In this document: one piece after another, positions 1 through 64,000 of the stretch
Position numbering within the stretch: the first letter of the stretch is position 1
Layout: every line of letters begins with the position of its first letter
Assembly (NCBI GenBank): GCA_963669175.1
Contig: OY769902.1
Coordinates: 2,976,001 to 3,040,000 of the forward strand
Length of the DNA stretch: 64,000 nt
DNA from: a bacterium
GTDB lineage: Bacteria; Electryoneota; Electryoneia; Electryoneales; Electryoneaceae
Reading direction: 5' to 3'
The notes under the pieces: model-generated
Told to the model about the DNA's origin: nothing
Database searches by the model: none
Seen by the model: only the letters and a program-made list of their open reading frames with translations
Position numbers and translations under genes: made by a program

Positions 1-1
1 T

Positions 2-145
2 CATGACGATTGCGGCCCTTCCAATCCTTGTCCGCTGTACGAGGAATGGCATATAATCCTCAAGAAGTTGGAGGATTTCTTGAATGAGACGACTCTTCAG
101 CATTTTAAAGAGTTCGAAGAACAGCGTGGAAAGAGCCTGATCTAG
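2..145 (+). CDS. Rrf2-family transcriptional regulator, C-terminal part (partial at window edge)
   Basis: Hand translation from base 2: HDDCGPSNPCPLYEEWHIILKKLEDFLNETTLQHF...LI*; C-x5-CPL-x3-W...TTL is typical of Rrf2 C-termini. Confidence 0.65.
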   Translation, partial: HDDCGPSNPCPLYEEWHIILKKLEDFLNETTLQHFKEFEEQRGKSLI

Positions 146-443
146 CATCGCCGGTTTGACCTTATTGAGTTTATTTCAGCTACCGTCCTGGTAGCTTTTT
201 TTTTACAGCCAAGTATGGCGTGTCTACCTGTATGATAGCCCCATTTTTGTCAATGGAGACAGGGGAGATTGGGATAAACTTTTTTTCGAAAATTTTTAAA
301 TTCGCTTCCACTATTGAAATGAATCTTACTAGTTTAATAGACTTCCTCGACTTTGGGCGCAATTCTGTGTCAAGGTTACGAGATCGGTGTTCATCGTGAC
401 AAAGCCCGTATGATTTTGCTACGGTTCACTAGACGGAGGTTCG

Positions 444-3400
444 ATGATGAGAAGGTGTATTTCTGCGTTTGTGCTTGCCTTTTTACTTTCCTGCTATCTT
501 CATGCTGCGCCAGCGCCTGTTGACCAGCTTTCAGCACAGCAGGCATTACCCATGCAAGTAGAGCAGCATGTTCTTGCAGAAGATCATGTGCAGCTTGGAT
601 TGCGACTGGTCAATGATGGCTGGTATTCAGCAGGTAGTCTGGGTGAAGAAGTAGAAATGATAGCGTTTCCATTGGCTGGCGCTACCTCGGAAATTGGTAA
701 ACCAGCGGTGCCGGTTATGGGGCGTATGTTTCGTGTTCCCCCCAGAGCCGGGATTGTGATGGAAGTGCTTAGTGCCGAATACGAAACATATACCGATGTC
801 GAATACGCAACCTTCATGGGGTATGAACTGGATGAGCCCTTTGCGCCCTGTGATAATCCGGTTGACGAGTGGTATCCCGGCACGATCGCCCAGGTTGGTG
901 ATCCTGCCGTATTCCATGATTTCCGCGTATCAAACCTGGTGACCTACCCCGTACAGGTAAACACTGCACGTCGGGAAGTACGAGTTTATTCCAATATTGA
1001 AGTGGATATCCGTTATGAAGGTGTTGATGATAGAAACACAATCCCTAATTGGCCTACAGAGATCAGTGAAGCTTTCCTGCCTGCCTATCGTTTGTTGATG
1101 GACTGGGATGATGACGAATTGGATGAATATATCCTGTATCGTGGTCATGTGCAGGTGGTTATGCGTGATGACGATGTGTTGTGGGCTGCCCTAGGGGATT
1201 GGCTTGAGTGGAAACGTCAGCGAGGATGGGTGCTGGATTTCCTCACCGATGAAGATGTCCCTTCCTGGACCTCATACAATATCGACAATGAGCTGGAAGA
1301 CCGTTACGAGACTGCCAGTCCGAAGTTTGACTATGTTGCCATTATCGGTGACGAGTCCGGCTCCTTTTCGGTTCCCCCCGGTGTGGGAGGATATGGTGGA
1401 GGTGACCAGATCTATTCCGAGCTTGCAGGTGATGATATACTGGCAGATGTCGGCGTCGGACGAATCTCGGTAGAAAATGTACAGCAGTTAAACAACTATG
1501 TTGCCAAGATTTTTAACTATGAGCGCACACCTTACATGGAAGATACCGCCTGGTATCTGCGTGGAATGGTAAATCGTTCAGATGGTTGTTCCGGTGTAAG
1601 TAAGATCATGTCGCTCCGGTATTACCGTCATGCCTTGTTTGATTTGGGATACACGCAAGTTGATACATCTTTTGGCATTGGGAACTCAATTGCTATAACT
1701 CGTATCAATAATGGTGTCAGTTTCTATGGTGCGCGAGGGGTTCAGGGCACCGGCCTTCAGATCGGAAACATCAATAGCCTCAGTAATGACTACATGACCC
1801 CAGTTGTGATCGATGTGACCTGTGGAACCGGTAACTGGTGCAACGAAACCAGCATCAGTGAGGCCTATATGCGGGCAGGGACTGCGGCAGTGCCGACCGG
1901 TGGTATTTGCGGGATGTCTATGGCGACTTCTGCAACGCAACCGGATTTCAACAACTGCCTGACGGGTGGTTCCGGTTGGGCGATGCTGCAGCTTGGCATG
2001 CCTGCACTTGGTGACATGATTCTAATGGGCAAGGTCAACGGCTTTAACAACTACTACGGCAATAATACGTCTCAGCTTGAAGACTTCATGCAATGGTATA
2101 ACCTGATGGGAGATCCGACTGTGTATACCTGGGTCGGTATCCCGCAGGAATTGACGGTGGATGTGGTCGAAGAGCTTGAACTTGGCGAAAACCATATCAG
2201 CGTTGAGGTGGTCGATGAGTCTGGCCCGGTTGCTGATGCGCTGGTAACTTTCTACAAATACAGTAATGGCGAAGAGATTCAAGTTATCAATTTGACGGAT
2301 GAAGAAGGTTGTGTCACGCTTGATGCGCCCGTTCGTGAATCCGGTGAAGCGATGCTGACAGTCATCAAACGTCATTATGCCCCTGTTCAGGTTGAAATCG
2401 ACGTGAATGATCCGACCGCGCGAGTTGGGTGGGTTGAGGTCAGTTACGTTGATAATGGAGTCGGTGGCACGGATGGCGATGGTGACGGTGTTCCTGAAGC
2501 AGGGGAAACTGTCGGCCTGGAGATGACACTGAAAAACTATGGGACGAGCGCTGCTGCAAGTATTGAAGTCACGGCTGAGGAATCCGAAGAATGGATTACG
2601 GATTTGTCCGGAAGTATTGTTCTGGGCAGTCTCAATCCTGATGCCCAGTCGCAAGGTAATGGTATGATTATTGTCGAAATAGACCCGGAAGCTCAACAGG
2701 ATTTTATCCTTCACCTGGATCTTACGGTTTCGACATCCCAGGGGGATTATACGGACGGTTATTCTATCGTTGTGCAAGCGCCTTCGTATGCGTTTGTGAA
2801 CATGGATATGACCGGTGCATTCAATCCTGGAAATACACGTGAAGTTGAGATTGAAATCCGAAACATAGGTGGAGGTGATGCTGCAGCGTCGGAAGCCTGG
2901 TTGTTCAGCAACGATCCCTTTGTCAGAATAGAGCAAGGTGGTGATGATCTGGCAGCTATGGGAGTTGATCAGACAGCAACAGGAACATTTTCCATTCGGG
3001 CGCATGAGGATGCTATTCCGGGATATGTCGGCTGGTTCTACATGCAAGTCACAACCAGTGAAGGACAGGTTGACACGGTAGGAATTCCGGTTCAGATCGG
3101 AACAAAAAGCTCTACTGATCCCAATGGGCCTGATAACTATGGTTACTTCGCGTTTGATAATACAGACACGGGGTATCAGAATTTTGTGCCGTCCTATAAT
3201 TGGATTGAGATCAATCCTGAAGCCCAGAATACGGACTACCAGGGGGAATCGCTTGATCTTACCGATACCGCCGAAAACTATGATGTAGGTGTCACCATTG
3301 ACCTGCCTTTCGATGTGCAGTATTACGGTGAGGTTTTTGAAGAGATATCTGTATCTACCAATGGGTACGCTTCTTTCGGACGTAATGCAGATGTCTCGCT

Positions 3401-5492
3401 TGCACGAAACTGGACAATTCCCAGCCCGCTTGGACCGAACGATATGCTGGCCGTCTATTGGGACGAGTTGAGAACCGCTGCAGGAAGTGATATCCTCTAT
3501 TATTACGACGAGGATAATGGTCGCTTCATCATTGAATGGTACGATATGCGGCATCATTATTCGCAGTACAGTTGTACCTTTGAAGTGATTATCTACGATC
3601 AGGATGTCGTGCCAACGTGGTCTGGTGACAACGATATCCTGTTCCAGTATCATGATGTCCAGCATTCAACCGGTGGTATGCAGTACGATGTTCCCTTCTG
3701 GACAACAGGCATTGAAAACCACACCCAGGATGATGGAATCCTGATCTCCTACTGGAATCAGTATACAGCAGGATCAGCGACGATCGAGGATGAACGTGCG
3801 ATTCTGTTTACCACGAATATCCCCCTCATTGTAGGCTACATTGAAGGGACTATTACGGCGGCCGATCTGGAAACACCGATTGAGAATGCATGGATCGGTA
3901 CACCAAACCATCTTTTCGAAACCGTGACAGACGCCGATGGCCATTTCTTCATTGACAATGTCATGACCGGACCAGTCTCCTTCGATATTGAAGCAGATTG
4001 CTTTAACAGTCGGTACAACCTGGTGCTTACCGTTACAGAGAACGAAACCCTGCATGTCGATTTCCAGTTGAACCACCCGGAATTTATGGTGACACCACTC
4101 GCCGTTGGGGATACGCTGGAAGAGAATCAGGAATCGACACACTCTGTATGGGTACACAATCCCGGTAATGGTGTCATGAACTGGGAAGCGCATTTTGACT
4201 TCGAACCCGATGCTGAAGTAGCAGGTAATCCTGGCAAGGGAGCTGGTCAGGAGAAGTCAGCGCTGGATGAACTTGATGAACCATGGGACCAGGTTTACCA
4301 CTTTGATCTGGATGACAGTGAGGCCCTCTACCGGGGGATTGAGTTTGACGGAGTATTTTTCTGGTTGACCGGGTCGAACAACTATGATGTGACCGGTCCC
4401 AACCTGTTGTATAAATACACACGGGATGGTGATTACGTTGCCACCTATGATCAACCTGTTCCTGCGGCTGATCGTTCTTCCCAGGGTATGTTCGGGTTGG
4501 AATGGGATGGAGAATATATGTATGGTGCAGATAACGGTATCCTGTACCAGATGCAGTTTAATACGCAAGCGAATGAGTGGGAGGTTGTAAGTTCCTTTGA
4601 AATTCCGGCGAACCCTTCACGCTACATTGTGAAGAATCCTGAGACTGGTGAGTTCTTTATTGGTGACTACGGTATCGAGATCAGGGTTGTGCATCCTGAC
4701 AGTACCGGGACACTTCGCCAGATCGGGCAGGACTATGCACCACGTGGCGCTGCATGGTACCCGGAAGATCCGGACGGCTATAACCTGTATTTCATCGCTA
4801 TGAACAATGGTGATGATTACGGTCATATCATCAAAATGCATCCGCAAACGGGTGACACCATGAATGTCGCGCAGTTTGAGTACGATGGCGGCATTCCCAG
4901 TGGGGCGTGCATGAGTTATCTGTGGAATCCGCAGATCTGGATGTTTGCCAGTATGATGGACGCCGGTCAACAAGATTATGTACAGTTGTGGGAAGTGGAT
5001 CAATTCGACGCGTGGATTCACATTATGACCACAGAAGGGACGCTTGCGCCAGGTGATTCCCAGGAAGTCGAACTGCAACTGACACCGCAAAGCCTTCCGC
5101 CTGATGTCTATGATATTTACATACGTTTCGACCACGATGCCTGTATCGCTGAAGATAACTTTGTGCATGTGGTTCTTGAGGTGCTTGGAGGAGATGTTAA
5201 AGAAGATCCCGCAAGTGAAGCGCAACCGGTTGAGTGGGTGTTTGAGGGAGCCTATCCCAATCCGTTCAATCCTTCTACTACAGTCAGCTATTCACTGAAA
5301 CGGGCAACAGATGTACGGTTGAGCGTGTACAACCTGCTTGGTCAGGAAGTGGCGCGACTGGTGGATCAACCCATGCAGGCGGGCCAACACCGGTTGATTT
5401 TTGACGGGTCCAACCTGGCCAGCGGTATCTACTTCCTGCATCTGAACGCGGGACCGTTACAGGAGACACGCAAGATCATTCTGATGAAGTAA
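444..5492 (+). CDS. Gingipain-like (C25) multidomain secreted protein with T9SS-type C-terminal domain
   Basis: 1682 aa; signal peptide, C25 propeptide (GKPAVP, VTYPVQ), IIGD, VGRIS, VTCGTG, YNLMGDP, Ig-like domains, beta-propeller, YPNPFNP...KIILMK; RBS GGAGG. Confidence 0.85.
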   Translation: MMRRCISAFVLAFLLSCYLHAAPAPVDQLSAQQALPMQVEQHVLAEDHVQLGLRLVNDGWYSAGSLGEEVEMIAFPLAGATSEIGKPAVPVMGRMFRVPPRAGIVMEVLSAEYETYTDVEYATFMGYELDEPFAPCDNPVDEWYPGTIAQVGDPAVFHDFRVSNLVTYPVQVNTARREVRVYSNIEVDIRYEGVDDRNTIPNWPTEISEAFLPAYRLLMDWDDDELDEYILYRGHVQVVMRDDDVLWAALGDWLEWKRQRGWVLDFLTDEDVPSWTSYNIDNELEDRYETASPKFDYVAIIGDESGSFSVPPGVGGYGGGDQIYSELAGDDILADVGVGRISVENVQQLNNYVAKIFNYERTPYMEDTAWYLRGMVNRSDGCSGVSKIMSLRYYRHALFDLGYTQVDTSFGIGNSIAITRINNGVSFYGARGVQGTGLQIGNINSLSNDYMTPVVIDVTCGTGNWCNETSISEAYMRAGTAAVPTGGICGMSMATSATQPDFNNCLTGGSGWAMLQLGMPALGDMILMGKVNGFNNYYGNNTSQLEDFMQWYNLMGDPTVYTWVGIPQELTVDVVEELELGENHISVEVVDESGPVADALVTFYKYSNGEEIQVINLTDEEGCVTLDAPVRESGEAMLTVIKRHYAPVQVEIDVNDPTARVGWVEVSYVDNGVGGTDGDGDGVPEAGETVGLEMTLKNYGTSAAASIEVTAEESEEWITDLSGSIVLGSLNPDAQSQGNGMIIVEIDPEAQQDFILHLDLTVSTSQGDYTDGYSIVVQAPSYAFVNMDMTGAFNPGNTREVEIEIRNIGGGDAAASEAWLFSNDPFVRIEQGGDDLAAMGVDQTATGTFSIRAHEDAIPGYVGWFYMQVTTSEGQVDTVGIPVQIGTKSSTDPNGPDNYGYFAFDNTDTGYQNFVPSYNWIEINPEAQNTDYQGESLDLTDTAENYDVGVTIDLPFDVQYYGEVFEEISVSTNGYASFGRNADVSLARNWTIPSPLGPNDMLAVYWDELRTAAGSDILYYYDEDNGRFIIEWYDMRHHYSQYSCTFEVIIYDQDVVPTWSGDNDILFQYHDVQHSTGGMQYDVPFWTTGIENHTQDDGILISYWNQYTAGSATIEDERAILFTTNIPLIVGYIEGTITAADLETPIENAWIGTPNHLFETVTDADGHFFIDNVMTGPVSFDIEADCFNSRYNLVLTVTENETLHVDFQLNHPEFMVTPLAVGDTLEENQESTHSVWVHNPGNGVMNWEAHFDFEPDAEVAGNPGKGAGQEKSALDELDEPWDQVYHFDLDDSEALYRGIEFDGVFFWLTGSNNYDVTGPNLLYKYTRDGDYVATYDQPVPAADRSSQGMFGLEWDGEYMYGADNGILYQMQFNTQANEWEVVSSFEIPANPSRYIVKNPETGEFFIGDYGIEIRVVHPDSTGTLRQIGQDYAPRGAAWYPEDPDGYNLYFIAMNNGDDYGHIIKMHPQTGDTMNVAQFEYDGGIPSGACMSYLWNPQIWMFASMMDAGQQDYVQLWEVDQFDAWIHIMTTEGTLAPGDSQEVELQLTPQSLPPDVYDIYIRFDHDACIAEDNFVHVVLEVLGGDVKEDPASEAQPVEWVFEGAYPNPFNPSTTVSYSLKRATDVRLSVYNLLGQEVARLVDQPMQAGQHRLIFDGSNLASGIYFLHLNAGPLQETRKIILMK

Positions 5493-5531
5493 AGATAGCT
5501 TCAGGAGATATCCTGTATAAGATATAAACGT

Positions 5532-5567
5532 AACCGGGGACACACCACCAGGGTGTGTCCCCGGTTT
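5532..5567. terminator. Bidirectional intrinsic terminator
   Basis: AACCGGGGACACACC / GGTGTGTCCCCGGTT perfect stem between convergent genes. Confidence 0.75.
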
Positions 5568-5570
5568 CGT

Positions 5571-6194
5571 TCATGAAAGTTCCTCGGAAAGAGAAGAGTG
5601 TAAAACAATCGCAAGATCATGCGCAGATGAGAAGCTGGATACTTCTTCGAGCCCAATCAGAAAATCACGATGCGAACGTCCCTGCCGGTATTCGGGCTCG
5701 CGGGGCGGGTGCTGAAGGTAACGGTCGATCTTACTGAAATCCGGGGATACCAGGATGGAAGCCGTGAAGAAAACCCAATTCTTGGGACGGTACAAACTGG
5801 TGCCTGAGAACTTTCTATTTCCAACCACGAGATCACTGATGCCGTTCTGACTGACATTCTCGATTCCCGTTTTTGTCAAACCAGCCTGCAACCAGTCCAG
5901 CATATGGTTGAAATGCAGCTTGATATCACCGACACCTTCTGCCTTCGCGACTGCCGACACAACAATATTTCCTGGATCCAAAACAACAGTGCCGCCTCCG
6001 CCACGACGTCGCAATACAGGAATACCGTCCGCCTCACAGGTGTCAAGATTCAGTTCACGTTCTATTTTGCCACCACGCCCCAGCACGATTGCGGTAGTGG
6101 GGAAAGGATAGACCTTGAATTGGAAAGAGACACCTTGAGCTCCCGCTTCAAGGAGATCATCATCGTAGGAGTATTCAGCTACGTCTATCGGCAT
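5571..6194 (-). CDS. Lipoate-protein ligase family protein (short, catalytic domain only)
   Basis: LRRRGGGGTVVLDPG, DLVVGNRKFSG; lies downstream of lpdA. Confidence 0.85.
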   Translation of the reverse strand: MPIDVAEYSYDDDLLEAGAQGVSFQFKVYPFPTTAIVLGRGGKIERELNLDTCEADGIPVLRRRGGGGTVVLDPGNIVVSAVAKAEGVGDIKLHFNHMLDWLQAGLTKTGIENVSQNGISDLVVGNRKFSGTSLYRPKNWVFFTASILVSPDFSKIDRYLQHPPREPEYRQGRSHRDFLIGLEEVSSFSSAHDLAIVLHSSLSEELS

Positions 6195-6283
6195 GGTTCA
6201 CTTGTCCGGTTGTTGGTTGTTGGGACAGGCTCTTCGTGGGAATGAATACCACGTACTCATGAAATATCCGGGCTCAATCCGCA

Positions 6284-6530
6284 GGAAAATCGGGACTGCT
6301 ACATTTTTCTGCCAGAGACATTTTCTGAACATAAGGGTAATGACGGGTGAACAGATGAATACTGGCCTTAAAGTGCAAATAATAGCAGAAAAGGTAGCTG
6401 TCCCAGGATTTTCGACTGATCTCCAAACAACATACTGGCGAAAAATCTGGTACAGCTACCTTTTCCGAAAATCTTGCTTTAAAGTCCTGATTTAACAAAG
6501 ATGAAAAGGTAGCAGTCCCATTTTTCGCCG
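6284..6530. repeat. REP-like cassette, family A (4 units forming two inverted dyads)
   Basis: AAAATCGGGACTGCTACATTTTT, AAAAGGTAGCTGTCCC, GGCGAAAAATCTGGTACAGCTACCTTTT, AAAAGGTAGCAGTCCCATTTTTCGCC; same architecture reversed at 44338-44581. Confidence 0.8.
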
Positions 6531-6579
6531 CCACTTTATCATCACGGAAACGCAAGGAGTATCGAAAAAACTATTATCC

Positions 6580-6624
6580 TGTCATCCCGAAAAGCTGTTG
6601 TTTAGGTTGCCCGGGATCTACTCC
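6580..6624 (+). repeat. REP-like palindrome, family B (GTCATCCC...GGGATCTACTCC)
   Basis: Near-identical to 13173-13219; related to 18842-18942. Confidence 0.7.
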
Positions 6625-6637
6625 TCTGTGTTCCTTG

Positions 6638-8053
6638 CTACTTCTTCTTCCTGGGAAGAATATGTACCGGTTCACCTGCCGCCACTTCCGCCGCTTCCAT
6701 GATCGATTCCGACATGGTGGGGTGGGGATGGATGCTGACGATTAAATCTTCCAGAGTCGCGCCCATTTCGATAGCTACGGTGCCCTCGGCAATCAGTTCA
6801 GAAGCATGAGGACCAACGATCCCGACACCCAGAACCAGGTTCGTTTCCGGATCGGCCAGTATCTTTACAAATCCTTCCGTTCGTCCGATTGTTCGGGCAC
6901 GGCCAAGGGCTGTCAACGGGAAGCGTCCGATGTTGACCTTAATATCTTTTTCTTCCGCTTCACGTTCGGTAAGGCCCACCCAGGCAATTTCCGGATCAGT
7001 AAAGATCACTGCGGGAACCGCACGGTTGTCGAACGCTGATGGATGGTCCGCGATGACTTCTGCCGCAACCTTACCCTCACGACTGGCCTTGTGTGCCAGT
7101 GCAGGACCATAGGTGATATCACCGATTGCGAAAATATGCGGCACATTGGTACGGCACTGTTCATCGGTTGGGATGAAGCCGCGTTCGTCGAGATTGACGC
7201 CCGCTTTGTCAATCCAGAGCTTGTCCGTGTTGGGACGACGTCCCACAGCGACGAATACCTGGTTGACTTCACGGGTCAATACTTCATCACCATGTTCGAT
7301 ATCCACCTGGTAGCCGTTGTCGGATTTGCGTACATCGACCACCTTGGACTCGACCAGCACCTCTTCGAATTTCTCTTCGCAGTGCTTCACTACCACGTTG
7401 ACCAGGTCGTGATCCGCGCCCAGCAGCAGACGTGGGGCGAATTCGACCATATGAACCTTGGAACCCAGCCCGGCATACACCAAGCCCAATTCCATGCCTA
7501 TGTATCCACCACCCACTACCAGCAGGCTTTCCGGAATCTCCGGGATGTTTACGGCTGTTTCACTGTCCCACAAGGGAAGGTCATAGTCGCCGGGCAACTC
7601 GTTAATCCGCGAGCCGGTTGCGATGATGCAGTGCTTGAACTCGACATGAGTATTCGCGCCTTCCACATTCACCAGATTCGGGCTCTCGAAATGAGCGTGG
7701 CCAGTGATAATGTCCACACCGCGCTTGGTCAACAGTGTATCAATACCACCTGTAAGTGAGGTGACGACATTTCCGGTATACTCACGCAACTTGTCCAGGT
7801 CGATTTCCGGTTTCTGGAAAGTCAGACCCATTTTATGACCATGAGAAGCTTCTTCAATCACTTCTACCGCATGGATCAGGGTTTTCGATGGGATACAGCC
7901 TTCAATCAGGCAGACACCACCAAGTTTGTCTCGTTCTTCAATCAGGGTAACATTCAGCCCCAGGTCCGCTGCACGTATGGCAGCCACATAGCCCCCCGGG
8001 CCTCCGCCTATGACCAGTACATCGGTCTCCAGCGTCATTTCGCCCACTACCAT
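6638..8053 (-). CDS. lpdA: Dihydrolipoyl dehydrogenase (E3)
   Basis: GGGPGG, GGVCLIEGCIP disulfide motif, HPHPTMSE. Confidence 0.96.
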   Translation of the reverse strand: MVVGEMTLETDVLVIGGGPGGYVAAIRAADLGLNVTLIEERDKLGGVCLIEGCIPSKTLIHAVEVIEEASHGHKMGLTFQKPEIDLDKLREYTGNVVTSLTGGIDTLLTKRGVDIITGHAHFESPNLVNVEGANTHVEFKHCIIATGSRINELPGDYDLPLWDSETAVNIPEIPESLLVVGGGYIGMELGLVYAGLGSKVHMVEFAPRLLLGADHDLVNVVVKHCEEKFEEVLVESKVVDVRKSDNGYQVDIEHGDEVLTREVNQVFVAVGRRPNTDKLWIDKAGVNLDERGFIPTDEQCRTNVPHIFAIGDITYGPALAHKASREGKVAAEVIADHPSAFDNRAVPAVIFTDPEIAWVGLTEREAEEKDIKVNIGRFPLTALGRARTIGRTEGFVKILADPETNLVLGVGIVGPHASELIAEGTVAIEMGATLEDLIVSIHPHPTMSESIMEAAEVAAGEPVHILPRKKK

Positions 8054-8128
8054 GGTTTTATCTCCTCATCAAGTAAGCTCGTATCTGAAGCGCGCAATGT
8101 AGCGTCGCTATAATATTCTTTCGCTATG

Positions 8129-9478
8129 TTACACACTCAGCAGCAACTTCGTCGGGTTTTCCAGCATCTTGATCAGCTCGGTGACCATGTATGCCGCCTG
8201 GGCGCCGTCCGCGATACGGTGATCGAATGCCAGTGTCAAGGGCAGCATCTTCCGAATGACGATTTCACCGTCACGCACCACCGGCTTCTCCTGCACACGT
8301 CCCATGCCCAGAATTGCCACTTCCGGGTAATTGATCGTGGGGATCAACCCGGTGCCGCCGATCGGGCCGACGTTGGTGATAGAGATGGTGCCGTGCTGGA
8401 TATCCTGCGGTTCAATGTTGCCTTCACGCGCCCTGGTTGCGAGTTCGATAATTTCCTGGGAAATCTCAACGATACTCTTGTTGTTGGTATCCTTGACTAC
8501 CGGGACCATCAGGCCGCGAGGTGTATCCGCCGCGAAGCCGATGTTATAGAACTTCTTGTAAATGATCTCTTCACGGAAGGGATCAAGACTGGCGTTGAAC
8601 TGCGGGTACTTGCGCAGCATGGCCGTAAGCGCCTTCATCATGAAAGGCAGCAGGGTCAGACGCACGCCGGAGCCGTCCTGTTCGGCGGCTTTCTTTTCCG
8701 CGATACGAAGCTTCTCCAGCTCGGTCACATCCGCTTCATCCATATGTGCTACATGCGGCACGACTACCATCGAGGTGACCATCTTCTTCGCCACCTTGCG
8801 ACGAATGCTGCGGAACTGTTCGATCTCGACCGGTCCCTGCTGCGAGAAGTCGGGCAGGTCTTCCAGCTCGAGCAGCGGAATTCCGGACTTGGGAATCTCA
8901 ACCGCTTCACGTGGCGCGGCTTTGCTTGCTTGGGAAGCTGCCGGCGCTGTATCTGACGTCGCGACGGGCGCACCGCCATCCGCAAACGCTTGCACGTCTT
9001 CCGTGGTGACACGTCCACCCGGGCCGGTACCCGGAACCTGGTTGATGTCGATCCCCATTTCGCGTGCCAGCCTGCGAGTCGCAGGAGCTGCCGGAACCGG
9101 ACGACCATCCGCATGCTCAACAGCTTTCGCCACAGGTTTCGGCGCGGGCTTGGAAACAGACGCTTCCTGCTTCTTCGGCGCTGCTTCCTGTTTCGGAGCT
9201 TCTTCTTTCTTTTCCGGTGCGGGCAAACTGGCTTCGCCGCCACTGCCATCATCAATGATGACAAACACTTCGCCCACGTTCACCATGTCACCAACCTCGC
9301 CCTTACGATCCACGATCTTCCCGGAACGTGGTGAGGGGATGGTTACGGCTGCTTTATCAGTTTCAACATCGACAAGCGGTTCATCTTCTGTAATCTCACC
9401 GCCCTTGTCCACGTACCACTTCAAAATCTCGCCTTCCTGGATGCCTTCACCCAGGTCGGGCAGTTTAAACTCAAACAC
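8129..9478 (-). CDS. pdhC: Dihydrolipoamide acyltransferase (E2), one lipoyl domain
   Basis: ETDKA lipoyl-Lys, PATRRLARE binding domain, DHRIADG; GTG start. Confidence 0.92.
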   Translation of the reverse strand: MFEFKLPDLGEGIQEGEILKWYVDKGGEITEDEPLVDVETDKAAVTIPSPRSGKIVDRKGEVGDMVNVGEVFVIIDDGSGGEASLPAPEKKEEAPKQEAAPKKQEASVSKPAPKPVAKAVEHADGRPVPAAPATRRLAREMGIDINQVPGTGPGGRVTTEDVQAFADGGAPVATSDTAPAASQASKAAPREAVEIPKSGIPLLELEDLPDFSQQGPVEIEQFRSIRRKVAKKMVTSMVVVPHVAHMDEADVTELEKLRIAEKKAAEQDGSGVRLTLLPFMMKALTAMLRKYPQFNASLDPFREEIIYKKFYNIGFAADTPRGLMVPVVKDTNNKSIVEISQEIIELATRAREGNIEPQDIQHGTISITNVGPIGGTGLIPTINYPEVAILGMGRVQEKPVVRDGEIVIRKMLPLTLAFDHRIADGAQAAYMVTELIKMLENPTKLLLSV

Positions 9479-9493
9479 GATACCCTCCCGTGA

Positions 9494-10474
9494 TTAAAAG
9501 TCCAGGGTTTCTTCGATTGCACGGCGAATACGACCGGCGCTTGGAATGTAAGCCTTTTCACGTCCGAACAGCGGCATCATCATGTCATACATGGTGACAC
9601 GCTTGACCGGGGCTTCCAGGTACATCAGCGCTTTATCGTTGATCTCCGCGATGATTTCCGATGCCGGACCCAGTGTCTTCTGTGCTTCCTGGACAATCAC
9701 ACAACGGCCGGTTTTGGTTACCGATTCACGAATGGTTTTACGGTCCATCGGGTGAATCGTGAGCAAGTCTACCAGTTCAATGCTGACACCGCGTTCCTTC
9801 GCGATCTGCTCCACCACCTTTTCCGTGGCATGGAACATGGCGCCCCAGGAAATCACGGTCAGATCCGTACCCTCAGTCACGATCCGCGCTTTGCCCAAAG
9901 GCATGATTTCCTCTTCTTCCGGGACTTCTTCCTTGAAGGCACGGTAGGAATGCTTCGGCTCCATGAAGACAACCGGATCAGGGTCACGCATCGCTGCGAC
10001 CAGCAACGCACGGGCATTACGCGGGGTGGAGGGAATCACCGTCTTCACGCCCGGTGTATGAGCGTAATAGGTTTCCTTGCTCTCGCTGTGATGTTCCAGG
10101 GCACGAACTCCACCGCCGTAGGGCATACGCATAACCATCGGGACAGTAAAGCGGCCGCGTGAACGGTTCCGCATGCGTGAAGCATTGGCCTCAAGCTGGG
10201 GAATGCTGAGATAGCTGAACCCTGAGAATTGCATCTCGATCACGGGTTTCAAACCACCAATCGCCATTCCAATTGCGGTTCCGATGATTCCCGATTCCGC
10301 CAGAGGAGAATCAATTACACGTTCTTCGCCGTATTTTTCAATCAGGCCGTCCGTTACACGGAACACGCCACCATTTACTCCTACATCTTCACCCATCACG
10401 ATAACGGAATTGTCTTTTTCCATCTCCTGGTGAAGGGCAAGATTGATTGCTTGTACCATCGTCATCTTAGGCAT
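9494..10474 (-). CDS. pdhB: 2-oxoacid dehydrogenase E1 beta subunit
   Basis: GEDVGVNGGVFRVT, DSPLAESGIIG, EHHSES; ATG at 10474 overlaps the E1 alpha stop. Confidence 0.93.
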   Translation of the reverse strand: MPKMTMVQAINLALHQEMEKDNSVIVMGEDVGVNGGVFRVTDGLIEKYGEERVIDSPLAESGIIGTAIGMAIGGLKPVIEMQFSGFSYLSIPQLEANASRMRNRSRGRFTVPMVMRMPYGGGVRALEHHSESKETYYAHTPGVKTVIPSTPRNARALLVAAMRDPDPVVFMEPKHSYRAFKEEVPEEEEIMPLGKARIVTEGTDLTVISWGAMFHATEKVVEQIAKERGVSIELVDLLTIHPMDRKTIRESVTKTGRCVIVQEAQKTLGPASEIIAEINDKALMYLEAPVKRVTMYDMMMPLFGREKAYIPSAGRIRRAIEETLDF

Positions 10475-11558
10475 TTTCACTATCCTTTTTCAGGTTTTCA
10501 AGAAATTCTTCGCGTTGGGCTTTCAGATCCTCATCCGGTTCACCGAAGACATAATCAAAGGGGGCATCCGGTGTTGTGTCTTCGAATGCTTCAAATTCCC
10601 TGACCGCTTCATCGACCTGCTTCTTGACTTCTTCTTCAAGAGCCTTCTGCTTCCGATCATTCCAGAGTTTCTTGTTTTCAAGGAAATTCCGGTAGCGCAG
10701 GATGGGATCTTTCAGTTCCCACTCGGTCACTTCATCGTTTTTCCGGTAACGGGTCGGATCATCAGCCGTCGTATGTACGCCCATCCGGTACGTCAACGCT
10801 TCAATCAAGGTTGGACCTTCACCGGCCTTGGCACGATCCAGCGCTTCCTTGACCGCCTTGTACACGGCCAGGACATCGTTGCCATCAACCTGTATCCCAG
10901 GCATATCGTAAGCAATCGCGCGCTGGGCCAGGGTTTTGGCGTGAGTCTGCTTGTGGCGTGGAGTGGAAATCGCCCACATGTTGTTCTGCAGGAAGAAAAC
11001 CACCGGCGCCTGCCAGACCGAAGCGAAGTTCAGCGCTTCATGAAAATCGCCTTCAGATGTTGAACCGTCACCGAAGAACGATACTGCCGCCACATCCTTT
11101 TCACCCTTCAGCCGTGAAGCATAAGCAAGCCCGACGGCATGGGGGATCTGGGATGCAAGAACAATCGCGACGGGGAGGGTACGTGAACCTTCCGGGAGGC
11201 TGATGCCTTCTTCGAATCCGTTGTAGTACAGCATCTCACCGGAAAGCTTGGAACCACGCATCAGGCGTGCGCCCAATTCACGATAGGCGCCAACCATCCA
11301 GTCTTTATCCGTCATGGCCATGGTTGCGCCGCAAACTGCGGCTTCCTGACCCTTGTTCACCGGGAGTGTGCCCAGTCGTCCCTGGCGTTGCAGCTTGAGC
11401 ATGCGTTCATCAGCTTCACGTGCCAGGAACATCGCCTTGTACAAATCCGTCAACTGAGTCGAACTCAAGTCAGGCATCAACTTCTCGTCGACCTGACCTT
11501 TCTCGTTGAGGATCTGCATGTATTTAACATCGAATTTGTTAACCGTTTTTAATGGCAT
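10467..11558 (-). CDS. pdhA: 2-oxoacid dehydrogenase E1 alpha subunit
   Basis: GDGSTSEGDF...NN TPP motif, TYRMGVHTTADDP; pyruvate versus branched-chain specificity not resolved. Confidence 0.92.
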   Translation of the reverse strand: MPLKTVNKFDVKYMQILNEKGQVDEKLMPDLSSTQLTDLYKAMFLAREADERMLKLQRQGRLGTLPVNKGQEAAVCGATMAMTDKDWMVGAYRELGARLMRGSKLSGEMLYYNGFEEGISLPEGSRTLPVAIVLASQIPHAVGLAYASRLKGEKDVAAVSFFGDGSTSEGDFHEALNFASVWQAPVVFFLQNNMWAISTPRHKQTHAKTLAQRAIAYDMPGIQVDGNDVLAVYKAVKEALDRAKAGEGPTLIEALTYRMGVHTTADDPTRYRKNDEVTEWELKDPILRYRNFLENKKLWNDRKQKALEEEVKKQVDEAVREFEAFEDTTPDAPFDYVFGEPDEDLKAQREEFLENLKKDSENA

Positions 11559-11889
11559 GTCTATATCCTCTTGGTTGCTAAAAACTGTTTTGAAGTCAGC
11601 TTTCGTAATAGCTTCAGGCGAAAAGATAGGCTCGCCTAAAACTTGGAGTCAATACCATCATTGGCCCGAAAACCCACCTCCGGTACCACACTCACGGGGT
11701 TTGTTTGAGCTAACAATATCTATGGGAAAGCTATATTATTTCCGGGGCTATGTCGATGAAGGGAATTAATGTAGCAGTTCAAAGAGAGCACTCGTACTAC
11801 ACCTCCTGGTGGAGTGCTGCTCTTTTCGGGGGGGATCTCACTAGTCGAGAACAGGAATGAGCAGAACGTGAAAAGCTACGAATAGAGTA

Positions 11890-12051
11890 TTAATCTATCG
11901 GTGTAAACATATCCTTGCCGATACCGCAGATCGGGCACACCCAACCATCCGGCAAGTCCTCAAAAGCTGTTCCGGGCTCGATACCACTATCCGGATCACC
12001 AACCTTGGGGTCGTATACGTAACCGCATACGGTACACTGGTAGTTTTTCAT
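11890..12051 (-). CDS. Rubredoxin (53 aa; below the ORF-track cutoff)
   Basis: Hand translation [53 protein letters not shown]; two CxxCG knuckles. Confidence 0.95.
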
Positions 12052-12136
12052 CTTCTATCCGTTGTTTTACCTTGTTGTTGACAGAACGCTGCGGTGCAGG
12101 AGGTAAGCAGTAGCCACCTCCTGCGAATATGGATCG

Positions 12137-12832
12137 CTAAATCTTCTGGTGTTTCTGAATACGATACCATTCGTTACGACAACGGAAGAACTTCTTTGCG
12201 AAGAACTTGGTCATGGCATCCATATGATCTTCCAGGACTTCAATCATCTCATGTCGGCTTACATTGCCGAGTCGCATGTCGCGATAGGCTGTGGCATTGG
12301 TCTCATTGCCGGCGTACATGGTAATCACATAGTAGTTCACACGGTCCGACATCCGCCAGGTTTTGATTTTAAAATGGATTTTTCCAATCTGCTCGCCACC
12401 CAGTGACATGGGATCCACACCAAGCACTTTGGTCATCTTCGCACGATACTCGGTTTCATCTTCACGATCCCAGCGCTTCAGGTCGATGTAGGGGAAGTTG
12501 CCCGGATCACGTCCAAGATACCTCTCAAACCGTGTTTCGGCGAAATAGTCCAGGTGGTTCATGCTGAAGTTGATACGAGTTGTGTCGCCTTCGAAACTGG
12601 CGGTGAGCTGGTCGAAGTAGGCAACATTGACGAAATCAGGACGGTAGCGATTGTACTCGAACCAGTGGAGCGTATTATCCACAATGATATCAAGCCAGTT
12701 CTCGTTTAACTGAGACTGGGGATCATCTTTCGTGATGTTGGCATAAAACACGGAAAAGCCAACCACAAAAATGATAAACCCTGCCAGGAACTTCAGCAGT
12801 GGTTTGACGTAAGAAGAACTTGGAACAGTCAT
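12137..12832 (-). CDS. Hypothetical protein with N-terminal membrane anchor
   Basis: 231 aa, hydrophobic FLAGFIIFVVGFSVFY segment; GAGG upstream. Confidence 0.7.
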   Translation of the reverse strand: MTVPSSSYVKPLLKFLAGFIIFVVGFSVFYANITKDDPQSQLNENWLDIIVDNTLHWFEYNRYRPDFVNVAYFDQLTASFEGDTTRINFSMNHLDYFAETRFERYLGRDPGNFPYIDLKRWDREDETEYRAKMTKVLGVDPMSLGGEQIGKIHFKIKTWRMSDRVNYYVITMYAGNETNATAYRDMRLGNVSRHEMIEVLEDHMDAMTKFFAKKFFRCRNEWYRIQKHQKI

Positions 12833-13031
12833 CGTGGCCTCACCTGGCTAGTCAGCACGTCTTCGGCCTGTGCCGCGGTTGGTTTTGTCTGGAGGACTGT
12901 ACATCCACCAAAAACACCGTCACCACAAGCGCTGGTCACTATCGTCCGAAACGCAATACCCCAATTTCAACAAGCGACAGAAAATACGTGAACCTACCTC
13001 TTTATGCAATGGGGAGCCGGGAATTCCTTTT

Positions 13032-13219
13032 GGCGAAAAATCTGGTACAGTTTCCTTTTCTCCAAAACTGAATCAACTGTTCCGTATTCGAATAGAAGAA
13101 AAGGAAACAGTCCAATTTTTCGCCCATGTCTCCGCTGAAACGCCATGATTCGCCAGTAAAAATCCATCACCATGTCATCCCGGAAACGCTGTTGTTTAGC
13201 GTTGTCCGGGATCTACTCC
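13032..13219 (+). repeat. REP family A dyad followed about 50 bp later by a family B palindrome
   Basis: GGCGAAAAATCTGGTACAGTTTCCTTTT...AAAAGGAAACAGTCCAATTTTTCGCC then TGTCATCCCGG...CCGGGATCTACTCC; same layout as 6437-6624. Confidence 0.8.
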
Positions 13220-13557
13220 CCTGGATACCTCGCTAGCGCCGGTTCAATGATTTCTGTCTGTTGAAAACGGTTCTCCACCTCATCGTCCAAAGAGAAATAT
13301 TCCAGTCAACAAGAAGTTTAGCTATGCGGATTTATCGTACATGTTAAATAGATCACATTATCAGTAGCAGAAAATTCACATGTAAGTAATTGATATGCAT
13401 GGTTATGGTTTGGGATATTTCGTGTTTATGGGGATGTCTCCCGGGAACTCCTGTATAAAGGTTGCGAACTTCTTACTTCACCAGTATCTTCCCGCCTCGA
13501 ACAGGGAAAAGGTTTCTCTGTTCGGTAACAAATTGGTGTAAATACCGGAGGTTTTCG

Positions 13558-15012
13558 ATGCGCGTAGTACAAGTTGTTTCTGTTGTATCCTTTTTAGTTG
13601 CACTTACCAGTAGTGTTATTGCCCAGGAGTGGACAGAGCATACATTGGGTGGCACTGAACCGAGGTACGTATATGCCGCTGATGTAGATGGCGATGGTGA
13701 CATGGATGTAGCATACGGGTCTCATACCCAACGTTCAATCAACTGGCTGGAGAATGTAGATGGCCAGGGTACTGAATGGGCAGACCACAAGCTGAATACA
13801 CAGTTTAACCTGCCGTATGTCACATCTATTGGTGTTTTTGACTATGATTCTGACGGTGATCAGGATATCTATTTCTCCCGTGACAGCACCTACAGCATCT
13901 TTGTTTACAGGAATGTTGGCGGTGAAGATTCTCTGAATTGGGAATACGCAGTCATCATGGGCTGGCCGGGCCAGTACATTCAGAACCTGACTCATTTTGA
14001 CATTGATGCCGACGGTGATCTGGATTTTGTCGCAGCAGTCAAGGGTGAAAACTATTTCCCGTGGTGGGAAAATGTGAACGGTGATGGTTCCGACTGGGAT
14101 GAATCAAACAGTATCCAGGGTGAGTTCGGTGGTGGTTATGATATCACTTTCGGCGACTACAACCTGGATGGCGCTATTGACGCTGCCGGTACCACTTATA
14201 GCCCTAGTGGCATGGCCTGGTTCTACCATGTCGGCGAATCTTCTTTCGCCGATCACCCGGTGGCAGATCTGGATAACGCTTTCGGAATCGATACCGGCGA
14301 CTTCAATGGCGATGGCCGTCCCGATCTCGTCGTCAGCACACGTGGTACGGATGGCAAAGTGCTCTGGTATGAAAACCAGCCTTCCGGTGACTATAACTAC
14401 CTGGCCTGGACAACCCATGAGGTCTTTAACCTGTCCGAGCATGCCGACTACACTTTCTTTGATGTCGTGACCCTCGACTATGACTTGGATGGCGATCCAG
14501 ATGTGGCTAGTGTGGACATCGACGGTTTCCTGCGTCTTCACGAGAACGAACTGGGCAACGGCACAAGTTGGCCCTCAGGCCATATTGCCGCCGGGTATGT
14601 CAACATGCGTGATATCCAGGTCGTGGATATGAACGGTGATGGCGCTCCTGATCTCTTGACCGCTGGCGAGTTCAACGGCATCAACTGGTACGAGAACCCC
14701 TACGAAAACACGGTTGAAGAAGACGACAACACAGAAACCGCCTTGCCGGAATCGATGCACCTGGTGTCGGTCTATCCGAACCCGTTCAACCCGACCGCCA
14801 CGGTAACCGTGAACGTCGCGCAAGCCGGCAAGCTGACCCTGACTGTCTACAACCAGCTCGGCCAGCAGGTCCAGCAGGTCGTGGACACGGTCGTCCAGCC
14901 CGGCATCCAGCAGTTCACCATCGACGGCCATAACCTGGCGACCGGTGTCTACCTGCTCCGTGCCAATATCAACGGCCAGATCAGCGAGCAGAATATTGTG
15001 CTGATGAAGTAA
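13558..15012 (+). CDS. FG-GAP/VCBS repeat beta-propeller protein with T9SS-type CTD
   Basis: Repeated DxDGDGDxD motifs, signal peptide from ATG 13558 (RBS GGAGG), YPNPFNP CTD. Confidence 0.88.
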   Translation: MRVVQVVSVVSFLVALTSSVIAQEWTEHTLGGTEPRYVYAADVDGDGDMDVAYGSHTQRSINWLENVDGQGTEWADHKLNTQFNLPYVTSIGVFDYDSDGDQDIYFSRDSTYSIFVYRNVGGEDSLNWEYAVIMGWPGQYIQNLTHFDIDADGDLDFVAAVKGENYFPWWENVNGDGSDWDESNSIQGEFGGGYDITFGDYNLDGAIDAAGTTYSPSGMAWFYHVGESSFADHPVADLDNAFGIDTGDFNGDGRPDLVVSTRGTDGKVLWYENQPSGDYNYLAWTTHEVFNLSEHADYTFFDVVTLDYDLDGDPDVASVDIDGFLRLHENELGNGTSWPSGHIAAGYVNMRDIQVVDMNGDGAPDLLTAGEFNGINWYENPYENTVEEDDNTETALPESMHLVSVYPNPFNPTATVTVNVAQAGKLTLTVYNQLGQQVQQVVDTVVQPGIQQFTIDGHNLATGVYLLRANINGQISEQNIVLMK

Positions 15013-15111
15013 GGGGGAGGGCGAAAGGCCAGGTTTTAACTGATCTTCTGGTTAATGCGCAGAATTGATAAGGCCGCTTTTTAACTTCCATTGCAAATAT
15101 GTGGTGATTCA

Positions 15112-15145
15112 AAAACGAGGCTTCCTTTCGAGGGGGTCTCGTTTT
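15112..15145. terminator. Intrinsic terminator
   Basis: AAAACGAGGCTTCCT-TTCG-AGGGGGTCTCGTTTT hairpin. Confidence 0.65.
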
Positions 15146-15356
15146 GTATTAACGAAAGGACTTCCGTGAAAAAATCAGGAAAAGAAATGGGTATATCCAA
15201 TTAGTGATTTGTTCATGTATTAACCTCTTGCCCCATGCCTTCGAACCCCTTAGCTTACGGCAGCCTCTATCCGTACTCTGCGGCATACGGTAACCGGGGC
15301 GATAAAGCCACTTTAGCCATACAAACGTACATTCCTTCATACGGAGGTGAAGCATC

Positions 15357-16265
15357 ATGAAGAAGCGGGACTTTCTCCAGATTACCGATTTTTCCACGGC
15401 GGAGCTGTATGACCTGTTCAAGCTCGCCCATGATCTCAAGAGCGTGACCAATGTGGGCATGTGCCCGACGCCTCTCGCGGGCAAGCAGTTCGGCTGCATT
15501 TTCCACAAGGCCAGCCTGCGGACACGGATCAGTTTTGAGGTCGGCATCAATCAGCTCGGCGGCAACTCGCTGTACATCACCAACAACGAGATCGAGCTGG
15601 GCAAGCGTGAGACCATCCCGGACGCAGCGCGTGTACTGAGCCGTTTCCTGGACGGTATCGTGATCCGCACCTATTCCCACAAGGACATCGAAGAGTTGGC
15701 CGAGTGGGCGAGTGTGCCGGTGATCAACGCATTGACCGATTTTTCCCATCCCTGCCAGGTAATCGGCGACCTGATGACCATCGAGGAGCACCTGGGCACG
15801 TTCGAAGGAATTAACGTGACCTATCTCGGCGATGGCAACAACATGGCGCGTAGCTGGATCAACGCCGCACGTCGCTTGCCGATCAGCCTCCGTATCGGGA
15901 CCACCAGGGAAACCCACCCGGGAGAGTTGGTCGAGATCGCGCAGAAGGAAGGCGCTGATGTGCAGGTCGTGTATGATCCGATCGAGGCGGTACGTGATGC
16001 GGATGTGGTCTACACCGACGTGTTCGCCTCCATGGGCGAGAAGGACAAGGCTGCGGAACGTGAAGCGCTGTTGAAGCAGTTCCAGGTCAACGATGAGCTG
16101 CTGGAGCATGCCAGCCCGGACGCCATCGTGATGCATTGTCTTCCGGCCGAGCGTGGTCGTGAGATCACCGATGAGGTCATGGAAGGCCCGCAGTCGGTCG
16201 TGTTTGATGAAGCGGAAAACCGTCTGCACGCTCAGAAGGCCATTCTCGTAACCCTTTGCGGCTGA
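15357..16265 (+). CDS. argF: Ornithine carbamoyltransferase
   Basis: SLRTR, HPCQ, GDGNN, DVFASMG, HCLP, AENRLH. Confidence 0.93.
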   Translation: MKKRDFLQITDFSTAELYDLFKLAHDLKSVTNVGMCPTPLAGKQFGCIFHKASLRTRISFEVGINQLGGNSLYITNNEIELGKRETIPDAARVLSRFLDGIVIRTYSHKDIEELAEWASVPVINALTDFSHPCQVIGDLMTIEEHLGTFEGINVTYLGDGNNMARSWINAARRLPISLRIGTTRETHPGELVEIAQKEGADVQVVYDPIEAVRDADVVYTDVFASMGEKDKAAEREALLKQFQVNDELLEHASPDAIVMHCLPAERGREITDEVMEGPQSVVFDEAENRLHAQKAILVTLCG

Positions 16266-17527
16266 TGAAAGTTCGAAGCGATATACCCGAAGGGCCGGTT
16301 CCGGCCCTTCGGGCTGTTGATGTTACGATTGTGACCGAGAACGATCAGCATTACGCAGTCGTACACGATCCCTACGGATTCTCGGAAAAACAGCTCGCCT
16401 TCGCTTATGAGCTGCTGCCGTTGCTGACCATGTTTGACGGCAACCACACCTTGCAGCAAATCGCGGATCAGATCGAAGCGGTTGCCGGAGAAGCGGTTCC
16501 GGTGGAAGCCTTGGCCGAAGTGGTCAACCTGCTGGATGATTCCTTTTTCCTGCACAACGATCGATTCCGTGAACATCGCAAGGAAGTGGAAGAAGCGTTC
16601 CGTAAGGACACCGTCCGCAAGTCCAGCATGGCCGGATCCGGTTACCCCGATGATCCGAAATTACTGGGCGAGATGCTCGAGCATTTCATGGCCGCACCCC
16701 CGGCGGAGGATCATGAACCGGACGAAGTGCCTGAAGGTGCGCGGATTCGTGGCATCATGTCCCCGCATATCGACTATGAACGCGGCGGGATGACCTATGG
16801 ACGCACGTATAAGGTGCTGCGCGAGCATTTGCCGGAAGCATCCGAAGGGCCGTTACTGCTGATCGTAATTGGTGTCGGTCATGCCGGAGCGTTGTCGCCG
16901 ATTGTTGTTGCGGACAAGACCTTTCAGACACCACTGGGTGACCTGCCGGTTGATCAGGACGCGATTCGGCTTATCCGTGAATGGGTGGGAGATCGTCCGT
17001 TTAATGAATCCTTCATCCATAAAGCGGAGCATTCGGTTGAATTGCAGGCGGTCTGGCTGAAGCACCTGCTGGCGGGACGCGAAATCACCATGCTGCCCAT
17101 CCTGGCTGGGATTTTACCGTTGAACGAGAACGGTACCCCGGAAGGTGTGGAGGAGCTGGAAAAGGTGATGGATGCACTGTTCGAGATCGAACGCCGCCAC
17201 GAAGGCCCGGTGCTGTGGGTTGGGGGAGTTGATTGCTCCCATGTCGGCCCGAGATTCGGCGACCAGGAACCGGTTGATGATACCCTGACCGCAGATGTGT
17301 TGAAGCGTGATATGGCCGCCCTGGAACAGGTCAGGAATGTGGACGCGGAAGAGTGGTGGCACTCGCTGATGGATGAGGATAATCCAACACGTGTCTGCGG
17401 TCTGAACGCCATGTACCTGCTGCTGAAAGGGATGCAGGGCGCGCAGGGGTATATCATCGATTATGACCAGGCGGTATCGGAAGACCGTATGCAGATGGTA
17501 AGCTTTGCCGGTGGAGTATTTTGTTGA
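16265..17527 (+). CDS. amrB: AmmeMemoRadiSam system protein B (MEMO1 family) with N-terminal extension
   Basis: AGSGYP, SPHIDY, EHSVELQ, DCSHVGPRFGD, VCG; TGATG coupling to argF. Confidence 0.85.
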   Translation: MKVRSDIPEGPVPALRAVDVTIVTENDQHYAVVHDPYGFSEKQLAFAYELLPLLTMFDGNHTLQQIADQIEAVAGEAVPVEALAEVVNLLDDSFFLHNDRFREHRKEVEEAFRKDTVRKSSMAGSGYPDDPKLLGEMLEHFMAAPPAEDHEPDEVPEGARIRGIMSPHIDYERGGMTYGRTYKVLREHLPEASEGPLLLIVIGVGHAGALSPIVVADKTFQTPLGDLPVDQDAIRLIREWVGDRPFNESFIHKAEHSVELQAVWLKHLLAGREITMLPILAGILPLNENGTPEGVEELEKVMDALFEIERRHEGPVLWVGGVDCSHVGPRFGDQEPVDDTLTADVLKRDMAALEQVRNVDAEEWWHSLMDEDNPTRVCGLNAMYLLLKGMQGAQGYIIDYDQAVSEDRMQMVSFAGGVFC

Positions 17528-17549
17528 AGGAATAGAGATTTTTCAGAAT

Positions 17550-17627
17550 AAGGGGACTGACTCCTTTTCCCTGTACAAAAAAGGTAATTTGCTGAACAGT
17601 TTACAGGAAAAGGTGTCTGTCCCCTTT
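17550..17627. repeat. REP family A dyad
   Basis: AAGGGGACTGACTCCTTTTCC ... GGAAAAGGTGTCTGTCCCCTTT inverted pair. Confidence 0.75.
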
Positions 17628-17720
17628 TTCCACTCTTCAGGTCGGATACTTTCATTCCTTGACTGCCCTCCACAGTCCCTCTATATTGCCCTGCAACTTG
17701 CGATTAAAGGGATCGTTTCC

Positions 17721-18806
17721 ATGTCATCCGTACAACCTGTTTTTATCTTCGGCTATGCCCATTCCGGCACAACCCTGTTGCAGAATATGTTCAAACAGCA
17801 TGGGGATGTGTTGATCGGGATGAGTGAGACGTATTTTTATGAATTTCCCTACCTGTACATGGATGACTACCCGGAACTGGATACGGATGAAGCTATCGAT
17901 GGCATGATCCGATTCTGTGCCAACCTGATGCTGAAGGGATATTGGCGTCTCTACGCCCACAAGACAGAACAACCTGCCCCTGACATCGTATCCACAGATG
18001 ATTTAAATGCGATCAAGGCAACTCTGGGGTCACATCCGACTCACGCTGAAATTTTCCATCGTACCCTGGACCAACTGGCAGTACGTGAAGGGCTGGGGTT
18101 CTGGGTGGAAAAAACACCCGGCCATACCAATCATGCCCAACGTATCCTGACGGACAATCCCGGCGCGAAAGCGATTGCGCTGGTTAGGAATCCGAAGGAT
18201 ATCCTCAGCTCGAAAAAGCTGCGTGAAAAACGGGTGCATGATAAGATTCAGAGCGGTGAGGCTACATATCAGGATAAGAATAATCGTGGGATGATCGAGT
18301 ATGATCCGTTCTGGACAAGTCTTGCATGGCGTGCTGCTGCAAGGGCGATCCTGGATGCAGAAAATGCTTACCCGGACCGTATCTTGACCATTCGCTATGA
18401 GGATATTGTTCAGGATGCAGAAGGTCAATTGAAAACAATATGTAATTTCCTTGGGCTGGAATACCGGGATACGATGCTGCAGGTAGACCGTTATAACGTA
18501 GCGACATGGGGCAAAGAGGACCGTAACCAGTCGGCGGGCGTGGTAAAGGATTCTGTGGAACGTTGGCGGACAAGCCTGTCAACCGGCGAGGCGGCGCTGG
18601 CGGATCGCCTGTTGTTCAACGAGTTGAAGCGATTCGAGTACCCGGTGGATGTACTGAACCAACGGCAGCGATTTGCCAGTGTATTCACCCTGATCGGCAG
18701 TGTTCCCAACCTGGGACGTCGTATGGTTAATAAACTTCGTTTCCAGGGCGCGAAACATGCGATGGCGACGGGGAAGAATTACCTGTCACGGCTAGTGAGG
18801 AAGTGA
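17721..18806 (+). CDS. Sulfotransferase family protein
   Basis: GYAHSGTTLL PAPS loop, EKTP, RNPKD, RYEDIV; probable start ATG 17721. Confidence 0.88.
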   Translation: MSSVQPVFIFGYAHSGTTLLQNMFKQHGDVLIGMSETYFYEFPYLYMDDYPELDTDEAIDGMIRFCANLMLKGYWRLYAHKTEQPAPDIVSTDDLNAIKATLGSHPTHAEIFHRTLDQLAVREGLGFWVEKTPGHTNHAQRILTDNPGAKAIALVRNPKDILSSKKLREKRVHDKIQSGEATYQDKNNRGMIEYDPFWTSLAWRAAARAILDAENAYPDRILTIRYEDIVQDAEGQLKTICNFLGLEYRDTMLQVDRYNVATWGKEDRNQSAGVVKDSVERWRTSLSTGEAALADRLLFNELKRFEYPVDVLNQRQRFASVFTLIGSVPNLGRRMVNKLRFQGAKHAMATGKNYLSRLVRK

Positions 18807-18841
18807 TCTATGTGCTACTCGCGAAAGGAATGTCCCATTCG

Positions 18842-18942
18842 GTCATCCCCAGCGAAGCAGACTGTATCAGAATAGCGGAGGTATTCATGGGGACGAAAGT
18901 GTAGTCTATTCTGAGACAATCTGGAAGGCGGGGATCTACTCC
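18842..18942 (+). repeat. REP family B element with nested inverted repeat
   Basis: GTCATCCC...GGGATCTACTCC enclosing CAGACTGTATCAGAATAG / CTATTCTGAGACAATCTG (16/18 paired). Confidence 0.6.
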
Positions 18943-19186
18943 GCAGGCCGTCTTTACCTGTGATTGTATAAGAAGGAACTGCTGATATAGCGATTCCCAT
19001 TATGAATCCGTCATATGGTCATGTGCCAGCTCAGCGAAAGGTCAACTATATAGTTGAAATAAAGGATATGGAAAAAGGGGACTGCCTCCTTTCCCTAGGG
19101 TAAAGCCTTCCCGGCGTGAGCATGGACCGGGAAAGGTGGCTGTACCCTTTTTCTTGAGAGCAGGCAGGAAGTACACGGAAAAGGGG

Positions 19187-19297
19187 ACGGGTGGATGCAA
19201 CCATGCCCTGGTCAACTATCTTACCTGCCGACGTTTGAATACAATACGCAATCTTCTTCTTGTGTACGTCCAGACCGATGTAGTATACTGCCTGCAT
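19187..19297 (-). pseudogene. IS110 (DEDD) transposase N-terminal remnant, 37 codons
   Basis: MQAVYYIGLDVHKKKIAYCIQTSAGKIVDQGMVASTR; IGLDVHK motif; RBS GAGGAGG. Confidence 0.85.
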
Positions 19298-19409
19298 GCC
19301 AACCTCCTCGTGTAAGTACTACGGGTAACCTCGTGTTACGCCTTTAACACAAGTTAGCCCGACATGTGTGCTGCGTCGAGGTTGGCTGCTTCTACTTATG
19401 CATTATAAC
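19189..19409 (-). mobile_element. IS110-family left end plus truncated transposase (221-bp insertion)
   Basis: Absent from the homologous site at 37472; AC duplicated at both junctions; TATAAT abuts the core on the minus strand. Confidence 0.85.
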
Positions 19410-19648
19410 AGTTTCCTTTTCCAGAAATACTTCAGGAATATTCTGCATAAGCGCGAGGAAAAGGATCCCGTCCCCTTTTCCCGGCAATCTCCATTATGAC
19501 GGAACAAAATCGAGAACTGCTGATATATCAAGAATCATGTATTCGGAAACGTATGAATGATTTCTTGTATTTAAACACACAGGTCAAATAACTAATGAAT
19601 GTTCTCGCAATACTATCTCTTTAGGACCACACCAACCAGGGAGGCAGC

Positions 19649-20578
19649 ATGCAGCAGGTGTCACGCAGGCATTTTCTTTCCATCGGCGCCGGGGTGGTTG
19701 GCGCACTTTCCACGCCGTGGCCGATACGCGCTATTGCCGGTAGCAAACCGGATTTTACTGCCGCGTTTCTGACAGACATGCATGTCAATGCTCACCGTGG
19801 CGCCGCACAGGGTTTCAAAGCTTCGCTTGACAGCGCATTGGCGCTCCCGCAGAAGCCGTCCTTCCTGATTACCGGCGGCGACCTGGCCTATGATTGCCTG
19901 GAACAGACCAAAGCAGAAGCCGATGAGCAGTATGATCTGTTCTTCAAGGCGTTGGAAGGTGTGGATGTGCCGGTACATCATACACTGGGCAACCATGAAT
20001 GTCTCGGTGTCTATGAAGAAAGCGGGATGAGTCCGGACGATCCCTATTTCGGGAAACAGTATTTTCTGCAACGCTTCAACCGGGAGAAGACCTATACATC
20101 CTTCGACCACGAGAACTGGCATTTTGTACTCCTGGACAGTGTTGGTCTCGCGGATCGAAACTACCACGGTTTCGTTGACGCCGGGCAGCTTGCCTGGCTG
20201 GAAGATGACCTTGCTGCGGCGAACCGTCCGACAGTCGTTTGCATGCACATCCCGTTGCTTTCCAATATGCCGGAATGGCAAAACGGCTCCCTGAAGGAAG
20301 AGCACCCGAAAACCTGCGTGAACAACTGCAATGAGGTGCTTGCTGTGCTTGAGAAGCATCCGGTCAAGCTGGTTCTTGGCGGACACCTGCATATCAACGA
20401 ATCCTACAGATTCCGGGACATGGAACTGGCCAATATCGGCGCGGTATCAGGCGCATGGTGGCGTGGTCCGCGTAACGGTTTCGAGGAAGGCTACGCACAA
20501 CTGGAATTCCGTGGTGATGAGGTGATGTGGCGTTATATCGATTACGGTTGGACGCCGGTGCCGGAAGAAGAGGAGTAG
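19649..20578 (+). CDS. Tat-exported calcineurin-like metallophosphoesterase
   Basis: SRRHFL twin-arginine signal; DMH, GGD, GNHE, GHLH motifs. Confidence 0.88.
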   Translation: MQQVSRRHFLSIGAGVVGALSTPWPIRAIAGSKPDFTAAFLTDMHVNAHRGAAQGFKASLDSALALPQKPSFLITGGDLAYDCLEQTKAEADEQYDLFFKALEGVDVPVHHTLGNHECLGVYEESGMSPDDPYFGKQYFLQRFNREKTYTSFDHENWHFVLLDSVGLADRNYHGFVDAGQLAWLEDDLAAANRPTVVCMHIPLLSNMPEWQNGSLKEEHPKTCVNNCNEVLAVLEKHPVKLVLGGHLHINESYRFRDMELANIGAVSGAWWRGPRNGFEEGYAQLEFRGDEVMWRYIDYGWTPVPEEEE

Positions 20579-20934
20579 CGGAATAAAAAGAGGTTGGGTG
20601 GCCTGTACGTTTCCAGCAGTTCTGTAAAGGAATGCATGGCCCGAATTGCAGGATGTGCATTATGATTTCCACTAAATGCTGACAACATTTGTGAGTCGTC
20701 GTCCTGTGATGTGGATGATGAGCAAGTCGGGATTGGTTAGAGCCTGGGTGACTTTATACTTTTCCATGATACAAGGCTTCATCACGTGTGAATCGGGTTA
20801 CCCAAGCCTATAAACTCTCACGAGTTATTCATATCCAAAATCCTCCAATTGTGTATTCCCGAATCTGTTCATGAGGAAGTTTTTCCACTTGCGGATCGAC
20901 CCACCCGACTTTATTGTGACAATGACATGCTGGC

Positions 20935-23031
20935 ATGACAGCTCTCGCAAAGAAGGTGCAAAAGATGACTATCCCATCCATAGAAGAGATTCGCAAGAAC
21001 GGCAACGCCCTGATAAGGGAATCCTCCACCTACCTGCAACAGCACGCTCACAACCCGGTGTACTGGTATCCGTGGGGAGATGAGGCGCTGAATCGTGCGG
21101 TTGAAGAGGATAAGCCGATATTCCTGTCCATCGGATATTCTTCCTGTCACTGGTGTCATGTGATGGAGGAGAAGGTTTTTGAGCGTGATGAGATCGCGAA
21201 GTACATGAATGAGAACTATATCTGTATCAAGGTGGACCGTGAGGAACGTCCCGACCTGGATTCGGTCTACATGGCGGCAGTGCAGGCGATGACCAAGAAT
21301 GGCGGCTGGCCGTTATCTGCATTCTTGCTTCCCAACCTGAAACCTTTCTATGGTGGCACCTATTTCCCGCCAGACCAGTTTGTCAAGGTGATCGAACGGG
21401 CGTTCAACTTGTTCAAAGCGCAACGCGACAAGTTGACCGAACAGGGCGAAGCGGTTCAACGCTATATCGATGCCGTCTCCAATCTTGGCGATGGAAATGA
21501 GATTCTATCCGATGATCAGGTTCAGGCAATCGTGGACAAACTGCTTCAGCATGTCGATTATGAATGGGGTGGTTTTCGCAGTCAGATGAAATTCCCGACC
21601 CCGTTACGCTGGGCTTTCCTGTTGCATCGCTACCGCAAGCATGGCGGTGAATTGCTGGAGAAGGCGCTTCGAATCACGCTGGACCGTATCAACGAAGGTG
21701 GTATACACGACCAGTTGGGCGGCGGATTTCACAGGTACAGCGTAGACAGCGAATGGACCGTGCCGCACTTTGAGCAGATGCTTTACGACAACGCCCAGCT
21801 TGCCAGTCTGTACCTGGAAGCGGCTGCGGTTTTCAAATCAACGGAATACCGCAATGTGGCGAGAAGTACACTTGATTTCATGATCAGCGATTTTCTAAGC
21901 GAAGAGGGTGGTTTTTATGCGTCCTGGGATGCAGACAGCGAGGGCGGCGAAGGGCTGTACTACATCTGGACCCCGGACCTGATCAAAGAAGTGTGCGGTG
22001 AGGAGGAAGGGGAAGCGGTGTGTCGCCTGCTTGGTGTAACCGAGAACGGCAACTTTGGCGGCGTGAATGTGCTCACACGCAGGATCACGGAAAAGAAGCT
22101 GGCTGAGCTGGAAATGACCCGTGAAGAGGCGTTGGCGTTGCTGGACAAATGGCGCGGACCGTTGCGGGAAAGCCGTGGCAAACGCATCATGCCGAACCTG
22201 GACCAGAAAATTGTGACCTCCTGGAACGGCTTGGCGATCAGCGCTTTCAGCAAGGGGTATGAACTGCTTGGTGACTTGCAGTATATGCTCACGGCACGTC
22301 AAACGGCGGATTTCCTGTGGAAGAATCATTGGAATACGGAAACCGGGTTGCTGCGGGCCAGTACGGAAGATATGCCTTCCGTGACAGGTGTTCTCGACGA
22401 CTATGCCTTTTTTACCAACGGTCTGATCGACCTGTTCACCGCCAGTGGGGAAACGAAATACCTGGAACGTGCGCTGGAGCTGGTCGAGTACATTCGAAAA
22501 CACTTCGCCAATCCTGATGGTGGAGCGTATTTCCACACGCCTGATACAATAGCCCAGCCGATGGGACGCCGCATTGAGTACATCGACAGCGTGGAACCGT
22601 CCGGCAATGCCCTGCTGATGGTAGTCTACTTGAAGCTGGCCGCGTTGCGTGGAGAAGAAGAGTACCGTGATGAAGTACGTAGAGTGATCGCGGGCTTCAC
22701 CAACGTACTGGAGCGATCCGGACAGGAACTGGCGACCTGGCTGGACGCTATCGGCCTGTATCACGGTCCATTCCACGAGGTCGTCATTGTAGGCAAACCG
22801 GATGCGCCGGAAACGTCCGAACTGCTGAAAGCCTATCGTGAAGCAGCGCCATACAACGCTGTCCTGAGCTTTGTCCCGGGAGATGAAGCGACTGAGAAGC
22901 TTGTTGACCTGCTACCGCCTGTCAACGGCAAGACAACCATTGACGGCAAGCCAGCAACTTATGTCTGCCGGTTCGGAGCTTGTGATGAGCCGGTGTTTTC
23001 TGGGGAAGCGTTGAACAAGAAATTTGGCTGA
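20935..23031 (+). CDS. Thioredoxin-domain protein (YyaL/DUF255/SPATA20 family)
   Basis: [48 protein letters not shown]; start may be 20965. Confidence 0.92.
22777..23031 (+). repeat. 255-bp direct repeat, copy 1 (3' end of YyaL-like gene)
   Basis: Nearly identical to 25482-25736. Confidence 0.9.
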
Positions 23032-23226
23032 AAGCATGTGAAGAGCCCTTTCTTCATTGTTCAGTTACTATTTCGCTTCTGTGGAAGTTTTAAGAATGCC
23101 TCTGTCACTCTTGACATTATGAAAATGTATTGTCATTTTAAAACTGTTGCATAATTCATACAATTCTTTTACGTGTCCCCATGCACTTTAAAAGAAGTAT
23201 TAAGAGAACTCTGCACAGGCGTAAAG

Positions 23227-25464
23227 ATGAAGACATATGCCTTCAATTCAGGCCATACAATCTGGGAACGATCCTTTTGCCTCTTCGTATGCCTTTTCGC
23301 TTACCTGCACTCTGCACTACCTGCTGATGCACAAAACCACTGGTTACCTGAACATCCCTTCCCTGCTGCGAACGATTTTACCGGATCTTGGGTTTTCGAG
23401 AACAATGATGTCTTGTTGACCGGAGGCGCCGGGATTATCTGTTACTATACAGCATCAACTGATTCATGGGAATACCACTGGTTGAGTGACAATGAAGCTG
23501 TGGATCACCTGAAAAAGATCCAGATGCTTGATGATCAGACTGGTTATGCCATTGGATTCAGAGATTGGGATTTTGCCATTTTGTACCGAACCGATGACCG
23601 GGGCATAACTTGGACGAATGTCACGAATTGTCCACTAGATAACGTTTTAGATCTGTTTTTTACATCAGTGGATAGTGGTTTTACAACAGGCGCATATACC
23701 GTATTTCGAACCTTGGATGGTAGTGAGACCTGGACGACAGTTTTTACAGATTCTACTGTAGGCATCATTGATATATATTTTATGGATGATGAGTATGGTT
23801 GGTTGGCCAGTCTTATGCAACACACGATTTACCAAACGATTAACTATGGTGAATCGTGGACTATGCTGGAAAGGCCGATTCAGCAACTACAGCCGGAGCA
23901 TGTGCGTTTTTTCACTCGTGACAGGGGAATAATTCAAGGTCTATTTGCCAACCTGCAGACAAATGATGGTGGAGAGACATGGGACTACCTTGAATTCGAT
24001 GAAAATTATTTCATGTTAGACGAACTGGTGGTAGCCAGTGATACTTTCGTTTTTGGTGCGACTTCTTACAATTATTACCTGAGATCTTTCGATAATGGGC
24101 AAAGTTGGGAATTTATTAATGACTATTACACGAATTTTGATGATCGGCATACGCAAACGCTACATTCTAATTCAAGTGGGAAAGTAGTACTTGCCGGCGA
24201 GGGTGGCTATCGCTGTTATAGTGATGATTTCGGTACGCACTTTCAACCCGATAGCGGATTGACAAAACAGTATCTAGAAGTATTCGAAATCCAGGATACT
24301 GGTCGTCTATGGATTTCTGGTGGTTATGACGTTGTTTTGACCCGAACTTTGGATGAATCAGAGTGGGAAATATATGAAGGCCTATCGGAAAGAGAAGGGT
24401 TATGGATTTATGATATTTCATTTAGAAACGAGTATGAAGGGTGGATTTGCGCTAACACCTCTTCTCTGCTTAGGACAACAGATAGTGGCGAAAATTGGGA
24501 AAATGTAAATATCGGCTTAGAGGAGAATGATCATCCCCTGGAGGTGATTTTCAGGAATGACCAGAATTACATGGCAATCTCAACTTCAGGGTATATCGTT
24601 GAATCTACTAACGCTGGCGAATCTTGGTCAATTATCAATGAAACGGCTCCAAGTAGCGGATTTCAGAAGCCCAATGAGTACGTTGATAGCCAAAATCTTT
24701 GGATGGGACGCGATAATTTATATTTCAGCAATGATGGGGGATATTCTTGGGACCTCAAATATACATGTGAAGAAGGCTATCAAGTTTATGATATCTGCTT
24801 CCTTACTCCACAAACAGGCTATATTGTTGTAAGTCACCGGATGCATAACGGCGAGGAATGGTGTGGTTCATCCTATATTCTTAAGACAATTGATGGAGGA
24901 GATACGTGGAGATGCAACCACTATGGAGATCTTGGGAGTCCAATATATAGCATCGATTTTTATGATGAAGCTCATGGTATGGCAGTTGGCGGGGATGGAC
25001 ACAGCTATACGACAAATGATGGAGGATATTCCTGGATATATCAAAACACTGGAACCAGTAATATATTAAAGAAAGTAACCTGTCTTGATAGTGTTACCTA
25101 TTTCGCTATTGGAAATAATGGGACCATTTATAAATATGAATACGACTATGATTGTTATGTAGATACTGAAACATCTAGACAGCTACCAGATGAGTTGTCC
25201 ATTTCAGCTTATCCTAATCCCTTCAATCATAGTGTTAATATATCCTTCTACTTAAAAAATGATGCAAATTTTTATGTTAATATATATAATATAAATGGGC
25301 AGTTGATATACTCAGGTAGCTATGGACATGTGAATAAGGGGAAAAATACATATAGATGGGATGGAAGAAATAATAATGGTGATATGGTTAGTTCAGGGGT
25401 GTACATTATTTGTGCTATGACAGATGATTGCAGTATATATAGAAAAATAATGTTGATAAAATGA
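23227..25464 (+). CDS. YCF48/BNR-repeat beta-propeller protein with T9SS/FlgD-type CTD; low GC
   Basis: Repeated (T/S)xDGGxxW Asp-boxes, YPNPFN...WDGRNNNG...SSGVY; start uncertain (23173 or 23227). Confidence 0.82.
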   Translation: MKTYAFNSGHTIWERSFCLFVCLFAYLHSALPADAQNHWLPEHPFPAANDFTGSWVFENNDVLLTGGAGIICYYTASTDSWEYHWLSDNEAVDHLKKIQMLDDQTGYAIGFRDWDFAILYRTDDRGITWTNVTNCPLDNVLDLFFTSVDSGFTTGAYTVFRTLDGSETWTTVFTDSTVGIIDIYFMDDEYGWLASLMQHTIYQTINYGESWTMLERPIQQLQPEHVRFFTRDRGIIQGLFANLQTNDGGETWDYLEFDENYFMLDELVVASDTFVFGATSYNYYLRSFDNGQSWEFINDYYTNFDDRHTQTLHSNSSGKVVLAGEGGYRCYSDDFGTHFQPDSGLTKQYLEVFEIQDTGRLWISGGYDVVLTRTLDESEWEIYEGLSEREGLWIYDISFRNEYEGWICANTSSLLRTTDSGENWENVNIGLEENDHPLEVIFRNDQNYMAISTSGYIVESTNAGESWSIINETAPSSGFQKPNEYVDSQNLWMGRDNLYFSNDGGYSWDLKYTCEEGYQVYDICFLTPQTGYIVVSHRMHNGEEWCGSSYILKTIDGGDTWRCNHYGDLGSPIYSIDFYDEAHGMAVGGDGHSYTTNDGGYSWIYQNTGTSNILKKVTCLDSVTYFAIGNNGTIYKYEYDYDCYVDTETSRQLPDELSISAYPNPFNHSVNISFYLKNDANFYVNIYNINGQLIYSGSYGHVNKGKNTYRWDGRNNNGDMVSSGVYIICAMTDDCSIYRKIMLIK

Positions 25465-25481
25465 TTGTAGGAATAGTAAAA

Positions 25482-25736
25482 GAGGTCGTTATCGTTGGCA
25501 AACCGGATGCGCAGGAAACGTCCGAACTGCTGAAAGCCTATCGTGAAGCAGCGCCATACAACGCTGTCCTGAGCTTTGTCCCGGGAGATGAAGCGACTGA
25601 GAAGCTTACTGACCTGCTGCCGCCTGTCAAAGGCAAGACAACCATTGACGGCAAGCCAGCAGCTTATGTCTGCCGGTTCGGAGCTTGTGGTGCGCCGGTG
25701 ATGAATGGGGAAGAGTTGAGAAGTAAGTTGGGGTGA
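25482..25736 (+). pseudogene. Orphan duplicate of the last 85 codons of the YyaL-like gene
   Basis: [10 protein letters not shown]...AYVCRFGAC...KLG* matches 22777-23031. Confidence 0.85.
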
Positions 25737-25742
25737 AAGAAA

Positions 25743-25773
25743 GCCGGGACTAACCCAATGGGATAGTCCCGGT
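25743..25773. terminator. Hairpin terminator between convergent genes
   Basis: CCGGGACTAACCC / GGGATAGTCCCGG stem. Confidence 0.6.
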
Positions 25774-25783
25774 AATATTGTAT

Positions 25784-26923
25784 CTAATAATGGATCTGCA
25801 TGGTCAGCTTCACCCAGTAGTCATCTTCAACATCGCTGCCATCATCGTTGGTATAATCATAATCAATTTTGTCATAATCCAGGATCAGCACGTTCTGCTG
25901 GCCGAAATCGTAGCCGATGCCTGCCCCGATGCGGTTATAGCGTCCATTGTTGGACTCGGGATCAACATCGAAATAATCATAACTGCCAATCACGCGCCAA
26001 TGCTTGGTGGGTTTCCCTTCTACAAAAGCGGAATACCCTTCGAAAGGTAGAGACGTTTCAGGACGCCAAGCCTTTATCCAACTTCCTTTCTGGTTGCCCA
26101 AACCGTTCACATATTGAGCCGTGATGGTGCCGTACTGGTGCTGGTAGGACAGGAACCCGGAGTTGACCTGCCAGATGGGGAGGTCGTCCGTATCACCCGC
26201 AACATTGCCACGACCGTACATGATCAGGTAGCTCACCTGGAAACCGGGAATGATGCCCGGAAGCGGACGTAGTGTAATACGAGCTTCATCCACCTTGTTG
26301 GTGTTGAGTTCCTTCGCATGATAGCCGCCGCCGTTATAAAAACCTACGGCAAAGCTGCCATAACGTCCGGCGTATTTGTCAGCAACCTTCTCCTTGTATT
26401 CCTTGTCCAGTTGCGGGCCGAAATCACCGGAAAGGGTCATGCCGAAGTCAGCGGAATTGAAAATGCCGGATCGTTCCACGAACATGGGGTTGACCATACG
26501 ATACCGGTTGATATGCTCCTCGAAATCGAGCCAGACCGCGTGGACGATACCAAATTCGAGATGAGTTTTGTAAAACGGGCCTAATGTGCCAAACTTGAAA
26601 TCGGCGAAGGCATATTTCAACCTGACTTCCATGTCGCCTTCGCCGTCGCCTTCGCCATCCTGGTTGGTGTCAAAGGTGATGCGTGCGCTCAGGTAGGGAA
26701 ACAGTTCCTTCTTCACCGTGAAGTAAGCACGGTTGATAAAGAAGTTGGAGATCTCTTCGCCACCTTCCTCGCCTGAGGTGTAGGAGAGATAATACAGACC
26801 GTTCATGGTAATTCCCTGCAAGCCTTTGGGCAACAGGGGAGAGATGTCAATTCCTTCATCGGCGATGCTCACACTTGCGCATACAAGCAGGATCGACAGG
26901 CAAACAACAAACATTCGTGGCAT
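25784..26923 (-). CDS. Putative outer-membrane porin-like beta-barrel
   Basis: Signal peptide, FFINRAYFT, RLKYAF, alternating beta pattern, C-terminal aromatic residue. Confidence 0.7.
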   Translation of the reverse strand: MPRMFVVCLSILLVCASVSIADEGIDISPLLPKGLQGITMNGLYYLSYTSGEEGGEEISNFFINRAYFTVKKELFPYLSARITFDTNQDGEGDGEGDMEVRLKYAFADFKFGTLGPFYKTHLEFGIVHAVWLDFEEHINRYRMVNPMFVERSGIFNSADFGMTLSGDFGPQLDKEYKEKVADKYAGRYGSFAVGFYNGGGYHAKELNTNKVDEARITLRPLPGIIPGFQVSYLIMYGRGNVAGDTDDLPIWQVNSGFLSYQHQYGTITAQYVNGLGNQKGSWIKAWRPETSLPFEGYSAFVEGKPTKHWRVIGSYDYFDVDPESNNGRYNRIGAGIGYDFGQQNVLILDYDKIDYDYTNDDGSDVEDDYWVKLTMQIHY

Positions 26924-27019
26924 GAATGGCTCCGTGTTGTTAGGAGTCTGTTAGAAAGGCGTGAGGATTTTAATGTTTTCAAGGTAGGCATGCAAGCTGA
27001 TTCGAGGCAGCGAGGTAAG

Positions 27020-27051
27020 AAAAAGGGTTGCCATCGAAAAATGGCAACCCT
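27020..27051 (-). terminator. Intrinsic terminator
   Basis: AGGGTTGCCAT / ATGGCAACCCT stem followed by a T-tract on the minus strand. Confidence 0.7.
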
Positions 27052-27082
27052 GAGAATAGCTGAATCTGCAACGGACAATTGC

Positions 27083-28090
27083 TTATCCGTTAACCTTCTT
27101 CATTTTAAAATACACTTCATGCTCAACTGTTGCTCCGAAGCAGCCCAGGCCGCCGTTCACATTGAACTCGGGACGGGTAACCGACTGCGGTCCCATATTG
27201 AGTGAGCTGAACATGTAGCGGTAGAAGCTGTATGATGCTGCGATCACTTTTACACGTTGCGGGCCAACATAGTCCGTGAAAGCCCAGAAGAACGGTTGTG
27301 AGTTCTGGTAATCCGGCGCCGGCATCCAGCCTGCACGCCACATTTCTTCAGCTTCCAACTCGTCCTCACTGGGATCCCAGTCCGGATCGAGCGGTTCCAG
27401 GTCAGCCGTATCGACCAGTGTTTCCGCGAACAACAGGTAGCCGCCTTCCGGGGTGTCGTCGTAGTTCACATTTACAAACGCATCCGACCAGAAGAAGTTG
27501 AACATGGGCGCACTGCGTGTGAAAGTGGGCCAGGGAGCGTCCGGCATGTTCCAGGGATCTGCCGGGATCGAATCCATCAACGCATCCAGCTCATTATTGT
27601 CACAACGGACTGTAAAAGAGTCCGGGATCGCAGTCACAGCCCAGAGATCTACTTCACCGTCCTTGAACGCTTCAATCCGGTAGGTCCAAAGATGACGGCA
27701 GATCTCTGTGCTTGTTGTGAAATACTTGCCTGCTGTATCCGCATATTCGGTGTAATAGACAGACAGGCCACTTGAATCGACCGCGGAACCGTTCTCGTCC
27801 AGGATCGGGAAGATTACGATTTCTGCGTTATGAACCGCGTAGTCTGCCGGATCATAGTAAGAATCCAGGTCACGCGCCGTCATTTCCAGGAAGATGGTGC
27901 TTCCATCCTGAAAAGCTTTTCCACCTTCCACATAAGCGCTGAGGAACGGCTCTGCATTGTAATCGCTGTATTCTGTCGGGTTGTTGTCGGTCAGTTCACA
28001 CCCGGTAAACAGCATGAGTGCCATCAATGTGAAAAGCAGACCGGCAAACATCATTTTATGACCATGTATCGAAGTAGTTGTCGTTTTCAT
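27083..28090 (-). CDS. DUF4249-like lipoprotein
   Basis: Lipobox FTGC, C-terminal NVNGGLGCFGA; follows a TonB receptor. Confidence 0.75.
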   Translation of the reverse strand: MKTTTTSIHGHKMMFAGLLFTLMALMLFTGCELTDNNPTEYSDYNAEPFLSAYVEGGKAFQDGSTIFLEMTARDLDSYYDPADYAVHNAEIVIFPILDENGSAVDSSGLSVYYTEYADTAGKYFTTSTEICRHLWTYRIEAFKDGEVDLWAVTAIPDSFTVRCDNNELDALMDSIPADPWNMPDAPWPTFTRSAPMFNFFWSDAFVNVNYDDTPEGGYLLFAETLVDTADLEPLDPDWDPSEDELEAEEMWRAGWMPAPDYQNSQPFFWAFTDYVGPQRVKVIAASYSFYRYMFSSLNMGPQSVTRPEFNVNGGLGCFGATVEHEVYFKMKKVNG

Positions 28091-28092
28091 GG

Positions 28093-30381
28093 TTAGAACC
28101 TCACTTCGTATGAAAGCAACGGAATGATGGGAAGCAGTTTCACCTTTTCAACTTCAACCGGGTTTGTATCGTTGTCGTAACTCAGGAACCAGATTGAACG
28201 CCTGCTGTACACGTTATAGACACTCATGTTCAGCTTTGCCGGCAATTTGAAGAAATGGTGGTTGTAGGTGAATGTCACATCCAGACGGTGATCCGCCGGG
28301 AAACGGTAGTTGTTCTGTGCGCCGTACAGCATGCGACGGTTTGCATCCGGAAACATATCGTCCTTGACGCCCGGCAAGTGCTGGGTGTACATGGCCATGG
28401 CACGAGTGTAACCCTGACCGGTGTTGTAACGCCACTGGGCTGACATATCCCATTTCTCTGACAGGGCGTAGGTGCCCACCGCGATGAAGTCATGCCGACG
28501 GTCCCAGCGTGGATAGTACCAGTTGCCGAAGTTCACGTTGCTGCCCGGGAAACGACGCTTGGTCCAGGCAAGCGAATAACCAAGCCATCCGGTTAGTCGT
28601 CCTGCCTTCTTTCGCAGCATGAATTCAAAACCGTAAGCATACCCTTCACCGATAAAGGTGACATCCTTCATGGTTGTGCCACGGTCAACGGCCATATTGA
28701 ATTCATTGACATTGTGCAGGTCGTTGTAATACGACTCAAAAGTGAACTCGAGTCCCGGAACAGGGTCATGTTCAATACCCAGAACGATCTGGTCGGCATA
28801 CATCGGTTCAACGGTGCCGTCATTCGGCATCCAGATGTCCAGGAAGCTTGCCGCATCGCCGGAAGAAACAACTTCTATCCACTGGTAGTAGCGTCCCAGA
28901 GCGAGCTTGAATCGAGTCTGAGGGTTGTAGTGGTAAACAGTTGAGAAACGTGGTTCCAGCTTAACCTGTTCACCCTTTTCATGCCAGGACCAGCGCAGCC
29001 CCGGCATGACTTCCCATTGGGCGCCGATTTTCCAACTGTCCTGGATGTAATGGGAAATATTCCAGGCGTAATCATCAATGTCCATGTATACAACGTCTTC
29101 AGTCTGGTTTAGTACATCCACACTGTAGCGACGCGCTTCAATACCACTTTTAATGGTGTGGTTTACCAGGCCAAAATATTCGAAGTCCGTGCGGATAAGG
29201 TGCTCGTTAAAACGGTTCTTGAATTCCTGTACCGTTTCGCCTTCATTTTCAAAAGCGAATCCACTGGCATATCTGCTGAAAGAATACCCAAGTGTCACAT
29301 AGCTGTGATCTCCAGTTACCTGGCGCAGACGGGCCGTACTGGTTTTATTTCCCCAGTGCGTTTTTATCTCTATGGGACTGTCTGTATCACTGAACTCATA
29401 GGTCAGTTTGTCCAGTCCAAGGTAGCCACCCAGTGTCAGGGTTGTTTTCGGGGTAACGTCCAGGTTGACTTTTCCGTTGCCATCATAGAAGTAATAATTG
29501 GGCAGGTCTTCCACGCCAGATGATTCCAGCGCTTTCACAATACCGTCAAAATACGTGCGGCGTCCTGATACGGCATAAGAACCGATTCCTTTTGGCAATG
29601 GTCCTTCCAGGGCCATCTTGGTAGAAACGATACCCAGTGAAACCACGCCTTCATTCTTTTTCCGGTTTCCATCATTGGTAACAACCTCCAGCACACTACC
29701 GGCGCGGCTGCCGTATTCTGCAGGGAAGCCCCCCTTCATAAGCTGGATATGTTTGACCGCATCCCCGTTGAAGGTGCTGAACATGCCAAACAGGTGAGAT
29801 GGATTGTACACCGTGCTCTGGTCCATCTGGATCAGGGTCATGGCGCTGTTACCGCCACGTACATACAAGGCGCTGGAAATATCCGATGAAGCTTTAACAC
29901 CGGGAATGGCCTGCATGGCGCGCATGACATCCACTTCCGCGCCAAGGGCGGGGAGGGAGCGGATGGTGTTGGCGTCAACAGGTATAGTAGATACACGAGC
30001 GCTTTTCCTTATCTCGTCATCATCCGTTGCGCTCTGTGTATAGACTACTTCCTCAAGGGAAAGCCCAGCCGGCAGCAATTCAAGATTTACCGGGGTTGTT
30101 TCACTGCCATTCACCTTTACCTCGAATTCAGCGGTGTTGAAGCCCAGGTAACTGACTTTTAAGGTGTACATTCCCGACGGTAGAGCTGGAATGTGGAAGT
30201 AACCGTCAAGGTTTGTCGCTGCGCCACGTTCAGTACCAACAACAAGTACATTGGCTACCGGCAATGGCTCGCCGGATGTTTTATCCAGCACAAATCCACG
30301 AATTGCGCCGTCGGCGTGTGCTGATGTAACACAGAGGAGCAACAGCAGTACCGTCAATAAAAGAAATAGCTTGATGTTCAC
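28093..30381 (-). CDS. TonB-dependent receptor with N-terminal carboxypeptidase-regulatory-like domain
   Basis: GEPLPVANV...TNLDGYF, plug LYVRGG, KGGFPAEYG, NVYSR, C-terminal F. Confidence 0.9.
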   Translation of the reverse strand: MNIKLFLLLTVLLLLLCVTSAHADGAIRGFVLDKTSGEPLPVANVLVVGTERGAATNLDGYFHIPALPSGMYTLKVSYLGFNTAEFEVKVNGSETTPVNLELLPAGLSLEEVVYTQSATDDDEIRKSARVSTIPVDANTIRSLPALGAEVDVMRAMQAIPGVKASSDISSALYVRGGNSAMTLIQMDQSTVYNPSHLFGMFSTFNGDAVKHIQLMKGGFPAEYGSRAGSVLEVVTNDGNRKKNEGVVSLGIVSTKMALEGPLPKGIGSYAVSGRRTYFDGIVKALESSGVEDLPNYYFYDGNGKVNLDVTPKTTLTLGGYLGLDKLTYEFSDTDSPIEIKTHWGNKTSTARLRQVTGDHSYVTLGYSFSRYASGFAFENEGETVQEFKNRFNEHLIRTDFEYFGLVNHTIKSGIEARRYSVDVLNQTEDVVYMDIDDYAWNISHYIQDSWKIGAQWEVMPGLRWSWHEKGEQVKLEPRFSTVYHYNPQTRFKLALGRYYQWIEVVSSGDAASFLDIWMPNDGTVEPMYADQIVLGIEHDPVPGLEFTFESYYNDLHNVNEFNMAVDRGTTMKDVTFIGEGYAYGFEFMLRKKAGRLTGWLGYSLAWTKRRFPGSNVNFGNWYYPRWDRRHDFIAVGTYALSEKWDMSAQWRYNTGQGYTRAMAMYTQHLPGVKDDMFPDANRRMLYGAQNNYRFPADHRLDVTFTYNHHFFKLPAKLNMSVYNVYSRRSIWFLSYDNDTNPVEVEKVKLLPIIPLLSYEVRF

Positions 30382-30705
30382 GATGTCCCTCTAAGCGCTC
30401 TGAAATGGAAATGGTTTTTTTTTTTAATCAACCGTTGCCCCGCACCTTGGCAAAATAGAGACCTGAAAATGAAGAATGGCTCGAAATAAAACGCAAATAA
30501 TCAGATCGCCAAGATAATCAATGAGATAGTAGGTGGAAAGGTGTCTCCAATATGACTCGCAAAAAAAATGACTCTGAATAGAAGAAATGGAGAGTGTTCC
30601 TGATCACAACAATTTTTGAGTATTTGTTGCATTTCGACAACAGTTCCCCATGAGAATAATACTCCACTTTGATGTATATTGCACGAGGAGAGCATGGGGA
30701 AGCTA

Positions 30706-30734
30706 TTGACAAAGGCATAGGTTGGAGGTATATA
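30706..30734 (+). promoter_or_regulatory. Sigma70-type promoter of tetR
   Basis: TTGACA-N17-TATATA directly upstream of the first operator. Confidence 0.6.
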
Positions 30735-30735
30735 T

Positions 30736-30760
30736 TCGACCACTATACGAAAAAAGTCGA
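30736..30760. promoter_or_regulatory. Putative TetR operator 1
   Basis: TCGACCACTATACGAAAAAAGTCGA; matches 31376 and 31513. Confidence 0.7.
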
Positions 30761-30769
30761 GGAGTCCAG

Positions 30770-31357
30770 GTGGCCAGTGATCAGGATGTTCGGGAACAAA
30801 TCGTTGCCGCAGCAAGTAGAGTATATCGGAAATGGGGCATGAAAAAGACCACCATGGAGGATATTGCTGCTGAAGCCGGTAAAGGTAAAGCGACACTATA
30901 TTACTATTTCAAGAGTAAGGAGGAAGTGTTTCAGTCGGTGTTGGAAAGGCATTTCTTTGAAATTCAGCAGACCATCAAGCAGGAGATGAATAAGGTTACC
31001 TCGGCGACGGATAAACTGAAGCGTTATGCCATTACCATGTTCGTTGAAGCCAGGAAGCAGGTAACTGTATTCGCCTTGTTGAAGCAGGAAGTACGCGAAG
31101 ACAAAAAGCTGCTCTATGAATTACGGGAAAGCTTCGATTCTTATGATATTCACATCATCAAGGAAATCATGTATTACGGTTTTGAACGCGGTGAATTTGC
31201 CCGATTAAGCGCGAAAGAGATGTCTACTATTGCCTATGCTGTATCATCCATGATTCGTGGCATTGTTCTGAATGTCCTGCTTGATCTTAATACACAGGAT
31301 GACGAAGAACGGCTTGAAACAATCTGCGAATTTGTAGCGCGTGGATTACGAGTCTGA
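30770..31357 (+). CDS. TetR/AcrR family regulator
   Basis: TTMEDIAAEAGKGKATLYYYFKSKEE HTH; GTG start after GAGGAG. Confidence 0.92.
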   Translation: MASDQDVREQIVAAASRVYRKWGMKKTTMEDIAAEAGKGKATLYYYFKSKEEVFQSVLERHFFEIQQTIKQEMNKVTSATDKLKRYAITMFVEARKQVTVFALLKQEVREDKKLLYELRESFDSYDIHIIKEIMYYGFERGEFARLSAKEMSTIAYAVSSMIRGIVLNVLLDLNTQDDEERLETICEFVARGLRV

Positions 31358-31375
31358 ATTTTTTTTATTCTAATA

Positions 31376-31400
31376 TCGACCAGCGAACGATGATAGTCGA
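31376..31400. promoter_or_regulatory. Putative TetR operator 2
   Basis: TCGACCAGCGAACGATGATAGTCGA. Confidence 0.65.
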
Positions 31401-31512
31401 AAGGGCGAAAGAAGAATTTTTACATATGATCATGGGAAAGCAGCTTGCATAAACGTGTGCGCTGGGGAAAAAGGGATCAAATTGGTGAAAACCATTTTTT
31501 TGTGGCAAAGAT

Positions 31513-31537
31513 TCGACCAGGGAACGAAAAAAGTCCA
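31513..31537. promoter_or_regulatory. Putative TetR operator 3
   Basis: TCGACCAGGGAACGAAAAAAGTCCA just upstream of the RND adaptor start. Confidence 0.65.
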
Positions 31538-31559
31538 AGGGACGATAGAGGGTGTTAAG

Positions 31560-32636
31560 ATGAAAAGCTTACGCATTCCATTGCTGATAGTGTTTGTCAT
31601 GAGCGCGTTCAGCATGTTTAACGGCTGTACATCGAATTCAAAGGCGAAAGAAGCTGGATACGAGACTCGTGTGGAAGTCCAGCAGGTTCGTTACATCGAT
31701 GATCGTGAGCGGATTCGCTATAGCGGTACTATTGAAGAGTCCGTGACCATTCCTGCCGCATTTGCGGTCAACGGCATCGTCAGTGAAGTGTTTGTTCGTG
31801 AAGGTGAGAAAGTCCAGAAAGGTCAACTTCTGGCAACGCTTGATAATGCCACTTTCCAGAATGCTTACCTGATGGCGGAAGCTACGTATAAGCGTGCGAT
31901 TGATGCAGTAGAGAGGCTTCGTCCCATGCACGAAAACGGCAACCTGCCGGATATCAAGATGGTCGAAGCCGAAACAGGGCTTCAGCAGGCCACCGCTGCG
32001 CTTGAGTTGGCGAAAAAGAATCTCGCGGATTGTCAGTTGCTGGCCCCGGAAGCGGGGGTTGTCGGAAGGCGTTCCATTGAAGTCGGTGGCGGCGCTGCGC
32101 CGGGTGTTACGGCAATCAGGATAGTACAGATCAATCGTGTCAAGGCGGTCATAACGGTGCATGAAAATGAGATCAGTCAGCTTTCGCAGGGAATGACGGC
32201 GCTGGTGTCGATTCCTGCGTTGGGAAATCGTGACTGGGAAGCCCGGATTGACGAGATCGGTGTGGTAGCTGATCCTTTGTCGCACACCTACAAGGTAAAA
32301 CTGACCATCGCCAATCGTGATCACCAGATCAAGCCAGGCATGATCTGCAATGTGGTGGTCATTCATTCCAATGACGCGCCGGTTTTGTGTTTACCGATAG
32401 ATGCGGTTCAGGTTGACGAACACCGTAACAACTATGTCTTCGTGGTGAATACACATGAGATGACAGTCCATAAGAATCTGGTGAAAACGGGTGAATTTCT
32501 CCAGGATGGTCTGACTGTCAAAGACGGCCTGGAAGCTGATGATATTGTGGTTGTAAGCGGGCAGCACAAGCTGTATGAGAATGCACCAGTGGTTGTCATG
32601 AATATGGATGATGTATCCGGGAGCAGCCGGCAATGA
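31560..32636 (+). CDS. RND efflux periplasmic adaptor lipoprotein
   Basis: Lipobox FNGC, VREGEKVQKGQLLA, LLAPEAGVV, IKPGM. Confidence 0.9.
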   Translation: MKSLRIPLLIVFVMSAFSMFNGCTSNSKAKEAGYETRVEVQQVRYIDDRERIRYSGTIEESVTIPAAFAVNGIVSEVFVREGEKVQKGQLLATLDNATFQNAYLMAEATYKRAIDAVERLRPMHENGNLPDIKMVEAETGLQQATAALELAKKNLADCQLLAPEAGVVGRRSIEVGGGAAPGVTAIRIVQINRVKAVITVHENEISQLSQGMTALVSIPALGNRDWEARIDEIGVVADPLSHTYKVKLTIANRDHQIKPGMICNVVVIHSNDAPVLCLPIDAVQVDEHRNNYVFVVNTHEMTVHKNLVKTGEFLQDGLTVKDGLEADDIVVVSGQHKLYENAPVVVMNMDDVSGSSRQ

Positions 32637-35600
32637 AGATAATCGAAAAAGTCACCCAGGCTGCGCTGAACAATCAACAGGTTGTTATCGTCGTTACCGC
32701 AGCTCTGCTGGTTTTTGGAACAATCTCGTTGTTTGTCATGCCACGTCAGGAATTTCCTGAATTTGTCGTACGCCAGGGGATCATCGTCGGTGTATTTCCG
32801 GGCGCGTCTTCAGTAGAGGTAGAGGAGAGGCTGACAACCAAGGTTGAGAACTTCCTGTTCAGTTACGAGGAAGTGGACCGGAACAAAACCTATTCCATTT
32901 CTGAAGAAGGGATGATGTACATCTTCGTGGAAGTGCGCGGGGATGTGGAAGATGCGGATCTGTTCTGGGCGACATTGCGGCATGGTTTGCAGGAGTTGAA
33001 AGCGCAATTGCCGCAAGAAGTGCTGGCCTTGATTGCCAACAATAAATTCGGTGATGCCTCGGCTTTGTTGCTGACTTTACAGTCGGACAGGCGCACCTAC
33101 AAGGAGCTGGAAGAATACCTGAATGTGATCGAAGAGGAAATTCGCAAGCTTCCTTCTGTTTCGGCCATTAAACACTATGGCTTGCAGCGTGAAGTCATCA
33201 ATATCTACTTCGATAATGAGAAGATGGCTTCTTACGGAATCAATCCTTATACGCTGTTTGCCATGTTGCGAATGGAGAACTCGGTAACCTATGCCGGGAA
33301 CATTGATGACGGAAAAGTATCCATGCCCGTCCATCTTCCGGACAGGTATGAAACAGAGAAAGACCTGGCTGAACAGATAGTATATACCGATCCTCGTGGT
33401 GTTGTGGTTCGGTTGAAAGATGTCGCGCGTGTGGTTCGAGAGTATGAAGAACCGGATTCCTATGTCCAGATTGACGGTAATAATTGCATCGTCCTGAGCC
33501 TGGAAATGATGAACGGGAACAATATTGTCAAGTTCGGTAAAGACATTGATAAAATCCTGGAACAGACCCTGAAGACTCTTCCGCCGGATCTGCAAATCAA
33601 TACAATCGCTGATATGCCTCAAGCAGTGGACGAGGCTGTAACAGTATTTCTGCATGAGTTTGTCGTTGCAATCCTGGCCGTCATCATTGTGACGATGATT
33701 CTCCTTCCTTTCAGGGTATCCTCCATTGCCGCCTTGACCATACCGATCACAATTCTGGTTACGATGGGCCTGCTGTACATGCGTGGGATAGAGTTACACA
33801 CAGTTTCCCTTGCCGCACTGATCGTTGTTTTGGGAATGGTAGTTGACAATACTATTGTCATCATTGATAACTATGTGGAACAGCTTGACCAGGGCATTGA
33901 TCCCTGGAAAGCGGCGTGGCAGAGTGTTGCCGAGTTATTTATCCCCGTTTTCAGCGCCACGCTGGCCATCATCGCTGTGTTTGTGCCGATGACCATTTTC
34001 CTTACCGGTTTACCGGGTGATTTTGTCAAACCTTTCCCGGATACGATTATCATCACGCTTGGCGTTTCGCTTCTGGTTGCCGTGCTGATCGTGCCGATTC
34101 TTTCCTATACCATGATTAAAACCGGTTTACATAGTCAAAAGGATGAAACGAAAAAGAAGAAAATCTCCATGCTGGACCGTATGCAGAACAGTTACAACAG
34201 GATGATAGAATTCATTTTCAAACACAAAGGAATGATACTTCTGGGATCTGTTTTATTGCTGGCGCTTACTGGGGTAGTCGGTTCGAAACTGACCAGTAAG
34301 TTCGGACCTGTTGTGGATCGTGACCAGTTTGCGGTTGAGATTTACCTGGCGGAAGGAACATCACTGGATCTGACGGCCAAGGCTTGCGAAGATCTTCAGA
34401 ATGTTTTGTTACAAGATCCACGTGTAGAACATGTCACCGCATTTGTCGGCACAAGTTCGCCAAGGTTCCATTCGCTATACGCGCCCAATATGCCGGGTGA
34501 GAACTATGCGCAATTGATCGTAAATACTGTGTCCGTCAAAGCGACCAAGGAAGTTGTCGCGGAGTATGGAAGGACATACAAATCATCCGTTCCTGAAGCA
34601 TTTTATCGTTGGAAACAGCTCGAATTTACGAAATCGATTTATCCTATTGAAATACGAATTTCCGGCGATAACATCAGCGATTTGAAATCTGTCGGCGAAC
34701 GTGTGGAGCAGATTATCCGCGATACCGGCGGTGCATCCTGGATCAGAACGGATTACCGTGAACCGCTTCCCGGGATCAAGGTTCTGGCAAACGAAGATGA
34801 GGCCAACCGCCTGGGCCTGACCAAGGCCATGATTGCTTACACCATAGCATCCGGTGTTAAAGGACTGCCCCTTGCGACAGTCTGGGAGGGTGATTATCCG
34901 GTCAATATTGTTTTGCGCCAGGAAGCATCTGAGAAGACAGATGTGGAAGATTTGAAAAATATGTATATCAGCTCACCGTTCAGTCCTGTCTCTGTTCGAG
35001 CACGACAAGTAGCCAGGATTGAGCCTGAATGGACCGAGGGAGCCATTATAAGGCGAAATGGTAGACGGACTCTCACAGTTTGTGCGGATGTAAAACTTGG
35101 CGAGTTCGCTTACCGGATTTTCAATGAGATCAAACCTCAGATTGAAGGATTGGACCTTCCGGATGGAGTGTCGATTGCCTTTGGTGGGGATCACGAGACT
35201 GAAATAGAGACGTATACACCGTTCGTGTATTCTCTTATCACAAGCATTGTGGTAATCTTCTTCATCTTATTGTTCCAATTTAAAACTGTCCGCCTTTCCA
35301 TGTTGATCATGAGCATAGTCCCCTTCAGCGCATTCGGGGCGCTTGTCGGTTTGCTTCTCTTCAGGTATCCGTTCGGCATGACAGCGTTTATCGGTATCAT
35401 CAGTCTTGTGGGCATGGTCATACGTAATGGTGTCATCTACGTTGATTATGCGGAACATCTGCGAAATGAACAGGGGATGCCGTTGAATGAAGCAGCCCTT
35501 GCAGCCGCCAAACGCAGGTTGCGTCCCATCTTTCTGACATCAATGGCTGCGGCAGTAGGTGTGATTCCCATGATCATAAGTCGTTCGCCGTTATGGGGAC

Positions 35601-37072
35601 CGCTTGGGGCGGTAGTTTGTTTCGGTATGCTGTTTACCATGGTAATCACGCTGATTGTACTGCCGGTTCTCTATACGGTTTTCGGACCGGGTAAAAAGGC
35701 GTCAGTGAAAGGACTGAAGCCCGTCCTCACAGCGATGGTGATCCTTTCCCTCAGTCTGCTGGCAGGTTTTAATCAGGCGCAAGCGCAGAGTGCTCTGACA
35801 TTGGAGCAGGCAAAACAATTCGCCCTGGAAAACAGTATTGAGCTGAGAAATGCGCAGGAGGAAGTACGTGCTGCAAGGCACGTAAAGCGCAGTGCATTTA
35901 CCGGTTATTTCCCGGAAGTCAGCGCCACGGGGATGGTTATGAAAATGAATGATCCCCTGGTCGACTTCAAGATGGATGCCGTCAACCTCCCCGTTTATGA
36001 CGGCAACCCGGCCAACCTGCTTTCGCCAACCGAGTTCGCCTATTTCCCCGGACTGTCCCTCAATGCTGGAGAAGACGTGCTGACCGGCGCTGTCACAGCC
36101 GTACAACCGGTGTTTGCAGGTGGCCGCATTTTTAACGGAAATCGACTGGCGTCCATTGGGGTGGATGTCAGGGAGACACAGCGTGAACTGGCTGAAAAAG
36201 ATGTCCTGATAAAAACAGAACAACAGTACTGGCAACTGGTTTCCCTGAATGAAAAACTCAAGACCATCGAAGCCTACGAAACTCTACTGCTGGACCTTGA
36301 AGAACAGGTTCTCGATGCCTGGAACGCCGGCCTGGTACTCGAAAATGATGTGCTCAAGGTGCAGTTAAAGCTAAGTGAAATCCAGTTAAATAAATCGAAG
36401 CTCTTGAATGGGAAGAAGCTGGCGACCATGGCTTTCTGCCAGTACATCGGTATGCCCTACGATTCAACGATGACGCTTGCTTCCAGTATCGATGATATGG
36501 AAGCGGAGACGCTGAGGCATCTCGATCATGCCGCCGCTCTGGAATCTCGCGGTGAATACCGGTTGCTGCAAAAATCGGTGAAAGCATCCAAGTTGCAAAC
36601 GAATATGGCGATTGGTGAAAACATGCCGACAGTTGCGGTGGGACTGGCAGAATTCTACATGAAAGTGGATGACTACGATCACCTGGACAATGCTGTCGGG
36701 TTTGTCGCCATGCAGATTCCCATTTCAGGCTGGTGGGGTGGGTCTCATAAGATTGCTGAACACAAGGCACACCAGCGCATCGCTGAGAACAGGCTGGAAG
36801 ATTCCGAAGAGCTGCTTCTGCTGCAAATGGATAAAACCTGGCAGGACTACACAGAAGCGCAGGATCAATACAAACTCAGCCTGCAAACACAACAACAGGT
36901 ACAGACCAATGTGCGCGTAACCAAGTCTGCGTATGATAATGGAGTCGTAGATGTGTCCGATTTGCTGGAAGCGCAGGCGTTGTTACAGGAGGCCAATGAC
37001 CGTGTTATCGAAGCCAGAATCGATCTCCGGATGAAGAAACTTCAGTATCTGCAGGCAACGGGAAAGCTGTAG
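32633..37072 (+). CDS. RND permease (AcrB-like) fused to a TolC-like outer-membrane domain
   Basis: GMVVDNTIV, RLRPIFLTS in the first ~1020 aa; then LTLEQAKQFALENS, QPVFAGG, QIPISGW, SDLLEAQ. Confidence 0.9.
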   Translation: MKIIEKVTQAALNNQQVVIVVTAALLVFGTISLFVMPRQEFPEFVVRQGIIVGVFPGASSVEVEERLTTKVENFLFSYEEVDRNKTYSISEEGMMYIFVEVRGDVEDADLFWATLRHGLQELKAQLPQEVLALIANNKFGDASALLLTLQSDRRTYKELEEYLNVIEEEIRKLPSVSAIKHYGLQREVINIYFDNEKMASYGINPYTLFAMLRMENSVTYAGNIDDGKVSMPVHLPDRYETEKDLAEQIVYTDPRGVVVRLKDVARVVREYEEPDSYVQIDGNNCIVLSLEMMNGNNIVKFGKDIDKILEQTLKTLPPDLQINTIADMPQAVDEAVTVFLHEFVVAILAVIIVTMILLPFRVSSIAALTIPITILVTMGLLYMRGIELHTVSLAALIVVLGMVVDNTIVIIDNYVEQLDQGIDPWKAAWQSVAELFIPVFSATLAIIAVFVPMTIFLTGLPGDFVKPFPDTIIITLGVSLLVAVLIVPILSYTMIKTGLHSQKDETKKKKISMLDRMQNSYNRMIEFIFKHKGMILLGSVLLLALTGVVGSKLTSKFGPVVDRDQFAVEIYLAEGTSLDLTAKACEDLQNVLLQDPRVEHVTAFVGTSSPRFHSLYAPNMPGENYAQLIVNTVSVKATKEVVAEYGRTYKSSVPEAFYRWKQLEFTKSIYPIEIRISGDNISDLKSVGERVEQIIRDTGGASWIRTDYREPLPGIKVLANEDEANRLGLTKAMIAYTIASGVKGLPLATVWEGDYPVNIVLRQEASEKTDVEDLKNMYISSPFSPVSVRARQVARIEPEWTEGAIIRRNGRRTLTVCADVKLGEFAYRIFNEIKPQIEGLDLPDGVSIAFGGDHETEIETYTPFVYSLITSIVVIFFILLFQFKTVRLSMLIMSIVPFSAFGALVGLLLFRYPFGMTAFIGIISLVGMVIRNGVIYVDYAEHLRNEQGMPLNEAALAAAKRRLRPIFLTSMAAAVGVIPMIISRSPLWGPLGAVVCFGMLFTMVITLIVLPVLYTVFGPGKKASVKGLKPVLTAMVILSLSLLAGFNQAQAQSALTLEQAKQFALENSIELRNAQEEVRAARHVKRSAFTGYFPEVSATGMVMKMNDPLVDFKMDAVNLPVYDGNPANLLSPTEFAYFPGLSLNAGEDVLTGAVTAVQPVFAGGRIFNGNRLASIGVDVRETQRELAEKDVLIKTEQQYWQLVSLNEKLKTIEAYETLLLDLEEQVLDAWNAGLVLENDVLKVQLKLSEIQLNKSKLLNGKKLATMAFCQYIGMPYDSTMTLASSIDDMEAETLRHLDHAAALESRGEYRLLQKSVKASKLQTNMAIGENMPTVAVGLAEFYMKVDDYDHLDNAVGFVAMQIPISGWWGGSHKIAEHKAHQRIAENRLEDSEELLLLQMDKTWQDYTEAQDQYKLSLQTQQQVQTNVRVTKSAYDNGVVDVSDLLEAQALLQEANDRVIEARIDLRMKKLQYLQATGKL

Positions 37073-37291
37073 ACCATGATTTTGCTGACCGTTACCGGGG
37101 CAACTTCCTTTTCTCCCACATAAACCACCTGCCGTCCCGGTAGCGTGAAGGCCTGGTGATCGGGTTGCTGTCCCTGTGGGATCAGAGCGGTTTCTGATTC
37201 CCCCAGACTGACGCCGTTTCCTCCCACAGGGAACCCGATTCCAGTTCCTGCTAATCAAATATAAAGAATATAAAGCGATTCTCATTATTAA

Positions 37292-37568
37292 TCCGTCATG
37301 TGGTCATGTGCCAGATCAGTGAAAGGTCAACCATATAGTTGGAATAAAGGATATGGAAAAAGGGGACTGCCTCCTTTCCCTGGGGGAAAGCCTTCCCGGT
37401 CTGAGCAGGGATCGGGAAAGGTGGCGGTACCCATTTTCTTGAGAGCAGGCAGGACGTACACGGAAAAGGGGACAGTTTCCTTTTCCAGGAATACTTCAGG
37501 AATATTCCGTATAAACGAGAGGAAAAGGATCCCGTCCCCTTTTCCCGGCAATCATACATTATGACGGA
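37292..37568. mobile_element. Intact 277-bp MITE/REPIN-like 4-REP cassette (empty IS110 site)
   Basis: TCCGTCAT...ATGACGGA ends; uninterrupted AAAAGGGGAC-AGTTTCC at 37464-37480. Confidence 0.75.
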
Positions 37569-37803
37569 ATAAAACCGAGAACAGCTGTATTTTCTTCTTT
37601 CAGTCCTTTTCCTTATACTCAATCGCACTGAAGGGAAAGCGCATTGGAGTGGAAAACTTCTCTGGAGTATACCAGCGATTGGAATCTTGGAGAGACAGAC
37701 CGTATAATCAAAGCTACCTTGGTTTCCTACTCATGTTGGAATCTCCCAGGTCCAGGGGAGACCTGGAGATCGTTTTGCGGCGCCGTAAGCAGGGAGGCTA
37801 TTG

Positions 37804-39141
37804 ATGCGGCCTGGATTCATTGTAGTAGTCCTACTACTTTTTTTCATGATTCTAATTGGGGCTCCGGTCACACCGGCATTTGCCGACAGTGACAATAACG
37901 ATAGCGCTCCATCAGATAGCATAAAGCAATGGAAAGATAAGAACCTCAAGAAATCAGCTCTTGCCTGGACCGGAAGCGCTATCGGGGATGTCATCTACTT
38001 TCCATTCTGGCTTACGTTTTCCATTCTCAAAGAAGGCGTAACAATCGTTGAAAAGACAAAGATTGTTGAAAAAATCGACGATTTGCTCACCAAGGATGAC
38101 GGCACCCGGAAACTGGAACCGATTATCTCGCCAAGCAGGGGCATTGGAGGACGACTTATCCTGAAACGGCACGGTGATGACCTTGCACGTCTGAATCTTG
38201 CCGCATCAGGATTACATGAAGGAAGAAGCCTCGAAGAGCTAGAGCTGGCTGATGTTCCGTTGGCCGGTCGCGCCCTGATGATGAACCTTTACGGATTCTA
38301 CGCACGCATGCCGGAAGAACCGTTCTTCGGGTACGGACCGCATTCTTCCTATGAGATGGGTAGCGAATTCGGGATTGAACGCTTCGGTGGTGAACTCGGG
38401 CTGGCTTCAGAAGTTCTGCAACATGTCGAGCTTGAAGGTTTTGGCGGATACCAGTCTACACGTTCCTTCCGTGAAGAGGAAGAAGATGATGGTAACACAG
38501 GCGATGATTTTCCTGATAATCCGCTTTGGTCGATCACTCCGCTGAACACTTATCCCGGTGGGGATGAAAGGGTTGAACTGATGTTTGTCGGCGCCGGTTT
38601 TTCAATCGACAAACGCAATCATTTGGGCATTCCCACAAAAGGCTATCAGTTTACACTGACGTCCAGCCTGTTCACTGAAGTGGAAGAAGAGAATTTCGGC
38701 TTCCTGAAAACCTACGTCGATTTCCGGAAGTATATCCATCTTTTTTACGGACGTACCCTGATCGTCCGCATGGCTGGTGAGTTTACTGATCCCTTCGATG
38801 ACCGGATGATCCCTTTCTACAACCTTTCCGAGATTGGTGAAACCAATACGGTGCGCGGGTTTAAACGTGGACGTTTCAGGGATAATGATGCCGTTTACGG
38901 AACCCTGGAATACCGTGTCCCGATCCGGGATGTCTGGCAGGAATCCGGGTATGATTTCCATGTGTTCGCAGATGGCGGCCAGGTTGCTTCGGATATCTTC
39001 CAGGATTTCACCTGGAAGAATTCGCAAGCCGGTTTTGGTTTTGGAGTAAGAACCTGGAACCTGGAAAAAGAAGCGTTACGGGTTGATTTCGGGTTCTGCC
39101 GTGACGGTTTCAGAATCTACCTCGTACTGAATGCCATCTAG
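37804..39141 (+). CDS. Omp85/BamA-TamA-family outer-membrane barrel without evident POTRA domains
   Basis: Signal peptide, DKRNH..PTKG, VRGFKRGRFRD loop-6 motif, EYR, GFGFGVR, LRVDFG. Confidence 0.8.
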   Translation: MRPGFIVVVLLLFFMILIGAPVTPAFADSDNNDSAPSDSIKQWKDKNLKKSALAWTGSAIGDVIYFPFWLTFSILKEGVTIVEKTKIVEKIDDLLTKDDGTRKLEPIISPSRGIGGRLILKRHGDDLARLNLAASGLHEGRSLEELELADVPLAGRALMMNLYGFYARMPEEPFFGYGPHSSYEMGSEFGIERFGGELGLASEVLQHVELEGFGGYQSTRSFREEEEDDGNTGDDFPDNPLWSITPLNTYPGGDERVELMFVGAGFSIDKRNHLGIPTKGYQFTLTSSLFTEVEEENFGFLKTYVDFRKYIHLFYGRTLIVRMAGEFTDPFDDRMIPFYNLSEIGETNTVRGFKRGRFRDNDAVYGTLEYRVPIRDVWQESGYDFHVFADGGQVASDIFQDFTWKNSQAGFGFGVRTWNLEKEALRVDFGFCRDGFRIYLVLNAI

Positions 39142-39151
39142 GGGATTGACC

Positions 39152-40849
39152 ATGTTGACCATAAAACAGCTTTCAAAACATTTTGCCGGTGTTGTTCTGA
39201 TTGGAACAGTCGTAGCGGTGTTTTCCGGGTGTGCGGCGCATGAGAAGTTTATCCCGCCAGATCCGCTACCCAGTGATAATAACAGTGTGCCGACCCCGGA
39301 ATACAGGGGGGCGCCGCTTGATTTTGAAGACGCCCTGGACAAACAGCTTATCCTGCAGGGTGACCAGTTATGTGATTTTACCCGTGCCTATGGCAATGTT
39401 ACGGATCGCCCCAAACAGGCGCTGAACTTGACCGCGTTTGATGAGGTTCCGAATTCGACCTGGTTCACCAATCGTAACGCGACAAAACCGATGAGCCTGG
39501 AAGAAATACGGATCGGTCCGGATAAGGGAAATGGACCTGATCCCAACACCACGTGGATTATCAAACGGGCCAAGGCGGAAGGAGTGACTCCGGGATTCCA
39601 TATCAAGGACGGTCATGGAGATCGGTATGTGATCAAGTTTGATCCTATCGGATTCTCGGGGTTGAATTCCGGCGCGGAAGTTGTTGGAACCAAGCTCTTC
39701 TATGCCGCCGGATACAATACTCCGGAAAATTATATCGTCTATTTCAATCCTGATATTCTGGAGATGGGTGATGGCGTAAAGATCGTGGACGAGAAAGGTC
39801 GTAAACGTCTGATGACGGAAGAGGATCTGGAAGCGATCCTGGCGCGTGTGGAATATCGTGAAGATGGCACCATTCGTGCCTTGGCAAGCAAATATATCCC
39901 CGGGAATCTGCTCGGACCTTTCGATTTCGAGGGAGTTCGCAAGGATGACCCCAATGATTTTGTCCCGCATGAACACCGCCGCGAGTTGAGAGGACAGAGA
40001 ATATTCGCCACCTGGATCAACCATATTGACGCCAAGCAGGCGAACTCGATGGACACTTACATCGGGGAGGAAGGTGAAGGGCATGTTATTCACTATATGA
40101 TGGACTTCGGCACCACCTTGGGCAGTGGCGGGCGTGGTCCCCATCCGAAATACCGTGGTCATCAGAACGAACTCGATCCGCATGGAGTCCTGTTCAAGAT
40201 ACTCACTCTCGGATTCTGGGTTGAGGATTGGGAAAAGACGGATACTGTAGCCTATCCCAGCGCGGGACGGTTTTCACCGACTGATGTTGACCCGGATGGT
40301 TTCAAATTCATCTTCCCGAACCCGGCCTACGATAACTGCACTGATCTGGATGGATACTGGGGCGCTAAGCTGGTTATGTCTTTCCGGGATGATCAGCTTG
40401 CAGCGGCCGTGTCAACAGGACAATACCCGTATGACGCTGCTGAGTATCTGACCAAAACCCTGATCAGCAGACGGGATATTATTGGTCGTTTCTGGTTTGA
40501 CCGGGTCGCGCCATTGGATTGGTTCAAACTGGAGAAGGATCAGGAAAACAACCTGTCGCTAGTCTGGACAGATCTTGCCGTGGAATATAACCTGGAAGAT
40601 GATGGGAAAACGCTTTACACCTGTGAATTAAGTATGGACGCCGGTAAGACGGTGTTCTATTCTGCAGAATCGACCAGCGGGCAGGTGCTGTTACAAAATA
40701 TCCCCTGGGATTCGGGAGATCAGCTCATGGTGACCATCCGACTGCAACGCCCCGGTGAGAAGGAACAAAGCCGCTGGACAAAGGTGTACCTTGAGCGAGA
40801 TCCGGAAACCGGCGCTCCCTGCCTGGTTGGGTTGCAACGGGAAGAATAG
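39152..40849 (+). CDS. Hypothetical lipoprotein with atypical kinase-like (HipA/PI3K-like) motifs
   Basis: Lipobox FSGC; EGVTPG, YVIKFD, AEVV, NHIDAKQAN, MDFG. Confidence 0.65.
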   Translation: MLTIKQLSKHFAGVVLIGTVVAVFSGCAAHEKFIPPDPLPSDNNSVPTPEYRGAPLDFEDALDKQLILQGDQLCDFTRAYGNVTDRPKQALNLTAFDEVPNSTWFTNRNATKPMSLEEIRIGPDKGNGPDPNTTWIIKRAKAEGVTPGFHIKDGHGDRYVIKFDPIGFSGLNSGAEVVGTKLFYAAGYNTPENYIVYFNPDILEMGDGVKIVDEKGRKRLMTEEDLEAILARVEYREDGTIRALASKYIPGNLLGPFDFEGVRKDDPNDFVPHEHRRELRGQRIFATWINHIDAKQANSMDTYIGEEGEGHVIHYMMDFGTTLGSGGRGPHPKYRGHQNELDPHGVLFKILTLGFWVEDWEKTDTVAYPSAGRFSPTDVDPDGFKFIFPNPAYDNCTDLDGYWGAKLVMSFRDDQLAAAVSTGQYPYDAAEYLTKTLISRRDIIGRFWFDRVAPLDWFKLEKDQENNLSLVWTDLAVEYNLEDDGKTLYTCELSMDAGKTVFYSAESTSGQVLLQNIPWDSGDQLMVTIRLQRPGEKEQSRWTKVYLERDPETGAPCLVGLQREE

Positions 40850-40882
40850 GAGTACAAGGACGCTGGTATAACCTTAGCGACA

Positions 40883-41201
40883 GTACAGGTGGTCCCGAAT
40901 AGGTGATCCCGAATAGGTGATCCCGAACAGATGGGGCCGAACAGGGTGGGCCGAAAGTATTTGCTGATTCGAAAGTGTGCTGAATCAAAAGTATTTGCTG
41001 AATCGAAAGTTTTTGCTGATTCGATAGTATTTGTTGACTCGAAAAGTATTTGCTGATTCGAAAGTATTTGCTGAATCGAAAGTATTTGCTGATTCAAAAG
41101 TATTTGCTGATTCGAAAGTGTGCTGAATCGAAAGTGTTTGCTGATTTAAAAGTGTTTGCTGAATCGAAAGTATTTGCTGATTTAAAAGTGTTTGCTGATT
41201 C
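40883..41201 (+). repeat. Tandem arrays: 5 x 14 bp then 14 x ~18 bp
   Basis: GAATAGGTGATCCC-like units, then GAAAGTATTTGCTGA(T/A)TC units at 40953-41201 with no spacers. Confidence 0.9.
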
Positions 41202-41209
41202 GAAAATAT

Positions 41210-41415
41210 TTAGCCTGCTTTAGCAGGCTCCTCTTAGCACCCGGCTTTAGCCGGGTGGATGGATATAACAAATGCTATGAGCGCGCTTTAGCGTGCTTTA
41301 ACGTCATAGAACCTATACGAATCAGGAAAGCACCCTGAAGGGCGCTCGAACCGTTGTTGTCCTTGTTCCCCCGGCTAAAGCCGGGGGCTAAGAGGAGCAG
41401 GCTAAAGCCTGCTAA
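41210..41415. repeat. Multi-hairpin inverted element (REP family C, GCTTTAGC loops)
   Basis: About 49-bp inverted arms, each with two hairpins preceded by TTAG, plus an inner hairpin pair. Confidence 0.8.
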
Positions 41416-41436
41416 CACAAGTAAATAGATATTATC

Positions 41437-41565
41437 GAAAGCGTGCAATCGAAAGCGTGCGATCAGGGAGCGTGCAATCGGAAGCATGCAATCAGGGAGC
41501 GTGCAATCGAAAGCGTGCAATCGAAAGCGTGCAATCAGGGAGCGTGCAATCGAACGAGTGCAATC
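41437..41565 (+). repeat. Tandem array, 9 x 14-15 bp
   Basis: GAAAGCGTGCAATC / AGGGAGCGTGCAATC units. Confidence 0.9.
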
Positions 41566-41671
41566 AGGAAGAAGCAGACTCTGGATAAGACAAATGTCCA
41601 GTGCCAGAAAGAAGCTGCCGCCAACCTGAAACGGTAAAGGCATTCGGGAACGACTATACAAGCGAGAATAC

Positions 41672-42925
41672 ATGAATCGGCTATTTCAAAAATTTATCCT
41701 TTTGACCTTGTCGGCTGGGATGCTGTGGGTGACGTCGGGATGTGCTTCAAAGGCGCTGCTTACCGATACCTATGCACCTGATGATGTAAGAATAACTCAA
41801 GTTCAACTTGAGAATTCGGAATCATTGAATCCTACTATCCTGTTAATGGGCGATTCGCAACCGTCATGGCGTGTCATCGAGAAATTCTATAAGAAGGAAA
41901 ACGTAGCTACCTGGTGGCAGCTTGCCGTTCCTTTTTACCAGGTTTACTGGATTGGCAACGGAATCATCGGTGGTATCAATTACCTGCGTTTTTATCCTGA
42001 TGCCGGGCATCAGGAACGGGTGAAACTCAGGACTGCGTTGGAAGACGCGATTCAATCCGATCACCCCGACGCCATTTTGCATGTGGGAGATATGGCCGGT
42101 TCGGATGGGCGTTATGCTGAGCATTGGGATTATTTTCTGGATGATTTCTGGTTCGACCACAAGTTATTCCGTGAAATCCCGGTACTGACCACAATCGGCA
42201 ATCACGAGTGGGCCAACGACACCACATTCGGTTTCCCAAATTATGAAGCCGTTACCGGGACCGAGCGATTTTATACAGTTGAGTTCCGTGATGCTGTGCT
42301 GATCGTAATGGATTCCAATTTCCTCGTGGATCAGTGGGGATTGATTCCGGATGATGAACAGGACGCCCTGTTCAATGAATGGTTCGTGTCTGAACCTGGC
42401 GAGGAAGCGTCCTGGCTTGAAAAGCAGCTTGACACCTATAAGGACAAGGCATTTAAAATCATCTCAATGCACCATCCACCGGTTACGTTCGGTTGGCATG
42501 AAAAGGATTGGTACAAAGAGAACAATGGGCGCGAACTGGTCAGCAAACGTCGTCGTTTCCTGGATACTATCCGGCAGGGGGGAGTGCAGCTCATCCTTTC
42601 CGGACATGAGCATATTTATGAACATGTGGAAGTCCATTTCGATAGCGATGACGATACTGCCGAACCGTTGCATATTGCCGTAGTCACTGGCGGTACAATG
42701 ACCAGACAACCGCCGGGCGAAAACGCAATCGCTGAGATGCAGCAGAAATATGATGAACTCTCAGGGCTGAATGCTGAACCTGTACTGATTACGGATAAAT
42801 CACATTATGGGATTCTTGAAATTACGGATGAGAAAATGACTGTTCGTGTATTGGAAGTAAAAGACGATGGCGCTGTAGTGGAGATGGAATCATTCAGTAT
42901 CAAATCACCGGGAAGTCAGAAGTAA
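41672..42925 (+). CDS. Metallophosphoesterase lipoprotein (purple acid phosphatase-like)
   Basis: Lipobox TSGC; GDSQ, VGD, GNHE, HHPP, GHEH. Confidence 0.85.
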   Translation: MNRLFQKFILLTLSAGMLWVTSGCASKALLTDTYAPDDVRITQVQLENSESLNPTILLMGDSQPSWRVIEKFYKKENVATWWQLAVPFYQVYWIGNGIIGGINYLRFYPDAGHQERVKLRTALEDAIQSDHPDAILHVGDMAGSDGRYAEHWDYFLDDFWFDHKLFREIPVLTTIGNHEWANDTTFGFPNYEAVTGTERFYTVEFRDAVLIVMDSNFLVDQWGLIPDDEQDALFNEWFVSEPGEEASWLEKQLDTYKDKAFKIISMHHPPVTFGWHEKDWYKENNGRELVSKRRRFLDTIRQGGVQLILSGHEHIYEHVEVHFDSDDDTAEPLHIAVVTGGTMTRQPPGENAIAEMQQKYDELSGLNAEPVLITDKSHYGILEITDEKMTVRVLEVKDDGAVVEMESFSIKSPGSQK

Positions 42926-42943
42926 CAACCGGGAGAGCGGGAG

Positions 42944-44281
42944 ATGTCGAACCCATTGGTGAAATCGTTTATGGACATTCGCAGGAACGAGTGGCCACTG
43001 GCGTTGTCCATGTTTGGTTATTTCTTCCTCGTGATTACCAGCTTCTGGATTCTGAAACCGATCAAGAAATCACTGTTCCTTCAATATTATGATGCTTCCG
43101 GTCTGGATCTCTGGACGTGGCATCTGGGCGCGGCGCAGGCGGAACTGCTGGCCAAGGTCATGAACATGATTGTCGCGTTTGTGGCTGTCGTTGTTTTCAC
43201 CTGGCTGGTACGCAAATTCAGACGTCAGCAACTTACGTACATCTTCACCATCTTCTTTATGGTTGCCTATGTGTTGTACAGCCTGGTGATTTCGAAACAG
43301 GGCGATCTGATCGTCTGGAGTTTCTACCTGTTTGGTGATTTGTACAGCACCCTGATGGTCGCCACCTTTTTCGCTTTCCTGAACGATTCTGTCTCATCGC
43401 AGGCTGCCAAGCGTCTGTATGGTTTGATCGGGCTTGGCGGGGTGACCGGCGGTGTCTTTGGGACCATGTTTGTCCGGATCTGGATCAAGACACTTTCCAT
43501 TCCCGCATGGTTATGGATCTGTTTCGGGATTGCTGCGGTGATCGCGTTGCTGGCATGGGTCGCAGGGAGCATGGTAGATCGAATACGTGATGATGAACCG
43601 GTCAAACCAGCGCCAAAACCAATGAAAACAACACCTGAAAAGGATGGCAATCCAGCATTCGAAGGCGCCCTTCTGGTATTCAAGAATTCGTACCTGCTGG
43701 CTATCGTGGGTATTGTAGGATTATACGAAATCGTTTCCACGCTGATGGATTTTCAGTTCTCCGCTACCATCGTGCATTACCTGGACGGTGAGGCAATTGG
43801 ACAGCAGTTCTCTACGGTTTTTCTGATCACCAACATTACTTCCATGGTGGTACAGTTATTCCTGACCAGTTTCATTATGACCCGGCTTGGTCTGACCACT
43901 GCGCTGCTGGCGCTTCCCTTTGCCGTGATTCTTGGTTCATTTGGATTCCTGGCGTTTCCCGTGTTGTGGGTTGGCAGCTTCCTGAATACAGCGGACAATG
44001 GCTTCAGCTATTCCATCAACCAGTCTGCCAAGGAGACGCTGTACGTTCCCACAACCCGTGATGAGAAATACAAGGCGAAAGCGTTTATCGACATGTTTGT
44101 CCAACGCTTTGCCAAAGCGCTCGCGGTTGGGATCAGCCTGATCGTCACGACTGTGTTCACTTCCTTCGAATCGCTTCGCTGGCTTTCACTGGTCACACTG
44201 GCTGTCGCTGCCCTTTGGGTGTTCATCGCGTTTTATGCGGGGAAGAGGTTCAAAAACCTGTCCGGGGAAATGCACCAATAA
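42944..44281 (+). CDS. NTT/TLC-family nucleotide (ATP/ADP-type) translocase, MFS fold
   Basis: About 12 hydrophobic helices; ILKPIK, RLYGLIG, YSINQSAKETLYVP, KYKAKAFID..QRF. Confidence 0.8.
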   Translation: MSNPLVKSFMDIRRNEWPLALSMFGYFFLVITSFWILKPIKKSLFLQYYDASGLDLWTWHLGAAQAELLAKVMNMIVAFVAVVVFTWLVRKFRRQQLTYIFTIFFMVAYVLYSLVISKQGDLIVWSFYLFGDLYSTLMVATFFAFLNDSVSSQAAKRLYGLIGLGGVTGGVFGTMFVRIWIKTLSIPAWLWICFGIAAVIALLAWVAGSMVDRIRDDEPVKPAPKPMKTTPEKDGNPAFEGALLVFKNSYLLAIVGIVGLYEIVSTLMDFQFSATIVHYLDGEAIGQQFSTVFLITNITSMVVQLFLTSFIMTRLGLTTALLALPFAVILGSFGFLAFPVLWVGSFLNTADNGFSYSINQSAKETLYVPTTRDEKYKAKAFIDMFVQRFAKALAVGISLIVTTVFTSFESLRWLSLVTLAVAALWVFIAFYAGKRFKNLSGEMHQ

Positions 44282-44337
44282 TTTATGGCGAAAAACTGTA
44301 TTGTGAGGAGCAGGGGATCTGTAATCCCAAGTTGGAA

Positions 44338-44581
44338 GCGAAAAATGGGACTGTTGCCTTTTCATGTTCACAAGTGCAGAACAGTTAAATCAATATAGGT
44401 GAAAAGGTAACTGTACCAGATTTTTCGCCTGCAGCAGGGAGGGATCCAGGCAGGAAAATGCAAGGACAGTCACGTTTTCGTAACATGTTTTTCGGAAATC
44501 AATATTCACGGGATTGAATCAAACATAGTCAACAAATTCTGGCATATCCTGAAGCGAAAAGAGTGACACTCCCCATTTTCC
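44338..44581. repeat. REP family A cassette (4 units), reversed relative to 6284-6530
   Basis: GCGAAAAATGGGACTGTTGCCTTTT ... AAAAGGTAACTGTACCAGATTTTTCGCC plus a second degenerate dyad. Confidence 0.75.
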
Positions 44582-44664
44582 ATACGAAACAGCGAGGCGT
44601 CTGAAAGGTTGACTCTTGAGGCGTCATGGATACTTGCATCCGTGAAAAAACTGCCCTACCATAG

Positions 44665-44682
44665 TGAATGAACATTCATTCA
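44665..44682. promoter_or_regulatory. Putative TetR operator
   Basis: TGAATGAACATTCATTCA palindrome upstream of tetR. Confidence 0.7.
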
Positions 44683-44702
44683 GGAAGAGAGGTATCAAAT
44701 AG

Positions 44703-45275
44703 ATGAGTCCGGTCAAGTCAGAAGAGAAACGGTTTCGCATTCTGGAAGCAGCGCTGAGGGTTTTCAGTGATAAGGGGTACTATGGCAGCTCCATTCCCAG
44801 CATTGCCAAAGAGGCCGAAGTGGCTACAGGGACCATCTACGTTTACTTCAAGGACAAGCAGGCGCTGGCGAATGAACTCTATCTGTATTTGCGCGACATC
44901 TTTCGTCAGCATGTGAAACTGGGGGATGACAGGATGACCCCCCGGGAACGATTCCATACTTTATGGCAAAGTTATATTCATTTTGGACTTAGCCACAGGA
45001 TGGAACTTGAGTTTATTGAAGATCATCATCATGCGCCATACCTTGAAAAGGAAACCCAGAAGGCTGCGTTTGAGTTTCTGAATGACTATAGTAAATTCCT
45101 TGAAAACCTGGTAAAGGCTGGCGCTGTGAAGAATGAATCCCTGTTCCTTTTGCTGGGCATGATGGAAGGAATGGCGTTGGGTTTGCTGCATATCATCTGG
45201 CATGAGCATTTGGAACCCACGGAAGAAAACATCGCCAAGGCGGAGCAGATGGCATGGGAGGCAATTCGGATCTAG
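44703..45275 (+). CDS. TetR/AcrR family regulator
   Basis: IAKEAEVATGTIYVYFKDK HTH. Confidence 0.92.
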   Translation: MSPVKSEEKRFRILEAALRVFSDKGYYGSSIPSIAKEAEVATGTIYVYFKDKQALANELYLYLRDIFRQHVKLGDDRMTPRERFHTLWQSYIHFGLSHRMELEFIEDHHHAPYLEKETQKAAFEFLNDYSKFLENLVKAGAVKNESLFLLLGMMEGMALGLLHIIWHEHLEPTEENIAKAEQMAWEAIRI

Positions 45276-45302
45276 AGATATCGTGATTTTTTTTTACACA
45301 AT

Positions 45303-45318
45303 GAATGAATATTCATTC
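45303..45318. promoter_or_regulatory. Second copy of the TetR operator
   Basis: GAATGAATATTCATTC perfect palindrome upstream of the methyltransferase. Confidence 0.7.
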
Positions 45319-45372
45319 TTTAAGATGGGTGGAACACAACACAAAAACACAAAGAGAGAGTAGAGGTATACC

Positions 45373-45975
45373 ATGCAGAGCACAGAGACGAAAAACAGGA
45401 CAAAGCAGGATCAGCAGGAAAGGTCAGAACATATCTGTCCGCCAGGTGTGGCCAGGATGTTGAACAGTCCACTTCGGACCATGTTCGAAAATCCCATGAG
45501 GATTCTGAAACCAATTGTCAAGCAGGGAGATGTTACGGTGGATCTGGGGTGTGGTGGTGGAGTGTTCTCCGCGGCGCTGGCAAGGCTGGTTGGGAAGGAT
45601 GGAAAGGTATATGCTGTGGATGTCCAACCGGAGATGCTGGAACTCACACATGGTTTCCTGGCCAGACGCAGACTCGCAGAACGTGTAACACTTCACCGGT
45701 GTGAAGGCAGGGACTTGAAACTGGATGACGTGCAGGCCGATGTTGTACTGGCGGTTCATATGGTCCATGAAACACCTAACCCGGAAGGTTTGGTGAAGCA
45801 GATTGCCATGTTATTGAAAGACGGTGGAAAACTCCTGGTGCTGGAACCAAAGATGCACGTGAGTGAAGAGCTTTTTCAGGAGACCCTGGCATTTGCACAG
45901 AAGCATGGGTTGGTCAAGGTGAAAGATTTGAATACGCTTATGGGCAGAGGGGCATTGTTTCAGAAACGTAAGTGA
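45373..45975 (+). CDS. Class I SAM-dependent methyltransferase
   Basis: VDLGCGGG, VYAVDVQPEML, LKDGGKL. Confidence 0.9.
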   Translation: MQSTETKNRTKQDQQERSEHICPPGVARMLNSPLRTMFENPMRILKPIVKQGDVTVDLGCGGGVFSAALARLVGKDGKVYAVDVQPEMLELTHGFLARRRLAERVTLHRCEGRDLKLDDVQADVVLAVHMVHETPNPEGLVKQIAMLLKDGGKLLVLEPKMHVSEELFQETLAFAQKHGLVKVKDLNTLMGRGALFQKRK

Positions 45976-46000
45976 AGTACATCCAGGCTATGTTGAGTAT

Positions 46001-46048
46001 TGGCTACTGCGCACTGGTTTGTCCCGTGCAAGTGCAGTGGCCATTTTT
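46001..46048 (+). terminator. Intrinsic terminator
   Basis: TGGCTACTGCGCAC / GTGCAAGTGCAGTGGCCA stem plus T-tract. Confidence 0.55.
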
Positions 46049-46228
46049 CTCTTTCATAGGGAGGGATGAAGTTGGCCCTTTCCGGGAACCGCGTGGTATC
46101 TGAATACTTGCATTCCCACTGGTATTGAAAGCAGAATTGTTCTAAACTGACTATTCAGCCAAAGGGATCCATTTATACGGACGCTTCCAGAGAGGCGTTT
46201 TTCAGAGAAACAGTGAAATAATCGTATT

Positions 46229-46252
46229 AAACCTGTTCCATGGTGGAACGTC
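46229..46252 (+). promoter_or_regulatory. ECF-type promoter, likely autoregulatory
   Basis: AAAC-N16-CGTC upstream of the ECF sigma gene. Confidence 0.5.
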
Positions 46253-46305
46253 CAACGATGTGAGAACCTGATCGTAGAGGGAGCTAACAGCGTTCGGAAA
46301 GCACC

Positions 46306-46968
46306 ATGCAGACAGGATTGGCCCTGAACACAGATGGACTAGCAGTGGACGACGCTCAGACACGTAGAAAAAACTATGTGCCGAACGACGCTGTCGCAGC
46401 AGCAGAGGTACTCACGGACGAATCCGATGCGGAATGGTTCGAGCTGCTGGAACAGGATCGTGAACGTGCGTTTGTGCTTTTAGTTGAACGGTACAGGACC
46501 GAGATCTTTGATTTATGTGTAAGGATAAGTGGCAACAGGAGCGAAGCGGAAGACCTGACCCAGGAAACATTCATCAAGGCGTACCAGAATTTAGGGTCAT
46601 TTCGACGTGATGCAAGGATGCGCACCTGGTTGTATCGAATCGCGATTAATCGTTCGATCAGTTTTACACGACGGCTAAAGCGGTGGCGGATGCAACGTGG
46701 AAACGATGAGGAGATTTTTCCGGAACTGCCTGAACTGGCCAATCCTTCGGCTGAGCAGGAGACGGAATGGAAAGATCTGGCAGAAAAAGCGCATGAAGCA
46801 TTGCATGAACTTTCACCCCGTCAGCGTACGGCTGTTATTTTACGGGTGTTGAAAGAGATGACCTACGAGGATGTGGCAGCAGCGATGGGCACATCAGTTG
46901 GTGGTGCAAAAGCCAATGTTTTCCAAGGGTTAAAGAAGCTTCGGGCCACGTTGGAGGAGCAATCATGA
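46306..46968 (+). CDS. ECF RNA polymerase sigma factor
   Basis: AEDLTQETFIKAY, TWLYRIAIN, LSPRQR...TYEDVA. Confidence 0.93.
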   Translation: MQTGLALNTDGLAVDDAQTRRKNYVPNDAVAAAEVLTDESDAEWFELLEQDRERAFVLLVERYRTEIFDLCVRISGNRSEAEDLTQETFIKAYQNLGSFRRDARMRTWLYRIAINRSISFTRRLKRWRMQRGNDEEIFPELPELANPSAEQETEWKDLAEKAHEALHELSPRQRTAVILRVLKEMTYEDVAAAMGTSVGGAKANVFQGLKKLRATLEEQS

Positions 46969-47465
46969 GTGAAGAGTTTAACAACCGCGAGTTTGATATT
47001 TATAAGCAGGTCGGTTTTCAACCACCTGCTGACGATGAGTTCGCAAGCCGTGTTCGTGGTATTGCGATCAAGCGCAGAAAACAGGCGCAAGTTCGGAATA
47101 CCGTCGGCGCAACCGTCATGACCATGATATTGATTTCAGGTATCTACCTTGGGGCAAACTGGATGGACCCCCAGGGAAGAGGTCAGGTTACCCCGGATAT
47201 GTTTGCAGATCTTGAAAATCAGTCCTTGATTACCCATACTACCAGTGAGCTGGCGCAGACTGATATCGATCTTGAAGAGCTGACAGTATTGACCCTGATG
47301 GACGAGGATACAACAACCTCATATGATGATTTTTATAACCTTTTCGCTGGGACAGAGAGTTCTGATGATCCAGTCGAAACATTAACCGGTCTTGACGATC
47401 AGAGTCTCGAAGAAGCGCTTCAATGGCTTGAAGACACTGAAATTGAACTATGTCCACAGTGTTGA
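46965..47465 (+). CDS. Putative anti-sigma factor (single transmembrane helix)
   Basis: ATGA overlap with sigma gene; basic patch, one TM helix, acidic C-terminus. Confidence 0.6.
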   Translation: MSEEFNNREFDIYKQVGFQPPADDEFASRVRGIAIKRRKQAQVRNTVGATVMTMILISGIYLGANWMDPQGRGQVTPDMFADLENQSLITHTTSELAQTDIDLEELTVLTLMDEDTTTSYDDFYNLFAGTESSDDPVETLTGLDDQSLEEALQWLEDTEIELCPQC

Positions 47466-47489
47466 CAGGATTTTGAGGAGGATAGAGAG

Positions 47490-48020
47490 ATGAGAAAACG
47501 TAACGGGATTATTGCCGGGTTTCTGGTTTTGCTGGTAGCCGGACTGGCCTTCAGTCAGCCCATGCCGCCGATGAATGATGGACCCCGACGTCAGCAGGTG
47601 CGTGAGCGGGTTCGAGAGATAAAAATGCTCAAGCTCATGGAAGTGCTTCAGTTGAGCGAGGACCAATCTGCACGGTTCTTCCCACGGTATCGTGACGCAG
47701 AAGACAAGATTGATGCCCTCAATGACGAGATGGAAGAAGTGCTGAACGAACTCAGTGAAGCATCAATTGACAATAGCAAGAAGGATATTGATGCTTTAAT
47801 CGAACGGTATTCGGCTTTGGTAAAGCAGCAAGTCGATGTTCAGCTTGAGTTGGTTACTTCAGTAGCAGACATCCTGTCGGCGAAGCAGCGTGCCGGTCTG
47901 ATCGTATTTGAAAGGCGATTCCAGAATCGTTTGCGGGATTTGAAGCATGAATGGGGAGGAGATGTTCCTCCGCCAGGACGTCACCGCAGAGGTGGTGGTG
48001 GACCTTCCTGGGATGAATAA
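47490..48020 (+). CDS. Spy/CpxP-like periplasmic helical protein
   Basis: Signal peptide, LQLSEDQ and ILSAKQ (LTxxQ-like) motifs. Confidence 0.7.
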   Translation: MRKRNGIIAGFLVLLVAGLAFSQPMPPMNDGPRRQQVRERVREIKMLKLMEVLQLSEDQSARFFPRYRDAEDKIDALNDEMEEVLNELSEASIDNSKKDIDALIERYSALVKQQVDVQLELVTSVADILSAKQRAGLIVFERRFQNRLRDLKHEWGGDVPPPGRHRRGGGGPSWDE

Positions 48021-48066
48021 TGGCGCAATACGAGCCACCATAATGGAATTCCAGGCAAGAGTGTTT

Positions 48067-48100
48067 AAAATCCGGTTGTCACGCAACCGGATTTTTTTTT
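48067..48100 (+). terminator. Intrinsic terminator
   Basis: AAAATCCGGTTG / CAACCGGATTTT plus long T-run. Confidence 0.85.
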
Positions 48101-48188
48101 AAGATTTTACGAATCCAATTTCATCATAGCAGGGAGCAGGTTATTTTTACAACTGATCTTTCACTGACCCTTAAAGTGAGGTTCCGGG

Positions 48189-49331
48189 ATGCAGAAGAAA
48201 AAGACTGTGCTGATTCTTGGTGGATACGGGGAAACCGGCAAAAGATTGGCGAAACTGCTAGCTGGATGGTTAGGGATACATGTCAGGATTGGAGGTCGTA
48301 ATGAAGATAAAGCAATTGCACTGGCGAAATTGATCAATGCTGAACATACCAATGAAATGGCGCAAGGTGTTTTCCTTGATGCTGAGGAGCATGAATCCAT
48401 AAGGAAGGCGCTTCAGGGAGTTGATGCTTTCATACAGGCTGGTCCGGCGCTACCGGAGGGAATTGTCAGATCTGTCGCACTAGCAGTGATTCAGCAGGGA
48501 GTTGACTGGATGGATGTCCAGGTTGATCCCGGGCAGGCGCGTGTGCTGCGAGAATACGAAAAGGAGATTCTTGATAATAAGCTGTGTTTCTGTGTACAGG
48601 CCGGTTTTCATCCTGGCCTGCCCGCTGCAATGGTTCGCTGGATGGCAACAAAATTTGATAAACTTGAAGAAGCAACAACCTGGGGATTTCTGAATGACAA
48701 GGGCGGTTTGAAATATACCAGTGGTGTGGACGAGATTATCGAGATGTTCAGAGATTATACCGTAAAAGAATATATAAATGGGGAATGGTTGGAGTTTAAG
48801 CCAGATATGCGTTACAAATACCCCAGGCAGGAGTTGGGCTTCGGCACGGGTACTTCCATGTTTAGCCCGATGGATCTGGAGGAAATGCATGCTTTACCGG
48901 ATTTGATCCCAACATTACAACGAACCGGATTTTATGTGGGCGGTTGGGATTCCATGACCAACATGGCGATTGCGCCTGCAATCATGGTTGGTCAGAAAGT
49001 ATTGCCCATGATAAGTGATTCCAGGTGGGGAAAACTGCTGAGCTGGAGTACGCGCACGTTTCAGCATCCTCCGTTTGGAACAGTGCTACAGGTCAACGCC
49101 TTTGGCAGCAAAGATGGCCGGAAGATCGAGAAGCGAATGACCTTTAAAATGGATAGTGGTTATGACCTGACAGCAATCCCGATGGCCGCTACCCTGCGCC
49201 AGATGATAACGGGCGCTTCAAGACCTTCGGGCGTGCATTATATGGGCCACCTGGCAAACCCCGCAATGCTCTTCACTGATATGAAAAAACTTGGTGTTCA
49301 AACTGAGATGAAAAGTCGTATTTGGGACTGA
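48189..49331 (+). CDS. Saccharopine dehydrogenase-like oxidoreductase
   Basis: ILGGYGETG Rossmann motif, QAGP, AGFHPGL, GYDLTA. Confidence 0.82.
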   Translation: MQKKKTVLILGGYGETGKRLAKLLAGWLGIHVRIGGRNEDKAIALAKLINAEHTNEMAQGVFLDAEEHESIRKALQGVDAFIQAGPALPEGIVRSVALAVIQQGVDWMDVQVDPGQARVLREYEKEILDNKLCFCVQAGFHPGLPAAMVRWMATKFDKLEEATTWGFLNDKGGLKYTSGVDEIIEMFRDYTVKEYINGEWLEFKPDMRYKYPRQELGFGTGTSMFSPMDLEEMHALPDLIPTLQRTGFYVGGWDSMTNMAIAPAIMVGQKVLPMISDSRWGKLLSWSTRTFQHPPFGTVLQVNAFGSKDGRKIEKRMTFKMDSGYDLTAIPMAATLRQMITGASRPSGVHYMGHLANPAMLFTDMKKLGVQTEMKSRIWD

Positions 49332-49359
49332 GAAGAGACTGTCTACCGGAAAAATAAAC

Positions 49360-49382
49360 AAAGCCCTCACAAGGAGGGCTTT
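49360..49382. terminator. Bidirectional terminator
   Basis: AAAGCCCTC / GAGGGCTTT between convergent genes. Confidence 0.65.
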
Positions 49383-49486
49383 GCCAGATTTCGGCTTGCA
49401 CTTTGGCTTTCTTTTTCCCGGCACACACCTGGAACTCAAGTGATTCCTGATGCCGTATCGGAGAAAGCCAGCTTTAGCGGCTGATG

Positions 49487-50326
49487 CTACCCGATTAACC
49501 CCGCCACCATCTGAGGAATCATGTTCGCTTGTGCGAGCATGCTGATACCCGACTGGAACAGGATCTGTGACCGGACAAAGTTGCTCATCTCGGCAGCAAT
49601 GTCAGCATCACGAATGGTTGATTCAGATGCAGTCAGATTTTCTGAACTGATCTTCAGGTTCAACAGTGTGTTCTGCAACCGTTCGACATAGGATCCGACA
49701 CGAGTCCGTTCAGTGTCCTTGGTGTCGATAGCGCTGTCAATCGAACCAATGGTCTGCTGCGCGGAAAGCGTGTTCAGCAGGTTGGTGCCATTCAGGCCCA
49801 ACGCACTGGAACGCATGTCGCCAAGATTGATGTAATAGTAGTCATTGTTACGGACGTTGTACGTACCAATGTGGAACTTGATGCCGGTGGTGCCGGAGCT
49901 GTAGTCCCCATTAATGAGGTAAAGTCCGTTGTAGTTGGTCGTGTTGGCGATACGATCGATCTCTGACTTGAGCTGTTGGAATTCAACATTCAGGTAAGTA
50001 CGATCAAGACTGGTCAACGCGCCGTTGGAAGCCTGGATAGCGAGCGCACGCATGCGGACCAGCTTCTCGTCAATGACGGACATGGCGCCTTCAGCCGTCG
50101 CCAACAGGTTGATGTTGTAGTTGGTATTCCGTTCTGCTTCCGCAGTGGAATCGATCTGTGCACGCATGCGTTCACTGACGGCCAGACCTGCCGGATCATC
50201 CCAGGCGTAGTTGATACGCAGACCGCTGGACAGACGGTTTACAGCCGTATCCAGATCGTTCTGGGTGGTCCAGATGTTTCTCTGCGCAGACAGAGAAAGG
50301 ATGTTGTGGTTAATGCGGGTACTCAT
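49487..50326 (-). CDS. fliC: Flagellin (minimal, 279 aa)
   Basis: RINHN, RLSSGLRIN..DDPAGLA, SESTIRDADIAAEM, MLAQAN. Confidence 0.93.
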   Translation of the reverse strand: MSTRINHNILSLSAQRNIWTTQNDLDTAVNRLSSGLRINYAWDDPAGLAVSERMRAQIDSTAEAERNTNYNINLLATAEGAMSVIDEKLVRMRALAIQASNGALTSLDRTYLNVEFQQLKSEIDRIANTTNYNGLYLINGDYSSGTTGIKFHIGTYNVRNNDYYYINLGDMRSSALGLNGTNLLNTLSAQQTIGSIDSAIDTKDTERTRVGSYVERLQNTLLNLKISSENLTASESTIRDADIAAEMSNFVRSQILFQSGISMLAQANMIPQMVAGLIG

Positions 50327-50591
50327 GAGTAACCTCCTTGTTCCGTGGACAGGTGGTTGAGACGGTTAACCATATCCTGTCCGCCCCTGTGAGACGTTTG
50401 TGTTCATCAGAGGTGCAGATGCCTCATCCGAACATGAGCAGGGACTGGGGAATGAGAAGGACTGTCAAATCCCTAGGGTGGAATTCACCTCTATGGGCCT
50501 GTCGGTTATGTGCGTGAGCGTCGCACGGACAGGGAGCAGGTCGGAGCTGGGGGTAGCGGAGCTTCGAAAGACATTTGCCTTTCACTATTCA

Positions 50592-50619
50592 TTATCGGGA
50601 TCACTGCCTGGAGACTTTA
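50592..50619 (-). promoter_or_regulatory. Sigma28 (FliA/SigD)-type promoter
   Basis: Minus strand TAAA-N16-CCCGATAA about 270 bp upstream of fliC. Confidence 0.6.
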
Positions 50620-50786
50620 ACAATCTTGCTGTGACCTCTGGAGGAAATCTAAGGATAACAGGTGTAAGTATTGTAAATAATAAGTATAACACTATTAACT
50701 TGACGAGAGAACTTTCGAGTGGGAGCGATAGGTTTTCGGTGACAAAGGGTTGAATACTTAAAGAAGCGCTGAAGGTTTGCGGTTTG

Positions 50787-52196
50787 CTAGCGCATACGTT
50801 CGCGAAGTAGTGAAAGAGCTACTTGTGCGGATTCCCAGCGGGGGTTGATAGAAAGCGCACTCTCAAGTGCATCTTCCGCTGCTTCAAAGTCACCCTTTTC
50901 TGTCAGGGCGTTTCCCAGGTGTAAAAATGCGCTCGCATTTGAAGGCCATAGCCGAATCGCTTCTTCAAATTGTTCAATGGCTGCATCATTCCTGCCGGCG
51001 CTGAAATAGGCCAGACCAAGGTAGTCATGATACCGGGACGTCTGATCTGAATAGGATACATATTGTCTGACTGATTCTTCATCAAAATATACCAGGTCAC
51101 TATCTGTCACGCCTCTTCGAAGCATATCTCTGGTAGCCAAATAGACATCATGTCCATGATCTTTGTCAGAAGTGGAAGTGATCGGAATGATATAGTCCGG
51201 GTAAGCAGTATCCAACAAGCGACGGTTTACATAGTAGAGGTCTTCGCCCACAAGTTCCCCCTGCATCATTTCATTTACTTCATCAGGAATTTCAATATCA
51301 GAAAACAGATCAGAAGTACAGAAAGTCTCTTCTCGCAACATTTTGTTTAACTGGCTGATGACCCTTTCTTCTGGGGTTTGGTCGTCGTTGTCATGATTAT
51401 TGATGACAGGTGCGATGTATGCCCAGATGTATTGATCGAGAGGGGTATGCTGCGCCTGGAGCCTTTGCAACCAGTCCTTTGTGTGGTTCAGATCTGAAAG
51501 AGCCAGGAAAGGAGATACATAATTATTGATTTTAACCTGAGTTAAGATATCAACATACAGAGTCCACATTCCGGGTTTGTGTTCCAGGGCTTTCTGGTAT
51601 GAATCGATCGCATCATCATATTGCCCCAGGGACATATATACATTCCCGAGGTTCTTGTAAATAATGCCCTTCTTCAATCCCATTTCGAGTGAACGCTGAA
51701 ACATTCCCAGGGATTTTCTGTATTCACCTTGAGACGCGTAAATCATTCCGAGATTATTGTAAATGAGATCCTCTTCCGGTGGATCCATCTCAAGCGCTTT
51801 ATACAACCAATCGAGTGCCTGTTCTTTTTCGCCGATCTGGTAGTACAGTTTTCCCAGGGCTACACATGCCTCAGGATAATCAGCCTTAATTTGCAGTGCT
51901 GAGAGGTAATGGGCGGCTGCATCACGAAGTAATCCGATTCGCTCTTTTTCACGACCGAAGCTGAGCTGTTTTTCCGCTTCATTTGCTGCGCCCATGTCGG
52001 ATTGCGAGGCCAGCCATGGCATATCACCAAAAAAGAACAGGAAAATGACTATCATGGAAGGAACTGCCAGGACAAGCCAACCAATCCAGGAGATATTTCT
52101 GGTGGTAGCTTGTGTCTCTTCCGCGGCAACATCGCCAGAAGACATCGTGATCCGGGCATTAATTGCGACGTTTTTGTTTTTCTTTTTTTTCGCCAT
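50787..52196 (-). CDS. Membrane-anchored tetratricopeptide repeat protein
   Basis: N-terminal TM helix; TPRs (YNNLGMIY, YKNLGNVY, HLGNAL). Confidence 0.85.
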   Translation of the reverse strand: MAKKKKNKNVAINARITMSSGDVAAEETQATTRNISWIGWLVLAVPSMIVIFLFFFGDMPWLASQSDMGAANEAEKQLSFGREKERIGLLRDAAAHYLSALQIKADYPEACVALGKLYYQIGEKEQALDWLYKALEMDPPEEDLIYNNLGMIYASQGEYRKSLGMFQRSLEMGLKKGIIYKNLGNVYMSLGQYDDAIDSYQKALEHKPGMWTLYVDILTQVKINNYVSPFLALSDLNHTKDWLQRLQAQHTPLDQYIWAYIAPVINNHDNDDQTPEERVISQLNKMLREETFCTSDLFSDIEIPDEVNEMMQGELVGEDLYYVNRRLLDTAYPDYIIPITSTSDKDHGHDVYLATRDMLRRGVTDSDLVYFDEESVRQYVSYSDQTSRYHDYLGLAYFSAGRNDAAIEQFEEAIRLWPSNASAFLHLGNALTEKGDFEAAEDALESALSINPRWESAQVALSLLRERMR

Positions 52197-52205
52197 AGTG
52201 CTTTA

Positions 52206-53450
52206 CTAACAGGTCATGTGAAGAACAAAGAGAACGTTTTTACCTTGCGCCTTCAAACGATTAAAAGTCTTGATAGCGACTGGCGAAGGTTCTATAATCA
52301 CCTGGTTGCCGCGCATGGTGTACCGGTTAAAAAGAAAATGTGTTCCTACACCTGTAGTGAACCCTTTCCCCCCACGATTCCGAGAACCGCTTCCGATCAG
52401 AATAATGTCAGGCTTTTGCTCTTGAAGATAACGCTTATCCTGGGAACGGAAATGGTGCTTCTTGTCAACGAATCTGAAGGTGCCGTCCGGGTAAATCAGT
52501 GCATCAAAAAACACCAGGGGAATACCCTTGTACACAGCAAATCCATGCTGGTAGTGCATCATCTGTTTGTCTCGGTTCACCAGAAAGGAGGCGCCAAGAC
52601 TTACAAAGGCAACCAGCAGTACAGCCAGAACACCAATTCGGACAGCTTTGTGCCGCATGTAATGGATAATCGTCATCAGGAGAAAAAAGGCGGGGAAGGA
52701 TATTCCAAGCAATACCCACGCCTCTTCAGGTTCGGAAAGCAGTGGACTAGTGAAAGTAAAGACGATAGTCAACAACAATACCATCAAAAGCGCGTTGCCG
52801 GGCTTCCTGAAATAATCCTTCGGATCTCGCTGCCAGGGACGGAAATTCTTCAGTTGTATCGTGCCATATGATTCAGTGATGAAGAGGACGATTATCAGTC
52901 CAATGCATGCGCCCATGGAATCCTTGGTAATATCGCTGATGTCGAAGGTGCGATTGGACAGGTAATACTGGAAAGCCTCATCGAAAAAGGACATGAGGAC
53001 TGCCGAGGAGAATGCAAGGAGGATCATGCGATTCTTCCGCATTTTATAGGCATTGTGGGCGCGGAAGAAGAAAAAGATATAGGCGCAGTATGTCGTGTAG
53101 TGCCAATTCTCCTGCAATTCAAAGAATGACATCTCCAGATATATGTCCATCAGAGACTGAGAAAAAGCGATTAATATGAGGCAGAACACACCGGCAAAAA
53201 CTTTGCGTAGCGTAATTTGTTTTCTGTAGTAGAAAAGAAATCCTACGAGGAGTACAATTGCTGATGAGAGAACCAGCGGAATCTCGAACCTGTCGAACAA
53301 GGTAAAATTGAATCGAGATACAATATGAACAACCCCCTGAAGATATTTGGTCACTACAATAAATGGAGTGAGAACAACGAGGATTGTAAACAGGATGTAC
53401 TGGGTAGTCGCGTCAATCCGTGCTTTATCAACCGGGGATTTGTTACCCAT
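52206..53450 (-). CDS. Multi-TM VanZ-like protein with C-terminal Mth938-like domain
   Basis: DEAFQYYLSNRTFDISDI (VanZ); PDIILIGSG...AIKTFN...LHMTC (Mth938); start 53450 or 53501. Confidence 0.7.
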   Translation of the reverse strand: MGNKSPVDKARIDATTQYILFTILVVLTPFIVVTKYLQGVVHIVSRFNFTLFDRFEIPLVLSSAIVLLVGFLFYYRKQITLRKVFAGVFCLILIAFSQSLMDIYLEMSFFELQENWHYTTYCAYIFFFFRAHNAYKMRKNRMILLAFSSAVLMSFFDEAFQYYLSNRTFDISDITKDSMGACIGLIIVLFITESYGTIQLKNFRPWQRDPKDYFRKPGNALLMVLLLTIVFTFTSPLLSEPEEAWVLLGISFPAFFLLMTIIHYMRHKAVRIGVLAVLLVAFVSLGASFLVNRDKQMMHYQHGFAVYKGIPLVFFDALIYPDGTFRFVDKKHHFRSQDKRYLQEQKPDIILIGSGSRNRGGKGFTTGVGTHFLFNRYTMRGNQVIIEPSPVAIKTFNRLKAQGKNVLFVLHMTC

Positions 53451-54085
53451 AGGTGTTTTTGGTTGTTTGGTTAGCGGAAAATGTTCTCGAAAGAATAGCA
53501 CGACCAGCTAGTATAATAAAGCTGAGAATTCTCTTCGCCAATAACGGTAAACAAAGTAAGCCCTGAATGGCTTATCTCCGAGAGCCTGTCAGAAGTTCGA
53601 GAGAATCCGTATACTTCAAGTTCTGATGAGAAAGAGTAAAAGGGCATCGCATATAAATCAGGTCTTGACTCAGCGTGTTTTTTGCATGCAGTTTAAAGTG
53701 TTTCGGTGATTTTGAAAACTGGGAAGATGTTATGAATTCTCAGTTTCCGGCTAGAGTACTGCTTTCTTCGATTCTTCTTCCAGCCACATCGTTGCATGGT
53801 AATCCACGGTATGTTCTTGAAGCTGAAGAAGCTCTTCTGCCTCAGAAAATACTGATTGCCGAGCAACGGCTCCGTTAAGTTTTTGCTTTTTGTGATTTTA
53901 CAGATACCTGATAGGTTCAGATTTTCAAACCGAAAACAGTTGCAAAAGCAACAGGGAGGTTACGAAAACCCAATTTTGTTGTTATCGTTGGAAGGGGTGA
54001 GACAAGTTGGCAGATCTTGGTGGGGATTTGCCTTTAGTAGTTTGCTAACGCTTACGGTTTCACTACAGGAGTGAGAGGAGTAAGA

Positions 54086-57000
54086 ATGCAAAGGTACTGT
54101 GCGTTGTTTGTCATCGTCCTTCTTCTTGTGTCTGCAGGTTTTGTCATGGCGCAGGAGGGGACGAATTCAAACATCGATGATCGTGGAGAAGTGATACCGA
54201 GCTGGGTACCAAATCTTGGTCAGCCAGTTCAGTCACGCTTTAGCGAGCTTGACGAGGTGTCAATCGCCTTTGTCCGGGATGCTGTGAACGGATGGGGCAA
54301 CATTGCCACGATTCTCGATACGATGGCAGAACTAACCTACGACGTCATTACATCTGCAGATCTGGCGACTGCCGATTTGTCTGAGTATGTAGCGATTGTC
54401 GTGGATGGAAACCAGTCTGGCACATTCTACACGAACATCAATGCCAACATGGATGTGTTGGAAGAGTTCGTGGATGATGGTGGCTGGCTGGAGTTTCATG
54501 GTGCTAACAACTCACACAACCCTTATTGGGAATTGTGGGATGGTACCACCTACATTTATTCGCTTAACTCGACAACCAACTACATTCAGGATGATGAGCA
54601 CCCGATTGTAGAAGGTGAAGCAAACCCGGAAGGTAATAGCTGTAACCACGGCTATTTGACGGATTATCCTGATGATGCGAACATCATTGTGTCGCAGGAT
54701 GAAGCTGGCGTCAACGCCACCCTGATCGAGTATGCATATGGATCAGGTAATGTTGTTGTTACCACCATGACTTATGCACATATGTGGAACAACAACTACG
54801 CTGGCGCCTACCTTGCCGGCAACACGCTTACCTACGTAGTCTATCACCCCATCTGGGGCGCTCTGATGGGCACGGTCACCGATACGGGCGATGATCCTAT
54901 CGACGGCGCGGAGATCAACGTCTACGATGAGAATGATGAATTTGTAGCTACCACGACCTCAGATGAAAACGGTGACTACGAAATCATTGAAACGCTTTTT
55001 GAAGGCACGTACTACGTAACAGCTTTCGCACCCGGATATGTCCTGGCTACAGAAACCGATGTGGCGATCGTGTCTGAAGATACGACGACGGTTGATTTCA
55101 GCCTGGCTGCAAACGAAGAAACTGTTACGATTTCCGGTACTGTCATTTCGGCTGATACACCTGACACACCCATTGCCGGGATCACTGTGTATATCCCGCT
55201 GCTGGATGTTTCAGATGTAACCGATGAAAACGGTGATTTCGACCTTGGAACACAGTTCACGGGCACCTATACATTTGTGATCAGCAATGATCCTGAAGGA
55301 TCAGAAGTCTATCACACAATGTCCTTCGCCGGTGTTGAAGTTGATGATGACGCGGTCCCCCTTTCATTCTCGGTGTATGAAATTCTGCCTCCGCAGAATC
55401 TCGCCGGCGCATCTGAAAACGGATCTGTCACTTTGTCCTGGGATCCTCCGGCAAATATGGAGCAGGATGAAATGATGGCTGCAGCCCTGGAACAGGAAAT
55501 CGGCTGGCTGGCCGAAACCATCGAGCTGATTGAAGCCCGGGGTACACAGCAGGAACGCGCTAAACTGCCTCTGATCGAGCAGGAAATGTATCAGAAGCAG
55601 TCCATCCTGAATTCTATCGAACGCCGTCGTGAACAGATGGAAAACGGTGAAGAGCTGGATGAAATTACCGATTTCCTGGGTTATCGTATCAAGATGACCT
55701 ATCCCAACGGCCTCGAAAGCCTCTTGGATGATTACGTCACAGCCACAACGCATACCGTTGGCAACCTGCAAAACGGTAACCTGTACAACTTCATGGTTGC
55801 TGCTGATTACGGATATGGCGAAGACTACCTTGTCTGGTCCAACGAAATCAACATTCGTCCGCTTCCAACCACGGGTTACGTTGTTTCTGTAGTTGATTAC
55901 GACTGGATCGAAATCAACCCGGCTAACGGTGGTGACGGTGAGGTTGCCATTAACGCAGGTGATGATAGCAACTCTGGTGAAATTTCCTTTGCTCCGCTCT
56001 CATTTGAGTACTGGGGTAACGATTATGACAGCTTTGGCGCTTGCACCAATGGTTGGTTCAGTTTCACAAACTTTACCAGTGGTTCGATCACAGTAGACTT
56101 GCCGAATACGGCTTTACCGAACGCAGTATTGCAAGCTCTCAACGGTGACTTCCATGCTGGCGTGGCTGATGACGACATGGCCATCTGGTACTTGGTCGAT
56201 GATGAAGAAGACTTGGTCGTGGTCCAGTACCTACTCCGTCCGTTAGGTAACACCGAATACCGTTACTCTTACCAGATTGTTCTGGATTGTGCGAATGGTT
56301 CCATCCAATTCAACTACGAAGAAGCAGATGACTGGCCCTACTACCATCGCGGTCCGACAGGCATAGAAAACGTGGATGGCACCGAAGCCTACATCTGGGA
56401 CTACACACTCATTGAAGATGAGTATTCCATTTTCTTCCAGGCTCCAGACTGGGATTGGGGTTCCATCAGCGGCATGGTATACGATGATGTGACGCTTGAT
56501 CCCCTTGAAGGCGTTACAGTTGTTGCAACTGACTCAGAAGACATGACCTGGACATCCGAGACGGATGAAAATGGTTGGTTCACTGTGCTGGTCAACGCTG
56601 AAGACGGTCCCTGGGATCTGTCACTGAACATCCCTGGCTGGTACGAATCGACAGTAACCAACGTAACTATTCCGGTAGACAGCTTTGGTGTACAGATTGA
56701 TGATGTCTACATGGAAGGTGTGCCGATTGGTTATTATGACGATTTCGAAGATGATCAGGGCCCATGGGAAACCAGTCTCAACAACATTCCCGATGACTGG
56801 GATTGGGGAACCCCGACTTCCGGTCCAGACGAAGCGCATTCCGGTGTAAATCTCTGGGCTCAGAACCTTTCCGGCAACCACCATGGCGCGCCATCATACG
56901 GTGCAACACGTGGTGATACACTTTGGTCAACGCAAGAGTGGTATGTTGGTTCTGAAGATGCCGTGCTTACATACTGGCACTGGCATGACTACTATATTTC

Positions 57001-60000
57001 AGGCACTACATTCTACAACGGTTACAATGTCCAGATTTCTACCGATGGCGGTATGAACTGGGATATCATTACACCTATTGGTAACTACGATGGTTCATGT
57101 AACTACATGGGTGAAACCGGGTATCCGCTTGCTGAAGCTATTTTCGGTGGAACAACCGATGGTTGGGAACAAGTAGCTTTTGAACTGGGCGATTACTTCG
57201 GCGAAGATATCATGCTGATGTTCCACGCTGCCGGATACTACTATACCGGGTACCAACGTGCTGGTGTCTACATTGATGACGTGCGCCTGCATGGTGTCCC
57301 GGTACCGAGCCGCATTGAAGGTTACGTCACAGATTCAGGTGATGAATCCGTAATTGCAGGCGCGGATGTCAACCTGTGGTATGATGGTGAAGTTGTTGGT
57401 CATGGTGTCACTGATGAAAACGGTTTCTACAGCATCAACGAAGTAGTGCCTTCGCTCTATCGTCAAAACGACTACGAGCTTGAAGCGTTTGCCGCGTTCT
57501 ACATGGCAGACACGCTTCATGCTTACGATGTAACGGAAGGTGATACCCTCGTTGCCGATTTCGAACTTGATGAAGAAACACGTACTTCGAATATCTTCGG
57601 TTCAGTATTCTCCGAGGATACACCTGACACGCCGGTGGAAGGCGCCCTGGTTACGATCCCGCAGTTGGGACTGACAGAAACAACCGATGCCGACGGCGAA
57701 TTTGATTTTGGCGCCCAGATTATCGGTATCTATACGCTAGTCGTTCATTTCGATACGCCGCAAACATTCCACGAAACCCATTTCTACAACCAGCAGATTA
57801 CAGTAGACAACGAGTCTATCGACTTGTTGATTCCGGAAATTATGCCGCCTGCTACTTTCAGTGCGGATGATAGCGATATGGCTATCGTTCTGACCTGGAC
57901 GGATCCGGCAAACACACCGGAAGAAGATCTGATGCAGCTTCGTGTCGATATCGAAGCCTTCCGTGCCTCGATCAACGAACTGCGCAGCACTGGTGATCCC
58001 AGGGCTCTGGCGAAGTTGCCGGAAGAAGAGCAGCGCCTGTTCAGCATGGAAAACCGTCTCGCGCGTCTCGAGCAGCTTGCAGAACTGGAAATTGATGATA
58101 TCGAAGACTTCCAGGGCTACAGGATCTATCTTGATGGTGAAATCCTGGATACACTGCTTTATCCGTGGATTCATACTTACACCATTAATGGCCTTTCAAA
58201 CGGTCATGAGTACCATGTCAGTGTAGCCGCGGATTACGGGTATGATGAAGACTACCTCGTCTGGGCAACCGACGAAGAAGGCGAAATCACCGGAATCCGT
58301 CCGCTGCCGCCGGCTGGATACGTTTTCAACCCGATGGAGTATGAGTGGATTGAACTTGATCCCGATGAAGGTGGTGACGGTGAAGTCGCACACGACAATG
58401 GTGACGATGCGAACAGCGGTGAAGTCTCATTCGCGCCGCTTGAGTTCGATTTCTACGGAACAACTTATTCCAGCTTCGGCGCTTGCACCAACGGCTGGAT
58501 GAGTTTCACCGACTTCACGAGTGGAACCATTGGACCAGCGTTGCCATCCACTTCCGCACCGAACGCAACCGTGATCGCCCTTAACGGCGACTACCATGCA
58601 GGCGTTTCCGGTGACGATTGCAACATCTGGTACCTGGTTGACGAAGCGAATGATCGTGTTGTCATCCAGTTCCGTCTGCGTCCCTATGGTGGTTCACACA
58701 CGGATTACCGTCACAATTACCAGGTCGTCCTGGATTGTGAAACCAACGCCATGCACTTCAACTACAACACATCTGAAGACTGGATGGAATATGTACGTCA
58801 GAACGGTGTTGTAGGCGTTGAAAACGAAACCGGTATGGCCGCATCCACATTCAACATGGAATCCATCGTTGATGAGATGTCTCTTTCAGTCCGGTACGTA
58901 GAAGCATTCGGTAACGTAATCGGGACAATTACCGATGCCAATGAAGATCCTATTGCAGGCGCATATGTATTCCTGCAGGAAGATCGGTCCGCATACGGTA
59001 TCTCTGACGAAAACGGTTTCTACGAAATTCTGCTGGCCAACACTGAAAACGCACCGTACACCGTTGTCTGCGAAGCCGATGGTTATGTGCGTGAAACTGT
59101 TCAGGATGTTGACTGGGAGAACGGTGAATTTGATCAGGAAGTAGACTTCCAGTTGGATGTGATCAGTGATCAGACACCGCCTTACTTCGTGAGCTGGGAT
59201 GTAGACTACGACGACCGCCTGAGCTTCGTGCTTGGTGAGCCTGGCGCCTACCAGCACATGATGACCATGCAGTATGATGATGGCACCGCTGCTGATGCGT
59301 GGGTTATCCCGGCCAATGGTGAGAATGCCATGTGGGCGGTTCCGTTCGAAGCATCAACAGAAGCCCGCATTGTTCAGGCTGAAATTCGTGTCACCATACC
59401 GAACAGCGCCTGGGGTAACTGGCCGGATGCACAGTCTGATCCAGTGATCGTAAAGATCTTTGCTGATGACAATGGCCAGCCGGGTGAAGTACTGTACACC
59501 TCACCGGCAACTGTTGCTCAGCACGGTTCTGTAGTGATTAATCCTTCGCTTGAGATCGAAGGCAGGTTCTGGGTTGGCTTCTATGCCCAGAGTGGTCTTG
59601 AAGCGCTTTGCGTTGACACCTATGCCAACAATGGCGACCTGGTCAGCATGACCCTCGATGGTGAGAACTGGCAGCAGTTTGAAGTCAATGGTGATCCGAT
59701 GATCCGCATTGATCTGCATTCCGCCAGCTCCATCGAAATGGTTGACATTGACGATCTTAACTTGCCGGAAGCTACTTTCGACAAGGGCGCAGCCGTACCG
59801 GTTGCTGCAACACATCAATCCCCGGTTTACGGCGTTCTCGCGCCAATGTATTCACCCAAGGCTTCGTTGCGTGAAGGCTGGAATCGTGACCTGCGCAGTG
59901 AACTGGATGAATTCCTTGGCTTCAACATCTACTACTCAACAGACGGTGAAGATTTCGAATTGGCGAACGAAGATCTGATCGAAGATACAGAATACGATCT

Positions 60001-62770
60001 GATCCTTGGTTCCGACATGGAAAATGTACCGATCTGGGTTTATGCTACGGCATGGGTCGAATCTGATGGTGAAGAGTTTAACTCAGATCCTTCAGACACG
60101 CTGCTGTTAGCATTCAACATGCCGCCGGATGCTCCGGCTGATGTCGTTGTTGAAGGTGTGAACCACATCTTCCGCACTGCGACTGTTTCCTGGGATGCAC
60201 CGACAACCAACGCTGATGGTACTCCGCTGGTAGACCTTGAAGGTTACCGGGTCGATGCGAACTATGAACTGTACGATAGCACGGATGTTGCAGGCATTGA
60301 TGTACAGATGCTGGAATCCGGGTATTATACTTTCGATGTTTACGCCTTCGACGAAGTACCAAATCAGTCCAATGCTGGTTCTTCTCCAAGCACACGGATT
60401 GGTGACCCGCCATTCTGGTCAAGCTTCGAAGATGACAACGACGATCCGAACCCGTTTGAGGGTGACGGCACTGTCTGGGCGCATGGCGAACCGACTGCCG
60501 GTCCGGGTGAAGCCTATGAAGGCGACATGGTCTGGGCGACCTACCTGGATGGCAACTACAACAACAACGAAGATGCATTCCTGACCTGTACACATGGTTG
60601 GGAACCGATTGATCAGGTTGTCCTGTTAGGCTACTACCACTGGACCAACTTTGAAACCGGATGGGATGGTTACAACCTCCAGGTTTCGACTGACAACGGC
60701 GCTTCGTGGGAAGTCGTGACCCCGATTGGTGGGTATAACGATACCTCAGTCAACGGTCTGGACAACGAAGCTGGCTTTACTGGCAGTTCAAACGAATGGC
60801 AGTATATCCAGTACGACCTGTCAGAGTATGCCGATGCGGACTCGATCCATATCCGCTTCCGCTATGGTTCTGACAGTTCCGGTAACAGCTACTATGGTGT
60901 AGCCATTGACAACATGGAGATCTGGGGCGTTCCGAGTGAGGCGCGTTGCAGCATCGAAGGGTATGTCTGGGATGCAGCCGATGACCCGATGAACGGTGTC
61001 ATGGTGTATCTGGAAGAATTCCCGCAGTACTACACCTATACTGGTGAAGATGGATATTACTTCCTCTTCAACGTACCTGCTGACACGATGGAAACCAGTA
61101 CGATTATTGCAGAATATCCGTACTATTGGCCGAGCATGGCTGATACCATCCTGGTTCCCGATGATACCATGACGGTAGACTTCACACAGGGAACCGGTCG
61201 TGCCTTGCTTTATCCTGATGGAAACATCAGCAACTCTTCTGTTGAATTGCTGGTTGACCTGAACGCAGAGGTTGGTGATTCCACAGGCAGTGTGGACATT
61301 GATCTTGAAAGTGATGGTACCGGTCCGCTGCAGTGGTACTCTTATGTCTGGGTCGTTGACAACGCTACCACAAGTGGTGACGTGAAGTTTGACGGCAAGG
61401 CAACAACTGCAGGTCCGGAAAAAGCCCGCAATGGTCGTATGATGCGGAAAACCAGTGATGCACAGCAGTCTGGTCCGACATTGAAGCTGAATGACGACGA
61501 TATGGGTCCGGTCGTTCCGAACGAACTTGACGAGCGTTGGGACTGGCTGATGACTCTCGACGTAGGCTCAGCTACCATGAATGCCGGCTGTGTTGGTCCG
61601 CTGGTTACATCTGAAGGTATCTTCGTCACAGCGGTTTACCTGAACGAAGAATACGGCGACAACTACTTCTACCAGTTCGATTTGAACGGCAACCCGATTG
61701 CCGCGCGTGAATACCCGGCCGACATCATCGGTGAGGGTGGCACAATCGGTCCGGTCGACGTTGCGTGGGATCCTGTTGATCAGTGGGTCTATGGCGCCAA
61801 CGAAAATGGTGATGTCTGGAAGTTCAAGACCGACATGAGCGAGTATGAATGGGTGCATAACCTTGGATTCTGGCCGACCGGTCTTGCTTACGACTTCAAC
61901 GAAAACTACCTGTACGCAATTCAGGGCAATGTCGGCATGGCCGTTGTTGACCTGAGCAACGGCGCACAGGGCGCCTTCGCGCTGGATGAAGAAGTTGGTC
62001 CGTCACTGGGTATTGCTTACAACCCGCTTGATCTGGATGACATGACGATTTACGTACTGTCACAGAACGGTGATGGTGAAGGTGGTTACCTGCATCGTTT
62101 CGACCCAGTCAACCTCGTCTGGGATACCTACTACCAGACCATTTACGAAGCTGACGCCGGTTCCTCTGGTGGTATAGAAATCAGCCTCGGTTACCACAAT
62201 GCCCGCTACGATATGGTCACCCTGCTGCAGTCTGAAACCGATATCGTTGACATCTGGGAAGGCCAGGTTGCCCCGTTGGATTGGCTCTGGATCACCCCGG
62301 ATGAAGGCAGCATCGAGCCGCAGGAGATGGAAACCGTTACTGTGCATGCTGACATCAGCAGCAAGGCAGAATTCCAGGATGTAGAAGTCGGTGATGAAAT
62401 TGCCGCTGAACTGGTATTCTCCGGTCCGTACTGGGCCAACCCGCCTGTTATTGACCTGGCCGTCATCTTCATCGATGGTTTGGCCGAGGATGCCGCTGAG
62501 ATGCCGACCAAGTACGCGTTGCACCAGAACTATCCGAACCCGTTCAACCCGCAGACCCAGATCAAGTTTGACCTGGTCAATCCGCAGAAGGTCAGGTTGA
62601 CGGTGTACAACGTGATGGGTCAGGAAGTAATGCGCCTGGTCGATCAGCCGCTGCAGGCTGGTTTCCACAGCGTAACCTTCGACGCCACCAACCTCGCCAG
62701 CGGTATGTACTTCTACCGCATCGAAGCTGGTAACTTCACTTCCATGAAGAAGATGGTCATGGTGAAGTAA
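54086..62770 (+). CDS. Giant (~2890 aa) secreted multidomain adhesin-like protein with T9SS-type CTD
   Basis: Signal peptide; repeated carboxypeptidase-regulatory-like, FnIII and jelly-roll modules; beta-propeller; QNYPNPFNP...KMVMVK. Confidence 0.88.
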   Translation: MQRYCALFVIVLLLVSAGFVMAQEGTNSNIDDRGEVIPSWVPNLGQPVQSRFSELDEVSIAFVRDAVNGWGNIATILDTMAELTYDVITSADLATADLSEYVAIVVDGNQSGTFYTNINANMDVLEEFVDDGGWLEFHGANNSHNPYWELWDGTTYIYSLNSTTNYIQDDEHPIVEGEANPEGNSCNHGYLTDYPDDANIIVSQDEAGVNATLIEYAYGSGNVVVTTMTYAHMWNNNYAGAYLAGNTLTYVVYHPIWGALMGTVTDTGDDPIDGAEINVYDENDEFVATTTSDENGDYEIIETLFEGTYYVTAFAPGYVLATETDVAIVSEDTTTVDFSLAANEETVTISGTVISADTPDTPIAGITVYIPLLDVSDVTDENGDFDLGTQFTGTYTFVISNDPEGSEVYHTMSFAGVEVDDDAVPLSFSVYEILPPQNLAGASENGSVTLSWDPPANMEQDEMMAAALEQEIGWLAETIELIEARGTQQERAKLPLIEQEMYQKQSILNSIERRREQMENGEELDEITDFLGYRIKMTYPNGLESLLDDYVTATTHTVGNLQNGNLYNFMVAADYGYGEDYLVWSNEINIRPLPTTGYVVSVVDYDWIEINPANGGDGEVAINAGDDSNSGEISFAPLSFEYWGNDYDSFGACTNGWFSFTNFTSGSITVDLPNTALPNAVLQALNGDFHAGVADDDMAIWYLVDDEEDLVVVQYLLRPLGNTEYRYSYQIVLDCANGSIQFNYEEADDWPYYHRGPTGIENVDGTEAYIWDYTLIEDEYSIFFQAPDWDWGSISGMVYDDVTLDPLEGVTVVATDSEDMTWTSETDENGWFTVLVNAEDGPWDLSLNIPGWYESTVTNVTIPVDSFGVQIDDVYMEGVPIGYYDDFEDDQGPWETSLNNIPDDWDWGTPTSGPDEAHSGVNLWAQNLSGNHHGAPSYGATRGDTLWSTQEWYVGSEDAVLTYWHWHDYYISGTTFYNGYNVQISTDGGMNWDIITPIGNYDGSCNYMGETGYPLAEAIFGGTTDGWEQVAFELGDYFGEDIMLMFHAAGYYYTGYQRAGVYIDDVRLHGVPVPSRIEGYVTDSGDESVIAGADVNLWYDGEVVGHGVTDENGFYSINEVVPSLYRQNDYELEAFAAFYMADTLHAYDVTEGDTLVADFELDEETRTSNIFGSVFSEDTPDTPVEGALVTIPQLGLTETTDADGEFDFGAQIIGIYTLVVHFDTPQTFHETHFYNQQITVDNESIDLLIPEIMPPATFSADDSDMAIVLTWTDPANTPEEDLMQLRVDIEAFRASINELRSTGDPRALAKLPEEEQRLFSMENRLARLEQLAELEIDDIEDFQGYRIYLDGEILDTLLYPWIHTYTINGLSNGHEYHVSVAADYGYDEDYLVWATDEEGEITGIRPLPPAGYVFNPMEYEWIELDPDEGGDGEVAHDNGDDANSGEVSFAPLEFDFYGTTYSSFGACTNGWMSFTDFTSGTIGPALPSTSAPNATVIALNGDYHAGVSGDDCNIWYLVDEANDRVVIQFRLRPYGGSHTDYRHNYQVVLDCETNAMHFNYNTSEDWMEYVRQNGVVGVENETGMAASTFNMESIVDEMSLSVRYVEAFGNVIGTITDANEDPIAGAYVFLQEDRSAYGISDENGFYEILLANTENAPYTVVCEADGYVRETVQDVDWENGEFDQEVDFQLDVISDQTPPYFVSWDVDYDDRLSFVLGEPGAYQHMMTMQYDDGTAADAWVIPANGENAMWAVPFEASTEARIVQAEIRVTIPNSAWGNWPDAQSDPVIVKIFADDNGQPGEVLYTSPATVAQHGSVVINPSLEIEGRFWVGFYAQSGLEALCVDTYANNGDLVSMTLDGENWQQFEVNGDPMIRIDLHSASSIEMVDIDDLNLPEATFDKGAAVPVAATHQSPVYGVLAPMYSPKASLREGWNRDLRSELDEFLGFNIYYSTDGEDFELANEDLIEDTEYDLILGSDMENVPIWVYATAWVESDGEEFNSDPSDTLLLAFNMPPDAPADVVVEGVNHIFRTATVSWDAPTTNADGTPLVDLEGYRVDANYELYDSTDVAGIDVQMLESGYYTFDVYAFDEVPNQSNAGSSPSTRIGDPPFWSSFEDDNDDPNPFEGDGTVWAHGEPTAGPGEAYEGDMVWATYLDGNYNNNEDAFLTCTHGWEPIDQVVLLGYYHWTNFETGWDGYNLQVSTDNGASWEVVTPIGGYNDTSVNGLDNEAGFTGSSNEWQYIQYDLSEYADADSIHIRFRYGSDSSGNSYYGVAIDNMEIWGVPSEARCSIEGYVWDAADDPMNGVMVYLEEFPQYYTYTGEDGYYFLFNVPADTMETSTIIAEYPYYWPSMADTILVPDDTMTVDFTQGTGRALLYPDGNISNSSVELLVDLNAEVGDSTGSVDIDLESDGTGPLQWYSYVWVVDNATTSGDVKFDGKATTAGPEKARNGRMMRKTSDAQQSGPTLKLNDDDMGPVVPNELDERWDWLMTLDVGSATMNAGCVGPLVTSEGIFVTAVYLNEEYGDNYFYQFDLNGNPIAAREYPADIIGEGGTIGPVDVAWDPVDQWVYGANENGDVWKFKTDMSEYEWVHNLGFWPTGLAYDFNENYLYAIQGNVGMAVVDLSNGAQGAFALDEEVGPSLGIAYNPLDLDDMTIYVLSQNGDGEGGYLHRFDPVNLVWDTYYQTIYEADAGSSGGIEISLGYHNARYDMVTLLQSETDIVDIWEGQVAPLDWLWITPDEGSIEPQEMETVTVHADISSKAEFQDVEVGDEIAAELVFSGPYWANPPVIDLAVIFIDGLAEDAAEMPTKYALHQNYPNPFNPQTQIKFDLVNPQKVRLTVYNVMGQEVMRLVDQPLQAGFHSVTFDATNLASGMYFYRIEAGNFTSMKKMVMVK

Positions 62771-62816
62771 GTTGAAGGAAAGGGGTGAGTGAACCTCACC
62801 TTTTGATCCGCATTTC

Positions 62817-62854
62817 AAGCCGACGGCGCTTTATTGGGGCCGTCGGCTTTTTTT
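62817..62854 (+). terminator. Intrinsic terminator
   Basis: AAGCCGACGGC / GCCGTCGGCTT plus T-run. Confidence 0.85.
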
Positions 62855-62920
62855 GGATACATAGCTCACTCCCGAACAGATCATGTGATACGGTTCACTG
62901 GTAAGCTGAGAACAAACGAG

Positions 62921-62951
62921 AAAGGGCCGGTACATGTCTTGTACCGGCCCT
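62921..62951 (-). terminator. Terminator downstream of tRNA
   Basis: AGGGCCGGTACA / TGTACCGGCCCT stem. Confidence 0.7.
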
Positions 62952-62958
62952 GCAACTG

Positions 62959-63031
<73 letters not shown>

Positions 63032-63325
63032 TTCGGCCACAAAAAGTATACTCGCGGAAGCCGCGAGCGACACCAAATATACCGTAAAAGGTTGGAGAAT
63101 GCAAAGGGAAGAATAGGGGGGAAGAGAAAGGACAGGAGATGTGAATAGAAGCCCACAAACCCAGGCGCTTTCTTAAAACGTATAAAGTGTCACAGGTATA
63201 AAAAGACAAAAAATCCGTGGTAACGGAGCTAGGGAGTACACAAAAGAAAATTGTTGCCCAATTCTTTCAGGAACAAGTACATTGTTCGCAGACAAAACAG
63301 AACCCCACAACATGGCACAGGCAGG

Positions 63326-63721
63326 ATGGCAAGAAAAATTCAGTTCGAGGTGCAGGTAAACACAACGGCAAACCGCCTTATGATAGCCATCCATGATAGT
63401 TTTGAACGTCTGGATACCGCATCAATGGAGCGGCAAATCAGGCTGGCACTAAAGAGACTCTCGCCCGGTTTTACTGTATTAACAGTCATTGGCAATATCA
63501 AACCTGTCAATCCTGATGTACAGGTTAAGGTTCTTGAGCTAATGAAACTTGTAAACATGGGCACACCTTCAAAGCGCGCACGTGTTGTATCACCATTAAT
63601 CAATATCCAGATGAACCGGATTCTTGCTATCTTGGGGGAAGAATCAAGGAATTTTACAAACGTGGAAGATGCAATCGCATATCTTGATGAGAAGAATGAA
63701 GCCGACGACGACGACGATTAA
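63326..63721 (+). CDS. Hypothetical protein, possibly STAS/SpoIIAA-like
   Basis: LSPGFTVLT...ARVV...FTNVEDAIAYLD pattern; start uncertain. Confidence 0.55.
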   Translation: MARKIQFEVQVNTTANRLMIAIHDSFERLDTASMERQIRLALKRLSPGFTVLTVIGNIKPVNPDVQVKVLELMKLVNMGTPSKRARVVSPLINIQMNRILAILGEESRNFTNVEDAIAYLDEKNEADDDDD

Positions 63722-63776
63722 TAGCCTGCTACTTCCGGTGTAATGTTACAACTCTGCCGCGTCGGCGAAGAATACC

Positions 63777-64000
63777 TTACCAGGAAAGGATAAGCACCAC
63801 ATTCCCACCGCCGAAACTGCTGTTCCAGCTTCTATCCAGGTTCTGCATTACCCTGAAACGCAATTCACCTTCCGGGATTGGCCAGCGATAATCGAAGTGT
63901 GAGAATGTTCCGCCTCGGAATTTCAGCCCGGTTGCGAGTCCGAACCGGATATTCAGGTCACTCTGCCGTTTATTGCCTTCCAGTGCGCCATTCTGTTCGA
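63777..64000 (-). CDS. Partial CDS, C-terminus of a probable outer-membrane protein
   Basis: Open frame from the window edge ending ...FGGGNVVLILSW*. Confidence 0.5.
   Translation of the reverse strand, partial: EQNGALEGNKRQSDLNIRFGLATGLKFRGGTFSHFDYRWPIPEGELRFRVMQNLDRSWNSSFGGGNVVLILSW

Follow-up and report, generated by a model that had tools for sequence, protein, structure and literature searches.

To our knowledge, residue-specific maturation of type IX secretion system (T9SS) cargo is known essentially from Porphyromonas gingivalis only, where the code is Arg/Lys. The gingipain RgpB is processed as a zymogen at two sites, the inhibitory loop (Arg126) and the prodomain junction (Arg229) (PMC4357240). 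The C25-like protein P0001 described here follows the same secretion route through a C-terminal sorting domain (CTD), has the same prodomain and catalytic fold and is likewise marked at the inhibitory loop and the prodomain junction; as with the gingipains, one residue-specific code is common to many cargo proteins. The two systems differ in that the marked residues are acidic (ELDE) rather than Arg/Lys, in that P0001 has Lys instead of Asp in the S1 column and no catalytic His, and in that the likely cutter here comes from another family. Caspases and other acid-P1 proteases resemble our case in their strict four-residue acidic word (P4–P1), and their clan CD fold is found here in the putative substrates. 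In contrast to the caspase case, our search of the genome found no canonical caspase-like enzyme bearing a CTD, and the favoured register ends in Glu.

Subtilases offer the other points of comparison. Wells et al. reportedly described in 1987 subtilisin BPN' variants with Gly166 and Glu156 altered to suit charged P1 residues, and a basic residue at position 166 of engineered BPN' is said to bring about a preference for Glu. According to PMC3378952, Gly166 sits at the floor of S1, and altering the charge at this position shifts the P1 preference; the Gly166Asp variant of BPN' is cited there as preferring Lys at P1. The same paper describes the Plasmodium subtilase SUB1, which cleaves itself at LVSAD↓NIDIS before maturing several secreted proteins that share a consensus motif. 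The T9SS subtilases considered below resemble SUB1 in being S8 enzymes whose specificity would be visible at their own prodomain junction, with a polar or acidic P1 and, in SUB1, an acidic prime side, and in that a number of exported proteins would be matured by a single protease; SUB1 differs by its Ser in place of Gly166 and its hydrophobic P4, whereas here Arg occupies that column and a hydrophobic residue comes after the E-L-D-E of the junction. SUB1 also belongs to an unrelated organism, with an unrelated secretion route and unrelated substrates. Our literature search on ELDE together with type IX secretion, cleavage or propeptides found nothing relevant, and in the available part of the Electryoneota paper PMC9324843, which reports many S8 peptidases with signal peptides, we found no mention of gingipain, C25, T9SS or type IX.

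The window, by which we mean the whole stretch of 64,000 nucleotides analysed, encodes two ELDE-bearing proteins on the plus strand, which also carries every window feature given below. P0001 (1682 aa, 444..5492) comprises a gingipain-type prodomain, a His-less C25 domain, CARDB and CarboxypepD_reg modules, a propeller-like module and a type A CTD (5253..5480; PF18962, E 6.1e-11; TIGR04183). Its Pfam matches (PF01364, E 3.9e-29; PF08126, Propeptide_C25, E 8.3e-12), its phmmer matches to 1cvr and 4ief, and an AF2 model (pLDDT 89.3) that Foldseek aligns with 1cvr (E 8.7e-23, TMt 0.73) and with the 4ief prodomain (TMt 0.75–0.79) all point to a C25 catalytic fold preceded by a Propeptide_C25 domain. 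The giant protein P0002 (2899 aa, 54071..62770), delimited from sequence and Pfam matches, is made up of seven CarboxypepD_reg stretches, Fn3 modules, MAM-like modules, a propeller-like module and a type A CTD (62531..62758; PF18962, E 1.5e-13; TIGR04183). Both proteins begin with an N-terminal hydrophobic, signal-like segment and, with their CTDs, classify as T9SS cargo. The original prediction had listed three ELDE copies in the C25-like protein, five in P0002 and an EIDD at 58088, and all of these are present at the positions given.

The two N-terminal copies of P0001 align with the two RgpB processing sites. Copy 1 (aa 128–131, 825..836) lies in a loop that phmmer aligns with the prodomain inhibitory-loop Arg126, a residue number counted on the 4ief_A alignment, and belongs to a downstream class of seven. 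Copy 2 (aa 225–228, 1116..1127) is located at the prodomain/catalytic-domain junction, the position of RgpB Arg229 by phmmer, AF2 and Foldseek; the close homologues P0003–P0075 share the junction motif W-[DN]-x-x-E-L-D-[EDQ]-[YF]. In the AF2 model copy 1 is in coil (residues 125–132; block pLDDT 79 versus 94–95 in the preceding blocks). Copy 2 is predicted as a short helix (225–228; block pLDDT 80) rather than a disordered linker, a point against a cutting site there. Copy 3 (aa 1276–1279, 4269..4280) closes a G/K/Q-rich linker ahead of an x-W-D propeller-like module; its downstream class of 16 includes P0002 aa 2485, and ELD-x-x-WD lies within the family consensus. The E-L-D of the junction and of aa 1276 is family-conserved, also in homologues from Candidatus Electryonea clarkiae among other organisms, so these two motifs predate the genome-wide spread of ELDE.

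Exposure of the five ELDE sites in P0002 was judged from sequence context. The first (aa 59–62, 54245..54256) precedes the N-terminal domain, belongs to a downstream class of four and is conserved as [SN]ELDE among homologues of genomes G001, G003, G005, G007 and G011. The second (aa 528–531, 55652..55663) closes a helical insert of an Fn3 module and is followed by F-x-G-Y-R-I; the pattern x-L-D-[ED]-[IL]-x-D-F-x-G-Y at this site occurs in every genus of family f1 seen. The EIDD (aa 1340–1343, 58088..58099) is homologous to this copy, as had been supposed, and falls in the same downstream class, which is composed of four ELDE, two ELDD and one each of EIDD, ELDA and ELDS. The copy between successive CarboxypepD_reg-type modules (aa 1165–1168, 57563..57574) has a singleton context and may be coincidental, a suspicion already voiced in the original prediction. 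The remaining two precede an Fn3-like F-L-G-F-N-I-Y module (aa 1944–1947, 59900..59911; downstream class of seven) and the propeller-like module (aa 2485–2488, 61523..61534; homologous to P0001 aa 1276).

Composition predicts 0.047 ELDE in P0001 and 0.114 in P0002, against three and five observed (Poisson P 1.6e-5 and 1.5e-7, respectively), and none of 20,000 shuffles reached the observed count for P0001, and likewise for P0002. Chance is excluded as the source of the window copies. The eight copies fall into seven downstream classes, with P0001 aa 1276 and P0002 aa 2485 sharing one, and are therefore not fully independent.

The excess extends to the whole genome, which we represented by a self-made, crude set of 4014 ORFs, 336 of which carry a CTD according to our own iterated CTD profile. 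ELDE occurs 158 times in the CTD ORFs, where 7.9 are expected, and is present in 86 of the 336; the non-CTD ORFs contain 61 copies versus 31.9 expected, a 1.9-fold excess that is the same with or without an N-terminal hydrophobic segment. Each of the 11 alternative orders of the residues E, E, L and D is seen 5–36 times in CTD ORFs, and ELDE is the top-ranking 4-mer there once the CTD's own motifs are set aside. Acidic composition as the cause is rejected by the expected counts, the orderings and the shuffles, and the predicted contrast between CTD-bearing and other proteins survives this correction. ELDE codons vary from copy to copy in the window and their usage is equal in CTD and non-CTD ORFs, which places the signal at the protein level; a DNA-level repeat or recombination joint, already discounted in the original prediction, is rejected on this evidence and by the variation among the 12-mers. 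Since the 150 non-tandem sites in CTD ORFs precede 39 unrelated downstream classes, 22 of them singletons, a single repeated domain does not account for the excess. Strong excess, scored across genomes as a DNA pattern with related genomes being non-independent observations, was seen in five of the 79 genomes of the phylum. ELDE is specific to T9SS cargo, at junctions, and is best read as a lineage-restricted motif.

At the CTD-ORF sites the ELDE core is strict, preceded by D/N/G/S and followed by L/F/Y/I. The upstream flank is more polar than at random sites (0.60 versus 0.563, z 4) and the downstream flank more hydrophobic (0.414 versus 0.344, z 8.4). Within the first 100 aa of their proteins lie 38 of the 158 sites, and ELDE is found at the junctions of zymogens belonging to three protease families: in C25 at both RgpB-equivalent sites, in S8 in 4 of 16 ORFs at the junction or close to it, and in C1-like enzymes in three cases identified by motif only. 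A point against a maturation site comes from the largest class, whose 27 sites fall inside a loop of an Fn3-like repeat rather than at a domain boundary, in acidic surroundings (D-L-D-E-L-P-D-D).

The original prediction regarded a C25 protein as a caspase-like cutter. In P0001 the gingipain x-Gly-His site is Arg431-Gly432-Val433 (1734..1742), Val433 standing in the column of the catalytic His (RgpB His211 of G-H-G); an hhalign comparison of A1 with A3 (probability 99.9) also places His462 of the canonical clade on Val433. The S1 specificity residue Asp163 of RgpB is matched in the phmmer alignment by Lys387 (1602..1604) and not by an acidic residue, while Cys460 (1821..1823; D-V-T-C aligned with D-V-A-C) retains the counterpart of catalytic Cys244. 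The catalytic His is absent from P0001 and 19 of its 21 paralogues, that is, from 20 of 22 in the genome, as well as from about 100 of 113 database homologues; across 104 homologues the Cys is conserved at 90% and Arg431 at 89%, and there is no conserved catalytic-domain His. Because the catalytic His is missing, we do not file P0001 as an active C25 peptidase despite its C25 fold, we do not expect it to process itself by the gingipain mechanism, and it and its His-less paralogues are unlikely to be the caspase-like cutter; judging from these alignments, cutting by the gingipain mechanism is probably not possible for P0001. No relative was found when the genome-contig database was searched with P0001, and our literature search on gingipain/C25 pseudopeptidases found no report of His-less homologues.

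The most likely candidate cutters, as judged from sequence comparison, would be two co-secreted bacillopeptidase-F-like subtilases encoded outside the window, o1553 and o918, which themselves bear CTDs. Both are predicted S8 enzymes with the triad and oxyanion Asn (PF00082, E 2.4e-51 and 9.8e-51, respectively), and in the alignment of o1553 with BPN' the V-I-D-G-G, H-G-T-H, A-A-G-N and G-T-S-M-A-S-P segments correspond, leaving the Asp, His, Asn and Ser motifs intact. At the base of S1, o1553 has Arg aligned with Gly166 of BPN'. This is the position altered in the engineered BPN' variants, at which charge complementarity sets P1 preference; unlike in those variants, the Arg here is natural, is shared by 92 of the best 120 database homologues and is followed in the T9SS subtilases by a long loop insert. 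Among 30 of the 57 matched loci, the junction is ELDE in all 16 Arg-166 subtilases with an aligned junction but in only 3 of 13 with another residue at 166. The subtilase clade has 2640 database relatives at E<=1e-20, and of the 92 Arg-166 sequences in the best 120, 84 have Glu in the last-E column and 80 then have Ile. The register favoured by an Arg-166 subtilase would probably be after the last Glu and not, as originally envisaged, after the Asp (ELD/E). When aligned to BPN' by phmmer, the subtilase ELDE falls in the region of residues 1–3, its Asp on Gln2, which we take to be a calcium-site ligand, so in these enzymes ELDE could belong to the mature N-terminus. Two genomes that have no excess of the DNA pattern, G005 and G008, likewise encode Arg-166 subtilases whose junction is ELDE, which speaks against the maturation reading.

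Three other readings of the motif have to be weighed. A clan CD C25 peptidase retuned to an acidic P1 could cut E-L-D↓E, and the only plausible enzyme would then be not P0001 but o2413 (G000:C1:3259808-3263752), a canonical C25 protein in which G-H and Q-G-C are intact and whose own junction reads ELDE, in an AF2 coil with pLDDT <50 at residues 222–224. Orthologues of 49–70% identity are present in G001, G003, G006, G007, G009 (two copies) and G010, and none was found at E<=1e-20 in G002, G004, G005, G008, G011 or G012, a distribution that tracks the ELDE-pattern excess with the exception of G010. Of 18 family members, 17, among them the x-T-D-x outgroups, have Asp in this junction column, and variation among homologous ELDE sites generally is lowest at the Asp and highest at the last position, which fits a cut after Asp better than one after Glu. 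Against this, homologues of about 40% identity in G015, G016, G019 and G020 are not accompanied by an ELDE excess, and the S1 column is ambiguous, with Asp/Glu or an adjacent Lys at Asp163 in the profile alignment to 1cvr, a phmmer match that covers the prodomain only and a modelled catalytic domain at pLDDT 43–65. Most C25-like ORFs of the genome lack the catalytic His, as described above; we know of no C25 enzyme with an acidic P1, and our literature search found none. The search for other clan CD candidates in the genome found no C13 or C11 and two C14 ORFs, both without CTD and ELDE, and an NCBIfam search gave only CTD and weak PorU-like matches. We consider cutting by such a retuned peptidase unlikely.

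ELDE could instead serve as a binding tag, an exposed acidic tetrapeptide read by a receptor that assembles or retains cargo on the cell surface, with the 20 His-less C25 paralogues, a large and conserved subfamily that has kept the peptide cleft and the Cys, as candidate receptors. A basic residue (Lys or Arg) at the Asp163 column goes together with an acidic L[DN][EDH] loop (13 of 23 versus 6 of 51 otherwise), but is present in only those 23 of 74 close homologues. Internal-loop sites fit binding better than cutting; on the other side, a cutting site would be expected just where the S8, C25 and C1-like zymogens have ELDE, at their junctions. Inside family f1, genomes with a greater ELDE excess also have more C25 matches, a correlation that is partly circular because each paralogue holds two to three ELDE copies. 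On balance a tag of this kind seems to us quite improbable. Several copies could also be structural, as strand or helix caps or metal ligands at module starts inherited in expanded paralogous families with no trans-acting reader, because E-L-D or L-D-E is family-conserved even in relatives without genome-wide excess: at the C25 junction, at aa 1276 and, in homologues of P0002, at the end of the Fn3 insert and at the N-terminal domain. The helix predicted at the P0001 junction, the ELD[EDN]-x-GGPD context of 11 of 13 copies and the acidic neighbourhood of the largest class are consistent with this. Yet the same tetrapeptide stands before many unrelated downstream classes, the tandem ELDELDELDE found in CTD ORFs indicates slippage in an unstructured setting, and a fold-intrinsic cap would not be expected to be confined to one lineage and one secretion pathway, which makes a purely structural role unlikely.

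We prefer to regard ELDE as a shared endoproteolytic maturation site of T9SS cargo, read by Arg-166 subtilases and with P0001 and P0002 among the substrates, an explanation that we think about equally apt to be right or wrong. ELDE would be a short linear motif at the boundary between a folded module and an adjoining propeptide, linker or loop insert. P0001 and P0002 would be substrates and not the cutter, P0001 retaining the layout of a gingipain zymogen in which the loop and the junction that carry Arg126 and Arg229 in RgpB are acidic and the S1 Asp is replaced by Lys. The subtilases o918 and o1553, with Arg at the S1 base and ELDE at their own pro/mature junction, would read the motif, and the cut would fall after the last Glu, E-L-D-E↓hydrophobic. 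The analysis establishes the motif statistics, the junction positions, the lost His, the Arg at column 166 and the co-variation of this Arg with ELDE and with Glu; we infer the occurrence of the cut, the bond cut and the enzyme that cuts it. Of the original proposal that surface polyproteins are matured at ELD/E, the motif, its T9SS specificity and its junction positions stand, and the alignment of two P0001 copies with the RgpB sites and of Lys387 with Asp163 speaks for it; the cutter it named finds no support. A bolder version, conceivable but rather doubtful, would have more than 80 T9SS cargo proteins convergently carrying the E-L-D-E↓hydrophobic code, read by natural Glu-specific Arg-S1 subtilases, with the 20-member His-less gingipain family and its reversed-charge zymogen layout acting as regulated substrates or non-catalytic readers.

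If the preferred explanation is true, the maturation logic of P. gingivalis would have arisen anew, with an acidic word of four residues, in an uncultured FCB lineage, and ELDE would be sharp enough to predict the mature chain ends of roughly one exported protein in four. Attention would also be drawn to the His-less gingipain homologues as a widespread family, and to natural acid-P1 subtilases as a large clade that has apparently not been studied and may be of practical interest as a source of sequence-specific proteases.

The Glu-Leu-Asp-Glu word (ELDE) recurs in two window proteins: P0001, a C25-like T9SS cargo protein of 1682 aa (444..5492, forward strand), and P0002, a giant T9SS cargo protein of 2899 aa (54071..62770, forward strand). 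ELDE begins at aa 128, 225 and 1276 of P0001 and at aa 59, 528, 1165, 1944 and 2485 of P0002, which also reads EIDD at aa 1340. Each copy lies at the nucleotide named in the original prediction, and the variation of codons among copies noted there is confirmed. Composition would give 0.047 copies in P0001 and 0.114 in P0002, and the observed three and five were not attained in 20,000 shuffles of each. ELDE is found in two of the four window ORFs that bear the T9SS C-terminal sorting domain (CTD). The other two, at 13462-15012 (516 aa) and 23173-25464 (763 aa), have no [ED]LD[ED] words, which shows that cargo does not in general carry the motif.

The genome (G000) is a single contig of 5.45 Mb, in which crude calling, longest ORFs first, gave 4014 ORFs. 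Our own crude CTD profile, iterated from P0001 and P0002, yielded 336 CTD ORFs; these account for about 21% of the residues in all ORFs, and such a cargo set is unusually large for 5.4 Mb. The expected association of the motif with CTD-bearing proteins held up after correction for composition: there is a strong excess in CTD ORFs (158 copies versus 7.9 expected), whereas the ratio in non-CTD ORFs is 1.9-fold (61 versus 31.9), with or without an N-terminal hydrophobic segment. Each of the eleven other orderings of E, E, L and D occurs 5–36 times in CTD ORFs. Once the CTD's own words are set aside, ELDE is the top 4-mer of this set, with at least one copy in 86 of the 336 ORFs. Cargo and non-cargo ORFs do not differ in codon usage at ELDE, and therefore there is no DNA-level explanation of the motif. 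Tandem slippage (ELDELDELDE, ELDELDE) was seen in ORFs o718, o3989, o1595, o3331, o2823 and o1781, and suggests that such stretches are unstructured and tolerant of copy-number change.

The ELDE core is strict, the preceding residue being mostly D, N, G or S and the next mostly L, F, Y or I, with little conservation further out. When tandems are merged, the sequences downstream of the 150 sites fall into 39 classes unrelated to one another, of which 17 are families and 22 singletons. Polarity is higher in the 15 residues upstream (z 4), and hydrophobicity in the 15 downstream (z 8.4), than at random sites of these proteins; 38 of the 158 sites lie within the first 100 residues. In the largest class (27 sites) the word ends a loop insert inside an Fn3-like repeat, where D-L-D-E and E-L-D-D are seen as well, and does not lie between domains. 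A G-G-P-D-x-x-G-Y module is preceded by ELD[EDN]-x-GGPD in 11 of 13 copies, ELDE sits at or near the junction with the mature part in 4 of 16 S8 subtilases, and it precedes C1-like peptidases in three cases, identified by motif only. The eight window copies represent seven downstream classes. One propeller-like module (class of 16) follows both P0001 aa 1276 and P0002 aa 2485. In P0002, the N-terminal domain follows aa 59 (class of 4) and an Fn3-like module follows aa 1944 (class of 7); the copy at aa 1165 is a singleton. The copy at P0002 aa 528 (class of 4) and EIDD at aa 1340 each close a helical Fn3 insert. The two inserts (55478-55651, aa 470-527; 57923-58087, aa 1285-1339) are coiled-coil-like helical segments of about 55 residues, inserted after the first strand and ahead of the F-x-G-Y-R-I strand.

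The original prediction likened the first two ELDE copies of P0001 to the processing sites of gingipain RgpB and proposed caspase-like cutting at ELD/E by a C25 enzyme. The RgpB prodomain has 229 residues and is autoprocessed at Arg126 and Arg229, with Arg126 occupying S1 in a salt bridge to Asp163 (review PMC4357240). An AF2 model of P0001 residues 1-620 (45 aligned sequences, mean pLDDT 89.3) matches RgpB 1cvr (E 8.7e-23, TMt 0.73) and the RgpB prodomain (TMt 0.75-0.79). The first ELDE aligns with R-A-E-N of the prodomain, which corresponds to the inhibitory-loop Arg126 (counted on 4ief_A), and is modelled in a coil at 125-132 (block pLDDT 79; 94-95 for the two preceding blocks). The second lies 7 or 8 residues ahead of the first catalytic-domain strand, like Arg229, and is modelled as a one-turn helix at 225-228 (block pLDDT 80). 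On position, then, the original prediction is upheld; on the enzyme it is not: in the alignment to solved gingipains Cys460 matches the catalytic Cys244, but R-G-V (aa 431-433, 1734-1742) occupies the place of gingipain G-H-G, and profile-profile alignment to the canonical C25 clade (probability 99.9) puts Val433 on the catalytic His and Cys460 on the Cys. P0001 thus has the C25 fold but fails a defining feature of a C25 peptidase. Of the genome's 22 C25-like ORFs, 20 have lost the His (P0001 and 19 further), and so have about 100 of 113 database homologues; this subfamily reads R-G-[YFWV] and, by source names, comes from several FCB-type candidate phyla. Across the catalytic domain, 104 of the homologues share no conserved His, and keep the Cys in 90% and Arg431 in 89%. 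The best named homologues carry the name Candidatus Electryonea clarkiae (~50% identity).

Lys387 of P0001 aligns with Asp163 in RgpB S1. Among 74 close homologues, an L-[DN]-[EDH] loop word accompanies Lys or Arg at this column in 13 of 23 sequences versus 6 of 51 otherwise; the resemblance to a charge-reversed Arg126–Asp163 pair is suggestive only, because these sequences are related. The loop copy is largely limited to the genome's own paralogues. At the junction, W-[DN]-x-x-E-L-D-[EDQ]-[YF] is conserved across the P0001 family, as is E-L-D-x-x-W-D at aa 1276; both also occur in proteins named by their sources as other organisms.

Candidate cutting enzymes were found among the subtilases. 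In three CTD-bearing S8 ORFs (o918, o1553 and o1844) ELDE lies exactly at the boundary between propeptide and mature enzyme. Two of these, o1553 (G000:C1:2117820-2120939) and o918 (G000:C1:1294034-1297171), are bacillopeptidase-F-like T9SS subtilases with Arg in the column of subtilisin BPN' Gly166; the Asp, His, Asn and Ser motifs of o1553 are intact. A basic residue at subtilisin 166 is said, from the work of Wells et al. in 1987, to favour Glu. Residue 166 lies at the floor of S1, where a change of charge shifts the preferred P1 residue (PMC3378952). Among the relatives fetched (30 of 57 matching loci), ELDE is present in 16 of 16 Arg-166 members with an aligned junction, while 13 members with Ser, Tyr, Asn or Ala read ELDE (3), ELD[SQ] (3), ETDE (1) or otherwise (6). 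The wider family has 2640 database members at E<=1e-20. In the best 120 of these, 92 have Arg at 166, and 84 of the 92 have Glu in the last-E column, directly ahead of a conserved I-[TA]-W mature start; Ile is the next residue in 80, and what precedes the Glu is variable over three positions (VTRE, GTEE etc.). The pattern suggests an extensive, naturally occurring clade of Glu-P1 subtilases, and the simplest reading is that its members would process themselves after the junction Glu, the three preceding residues being fixed as E-L-D in this lineage. The preference for a hydrophobic residue after ELDE across the genome fits a cut after the last Glu.

The sequence of events that we favour, to which we give an even chance, is that T9SS would export the cargo, the Arg-166 subtilases would release themselves at ELDE and then, perhaps with o2413, trim other cargo at ELDE, thereby removing N-terminal pro-pieces, separating modules and nicking loop inserts; substrates would include the His-less C25 paralogues. 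Against this, the 27 sites of the largest class are internal loops, the junction ELDE of P0001 is modelled as a helix, and the subtilase junction Asp aligns with BPN' Gln2, which we take to be a calcium ligand. Several copies are also conserved within families and could be structural; that ELDE is purely a structural cap seems improbable to us. The Asp is the most fixed position at variant sites and the last the most variable, which also counts against the favoured sequence and suits a cut after Asp by o2413, an explanation we consider unlikely.

The o2413 ORF is a canonical C25 that keeps G-H and Q-G-C and carries ELDE in a low-confidence coil at its junction. Its outgroup homologues read x-T-D-x there; the Asp column is kept in 17 of 18 family members. 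Orthologues are present in G001, G003, G006, G007, G009 and G010, and were not found with the o2413 query (E<=1e-20) in G002, G004, G005, G008, G011 and G012. The other canonical C25 of the genome is the PorU-like o719. C13 and C11 peptidases were not found in G000, and its two C14 ORFs lack both CTD and ELDE. These caspase-like ORFs, o369 (G000:C1:543928-545922) and o1931 (2647344-2650688), have N-terminal hydrophobic segments, one being fused to a C-terminus that by eye is sulfatase-modifying-factor-like and the other to WD40-like repeats. Finally, ELDE might be a binding tag read by His-less C25 domains, which we regard as rather improbable.

Across 79 genomes of the phylum set we tallied the DNA pattern GARCTNGAYGAR, taking its reversed form as a rough control. 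In the family of 16 genomes that includes G000, the pattern/control counts were 215/32 in G000, 166/66 in G001, 150/28 in G003, 99/16 in G009, 84/32 in G006, 41/20 in G007 and 75/39 in G011, with ratios of 0.6-1.3 in the remaining nine; the 63 genomes outside the family had at most 51 pattern hits. P0002 homologues keep the N-terminal [SN]ELDE in G001, G003, G005, G007 and G011, and those of every genus of the family seen have x-L-D-[ED]-[IL]-x-D-F at the Fn3 insert. Arg-166 subtilases with an ELDE junction also occur, at least one each among the fetched loci, in G005, G008, G010 and G011. These data suggest that the word is of old standing in the family and became widespread in the cargo of a few genera. 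With genomes that are related, and so not independent, no distribution correlation identifies the enzyme.

Among known systems, gingipain processing in Porphyromonas gingivalis comes closest, with the same secretion route, fold and site layout; unlike there, the marked residues here are of opposite charge and P0001 lacks the catalytic His. For the favoured enzyme the nearest functional precedent is Plasmodium SUB1, a subtilase which cleaves itself after Asp before maturing a group of exported proteins (PMC3378952). Our literature search found nothing on gingipain homologues without the His, nor on ELDE as a word in T9SS cargo, and the text of the Electryoneota paper PMC9324843 does not mention C25 or T9SS, although its supplementary tables may list these peptidases. 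What this analysis adds is the absence of the catalytic His from the C25 paralogues, a zymogen layout that resembles a charge-reversed gingipain, two candidate enzymes, a likely cutting register, and the distribution of ELDE across the phylum.

Follow-up and report, generated by a model that had tools for sequence, protein, structure and literature searches.

Judged from its sequence, the 221-bp insert described here is the left-end remnant of an IS1111-type element of the IS110 family, lying in a REP-like hairpin. It was found in a window of 64,000 nucleotides, by which we mean the whole stretch of bacterial DNA that was analysed. The stump is a dead piece of an element whose kind is known, and its only notable trait is an unusually clean right edge, which falls exactly on the boundary between element and target and forms a junction that is unique in the genome. 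We put at roughly 50% the probability that the stump arose when the recombinase slipped at an internal GT in a 'half-match' event. The stump itself is inert, because the recombinase gene, the RNA and the right end are gone.

Comparison within the window revealed 221 extra bp at 19180-19416 relative to an uninterrupted site at 37464-37480. On the plus strand the locus reads AAAAGGGGAC/GGGTGGATGC...GCATTATAAC/AGTTTCC, and its empty counterpart reads AAAAGGGGACAGTTTCC. The extra DNA can be taken as 19189-19409 or, equally, as 19187-19407, with AC at 19187-19188 and again at 19408-19409, corresponding to GT on the element strand. By BLAST, the repeat unit on either side of the insert matches adjoining stretches of a second unit in the window (genome 3013270-3013473 and 3013472-3013587). 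Since these stretches are adjacent with a 2-bp overlap, the target keeps every base. With the 221 bp taken out, the locus is identical to the commonest empty hairpins of the genome. Read on the minus strand, the insert begins GT-TATAAT, carries an ATG at element position 113 and ends ...GCATCCACCC-GT, the terminal GT being bases 2-3 of transposase codon 37. An initial annotation had described all of this, namely the 221 bp and their coordinates, the AC on both sides, the empty site, the GT-TATAAT start, and an end in codon 37 at CCACCC-GT without loss of target bases; the window letters and the overlapping BLAST flanks bear it out. The features of the locus are collected in Table 1.

Table 1. 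Features of the stump, of the host repeat unit that it interrupts and of the empty target (window coordinates; element positions count from the left GT)
Feature	Position	Strand	Remark
Left-end fragment of 221 bp (element positions 1-221, left GT core included)	19189..19409	-	100% identity to two full-length copies
Left GT core copy (AC on the plus strand)	19408..19409	-	GT at the left end in 67/68 distinct related loci; the exception, L058, has GG
Right GT, at once the GT of the target and element positions 222-223 (codon 37)	19187..19188	-	Full copies CCACCC-GT-CCTGCTC; window CCACCC-GT-CCCCTTTTCC
TATAAT, element positions 3-8, -10 half of the predicted circle-junction promoter	19402..19407	-	Its putative -35 partner, TTGACT, belongs to the right end, which the stump lacks
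Left arm of the 9-bp sub-terminal inverted repeat, ATAAGTAGA, element positions 11-19	19391..19399	-	Reverse complement at 1460-1468 in full copies
5' untranslated leader	19298..19407	-	Predicted pairing of GCCAACCUC with GAGGUUGGC over the ribosome-binding site
Transposase codons 1-36 plus 1 nt	19189..19297	-	Frame continues into the flank up to a stop
Right-hand part (element orientation) of the ~318-bp host repeat unit, beginning with the right target arm CCCCTTTTCC	18984..19188		
Left-hand part (element orientation) of the same host unit, with the left target arm GGAAAAGGAAACT at its end	19410..19522		
GAAACT-GT-CCCC as an empty target, in the hairpin loop of GGAAAAGG...CCTTTTCC	37468..37479	-	Inside a second, uninterrupted unit, about 37270-37588

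An 83-aa ORF at 19046-19297 consists of the transposase start and read-through of the flank. Upstream of it, the leader is predicted to fold with a minimum free energy of -38.3 kcal/mol (z -3.38), GCCAACCUC pairing with GAGGUUGGC just before the ATG. The leaders of related elements hold an equivalent complementary pair of different sequence. The stump is not MITE-like: its right end is missing, and its junction is single-copy in the genome.

When the 5.45-Mb genome was searched by BLAST, the 223 bp that include both GT dinucleotides were found at three other places at 100% identity, and a fifth place was 92% identical over 156 bp. A chance match does not account for this, because the 223 bp are identical at three further places, two of which are full-length elements. 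The two full-length copies (genome 344245-345721 and 1258861-1260337) are identical to the stump over its 221 bp; between them there are 5 differences. Each is 1,475 bp long with one GT counted, starts GT-TATAATGCATAAGTAG and ends ...CCCCTTGACTCTACTTATCATGAAA-GT. Their left flank is GAAAAGGAAACT/GT in both cases, as it is in the third identical copy (a 312-bp stump), and their right flanks are GT/CCCCTTTT and GT/CCCATTTT. GAAACT/GT is common to all three identical copies with a left flank, and GT/CCC(C/A) follows both full copies. Every copy with a readable flank therefore sits at GAAACT-GT-CCC(C/A), which agrees with the target that the initial annotation had supposed.

The transposase of the full element has 348 aa (element positions 113-1159), with 112 nt of leader upstream and 316 nt of non-coding DNA downstream. 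It matches the Pfam domains DEDD_Tnp_IS110 (PF01548, 2.6e-20) and Transposase_20 (PF02371, 7.5e-17), as well as the NCBIfam model NF033542, 'IS110 family RNA-guided transposase', with a score of 176.7 bits where the cut-off is 140. More distantly, it matches the solved recombinases of ISCro4 and IS621 (E 2-4e-6; IS621 E 3.6e-6). Like other IS110 elements, it has no terminal inverted repeats at its tips, and GT stands at both junctions and once in the empty site. The domains, the NCBIfam match and the GT at both junctions together uphold the assignment to the IS110 family with a GT core that was made at the outset. The proposal of a -10 box at the left tip has also held: after circularisation, the TATAAT would be brought behind the TTGACT of the right end (TTGACT, 15 nt, GT and then TATAAT, or TTGACT-17 nt-TATAAT), so that the joined ends would form a promoter. 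Neither a circle junction nor a deletion intermediate was seen in the read contigs, which drop rare forms.

Several of these features are described for the IS1111 group (ISEc11, ISPa11, ISKpn4) in the accessible part of PMC11187229 (Siddiquee et al. 2024): a DEDD transposase, a long non-coding region downstream of tnp (here 316 nt, against 112 nt upstream), an RNA in which the complement of the top strand comes 5' of that of the bottom strand, no target duplication beyond the core, and ends that would form a promoter once joined. The sub-terminal inverted repeat departs from that description. It is only 9 bp long here (ATAAGTAGA / TCTACTTAT), with extensions of 8 (+GT) and 7 bp, whereas the repeats of the group have 11-13 bp with extensions of 7 and 3 bp (PMC11187229, same part). 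The transposase is 59-67% identical to the nearest relatives found, all from Thermodesulfobacteriota-type genomes. On these predicted features, the full element joins the IS1111 branch of the RNA-guided IS110 family as a new member, aimed at a REP-like hairpin.

The target is highly repeated in this genome. We counted 84 exact GAAACTGTCCCC 12-mers, against about 0.65 expected by chance according to our own calculation, and nearly all of the 84 sites lie inside hairpins of the form GGAAAAGGAAACTGTCCCCTTTTCC, that is, of the GGAAAAGG...CCTTTTCC type. These hairpins are embedded in an interspersed unit of ~318 bp, for which BLAST gave 38 matches of at least 280 bp and a coverage of up to about 90 copies. 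As expected of a REP, the hairpin is a short imperfect palindrome with many extragenic copies, yet it lies within a composite unit. The initial annotation had spoken of insertion into a REP unit; this name is fair for the REP-like hairpin with its 84 sites, while the whole repeat is a composite.

Some further observations concern the host repeat. The ~318-bp unit (window 18984-19522, interrupted, and 37270-37588) is made up of several hairpins and often contains two IS targets. The Y1 transposase family PF01797 has 10 matches in the genome (for example 2672127 and 5013848), which may be RAYT or IS200-type genes. Outside the window there are also 12 copies of another IS110-family element, unrelated to the first, with an ORF of 378 aa (in G000:C1, for example at 789487, 844704, 886782, 2895576 and 4286714). 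In 7 of its 12 copies the left end adjoins the end of the ~318-bp unit, after ...AAAA[TC]CGAG, so that two different RNA-guided IS types have this unit as their landing pad.

Because both the element and the host unit are repeats, and no read contig covers the entire locus, we considered whether the stump is an assembly artefact, the locus truly holding a full-length element or none. Two unitigs run across the unique junction, one 74 nt long at depth 35 and the other 56 nt long at depth 38 and free of differences; this is approximately single-copy depth, the flanks having 22-36. Their support is weak because only 26 letters lie on the IS side, fewer than the 31 letters of the bridging rule. 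The reads are two public runs of one sample, probably the source of the assembly, in the form of short-read contigs, and are not independent of it. A joint that skips the 221 bp is also present in the read contigs and most likely comes from other copies of the repeat unit. We consider an artefact barely credible.

Next, we examined the 316-nt 3' region of the element for a guide RNA. AGGGGAC, the complement of GTCCCCT, occurs at element position 1217 and is followed by a small hairpin and then by GAAACTGT at position 1242. Farther 3' lie a perfect hairpin and, at position 1316, CATGAATGT, a segment similar to the right end CATGAAAGT. In the putative target loop, AGGGGAC is complementary to the top strand of GT-CCCCT, and the following GAAACUGU is complementary to the bottom strand of GAAACT-GT; the second loop contains CAUGAAUGU, which reads the right end. 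A seek/bridge RNA with guides for this target, AGGGGAC and GAAACTGT, is thus present in the 3' non-coding region, as would be expected if the element is RNA-guided in the way first proposed. Complementarity shows the predicted target-loop guides to specify insertion into the loop of the REP-like hairpin, GGAAAAGG-AAACT/GT/CC-CCTTTTCC. The order of the segments, with the top-strand complement 5' of the bottom-strand complement, is that of IS1111, and the relatives are alike in this.

The relatives came from a protein-based scan with one genome per species, which yielded 80 related loci with transposases 59-67% identical to that of the query, mostly in assemblies of Desulfobulbales, Desulfuromonadales and Syntrophales. 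They have in common a left end GT-TTGAATGCATAAGTA, a right end ...CTTGACTTTACTTATCATGGAT-GT and the same 3' RNA scaffold, while the segments that match the guides of the query differ from locus to locus. Guide segments and flanks were extracted from the related loci by anchored patterns and compared with shuffled pairings. The left flank matched the 3'-side guide at a mean of 5.53/8 positions in 68 distinct locus pairs, against 3.37 in shuffled pairs (sd 0.15; highest of 2000 shuffles, 3.87). Positions -1 to -6 matched in 45-67 of the 68 pairs, and positions -7 to -10 only in 10-24. For the right flank and the reverse complement of the 5'-side guide, the mean was 8.0/12 against 6.75 when shuffled (59 pairs; highest of 1000 shuffles, 7.2). 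The variable RNA segments co-vary with the flanking target.

The 36 of 64 distinct RNA regions that were no longer than 165 nt were aligned. Their consensus fold is an outer stem around two stem-loops, with 38 pairs, 18 of which show double compensatory changes, and the query RNA alone gives the same fold (z -2.57). A search of Rfam with one full copy and its flanks returned no family match. The right-end guide tracks the right end, including a G-to-A change on both sides in one sub-lineage and in the query; guide and end matched at 7-9 of 9 positions in nine of ten distinct combinations, the tenth being a regex misalignment. As for the left-end guide, only AAC opposite GTT is consistent, and CTAAC occurs with GTTTG in 10 loci. 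Two earlier readings were given up. GTTA opposite CTAAC in the query had been taken as a compensatory change, which was withdrawn in view of those 10 loci and of five others in which CAAAC accompanies GTTAG; UGUGAC had been taken as the left-end guide and was replaced after alignment. A separate observation concerns L018, L094 and three right ends of G033, where the right junction is GA-CCCC and the left junction GT. The 5'-side guide of these relatives is GGGGUC, the complement of GACCCC, so that their two 'core' copies differ.

With IS621, as described in the accessible part of PMC13626964, the element shares a two-loop RNA, one loop for the target and one for the element ends, a 2-nt core and a REP target. 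Unlike here, the RNA of IS621 lies upstream of tnp and its core is CT (PMC13626964, same part), and the two proteins are only distantly similar, at the E value given above. A further difference is that the left-end (RD) guide here seems to pair with little beyond GTT.

What sets the window stump apart is its inner breakpoint. In the full copies this site reads GCATCCACCC-GT-CCTGCTC and the true right junction CATGAAA-GT-CCCCTTTT; the stump reads GCATCCACCC-GT-CCCCTTTT. The two parent sequences share GTCC only, with mismatches right beside it on both sides, and GTCC consists of the core and the two bases with which the right target arm begins. In the mechanism that we propose, the recombinase would have joined the true right junction (CATGAAA-GT-CCCC) to the internal GT at 222-223 (CCACCC-GT-CCTG), the internal site serving as a weak 'half-match' made of the core and two bases of the right target arm. 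Such a join would remove the 3' 1,254 bp and leave CCACCC-GT-CCCC with the target intact. It could have occurred directly in a resident full copy, or by way of a transfer intermediate that was nested or partial.

Each of the 87 GT sites on the top strand of the element was scored against the four guides. The breakpoint matched the left target arm at 2/6, the right target arm at 4/10, the right-end guide at 0/6 and the left-end guide at 1/5 positions; beyond the core, two of the first six right-arm bases match. At least 11 GT sites outscore it as pseudo-targets, the GTCC at position 512 being slightly better, and as a pseudo-donor it ranks near the bottom of the 87 sites, the best being the element's own guide DNA at position 1323 (8/11). 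It is one of only 4 GTCC among these sites. The initial annotation had interpreted the internal end as a cryptic donor-like site, which the donor-binding loop of the RNA would read. The break does lie at GT, the core dinucleotide of the family, but a site that scores so low with both end guides and shares only GTCC with the true right junction makes this idea very improbable, and we abandoned it.

The same GTCC could have been used without any recombinase. A full copy may have lost its 3' 1,254 bp through slippage or end-joining between the GTCC at position 222 and that at the right junction, and a microhomology of exactly 4 bp across the junction, with mismatches directly on both sides, is what such a deletion would leave. 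The poor guide match of the internal site points the same way, as do other stumps of the family that were made by ordinary means (L003, L113, L115 and L098). On the other side stands the endpoint that falls on the element/target boundary to the base. By a rough count, a 3-kb stretch offers ~10^4 possible 4-bp microhomology pairs, while an event anchored at the boundary has 87 GT partners. From these numbers and the position of the endpoint we infer, for a single case, that a process anchored at the IS end, i.e. the recombinase, is favoured, and a recombinase-independent deletion remains a minority explanation with some real weight.

The stump may also have been short already when it entered the empty hairpin, either as a 221-bp mini-circle or by strand transfer with the second join at the internal GT. 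The initial annotation had called it a mini-insertion, a claim that is unproven because deletion of a full copy in situ would give the same sequence. Its left junction is that of a perfect canonical insertion. A stepwise transfer of the top strand, left junction first, has been proposed, and in this 'direct-transfer' route the left-junction transfer is about 10-fold more active than the right and precedes it (10.1101/2025.10.25.684509, accessible part). For ISPpu9, several partial circles and module-only copies are described in the portion of PMC12288879 available to us. The modules of ISPpu9 are bounded by duplicated end boxes, however, and the internal site here has no match to the right-end guide; the junction is single-copy in the genome, and the read contigs contain no circle junction, though contigs cannot show rare forms. 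We give a truncated insertion slightly less weight than the recombinase-independent deletion. In general, the window stump resembles ISPpu9/ssr9 of Pseudomonas putida in that the latter is a REP-targeting IS110 element with partial genome copies, one of which has a tnp fragment (PMC12288879, same portion). Unlike the stump, the ISPpu9 modules keep the right-hand RNA gene as well as their duplicated end boxes (PMC12288879, same portion); in the stump only the left end survives, and its inner edge lacks an end-like box.

A half-match slip of the recombinase is the reading that we prefer. For IS621, half-match recombination has been reported in which the core and one arm are sufficient (Xie et al. 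2026 preprint, 10.64898/2026.08.31.748434, accessible part). The breakpoint resembles these events in that it shares the core and the start of the right target arm, and differs in that only 2 arm bases match here. That work concerns IS621 in vitro and insertion data from E. coli, not IS1111-type elements, and the part of it available to us describes no internal deletion. Against the slip stand the single event, the poor guide match of the internal site, the lack of a restored target in the other left-end fragments inspected (below), the absence of circles and deletion intermediates from the read contigs, and the fact that GTCC is also expected from a recombinase-independent deletion. Moreover, the excision of IS1111/IS621 elements has been suggested to be mostly single-stranded copy-out with little rejoining of the flank (accessible parts of PMC11187229, 10.64898/2026.08.31.748434 and 10.1101/2025.10.25.684509), and a fixed product with a rejoined flank would be rare for this reason. 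We suggest only tentatively, a little short of even odds, that an IS1111-type RNA-guided recombinase, acting off target on a half-match, left the stump as its natural footprint, and that the rejoined flank became fixed in the chromosome. In such a footprint, the internal GT may pair with only four bases of the right-target guide, a detail that we hold just as tentatively.

Next, we looked at other fragments of the family. This genome contains three left-end fragments and no right-end-only piece. The 312-bp stump (L003) adjoins an unrelated 307-bp repeat; a right half of the host unit is absent within 6 kb, and the remainder of the truncated IS was found nowhere in the genome. The 307-bp repeat (L003:1313-1620; G000:C1:1629069-1629375), for its part, has more than 40 copies at 87-99% identity and starts exactly at the end of the stump. 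The 156-bp relic (L004, G000:C1:4172435-4172589), 92% identical, is the left end of a sister element with the left flank GAGAAGCT-GT, and it sits between tandem units of about 100 bp. In one genome of the same genus, a related element that is 76% identical has the left flank ACCGTCT-GT and is itself cut at residue 217.

Among 19 left ends in five other genomes, the transposase was complete in 15, covering residues 1-337 or 1-338 of the query's 348. The remaining four comprise two that look interrupted (L113 and L115), one with an internal deletion (L098) and one relic of ~30 nt; in L113 and L115, a right end about 3.9 kb downstream speaks for interruption and against a cut. A bias to left-end-only relics, which we had entertained, was dropped, since these five genomes hold 19 left ends and 25 right ends. 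A metagenome scan gave 121 left ends, of which 42 were full length, 65 could not be classed because their contigs were too short, and 14 fell into neither group. L123 was checked by BLAST and the other breaks by eye; an internal GT followed by a CCCC-type flank was absent from the 9 of these 14 that were inspected. The exact 26-nt left end had no match in the metagenome contigs. No target-restoring stump was therefore found among L003, L004, the four of 19 left ends in five genomes and the 9 of 14 metagenome left ends, and the window stump is unusual within the fragments sampled. The portions of PMC13626964 and PMC11187229 available to us make no mention of truncated IS110 products; we do not claim that such stumps are unreported.

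Two of the related loci deserve a description of their own. On the metagenome contig Ga0208371_1000711, a left-end-only piece (L123:4797-5060) has its cut near codon 35, no more than about 8 nt from the position of the window cut; it joins a tandem GGAATTCCGGGGAC array (a REP array) imprecisely, and the target is not restored. In L079 (JARGFN010000061.1), about 135 nt past the transposase stop, the DNA between the right-end-guide sequence and the true right end is gone. The junction there reads ...ATGGATGT/CCCCGGAATT, and both parent sites share ATGGATGTC. As guide DNA and right end have ATGGATGTC in common, the element's own guide DNA is a built-in pseudo-right-end.

In conclusion, the full element belongs to a well-defined IS1111-type lineage from sulfate-reducer-type genomes, in which the RNA, its guides, the target and the ends are readable from the sequence, and its 80 relatives show natural retargeting. 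The stump adds a single, cleanly resolved join of the right boundary of the element to an internal GT. One case is an anecdote and not a finding about mechanism. If the recombinase made it, the stump would be a field example of the half-site recombination lately reported for IS621. If true, it would be an indication from a wild genome that these enzymes are capable of precise double-stranded deletions at sites with little in common beyond the core, and would bear both on the debate between cut-out and copy-out and on the off-target risk of bridge editors.

What the first reader, a model, noticed from the sequence alone, without database searches (positions are those of the whole stretch)
37804..44281. 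Candidate extracytoplasmic phosphorylation system: Omp85 barrel + kinase-fold lipoprotein + phosphatase lipoprotein + NTT nucleotide translocase
Seen: four co-oriented genes. The 39152 lipoprotein carries, in kinase order, a Gly loop (EGVTPG), a beta3 Lys (YVIKFD), a helix Glu (AEVV), a catalytic loop NHIDAKQAN and MDFG. The 41672 lipoprotein has full metallophosphoesterase motifs, and 42944 has NTT/TLC motifs. Established: HipA/PI3K-like kinases use DxxxxN and DFG-type motifs; NTT carriers exchange ATP/ADP across the inner membrane; the periplasm normally lacks ATP. Inference: the translocase supplies ATP to a periplasmic or surface kinase, the phosphatase reverses or recycles the product, and the POTRA-less Omp85 barrel exports or anchors a component. 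An alternative is nucleotide scavenging. I know of no characterised system with this layout.
Basis: partly seen in the sequence, partly recalled or inferred. Interest (0 to 1): 0.87.

Follow-up and report, generated by a model that had tools for sequence, protein, structure and literature searches.

The report
Exported kinase-like protein, barrel, nucleotide carrier
A widespread, unnamed bacterial protein with the hallmarks of a kinase is exported out of the cytoplasm, always sits next to an outer-membrane barrel gene and usually near a nucleotide-carrier gene, which suggests that some free-living bacteria run an ATP-fuelled phosphorylation system in their cell envelope.

Summary
The four co-oriented genes are real: a POTRA-less Omp85 barrel, a 572-aa lipoprotein of no Pfam or NCBIfam family ("X"), a metallophosphoesterase lipoprotein and a TLC/NTT-family carrier. 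Profile-profile comparison puts X in the protein-kinase-like superfamily, nearest HipA_2 (hhalign 95.4%, E 2e-8; reversed and 20 shuffled controls P >= 0.14). The Lys, Glu, catalytic Asp/Asn and DFG Asp align in register and are kept in 122-127 of 131 relatives. 123 of 131 relatives have a hydrophobic N-terminus. The barrel gene lies directly upstream of X in 70 of 71 loci, also beside a second copy in this genome. X and TLC co-occur in genomes of two phyla (17 of 18 and 36 of 46 TLC-positive genomes carry X), mostly within 10 kb. The phosphoesterase is accessory (14 of 59 loci). PAP2 phosphatases appear in 9 of 80 loci, and one relative is an X-PAP2 fusion. Best reading (0.42): the carrier supplies ATP to a barrel-docked envelope kinase whose product phosphatases reverse. 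The substrate, the direction of transport and any enzymatic activity are untested. No structure could be predicted. Five literature searches found no description of such a system.

The parts
37801..39141 (+). POTRA-less (noNterm-type) Omp85 barrel, 446 aa, with a Sec signal peptide (…PAFA/DS). It is the obligate upstream partner of X. Its stop overlaps the longest reading of the X start.
   Evidence: Pfam Omp85 E 1.9e-17, no POTRA; ShlB below its cut-off. A profile of 37 orthologues matches only the barrel parts of BamA and TamA in the PDB. An RGF motif and an F-A-D-G-G motif are conserved. Directly upstream of X in 70 of 71 loci.
39131..40849 (+). Protein X: an exported lipoprotein, 572 aa (565 aa from the ATG at 39152), a new family of the protein-kinase-like superfamily
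   Evidence: No Pfam or NCBIfam family. More than 2276 homologues, and 3743 clusters at 50% identity, all unnamed. hhalign to HipA_2 95.4%, E 2e-8.
39230..39232 (+). Cys34 of the lipobox VFSG-C of X
   Evidence: Read. 123 of 131 relatives have a hydrophobic N-terminus, and 60 of 131 match a relaxed lipobox pattern.
39560..40129 (+). Kinase-like core of X (residues 144-333): Gly-rich loop 150-155, Lys169, Glu183, catalytic loop His298-Asp300-Lys302-Asn305, Asp325-Phe-Gly
   Evidence: Aligned in register to HipA_2, HipA_C and Pkinase profiles. Conservation counts.
40850..41671 (.). 820-bp spacer made of tandem repeats (18-bp unit x 14.6; 14/29-bp unit x about 5-9) and short GC hairpins. It separates the barrel-X pair from the phosphoesterase-carrier pair.
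   Evidence: The 18-mer occurs 27 times in the genome at up to 2 mismatches, against 0 for the backwards control.
41672..42925 (+). Metallophosphoesterase lipoprotein, 417 aa (lipobox TSG-C). An accessory member of the cluster.
   Evidence: Pfam Metallophos E 2.9e-12. Weak PDB hits to purple acid phosphatase and a GpdQ-like phosphohydrolase. Present in 14 of 59 loci.
42944..44281 (+). Short TLC/NTT-family carrier, 445 aa (MFS fold)
   Evidence: Pfam TLC 69.8 bits against a cut-off of 21. Matches solved NTT1 carriers at E 1.9e-7 and 6e-7. Orthologues at 61-69% identity lie downstream of X in other phyla.

Best explanation
This is one copy of a widespread, undescribed envelope module. Its invariant core is a POTRA-less Omp85 barrel plus an exported protein (X, here a lipoprotein) whose central 190 residues are a HipA-type protein-kinase-like domain with a full set of catalytic residues. 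I propose four steps. (1) X is held at the outer membrane by the barrel. (2) The adjacent TLC/NTT carrier in the inner membrane exchanges cytoplasmic ATP for periplasmic ADP and so gives the ATP-free periplasm a phosphoryl donor. In many relatives a second carrier, fused to HEAT repeats and followed by a cNMP-binding protein, accompanies it and probably gates the supply. (3) X phosphorylates an envelope substrate. The recurrent PAP2 neighbours and one X-PAP2 fusion point to a lipid or glycolipid head group rather than a protein. (4) The metallophosphoesterase lipoprotein, or a PAP2 enzyme in other loci, removes the phosphate or clears the spent nucleotide. Shown: the family assignments, the kinase homology and residue conservation, the export signals, and the gene linkage. 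Inferred: docking (weakly supported by prediction), direction of transport, ATP use, the substrate, and the role of the phosphatases.
For: Kinase homology. hhalign of a 131-sequence X profile against 29 HipA_2 sequences gives 95.4%, E 2e-8 over 146 columns. The reversed control scores 18.6 and 20 shuffles score at most 18.8, against 68.1 for the real alignment. Weaker in-register matches to HipA_C (P 9.4e-4) and Pkinase (P 1.6e-3) place NHxDxKxxN on HRDxKxxN and IDFG on DFG. In a Pfam scan 7 of 35 relatives hit HipA_2 weakly. The nearest named Atlas clusters are Fam20C, HipA_2, LepB_N and PI3_PI4 kinase at 0.77-0.79, which are leads only.

Catalytic residues are kept in 122-127 of 131 relatives.

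Export. 123 of 131 relatives have a hydrophobic N-terminus. The fusion of X to PAP2, whose active site is extracytoplasmic in characterised members (recalled), is.

Barrel linkage. The barrel is directly upstream in 70 of 71 loci. The second X copy in this genome also has its own barrel (A2 profile E 2e-23). Complex prediction gives weak support: score 0.58 (runs 0.53, 0.58, 0.58), best of 3 controls 0.00. The mark was reached by 58 of 80 solved complexes and 2 of 110 mismatched pairs, but at 0.60 or under by only 7 of those 80 and by both mismatches that passed. The runs agree in at least 92% of contacts and the partner's pLDDT is at least 86.

Carrier linkage. A TLC gene starts within 6 kb downstream in 35 of 59 loci and lies somewhere in the locus in 40 of 59. 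In this phylum X is in 22 and TLC in 18 of 79 genomes, both in 17, and a short TLC lies at most 4.2 kb downstream of X in 15 of those 17. In a second phylum X is in 42 and TLC in 46 of 167 genomes, both in 36, and on one contig within 10 kb in 23 of those 36.

Phosphatases. MPE or PAP2 is present in 24 of 80 loci.

The carrier is homologous to solved ADP/ATP carriers.
Against: The window protein itself has no Pfam kinase hit, and a PDB profile search found only chance hits.

The carrier is a distant TLC member: NCBIfam TIGR00769 scores 62 bits against a cut-off of 387. Its substrate and direction are unknown. Every characterised NTT imports nucleotides into a cell or organelle (paper PMC5381601, read in part).

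In 19 of 59 loci with enough downstream DNA, tblastn with the window's TLC found no TLC gene. ORF clustering does show TLC-family ORFs upstream in one of these, L068. 5 of 22 and 6 of 42 X-positive genomes show no TLC gene, among them G005 at 94% completeness. 10 of 46 TLC-positive genomes in the second phylum lack X.

The second X copy in this genome has no carrier nearby. Position 302 is Arg in 61 and Lys in 49 of 131 relatives.

The genome counts are not corrected for relatedness. The 80 loci are the best 80 of 479, so they lean towards close relatives. The complex score is only a weak pass.
Confidence: 0.42

Rival explanations
1. Nucleotide or phosphate scavenging. The barrel admits, or the lipoprotein captures, extracellular nucleotides or nucleic-acid fragments. 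The phosphoesterase trims them, and the TLC carrier imports nucleotides into the cytoplasm, as every characterised NTT does. X acts as a nucleotide-binding or nucleotide-converting enzyme rather than as a kinase of an envelope substrate.
For: All characterised NTTs import (PMC5381601). The carrier matches ADP/ATP carriers. The phosphoesterase has weak similarity to cyclic-nucleotide and glycerophosphodiester phosphodiesterases. The carriers of this module are mostly sediment and soil lineages, judged from record titles.
Against: A mere binding protein would not need the catalytic Asp, Asn and DFG Asp kept in 124-127 of 131 relatives. The phosphoesterase is missing from 45 of 59 loci. Omp85 barrels are insertases or translocases with a lid-locked lumen, not nutrient channels (passages of PMC11358297). 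PAP2 neighbours and the PAP2 fusion fit a lipid-phosphate chemistry better.
Confidence: 0.2
2. Barrel-dependent surface display. The POTRA-less Omp85 is a dedicated translocase that flips or exposes X on the cell surface, as proposed for noNterm Omp85 and lipoprotein pairs in Leptospira. X acts outside the cell on environmental, prey or neighbour substrates, using extracellular nucleotide. The carrier link then reflects recovery of nucleotides or regulation, not supply.
For: The barrel-then-lipoprotein gene order matches the Leptospira pairs. The barrel-X pairing is strict. There is weak support for binding. The pair occurs without a carrier in a minority of loci and genomes.
Against: About half of the relatives lack a lipobox Cys and look like soluble exported proteins. 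The X-PAP2 fusion ties X to the inner-membrane face of the periplasm. The X-carrier association in two phyla would be left unexplained.
Confidence: 0.15
3. X has a kinase-like fold but a different chemistry, as in some atypical members of the superfamily. It could be an AMPylase or nucleotidyl-transferase, a phosphotransferase that uses a lipid pyrophosphate or polyphosphate donor, or a regulatory pseudoenzyme for the barrel.
For: H280, R284 and R287 are invariant in 131 of 131 relatives, which is stricter than the classical catalytic residues and lies outside the canonical kinase motifs. Position 302 varies between Arg and Lys. PAP2 partners include phosphotransferases such as LpxT (recalled). 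The periplasm normally lacks ATP (established knowledge).
Against: The whole canonical set (Lys, Glu, Asp, Asn, DFG Asp) is kept, which argues against a pseudoenzyme. The linked nucleotide carrier fits a nucleotide co-substrate.
Confidence: 0.15

Closest known systems
HipA_2 (PF20613) and HipA (PF07804) kinases of the protein-kinase-like superfamily
   Same: The core of X aligns to HipA_2 at 95.4% probability, with the Gly-rich loop, Lys, Glu, catalytic Asp…Asn and the Mg-binding Asp in register. There is a weaker in-register match to HipA_C.
   Different: X does not reach the Pfam models. It is twice as long, with conserved N- and C-terminal regions of no known family. It is exported, whereas the 29 HipA_2 sequences used here are 241-345 aa. 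It is paired with an Omp85 barrel, not with an antitoxin. Its catalytic loop reads HxDx(K/R)xxN, as in eukaryote-type kinases.
Secretory-pathway kinases such as Fam20C, supplied by an ER ATP/ADP exchanger (recalled; reviews seen only as search listings)
   Same: The logic is the same: a kinase-fold enzyme working in a compartment without its own ATP, plus a carrier that brings ATP in. A Fam20C-bearing bacterial cluster was the nearest named Atlas neighbour (0.79, a lead only).
   Different: Homology to Fam20C was not tested by profile. The carrier family differs (NTT/TLC against SLC35, recalled). This is a bacterial envelope, not a eukaryotic lumen. The barrel partner has no counterpart.
noNterm Omp85 barrels with adjacent lipoprotein genes (Leptospira LIC12252/12254/12258; PMC11358297, passages read)
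   Same: An Omp85 barrel without POTRA, lid-lock-type RGF and FxDxG motifs, and a lipoprotein gene immediately downstream. Function unknown in both.
   Different: The lipoprotein partners differ (DUF1566 and Big domains there, a kinase-like protein here). No Pfam family other than Omp85 (and ShlB below its cut-off) was found in the window barrel. The Leptospira barrels were not compared directly.
NTT and NTT-HEAT-cNBD carriers of free-living bacteria (Major, Embley and Williams 2017, PMC5381601; parts 1-2 and passages read)
   Same: The same TLC domain. In relatives, and 94 kb away in this genome, there is the same NTT-HEAT gene followed by a cNMP-binding gene. The paper lists many of the same phyla.
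   Different: The paper leaves the function open. A term search of it found no occurrence of 'kinase', 'outer membrane' or 'export'. The link to the barrel-X pair is new here.
PAP2-PIK-like module SEAE1 of Segetibacter (bioRxiv 10.64898/2026.09.18.752743, passages read)
   Same: A kinase-like protein encoded beside a PAP2 phosphatase, read by the authors as phospholipid homeostasis.
   Different: SEAE1 is described as non-secreted and that arrangement as lineage-specific. There is no barrel and no carrier. Relatedness to X was not tested.

Membership tests
Protein-kinase-like superfamily, HipA_2 branch (PF20613) | Match to the Pfam model above its gathering score | tested here: not met
   The window protein has no Pfam hit at E <= 0.01. 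Among 35 relatives, 7 hit HipA_2 at E between 0.011 and 10.
Protein-kinase-like superfamily, HipA_2 branch (PF20613) | Profile-profile homology over the catalytic core | tested here: met
   hhalign 95.4%, E 2e-8, 146 columns. Reversed and 20 shuffled controls give P >= 0.14. HipA_C P 9.4e-4 and Pkinase P 1.6e-3, both in register.
Protein-kinase-like superfamily, HipA_2 branch (PF20613) | Conserved ATP-anchoring Lys, helix Glu, catalytic Asp and Asn, metal-binding Asp | tested here: met
   Of 131 relatives: K169 in 126, E183 as E or D in 122, D300 in 127, N305 in 124, D325 in 127.
Protein-kinase-like superfamily, HipA_2 branch (PF20613) | Bilobal kinase fold in three dimensions | not testable with these tools
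The complex job reported only a pLDDT of about 87 for X, without coordinates.
Protein-kinase-like superfamily, HipA_2 branch (PF20613) | Phosphotransfer from ATP | not testable with these tools
   Needs a biochemical assay.
Omp85 superfamily, noNterm subclass | Omp85 barrel domain above the Pfam cut-off | tested here: met
   64.2 bits against a cut-off of 24. A profile of 37 orthologues hits BamA barrels, best E 5.9e-14.
Omp85 superfamily, noNterm subclass | No POTRA or other periplasmic domain | tested here: met
   No POTRA hit at E <= 0.01. PDB matches cover only barrel residues. About 70-100 N-terminal residues are conserved but match no family.
Two-partner secretion transporter (TpsB/ShlB) | ShlB-type barrel above its cut-off, with two POTRA domains | tested here: not met
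   ShlB scores 19.3 bits against a cut-off of 22.7, and there is no POTRA.
NTT/TLC nucleotide carriers (PF03219, TIGR00769) | TLC domain above the Pfam cut-off | tested here: met
   69.8 bits against a cut-off of 21. Solved NTT1 carriers match at E 1.9e-7 and 6e-7, sharing the YS…KE…Y.P……K.KA.ID stretch.
NTT/TLC nucleotide carriers (PF03219, TIGR00769) | NCBIfam NTP/NDP exchange transporter model above its cut-off | tested here: not met
   62.3 bits against a cut-off of 387.2. This is a distant subfamily.
NTT/TLC nucleotide carriers (PF03219, TIGR00769) | Transport of nucleotides, and the mode (exchange or symport) | not testable with these tools
   No paper on the solved structures was found in the library, so binding residues could not be checked.
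Calcineurin-like metallophosphoesterases (PF00149) | Pfam model above its cut-off, and the metal-binding motifs | tested here: met
   47.9 bits against a cut-off of 21.5. GDSQ, GDMAG, GNHE, MHHP and GHEH were read. The first motif lacks the usual His.
Known anti-phage defence systems (PADLOC) | Any component matching a defence model | tested here: not met
   None of the 4 proteins matched at E <= 0.01. The only related hits are weak NCBIfam matches of the phosphoesterase, far below their cut-offs.

The most novel reading that the evidence does not exclude
Many free-living diderm bacteria (Calditrichota, Zixibacteria, KSB1, Latescibacterota, Bacteroidota, Acidobacteriota, Fibrobacterota and others, by record titles) run a regulated, ATP-fuelled phosphorylation cycle in the periplasm or at the outer membrane. 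NTT carriers, so far known only as importers in parasites and plastids, work in reverse and export ATP. A barrel-docked kinase of a new family phosphorylates an outer-membrane lipid or glycolipid. PAP2 or metallophosphoesterase enzymes erase the mark. cNMP-gated NTT-HEAT carriers and two-component systems control the flux. This would answer what NTTs do in free-living bacteria, and it would overturn the rule that the periplasm has no ATP-dependent chemistry.
Probability: 0.3. Interest if true: 0.93.

Novelty: categorically new. Interest (0 to 1): 0.84.

Why it matters
Textbook bacteriology holds that the periplasm and outer membrane have no ATP, so envelope processes must be powered indirectly. 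A conserved module that couples a nucleotide carrier to an exported kinase-fold enzyme would be the first dedicated system for ATP-dependent phosphorylation in the bacterial envelope. It would be a bacterial counterpart of the secretory-pathway kinases of eukaryotes.

It would also give a concrete, testable function to two orphan groups: the NTT and NTT-HEAT carriers of free-living bacteria, whose role has been open since at least 2017 (PMC5381601), and the POTRA-less Omp85 barrels. The family is large: 3743 clusters at 50% identity. It spans many poorly studied phyla, so an assignment would annotate thousands of 'hypothetical' genes. Even if the ATP-export step is wrong, the strict barrel-kinase pairing is a new kind of outer-membrane complex.

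Tried and rejected
No fold search was therefore possible, and I used profile-profile comparison instead.

A PDB search with the X profile gave only chance hits: an IgA receptor at E 0.069 and a homeobox protein at E 1.2.

The 150 listed hits of the all-representatives search were all close family members, so it gave no bridge to named families.

A homologue search seeded with the one HipA_2 protein of this phylum returned only 2 proteins. I collected HipA_2 sequences from genomes of another phylum instead.

A search for fused forms longer than 1051 aa found none, which is weak evidence only. The 782-aa X-PAP2 fusion came from the representatives list.

An Atlas search with the C-terminal part of X (340-572) gave no usable hit. 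PADLOC gave no hit for any of the four proteins, so I dropped a defence-system reading.

Sequencing runs: no RNA holder was listed, so nothing can be said on expression, and read laying was not used.

The promoter and terminator scan found no more sites than in shuffles: 9 against a mean of 8.7, and 12 against a mean of 9.1. The operon structure across the repeat spacer is therefore unresolved.

Five literature searches found no description of an exported HipA-like kinase, a barrel-kinase pair, or ATP export by NTTs. One search, which looked for the paper behind the solved NTT structures, found nothing, so nucleotide-binding residues could not be checked. Supplementary files of the papers are closed. 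The supplementary trees and tables of PMC5381601 and PMC11358297 could show whether the carriers and barrels studied there include this module.

A two-partner-secretion reading is rejected: there is no POTRA and ShlB is below its cut-off.

Full report
What is there. The window carries four co-oriented genes on the + strand: 37801-39141 (446 aa), 39131-40849 (572 aa, or 565 aa from the ATG at 39152), 41672-42925 (417 aa) and 42944-44281 (445 aa). Pfam gives Omp85 for the first (E 1.9e-17, no POTRA), nothing for the second, Metallophos for the third (E 2.9e-12) and TLC for the fourth (E 2.7e-19). NCBIfam adds only hits far below its cut-offs and nothing for the second protein. The first protein has a Sec-type signal peptide. 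The second and third have lipoboxes (VFSG-C34 and TSG-C), read. Genes 1 and 2 overlap or abut. Genes 2 and 3 are separated by 820 bp of tandem repeats. Upstream lies an efflux operon and downstream a TetR gene and a methyltransferase gene. I see no sign that these belong to the module.

The second protein (X) is a kinase-superfamily member of a new family. X has more than 2276 homologues in one collection and 3743 clusters at 50% identity in another, and every name given by a source is 'hypothetical protein'. In an alignment of 35 relatives, K169, D300, K302, N305 and D325-F-G are invariant. In 131 more diverse relatives K169 is kept in 126, E183 as E or D in 122, D300 in 127, N305 in 124 and D325 in 127. 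Position 302 is Arg in 61 and Lys in 49. H280, R284 and R287 are kept in all 131.

A Pfam scan of the 35 relatives at a lax threshold hit HipA_2 in 7, best E 0.011. I then took 29 HipA_2 sequences from genomes and compared profiles. The 35-row alignment gave 55%, E 1.2e-4. The 131-row alignment gave 95.4%, E 2e-8 over 146 columns, X 144-333 on HipA_2 7-156, with the Gly-rich loop, Lys, Glu, catalytic Asp…Asn and the metal-binding Asp in register. The reversed HipA_2 alignment scored 18.6 and 20 column shuffles scored at most 18.8, against 68.1 for the real one.

Profiles of 13 HipA_C and 29 Pkinase sequences gave weaker but in-register matches (P 9.4e-4 and 1.6e-3), putting NHxDxKxxN on HRDxKxxN and IDFG on DFG. 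These are better than the scores those known relatives gave one another (0.011 to 0.14). The language-model Atlas put Fam20C-, HipA_2-, LepB_N- and PI3/PI4-kinase-bearing clusters nearest among named ones, at 0.77-0.79, which are leads only. A structure could not be predicted and a PDB profile search found nothing. The fold is therefore inferred from sequence.

X is exported. 123 of 131 relatives have a hydrophobic N-terminal segment and 60 match a relaxed lipobox. Others have a Cys in another context or a plain signal peptide. Export is thus general and the lipid anchor is not.

The barrel is the obligate partner. In 80 loci from species-representative genomes (the best 80 of 479 confirmed), an Omp85 homologue ends within 600 bp upstream of X on the same strand in 70 of the 71 loci that have at least 1300 bp upstream. 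The exception is L034. This genome has a second, diverged X (E 1.5e-137 to the family profile), whose overlapping upstream gene matches the partner-barrel profile at E 2e-23 although Pfam does not recognise it.

The partner barrels keep an RGF and an FxDxG motif. These correspond to the lid-lock motifs described for Omp85 proteins in PMC11358297 (passages). Their profile matches only the barrel part of BamA and TamA structures.

A complex prediction of barrel 29-446 with X 36-572 gave weak support. The score was 0.58 (runs 0.53, 0.58, 0.58) and the best of 3 controls was 0.00. The mark was reached by 58 of 80 solved complexes and 2 of 110 mismatched pairs, but at 0.60 or under by only 7 of those 80 and by both mismatches that passed. 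The runs agree in at least 92% of contacts and the partner's pLDDT is at least 86. Given the gene linkage, the guess was likely beforehand, so I take binding as probable but not shown.

The carrier is linked. By tblastn, a TLC homologue starts within 6 kb downstream on the same strand in 35 of the 59 loci with at least 3 kb downstream, and lies somewhere in the locus in 40 of 59. Orthologues reach 61-69% identity across phyla, more than X (about 45-55%) or the barrel (about 30%).

Across the 79 genomes of this phylum, X is in 22 and TLC in 18, both in 17. The one TLC-only genome has only an NTT-HEAT gene. Of the five X-only genomes, three show only an X fragment. In 15 of the 17, a 440-470-aa (551 aa in G034) TLC gene lies at most 4.2 kb downstream of X.

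In a second phylum (167 genomes) X is in 42 and TLC in 46: both in 36, X only in 6, TLC only in 10, neither in 115. In 23 of the 36 the two lie on one contig within 10 kb, counted by hand. These counts are not corrected for relatedness.

The carrier matches two solved ADP/ATP carriers (E 1.9e-7 and 6e-7) and shares the conserved stretch near the C-terminus. It is a distant member: TIGR00769 scores 62 bits against a cut-off of 387.

The wider cluster. Clustering all ORFs of the 80 loci, with Pfam checks on examples, shows a recurrent order: histidine kinase(s), sometimes PAP2, barrel, X, sometimes the metallophosphoesterase, short TLC, an NTT-HEAT fusion of about 945 aa, a 150-aa cNMP-binding protein, and a response regulator. 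This order was Pfam-verified in L013. In other loci it is read from cluster labels, and the TLC cluster lumps TLC, NTT-HEAT and the cNMP-binding gene together.

The NTT-HEAT plus cNMP-binding pair is the operon described by Major et al. 2017, who left its function open. Their text has no occurrence of 'kinase', 'outer membrane' or 'export'. In this genome that pair sits about 94 kb downstream of the window's carrier.

The metallophosphoesterase is accessory: 14 of 59 loci, 15 of 80 by tblastn, and 18 loci plus the window by clustering. A PAP2-like ORF lies in 9 of 80 loci, so one or the other phosphatase is present in 24 of 80.

One family member, P0243 (782 aa), is X fused through a Pro/Ala-rich linker to a PAP2 domain (E 4.3e-13) with PSGH and SxxxxHxxxD motifs. 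Reading its hydrophobic segments by eye, two lie between X and the first PAP2 motif. That would put the PAP2 active site on the same side as X. This is an inference, not a computation.

Four loci carry a POTRA-bearing Omp85 just upstream of the POTRA-less one.

Mechanism. The facts to be explained are as follows.
- A catalytically intact kinase-like enzyme is exported to a compartment without ATP.
- It is always encoded with a barrel and usually near one or two nucleotide carriers.
- In a third of loci it lies near an extracytoplasmic phosphatase.
- It is often flanked by signalling genes.

The simplest account is a phosphorylation cycle in the envelope. The carrier exchanges ATP outward, barrel-docked X phosphorylates an envelope substrate, and PAP2 or the metallophosphoesterase reverses it. 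The PAP2 link, the Atlas leads to lipid kinases, and the three invariant basic residues outside the kinase motifs make a lipid or glycolipid head group my first guess for the substrate. All of this is inference. I give the whole chain 0.42, the kinase-superfamily assignment about 0.9, the barrel-X complex about 0.75, and a functional X-carrier link about 0.75.

The rivals are nucleotide scavenging with import (0.2), barrel-mediated surface display with action outside the cell (0.15) and a non-kinase chemistry on a kinase scaffold (0.15). The evidence against my reading is as follows.
- Every characterised NTT imports.
- Some X-positive genomes and loci show no carrier.
- The second X copy here has none nearby.
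- There is no structure.

Comparison with what is known. X works like, and is related to, HipA-type kinases, but it fails the Pfam membership test and differs in size, location and partners. I therefore file it as a new family of the superfamily. The barrel is a noNterm-type Omp85, a class whose Leptospira members also precede lipoprotein genes and have no known function. The carrier is a TLC-family member of an uncharacterised subfamily. The closest functional analogy, recalled and not tested, is the eukaryotic secretory-pathway kinase Fam20C with an ATP/ADP exchanger of the ER. A 2026 preprint describes a cytoplasmic PAP2-PIK-like module in Segetibacter, which is a different thing. Five literature searches found no description of this module.

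Verdict. As a system it has no described counterpart, and it makes the open question of NTT function in free-living bacteria directly testable. Interest 0.84.

Noticed in passing
window 32633-37072 (+): One 1479-aa ORF joins a complete AcrB-type RND pump (ACR_tran, residues 10-1017) to a TolC-like outer-membrane factor (OEP, from residue 1057). The join is an extra hydrophobic segment ending in AQAQ/S that looks like an internal signal peptide. A TetR gene and a membrane-fusion protein gene precede it. An inner-membrane pump fused to its outer-membrane duct is unusual.
   Followed up: no
window 40885-41571: The spacer between X and the phosphoesterase gene is filled with tandem repeats (an 18-bp unit x 14.6, a 14/29-bp unit, a 14-bp unit x 2.9) and small GC hairpins of the form GCTTTAGC/GCTAAAGC. 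The 18-mer occurs 27 times across the genome at up to 2 mismatches, against 0 for the backwards control.
   Followed up: partly
L159 6575-9439 and 9466-9912 (G000:C1, about 94 kb downstream of the window's carrier): This genome's NTT-HEAT fusion (954 aa) and its cNMP-binding partner (148 aa) stand apart from the barrel-X cluster, between an asparagine synthase gene and an aminotransferase gene.
   Followed up: partly
L160 6126-7802 (-) and 7793-9163 (-) (G000:C1, around 1.452 Mb): A second, diverged barrel-X pair lies in the same genome, with overlapping genes. Its X has DIRIDN and MLDFG motifs. Pfam does not recognise its barrel, but the barrel matches the partner-barrel profile at E 2e-23. 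No carrier or phosphatase is nearby.
   Followed up: partly
P0243 (782 aa, from the representatives library): A natural fusion of X (residues 34-439) to a membrane PAP2 phosphatase domain (644-754). Its catalytic loop reads HTDCSARN and its DFG reads DFS.
   Followed up: partly
L037, L038, L052, L059 (for example L059 2694-4391): A POTRA-bearing Omp85 of about 565 aa lies immediately upstream of the POTRA-less barrel in 4 loci. L056, L059 and L066 carry two barrel-X pairs; they are adjacent in L056 and L059.
   Followed up: no
L061 4158-5438, L065 8734-10020, L071 6586-7938: A 428-450-aa protein with no Pfam family sits directly downstream of X, between X and the carrier or PAP2 gene.
   Followed up: no
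window 46306-48020 (+): An ECF-type sigma factor gene is followed by two small ORFs, one with a single hydrophobic segment like an anti-sigma factor, 2 kb downstream of the carrier gene. Whether they regulate the cluster is unknown.
   Followed up: no
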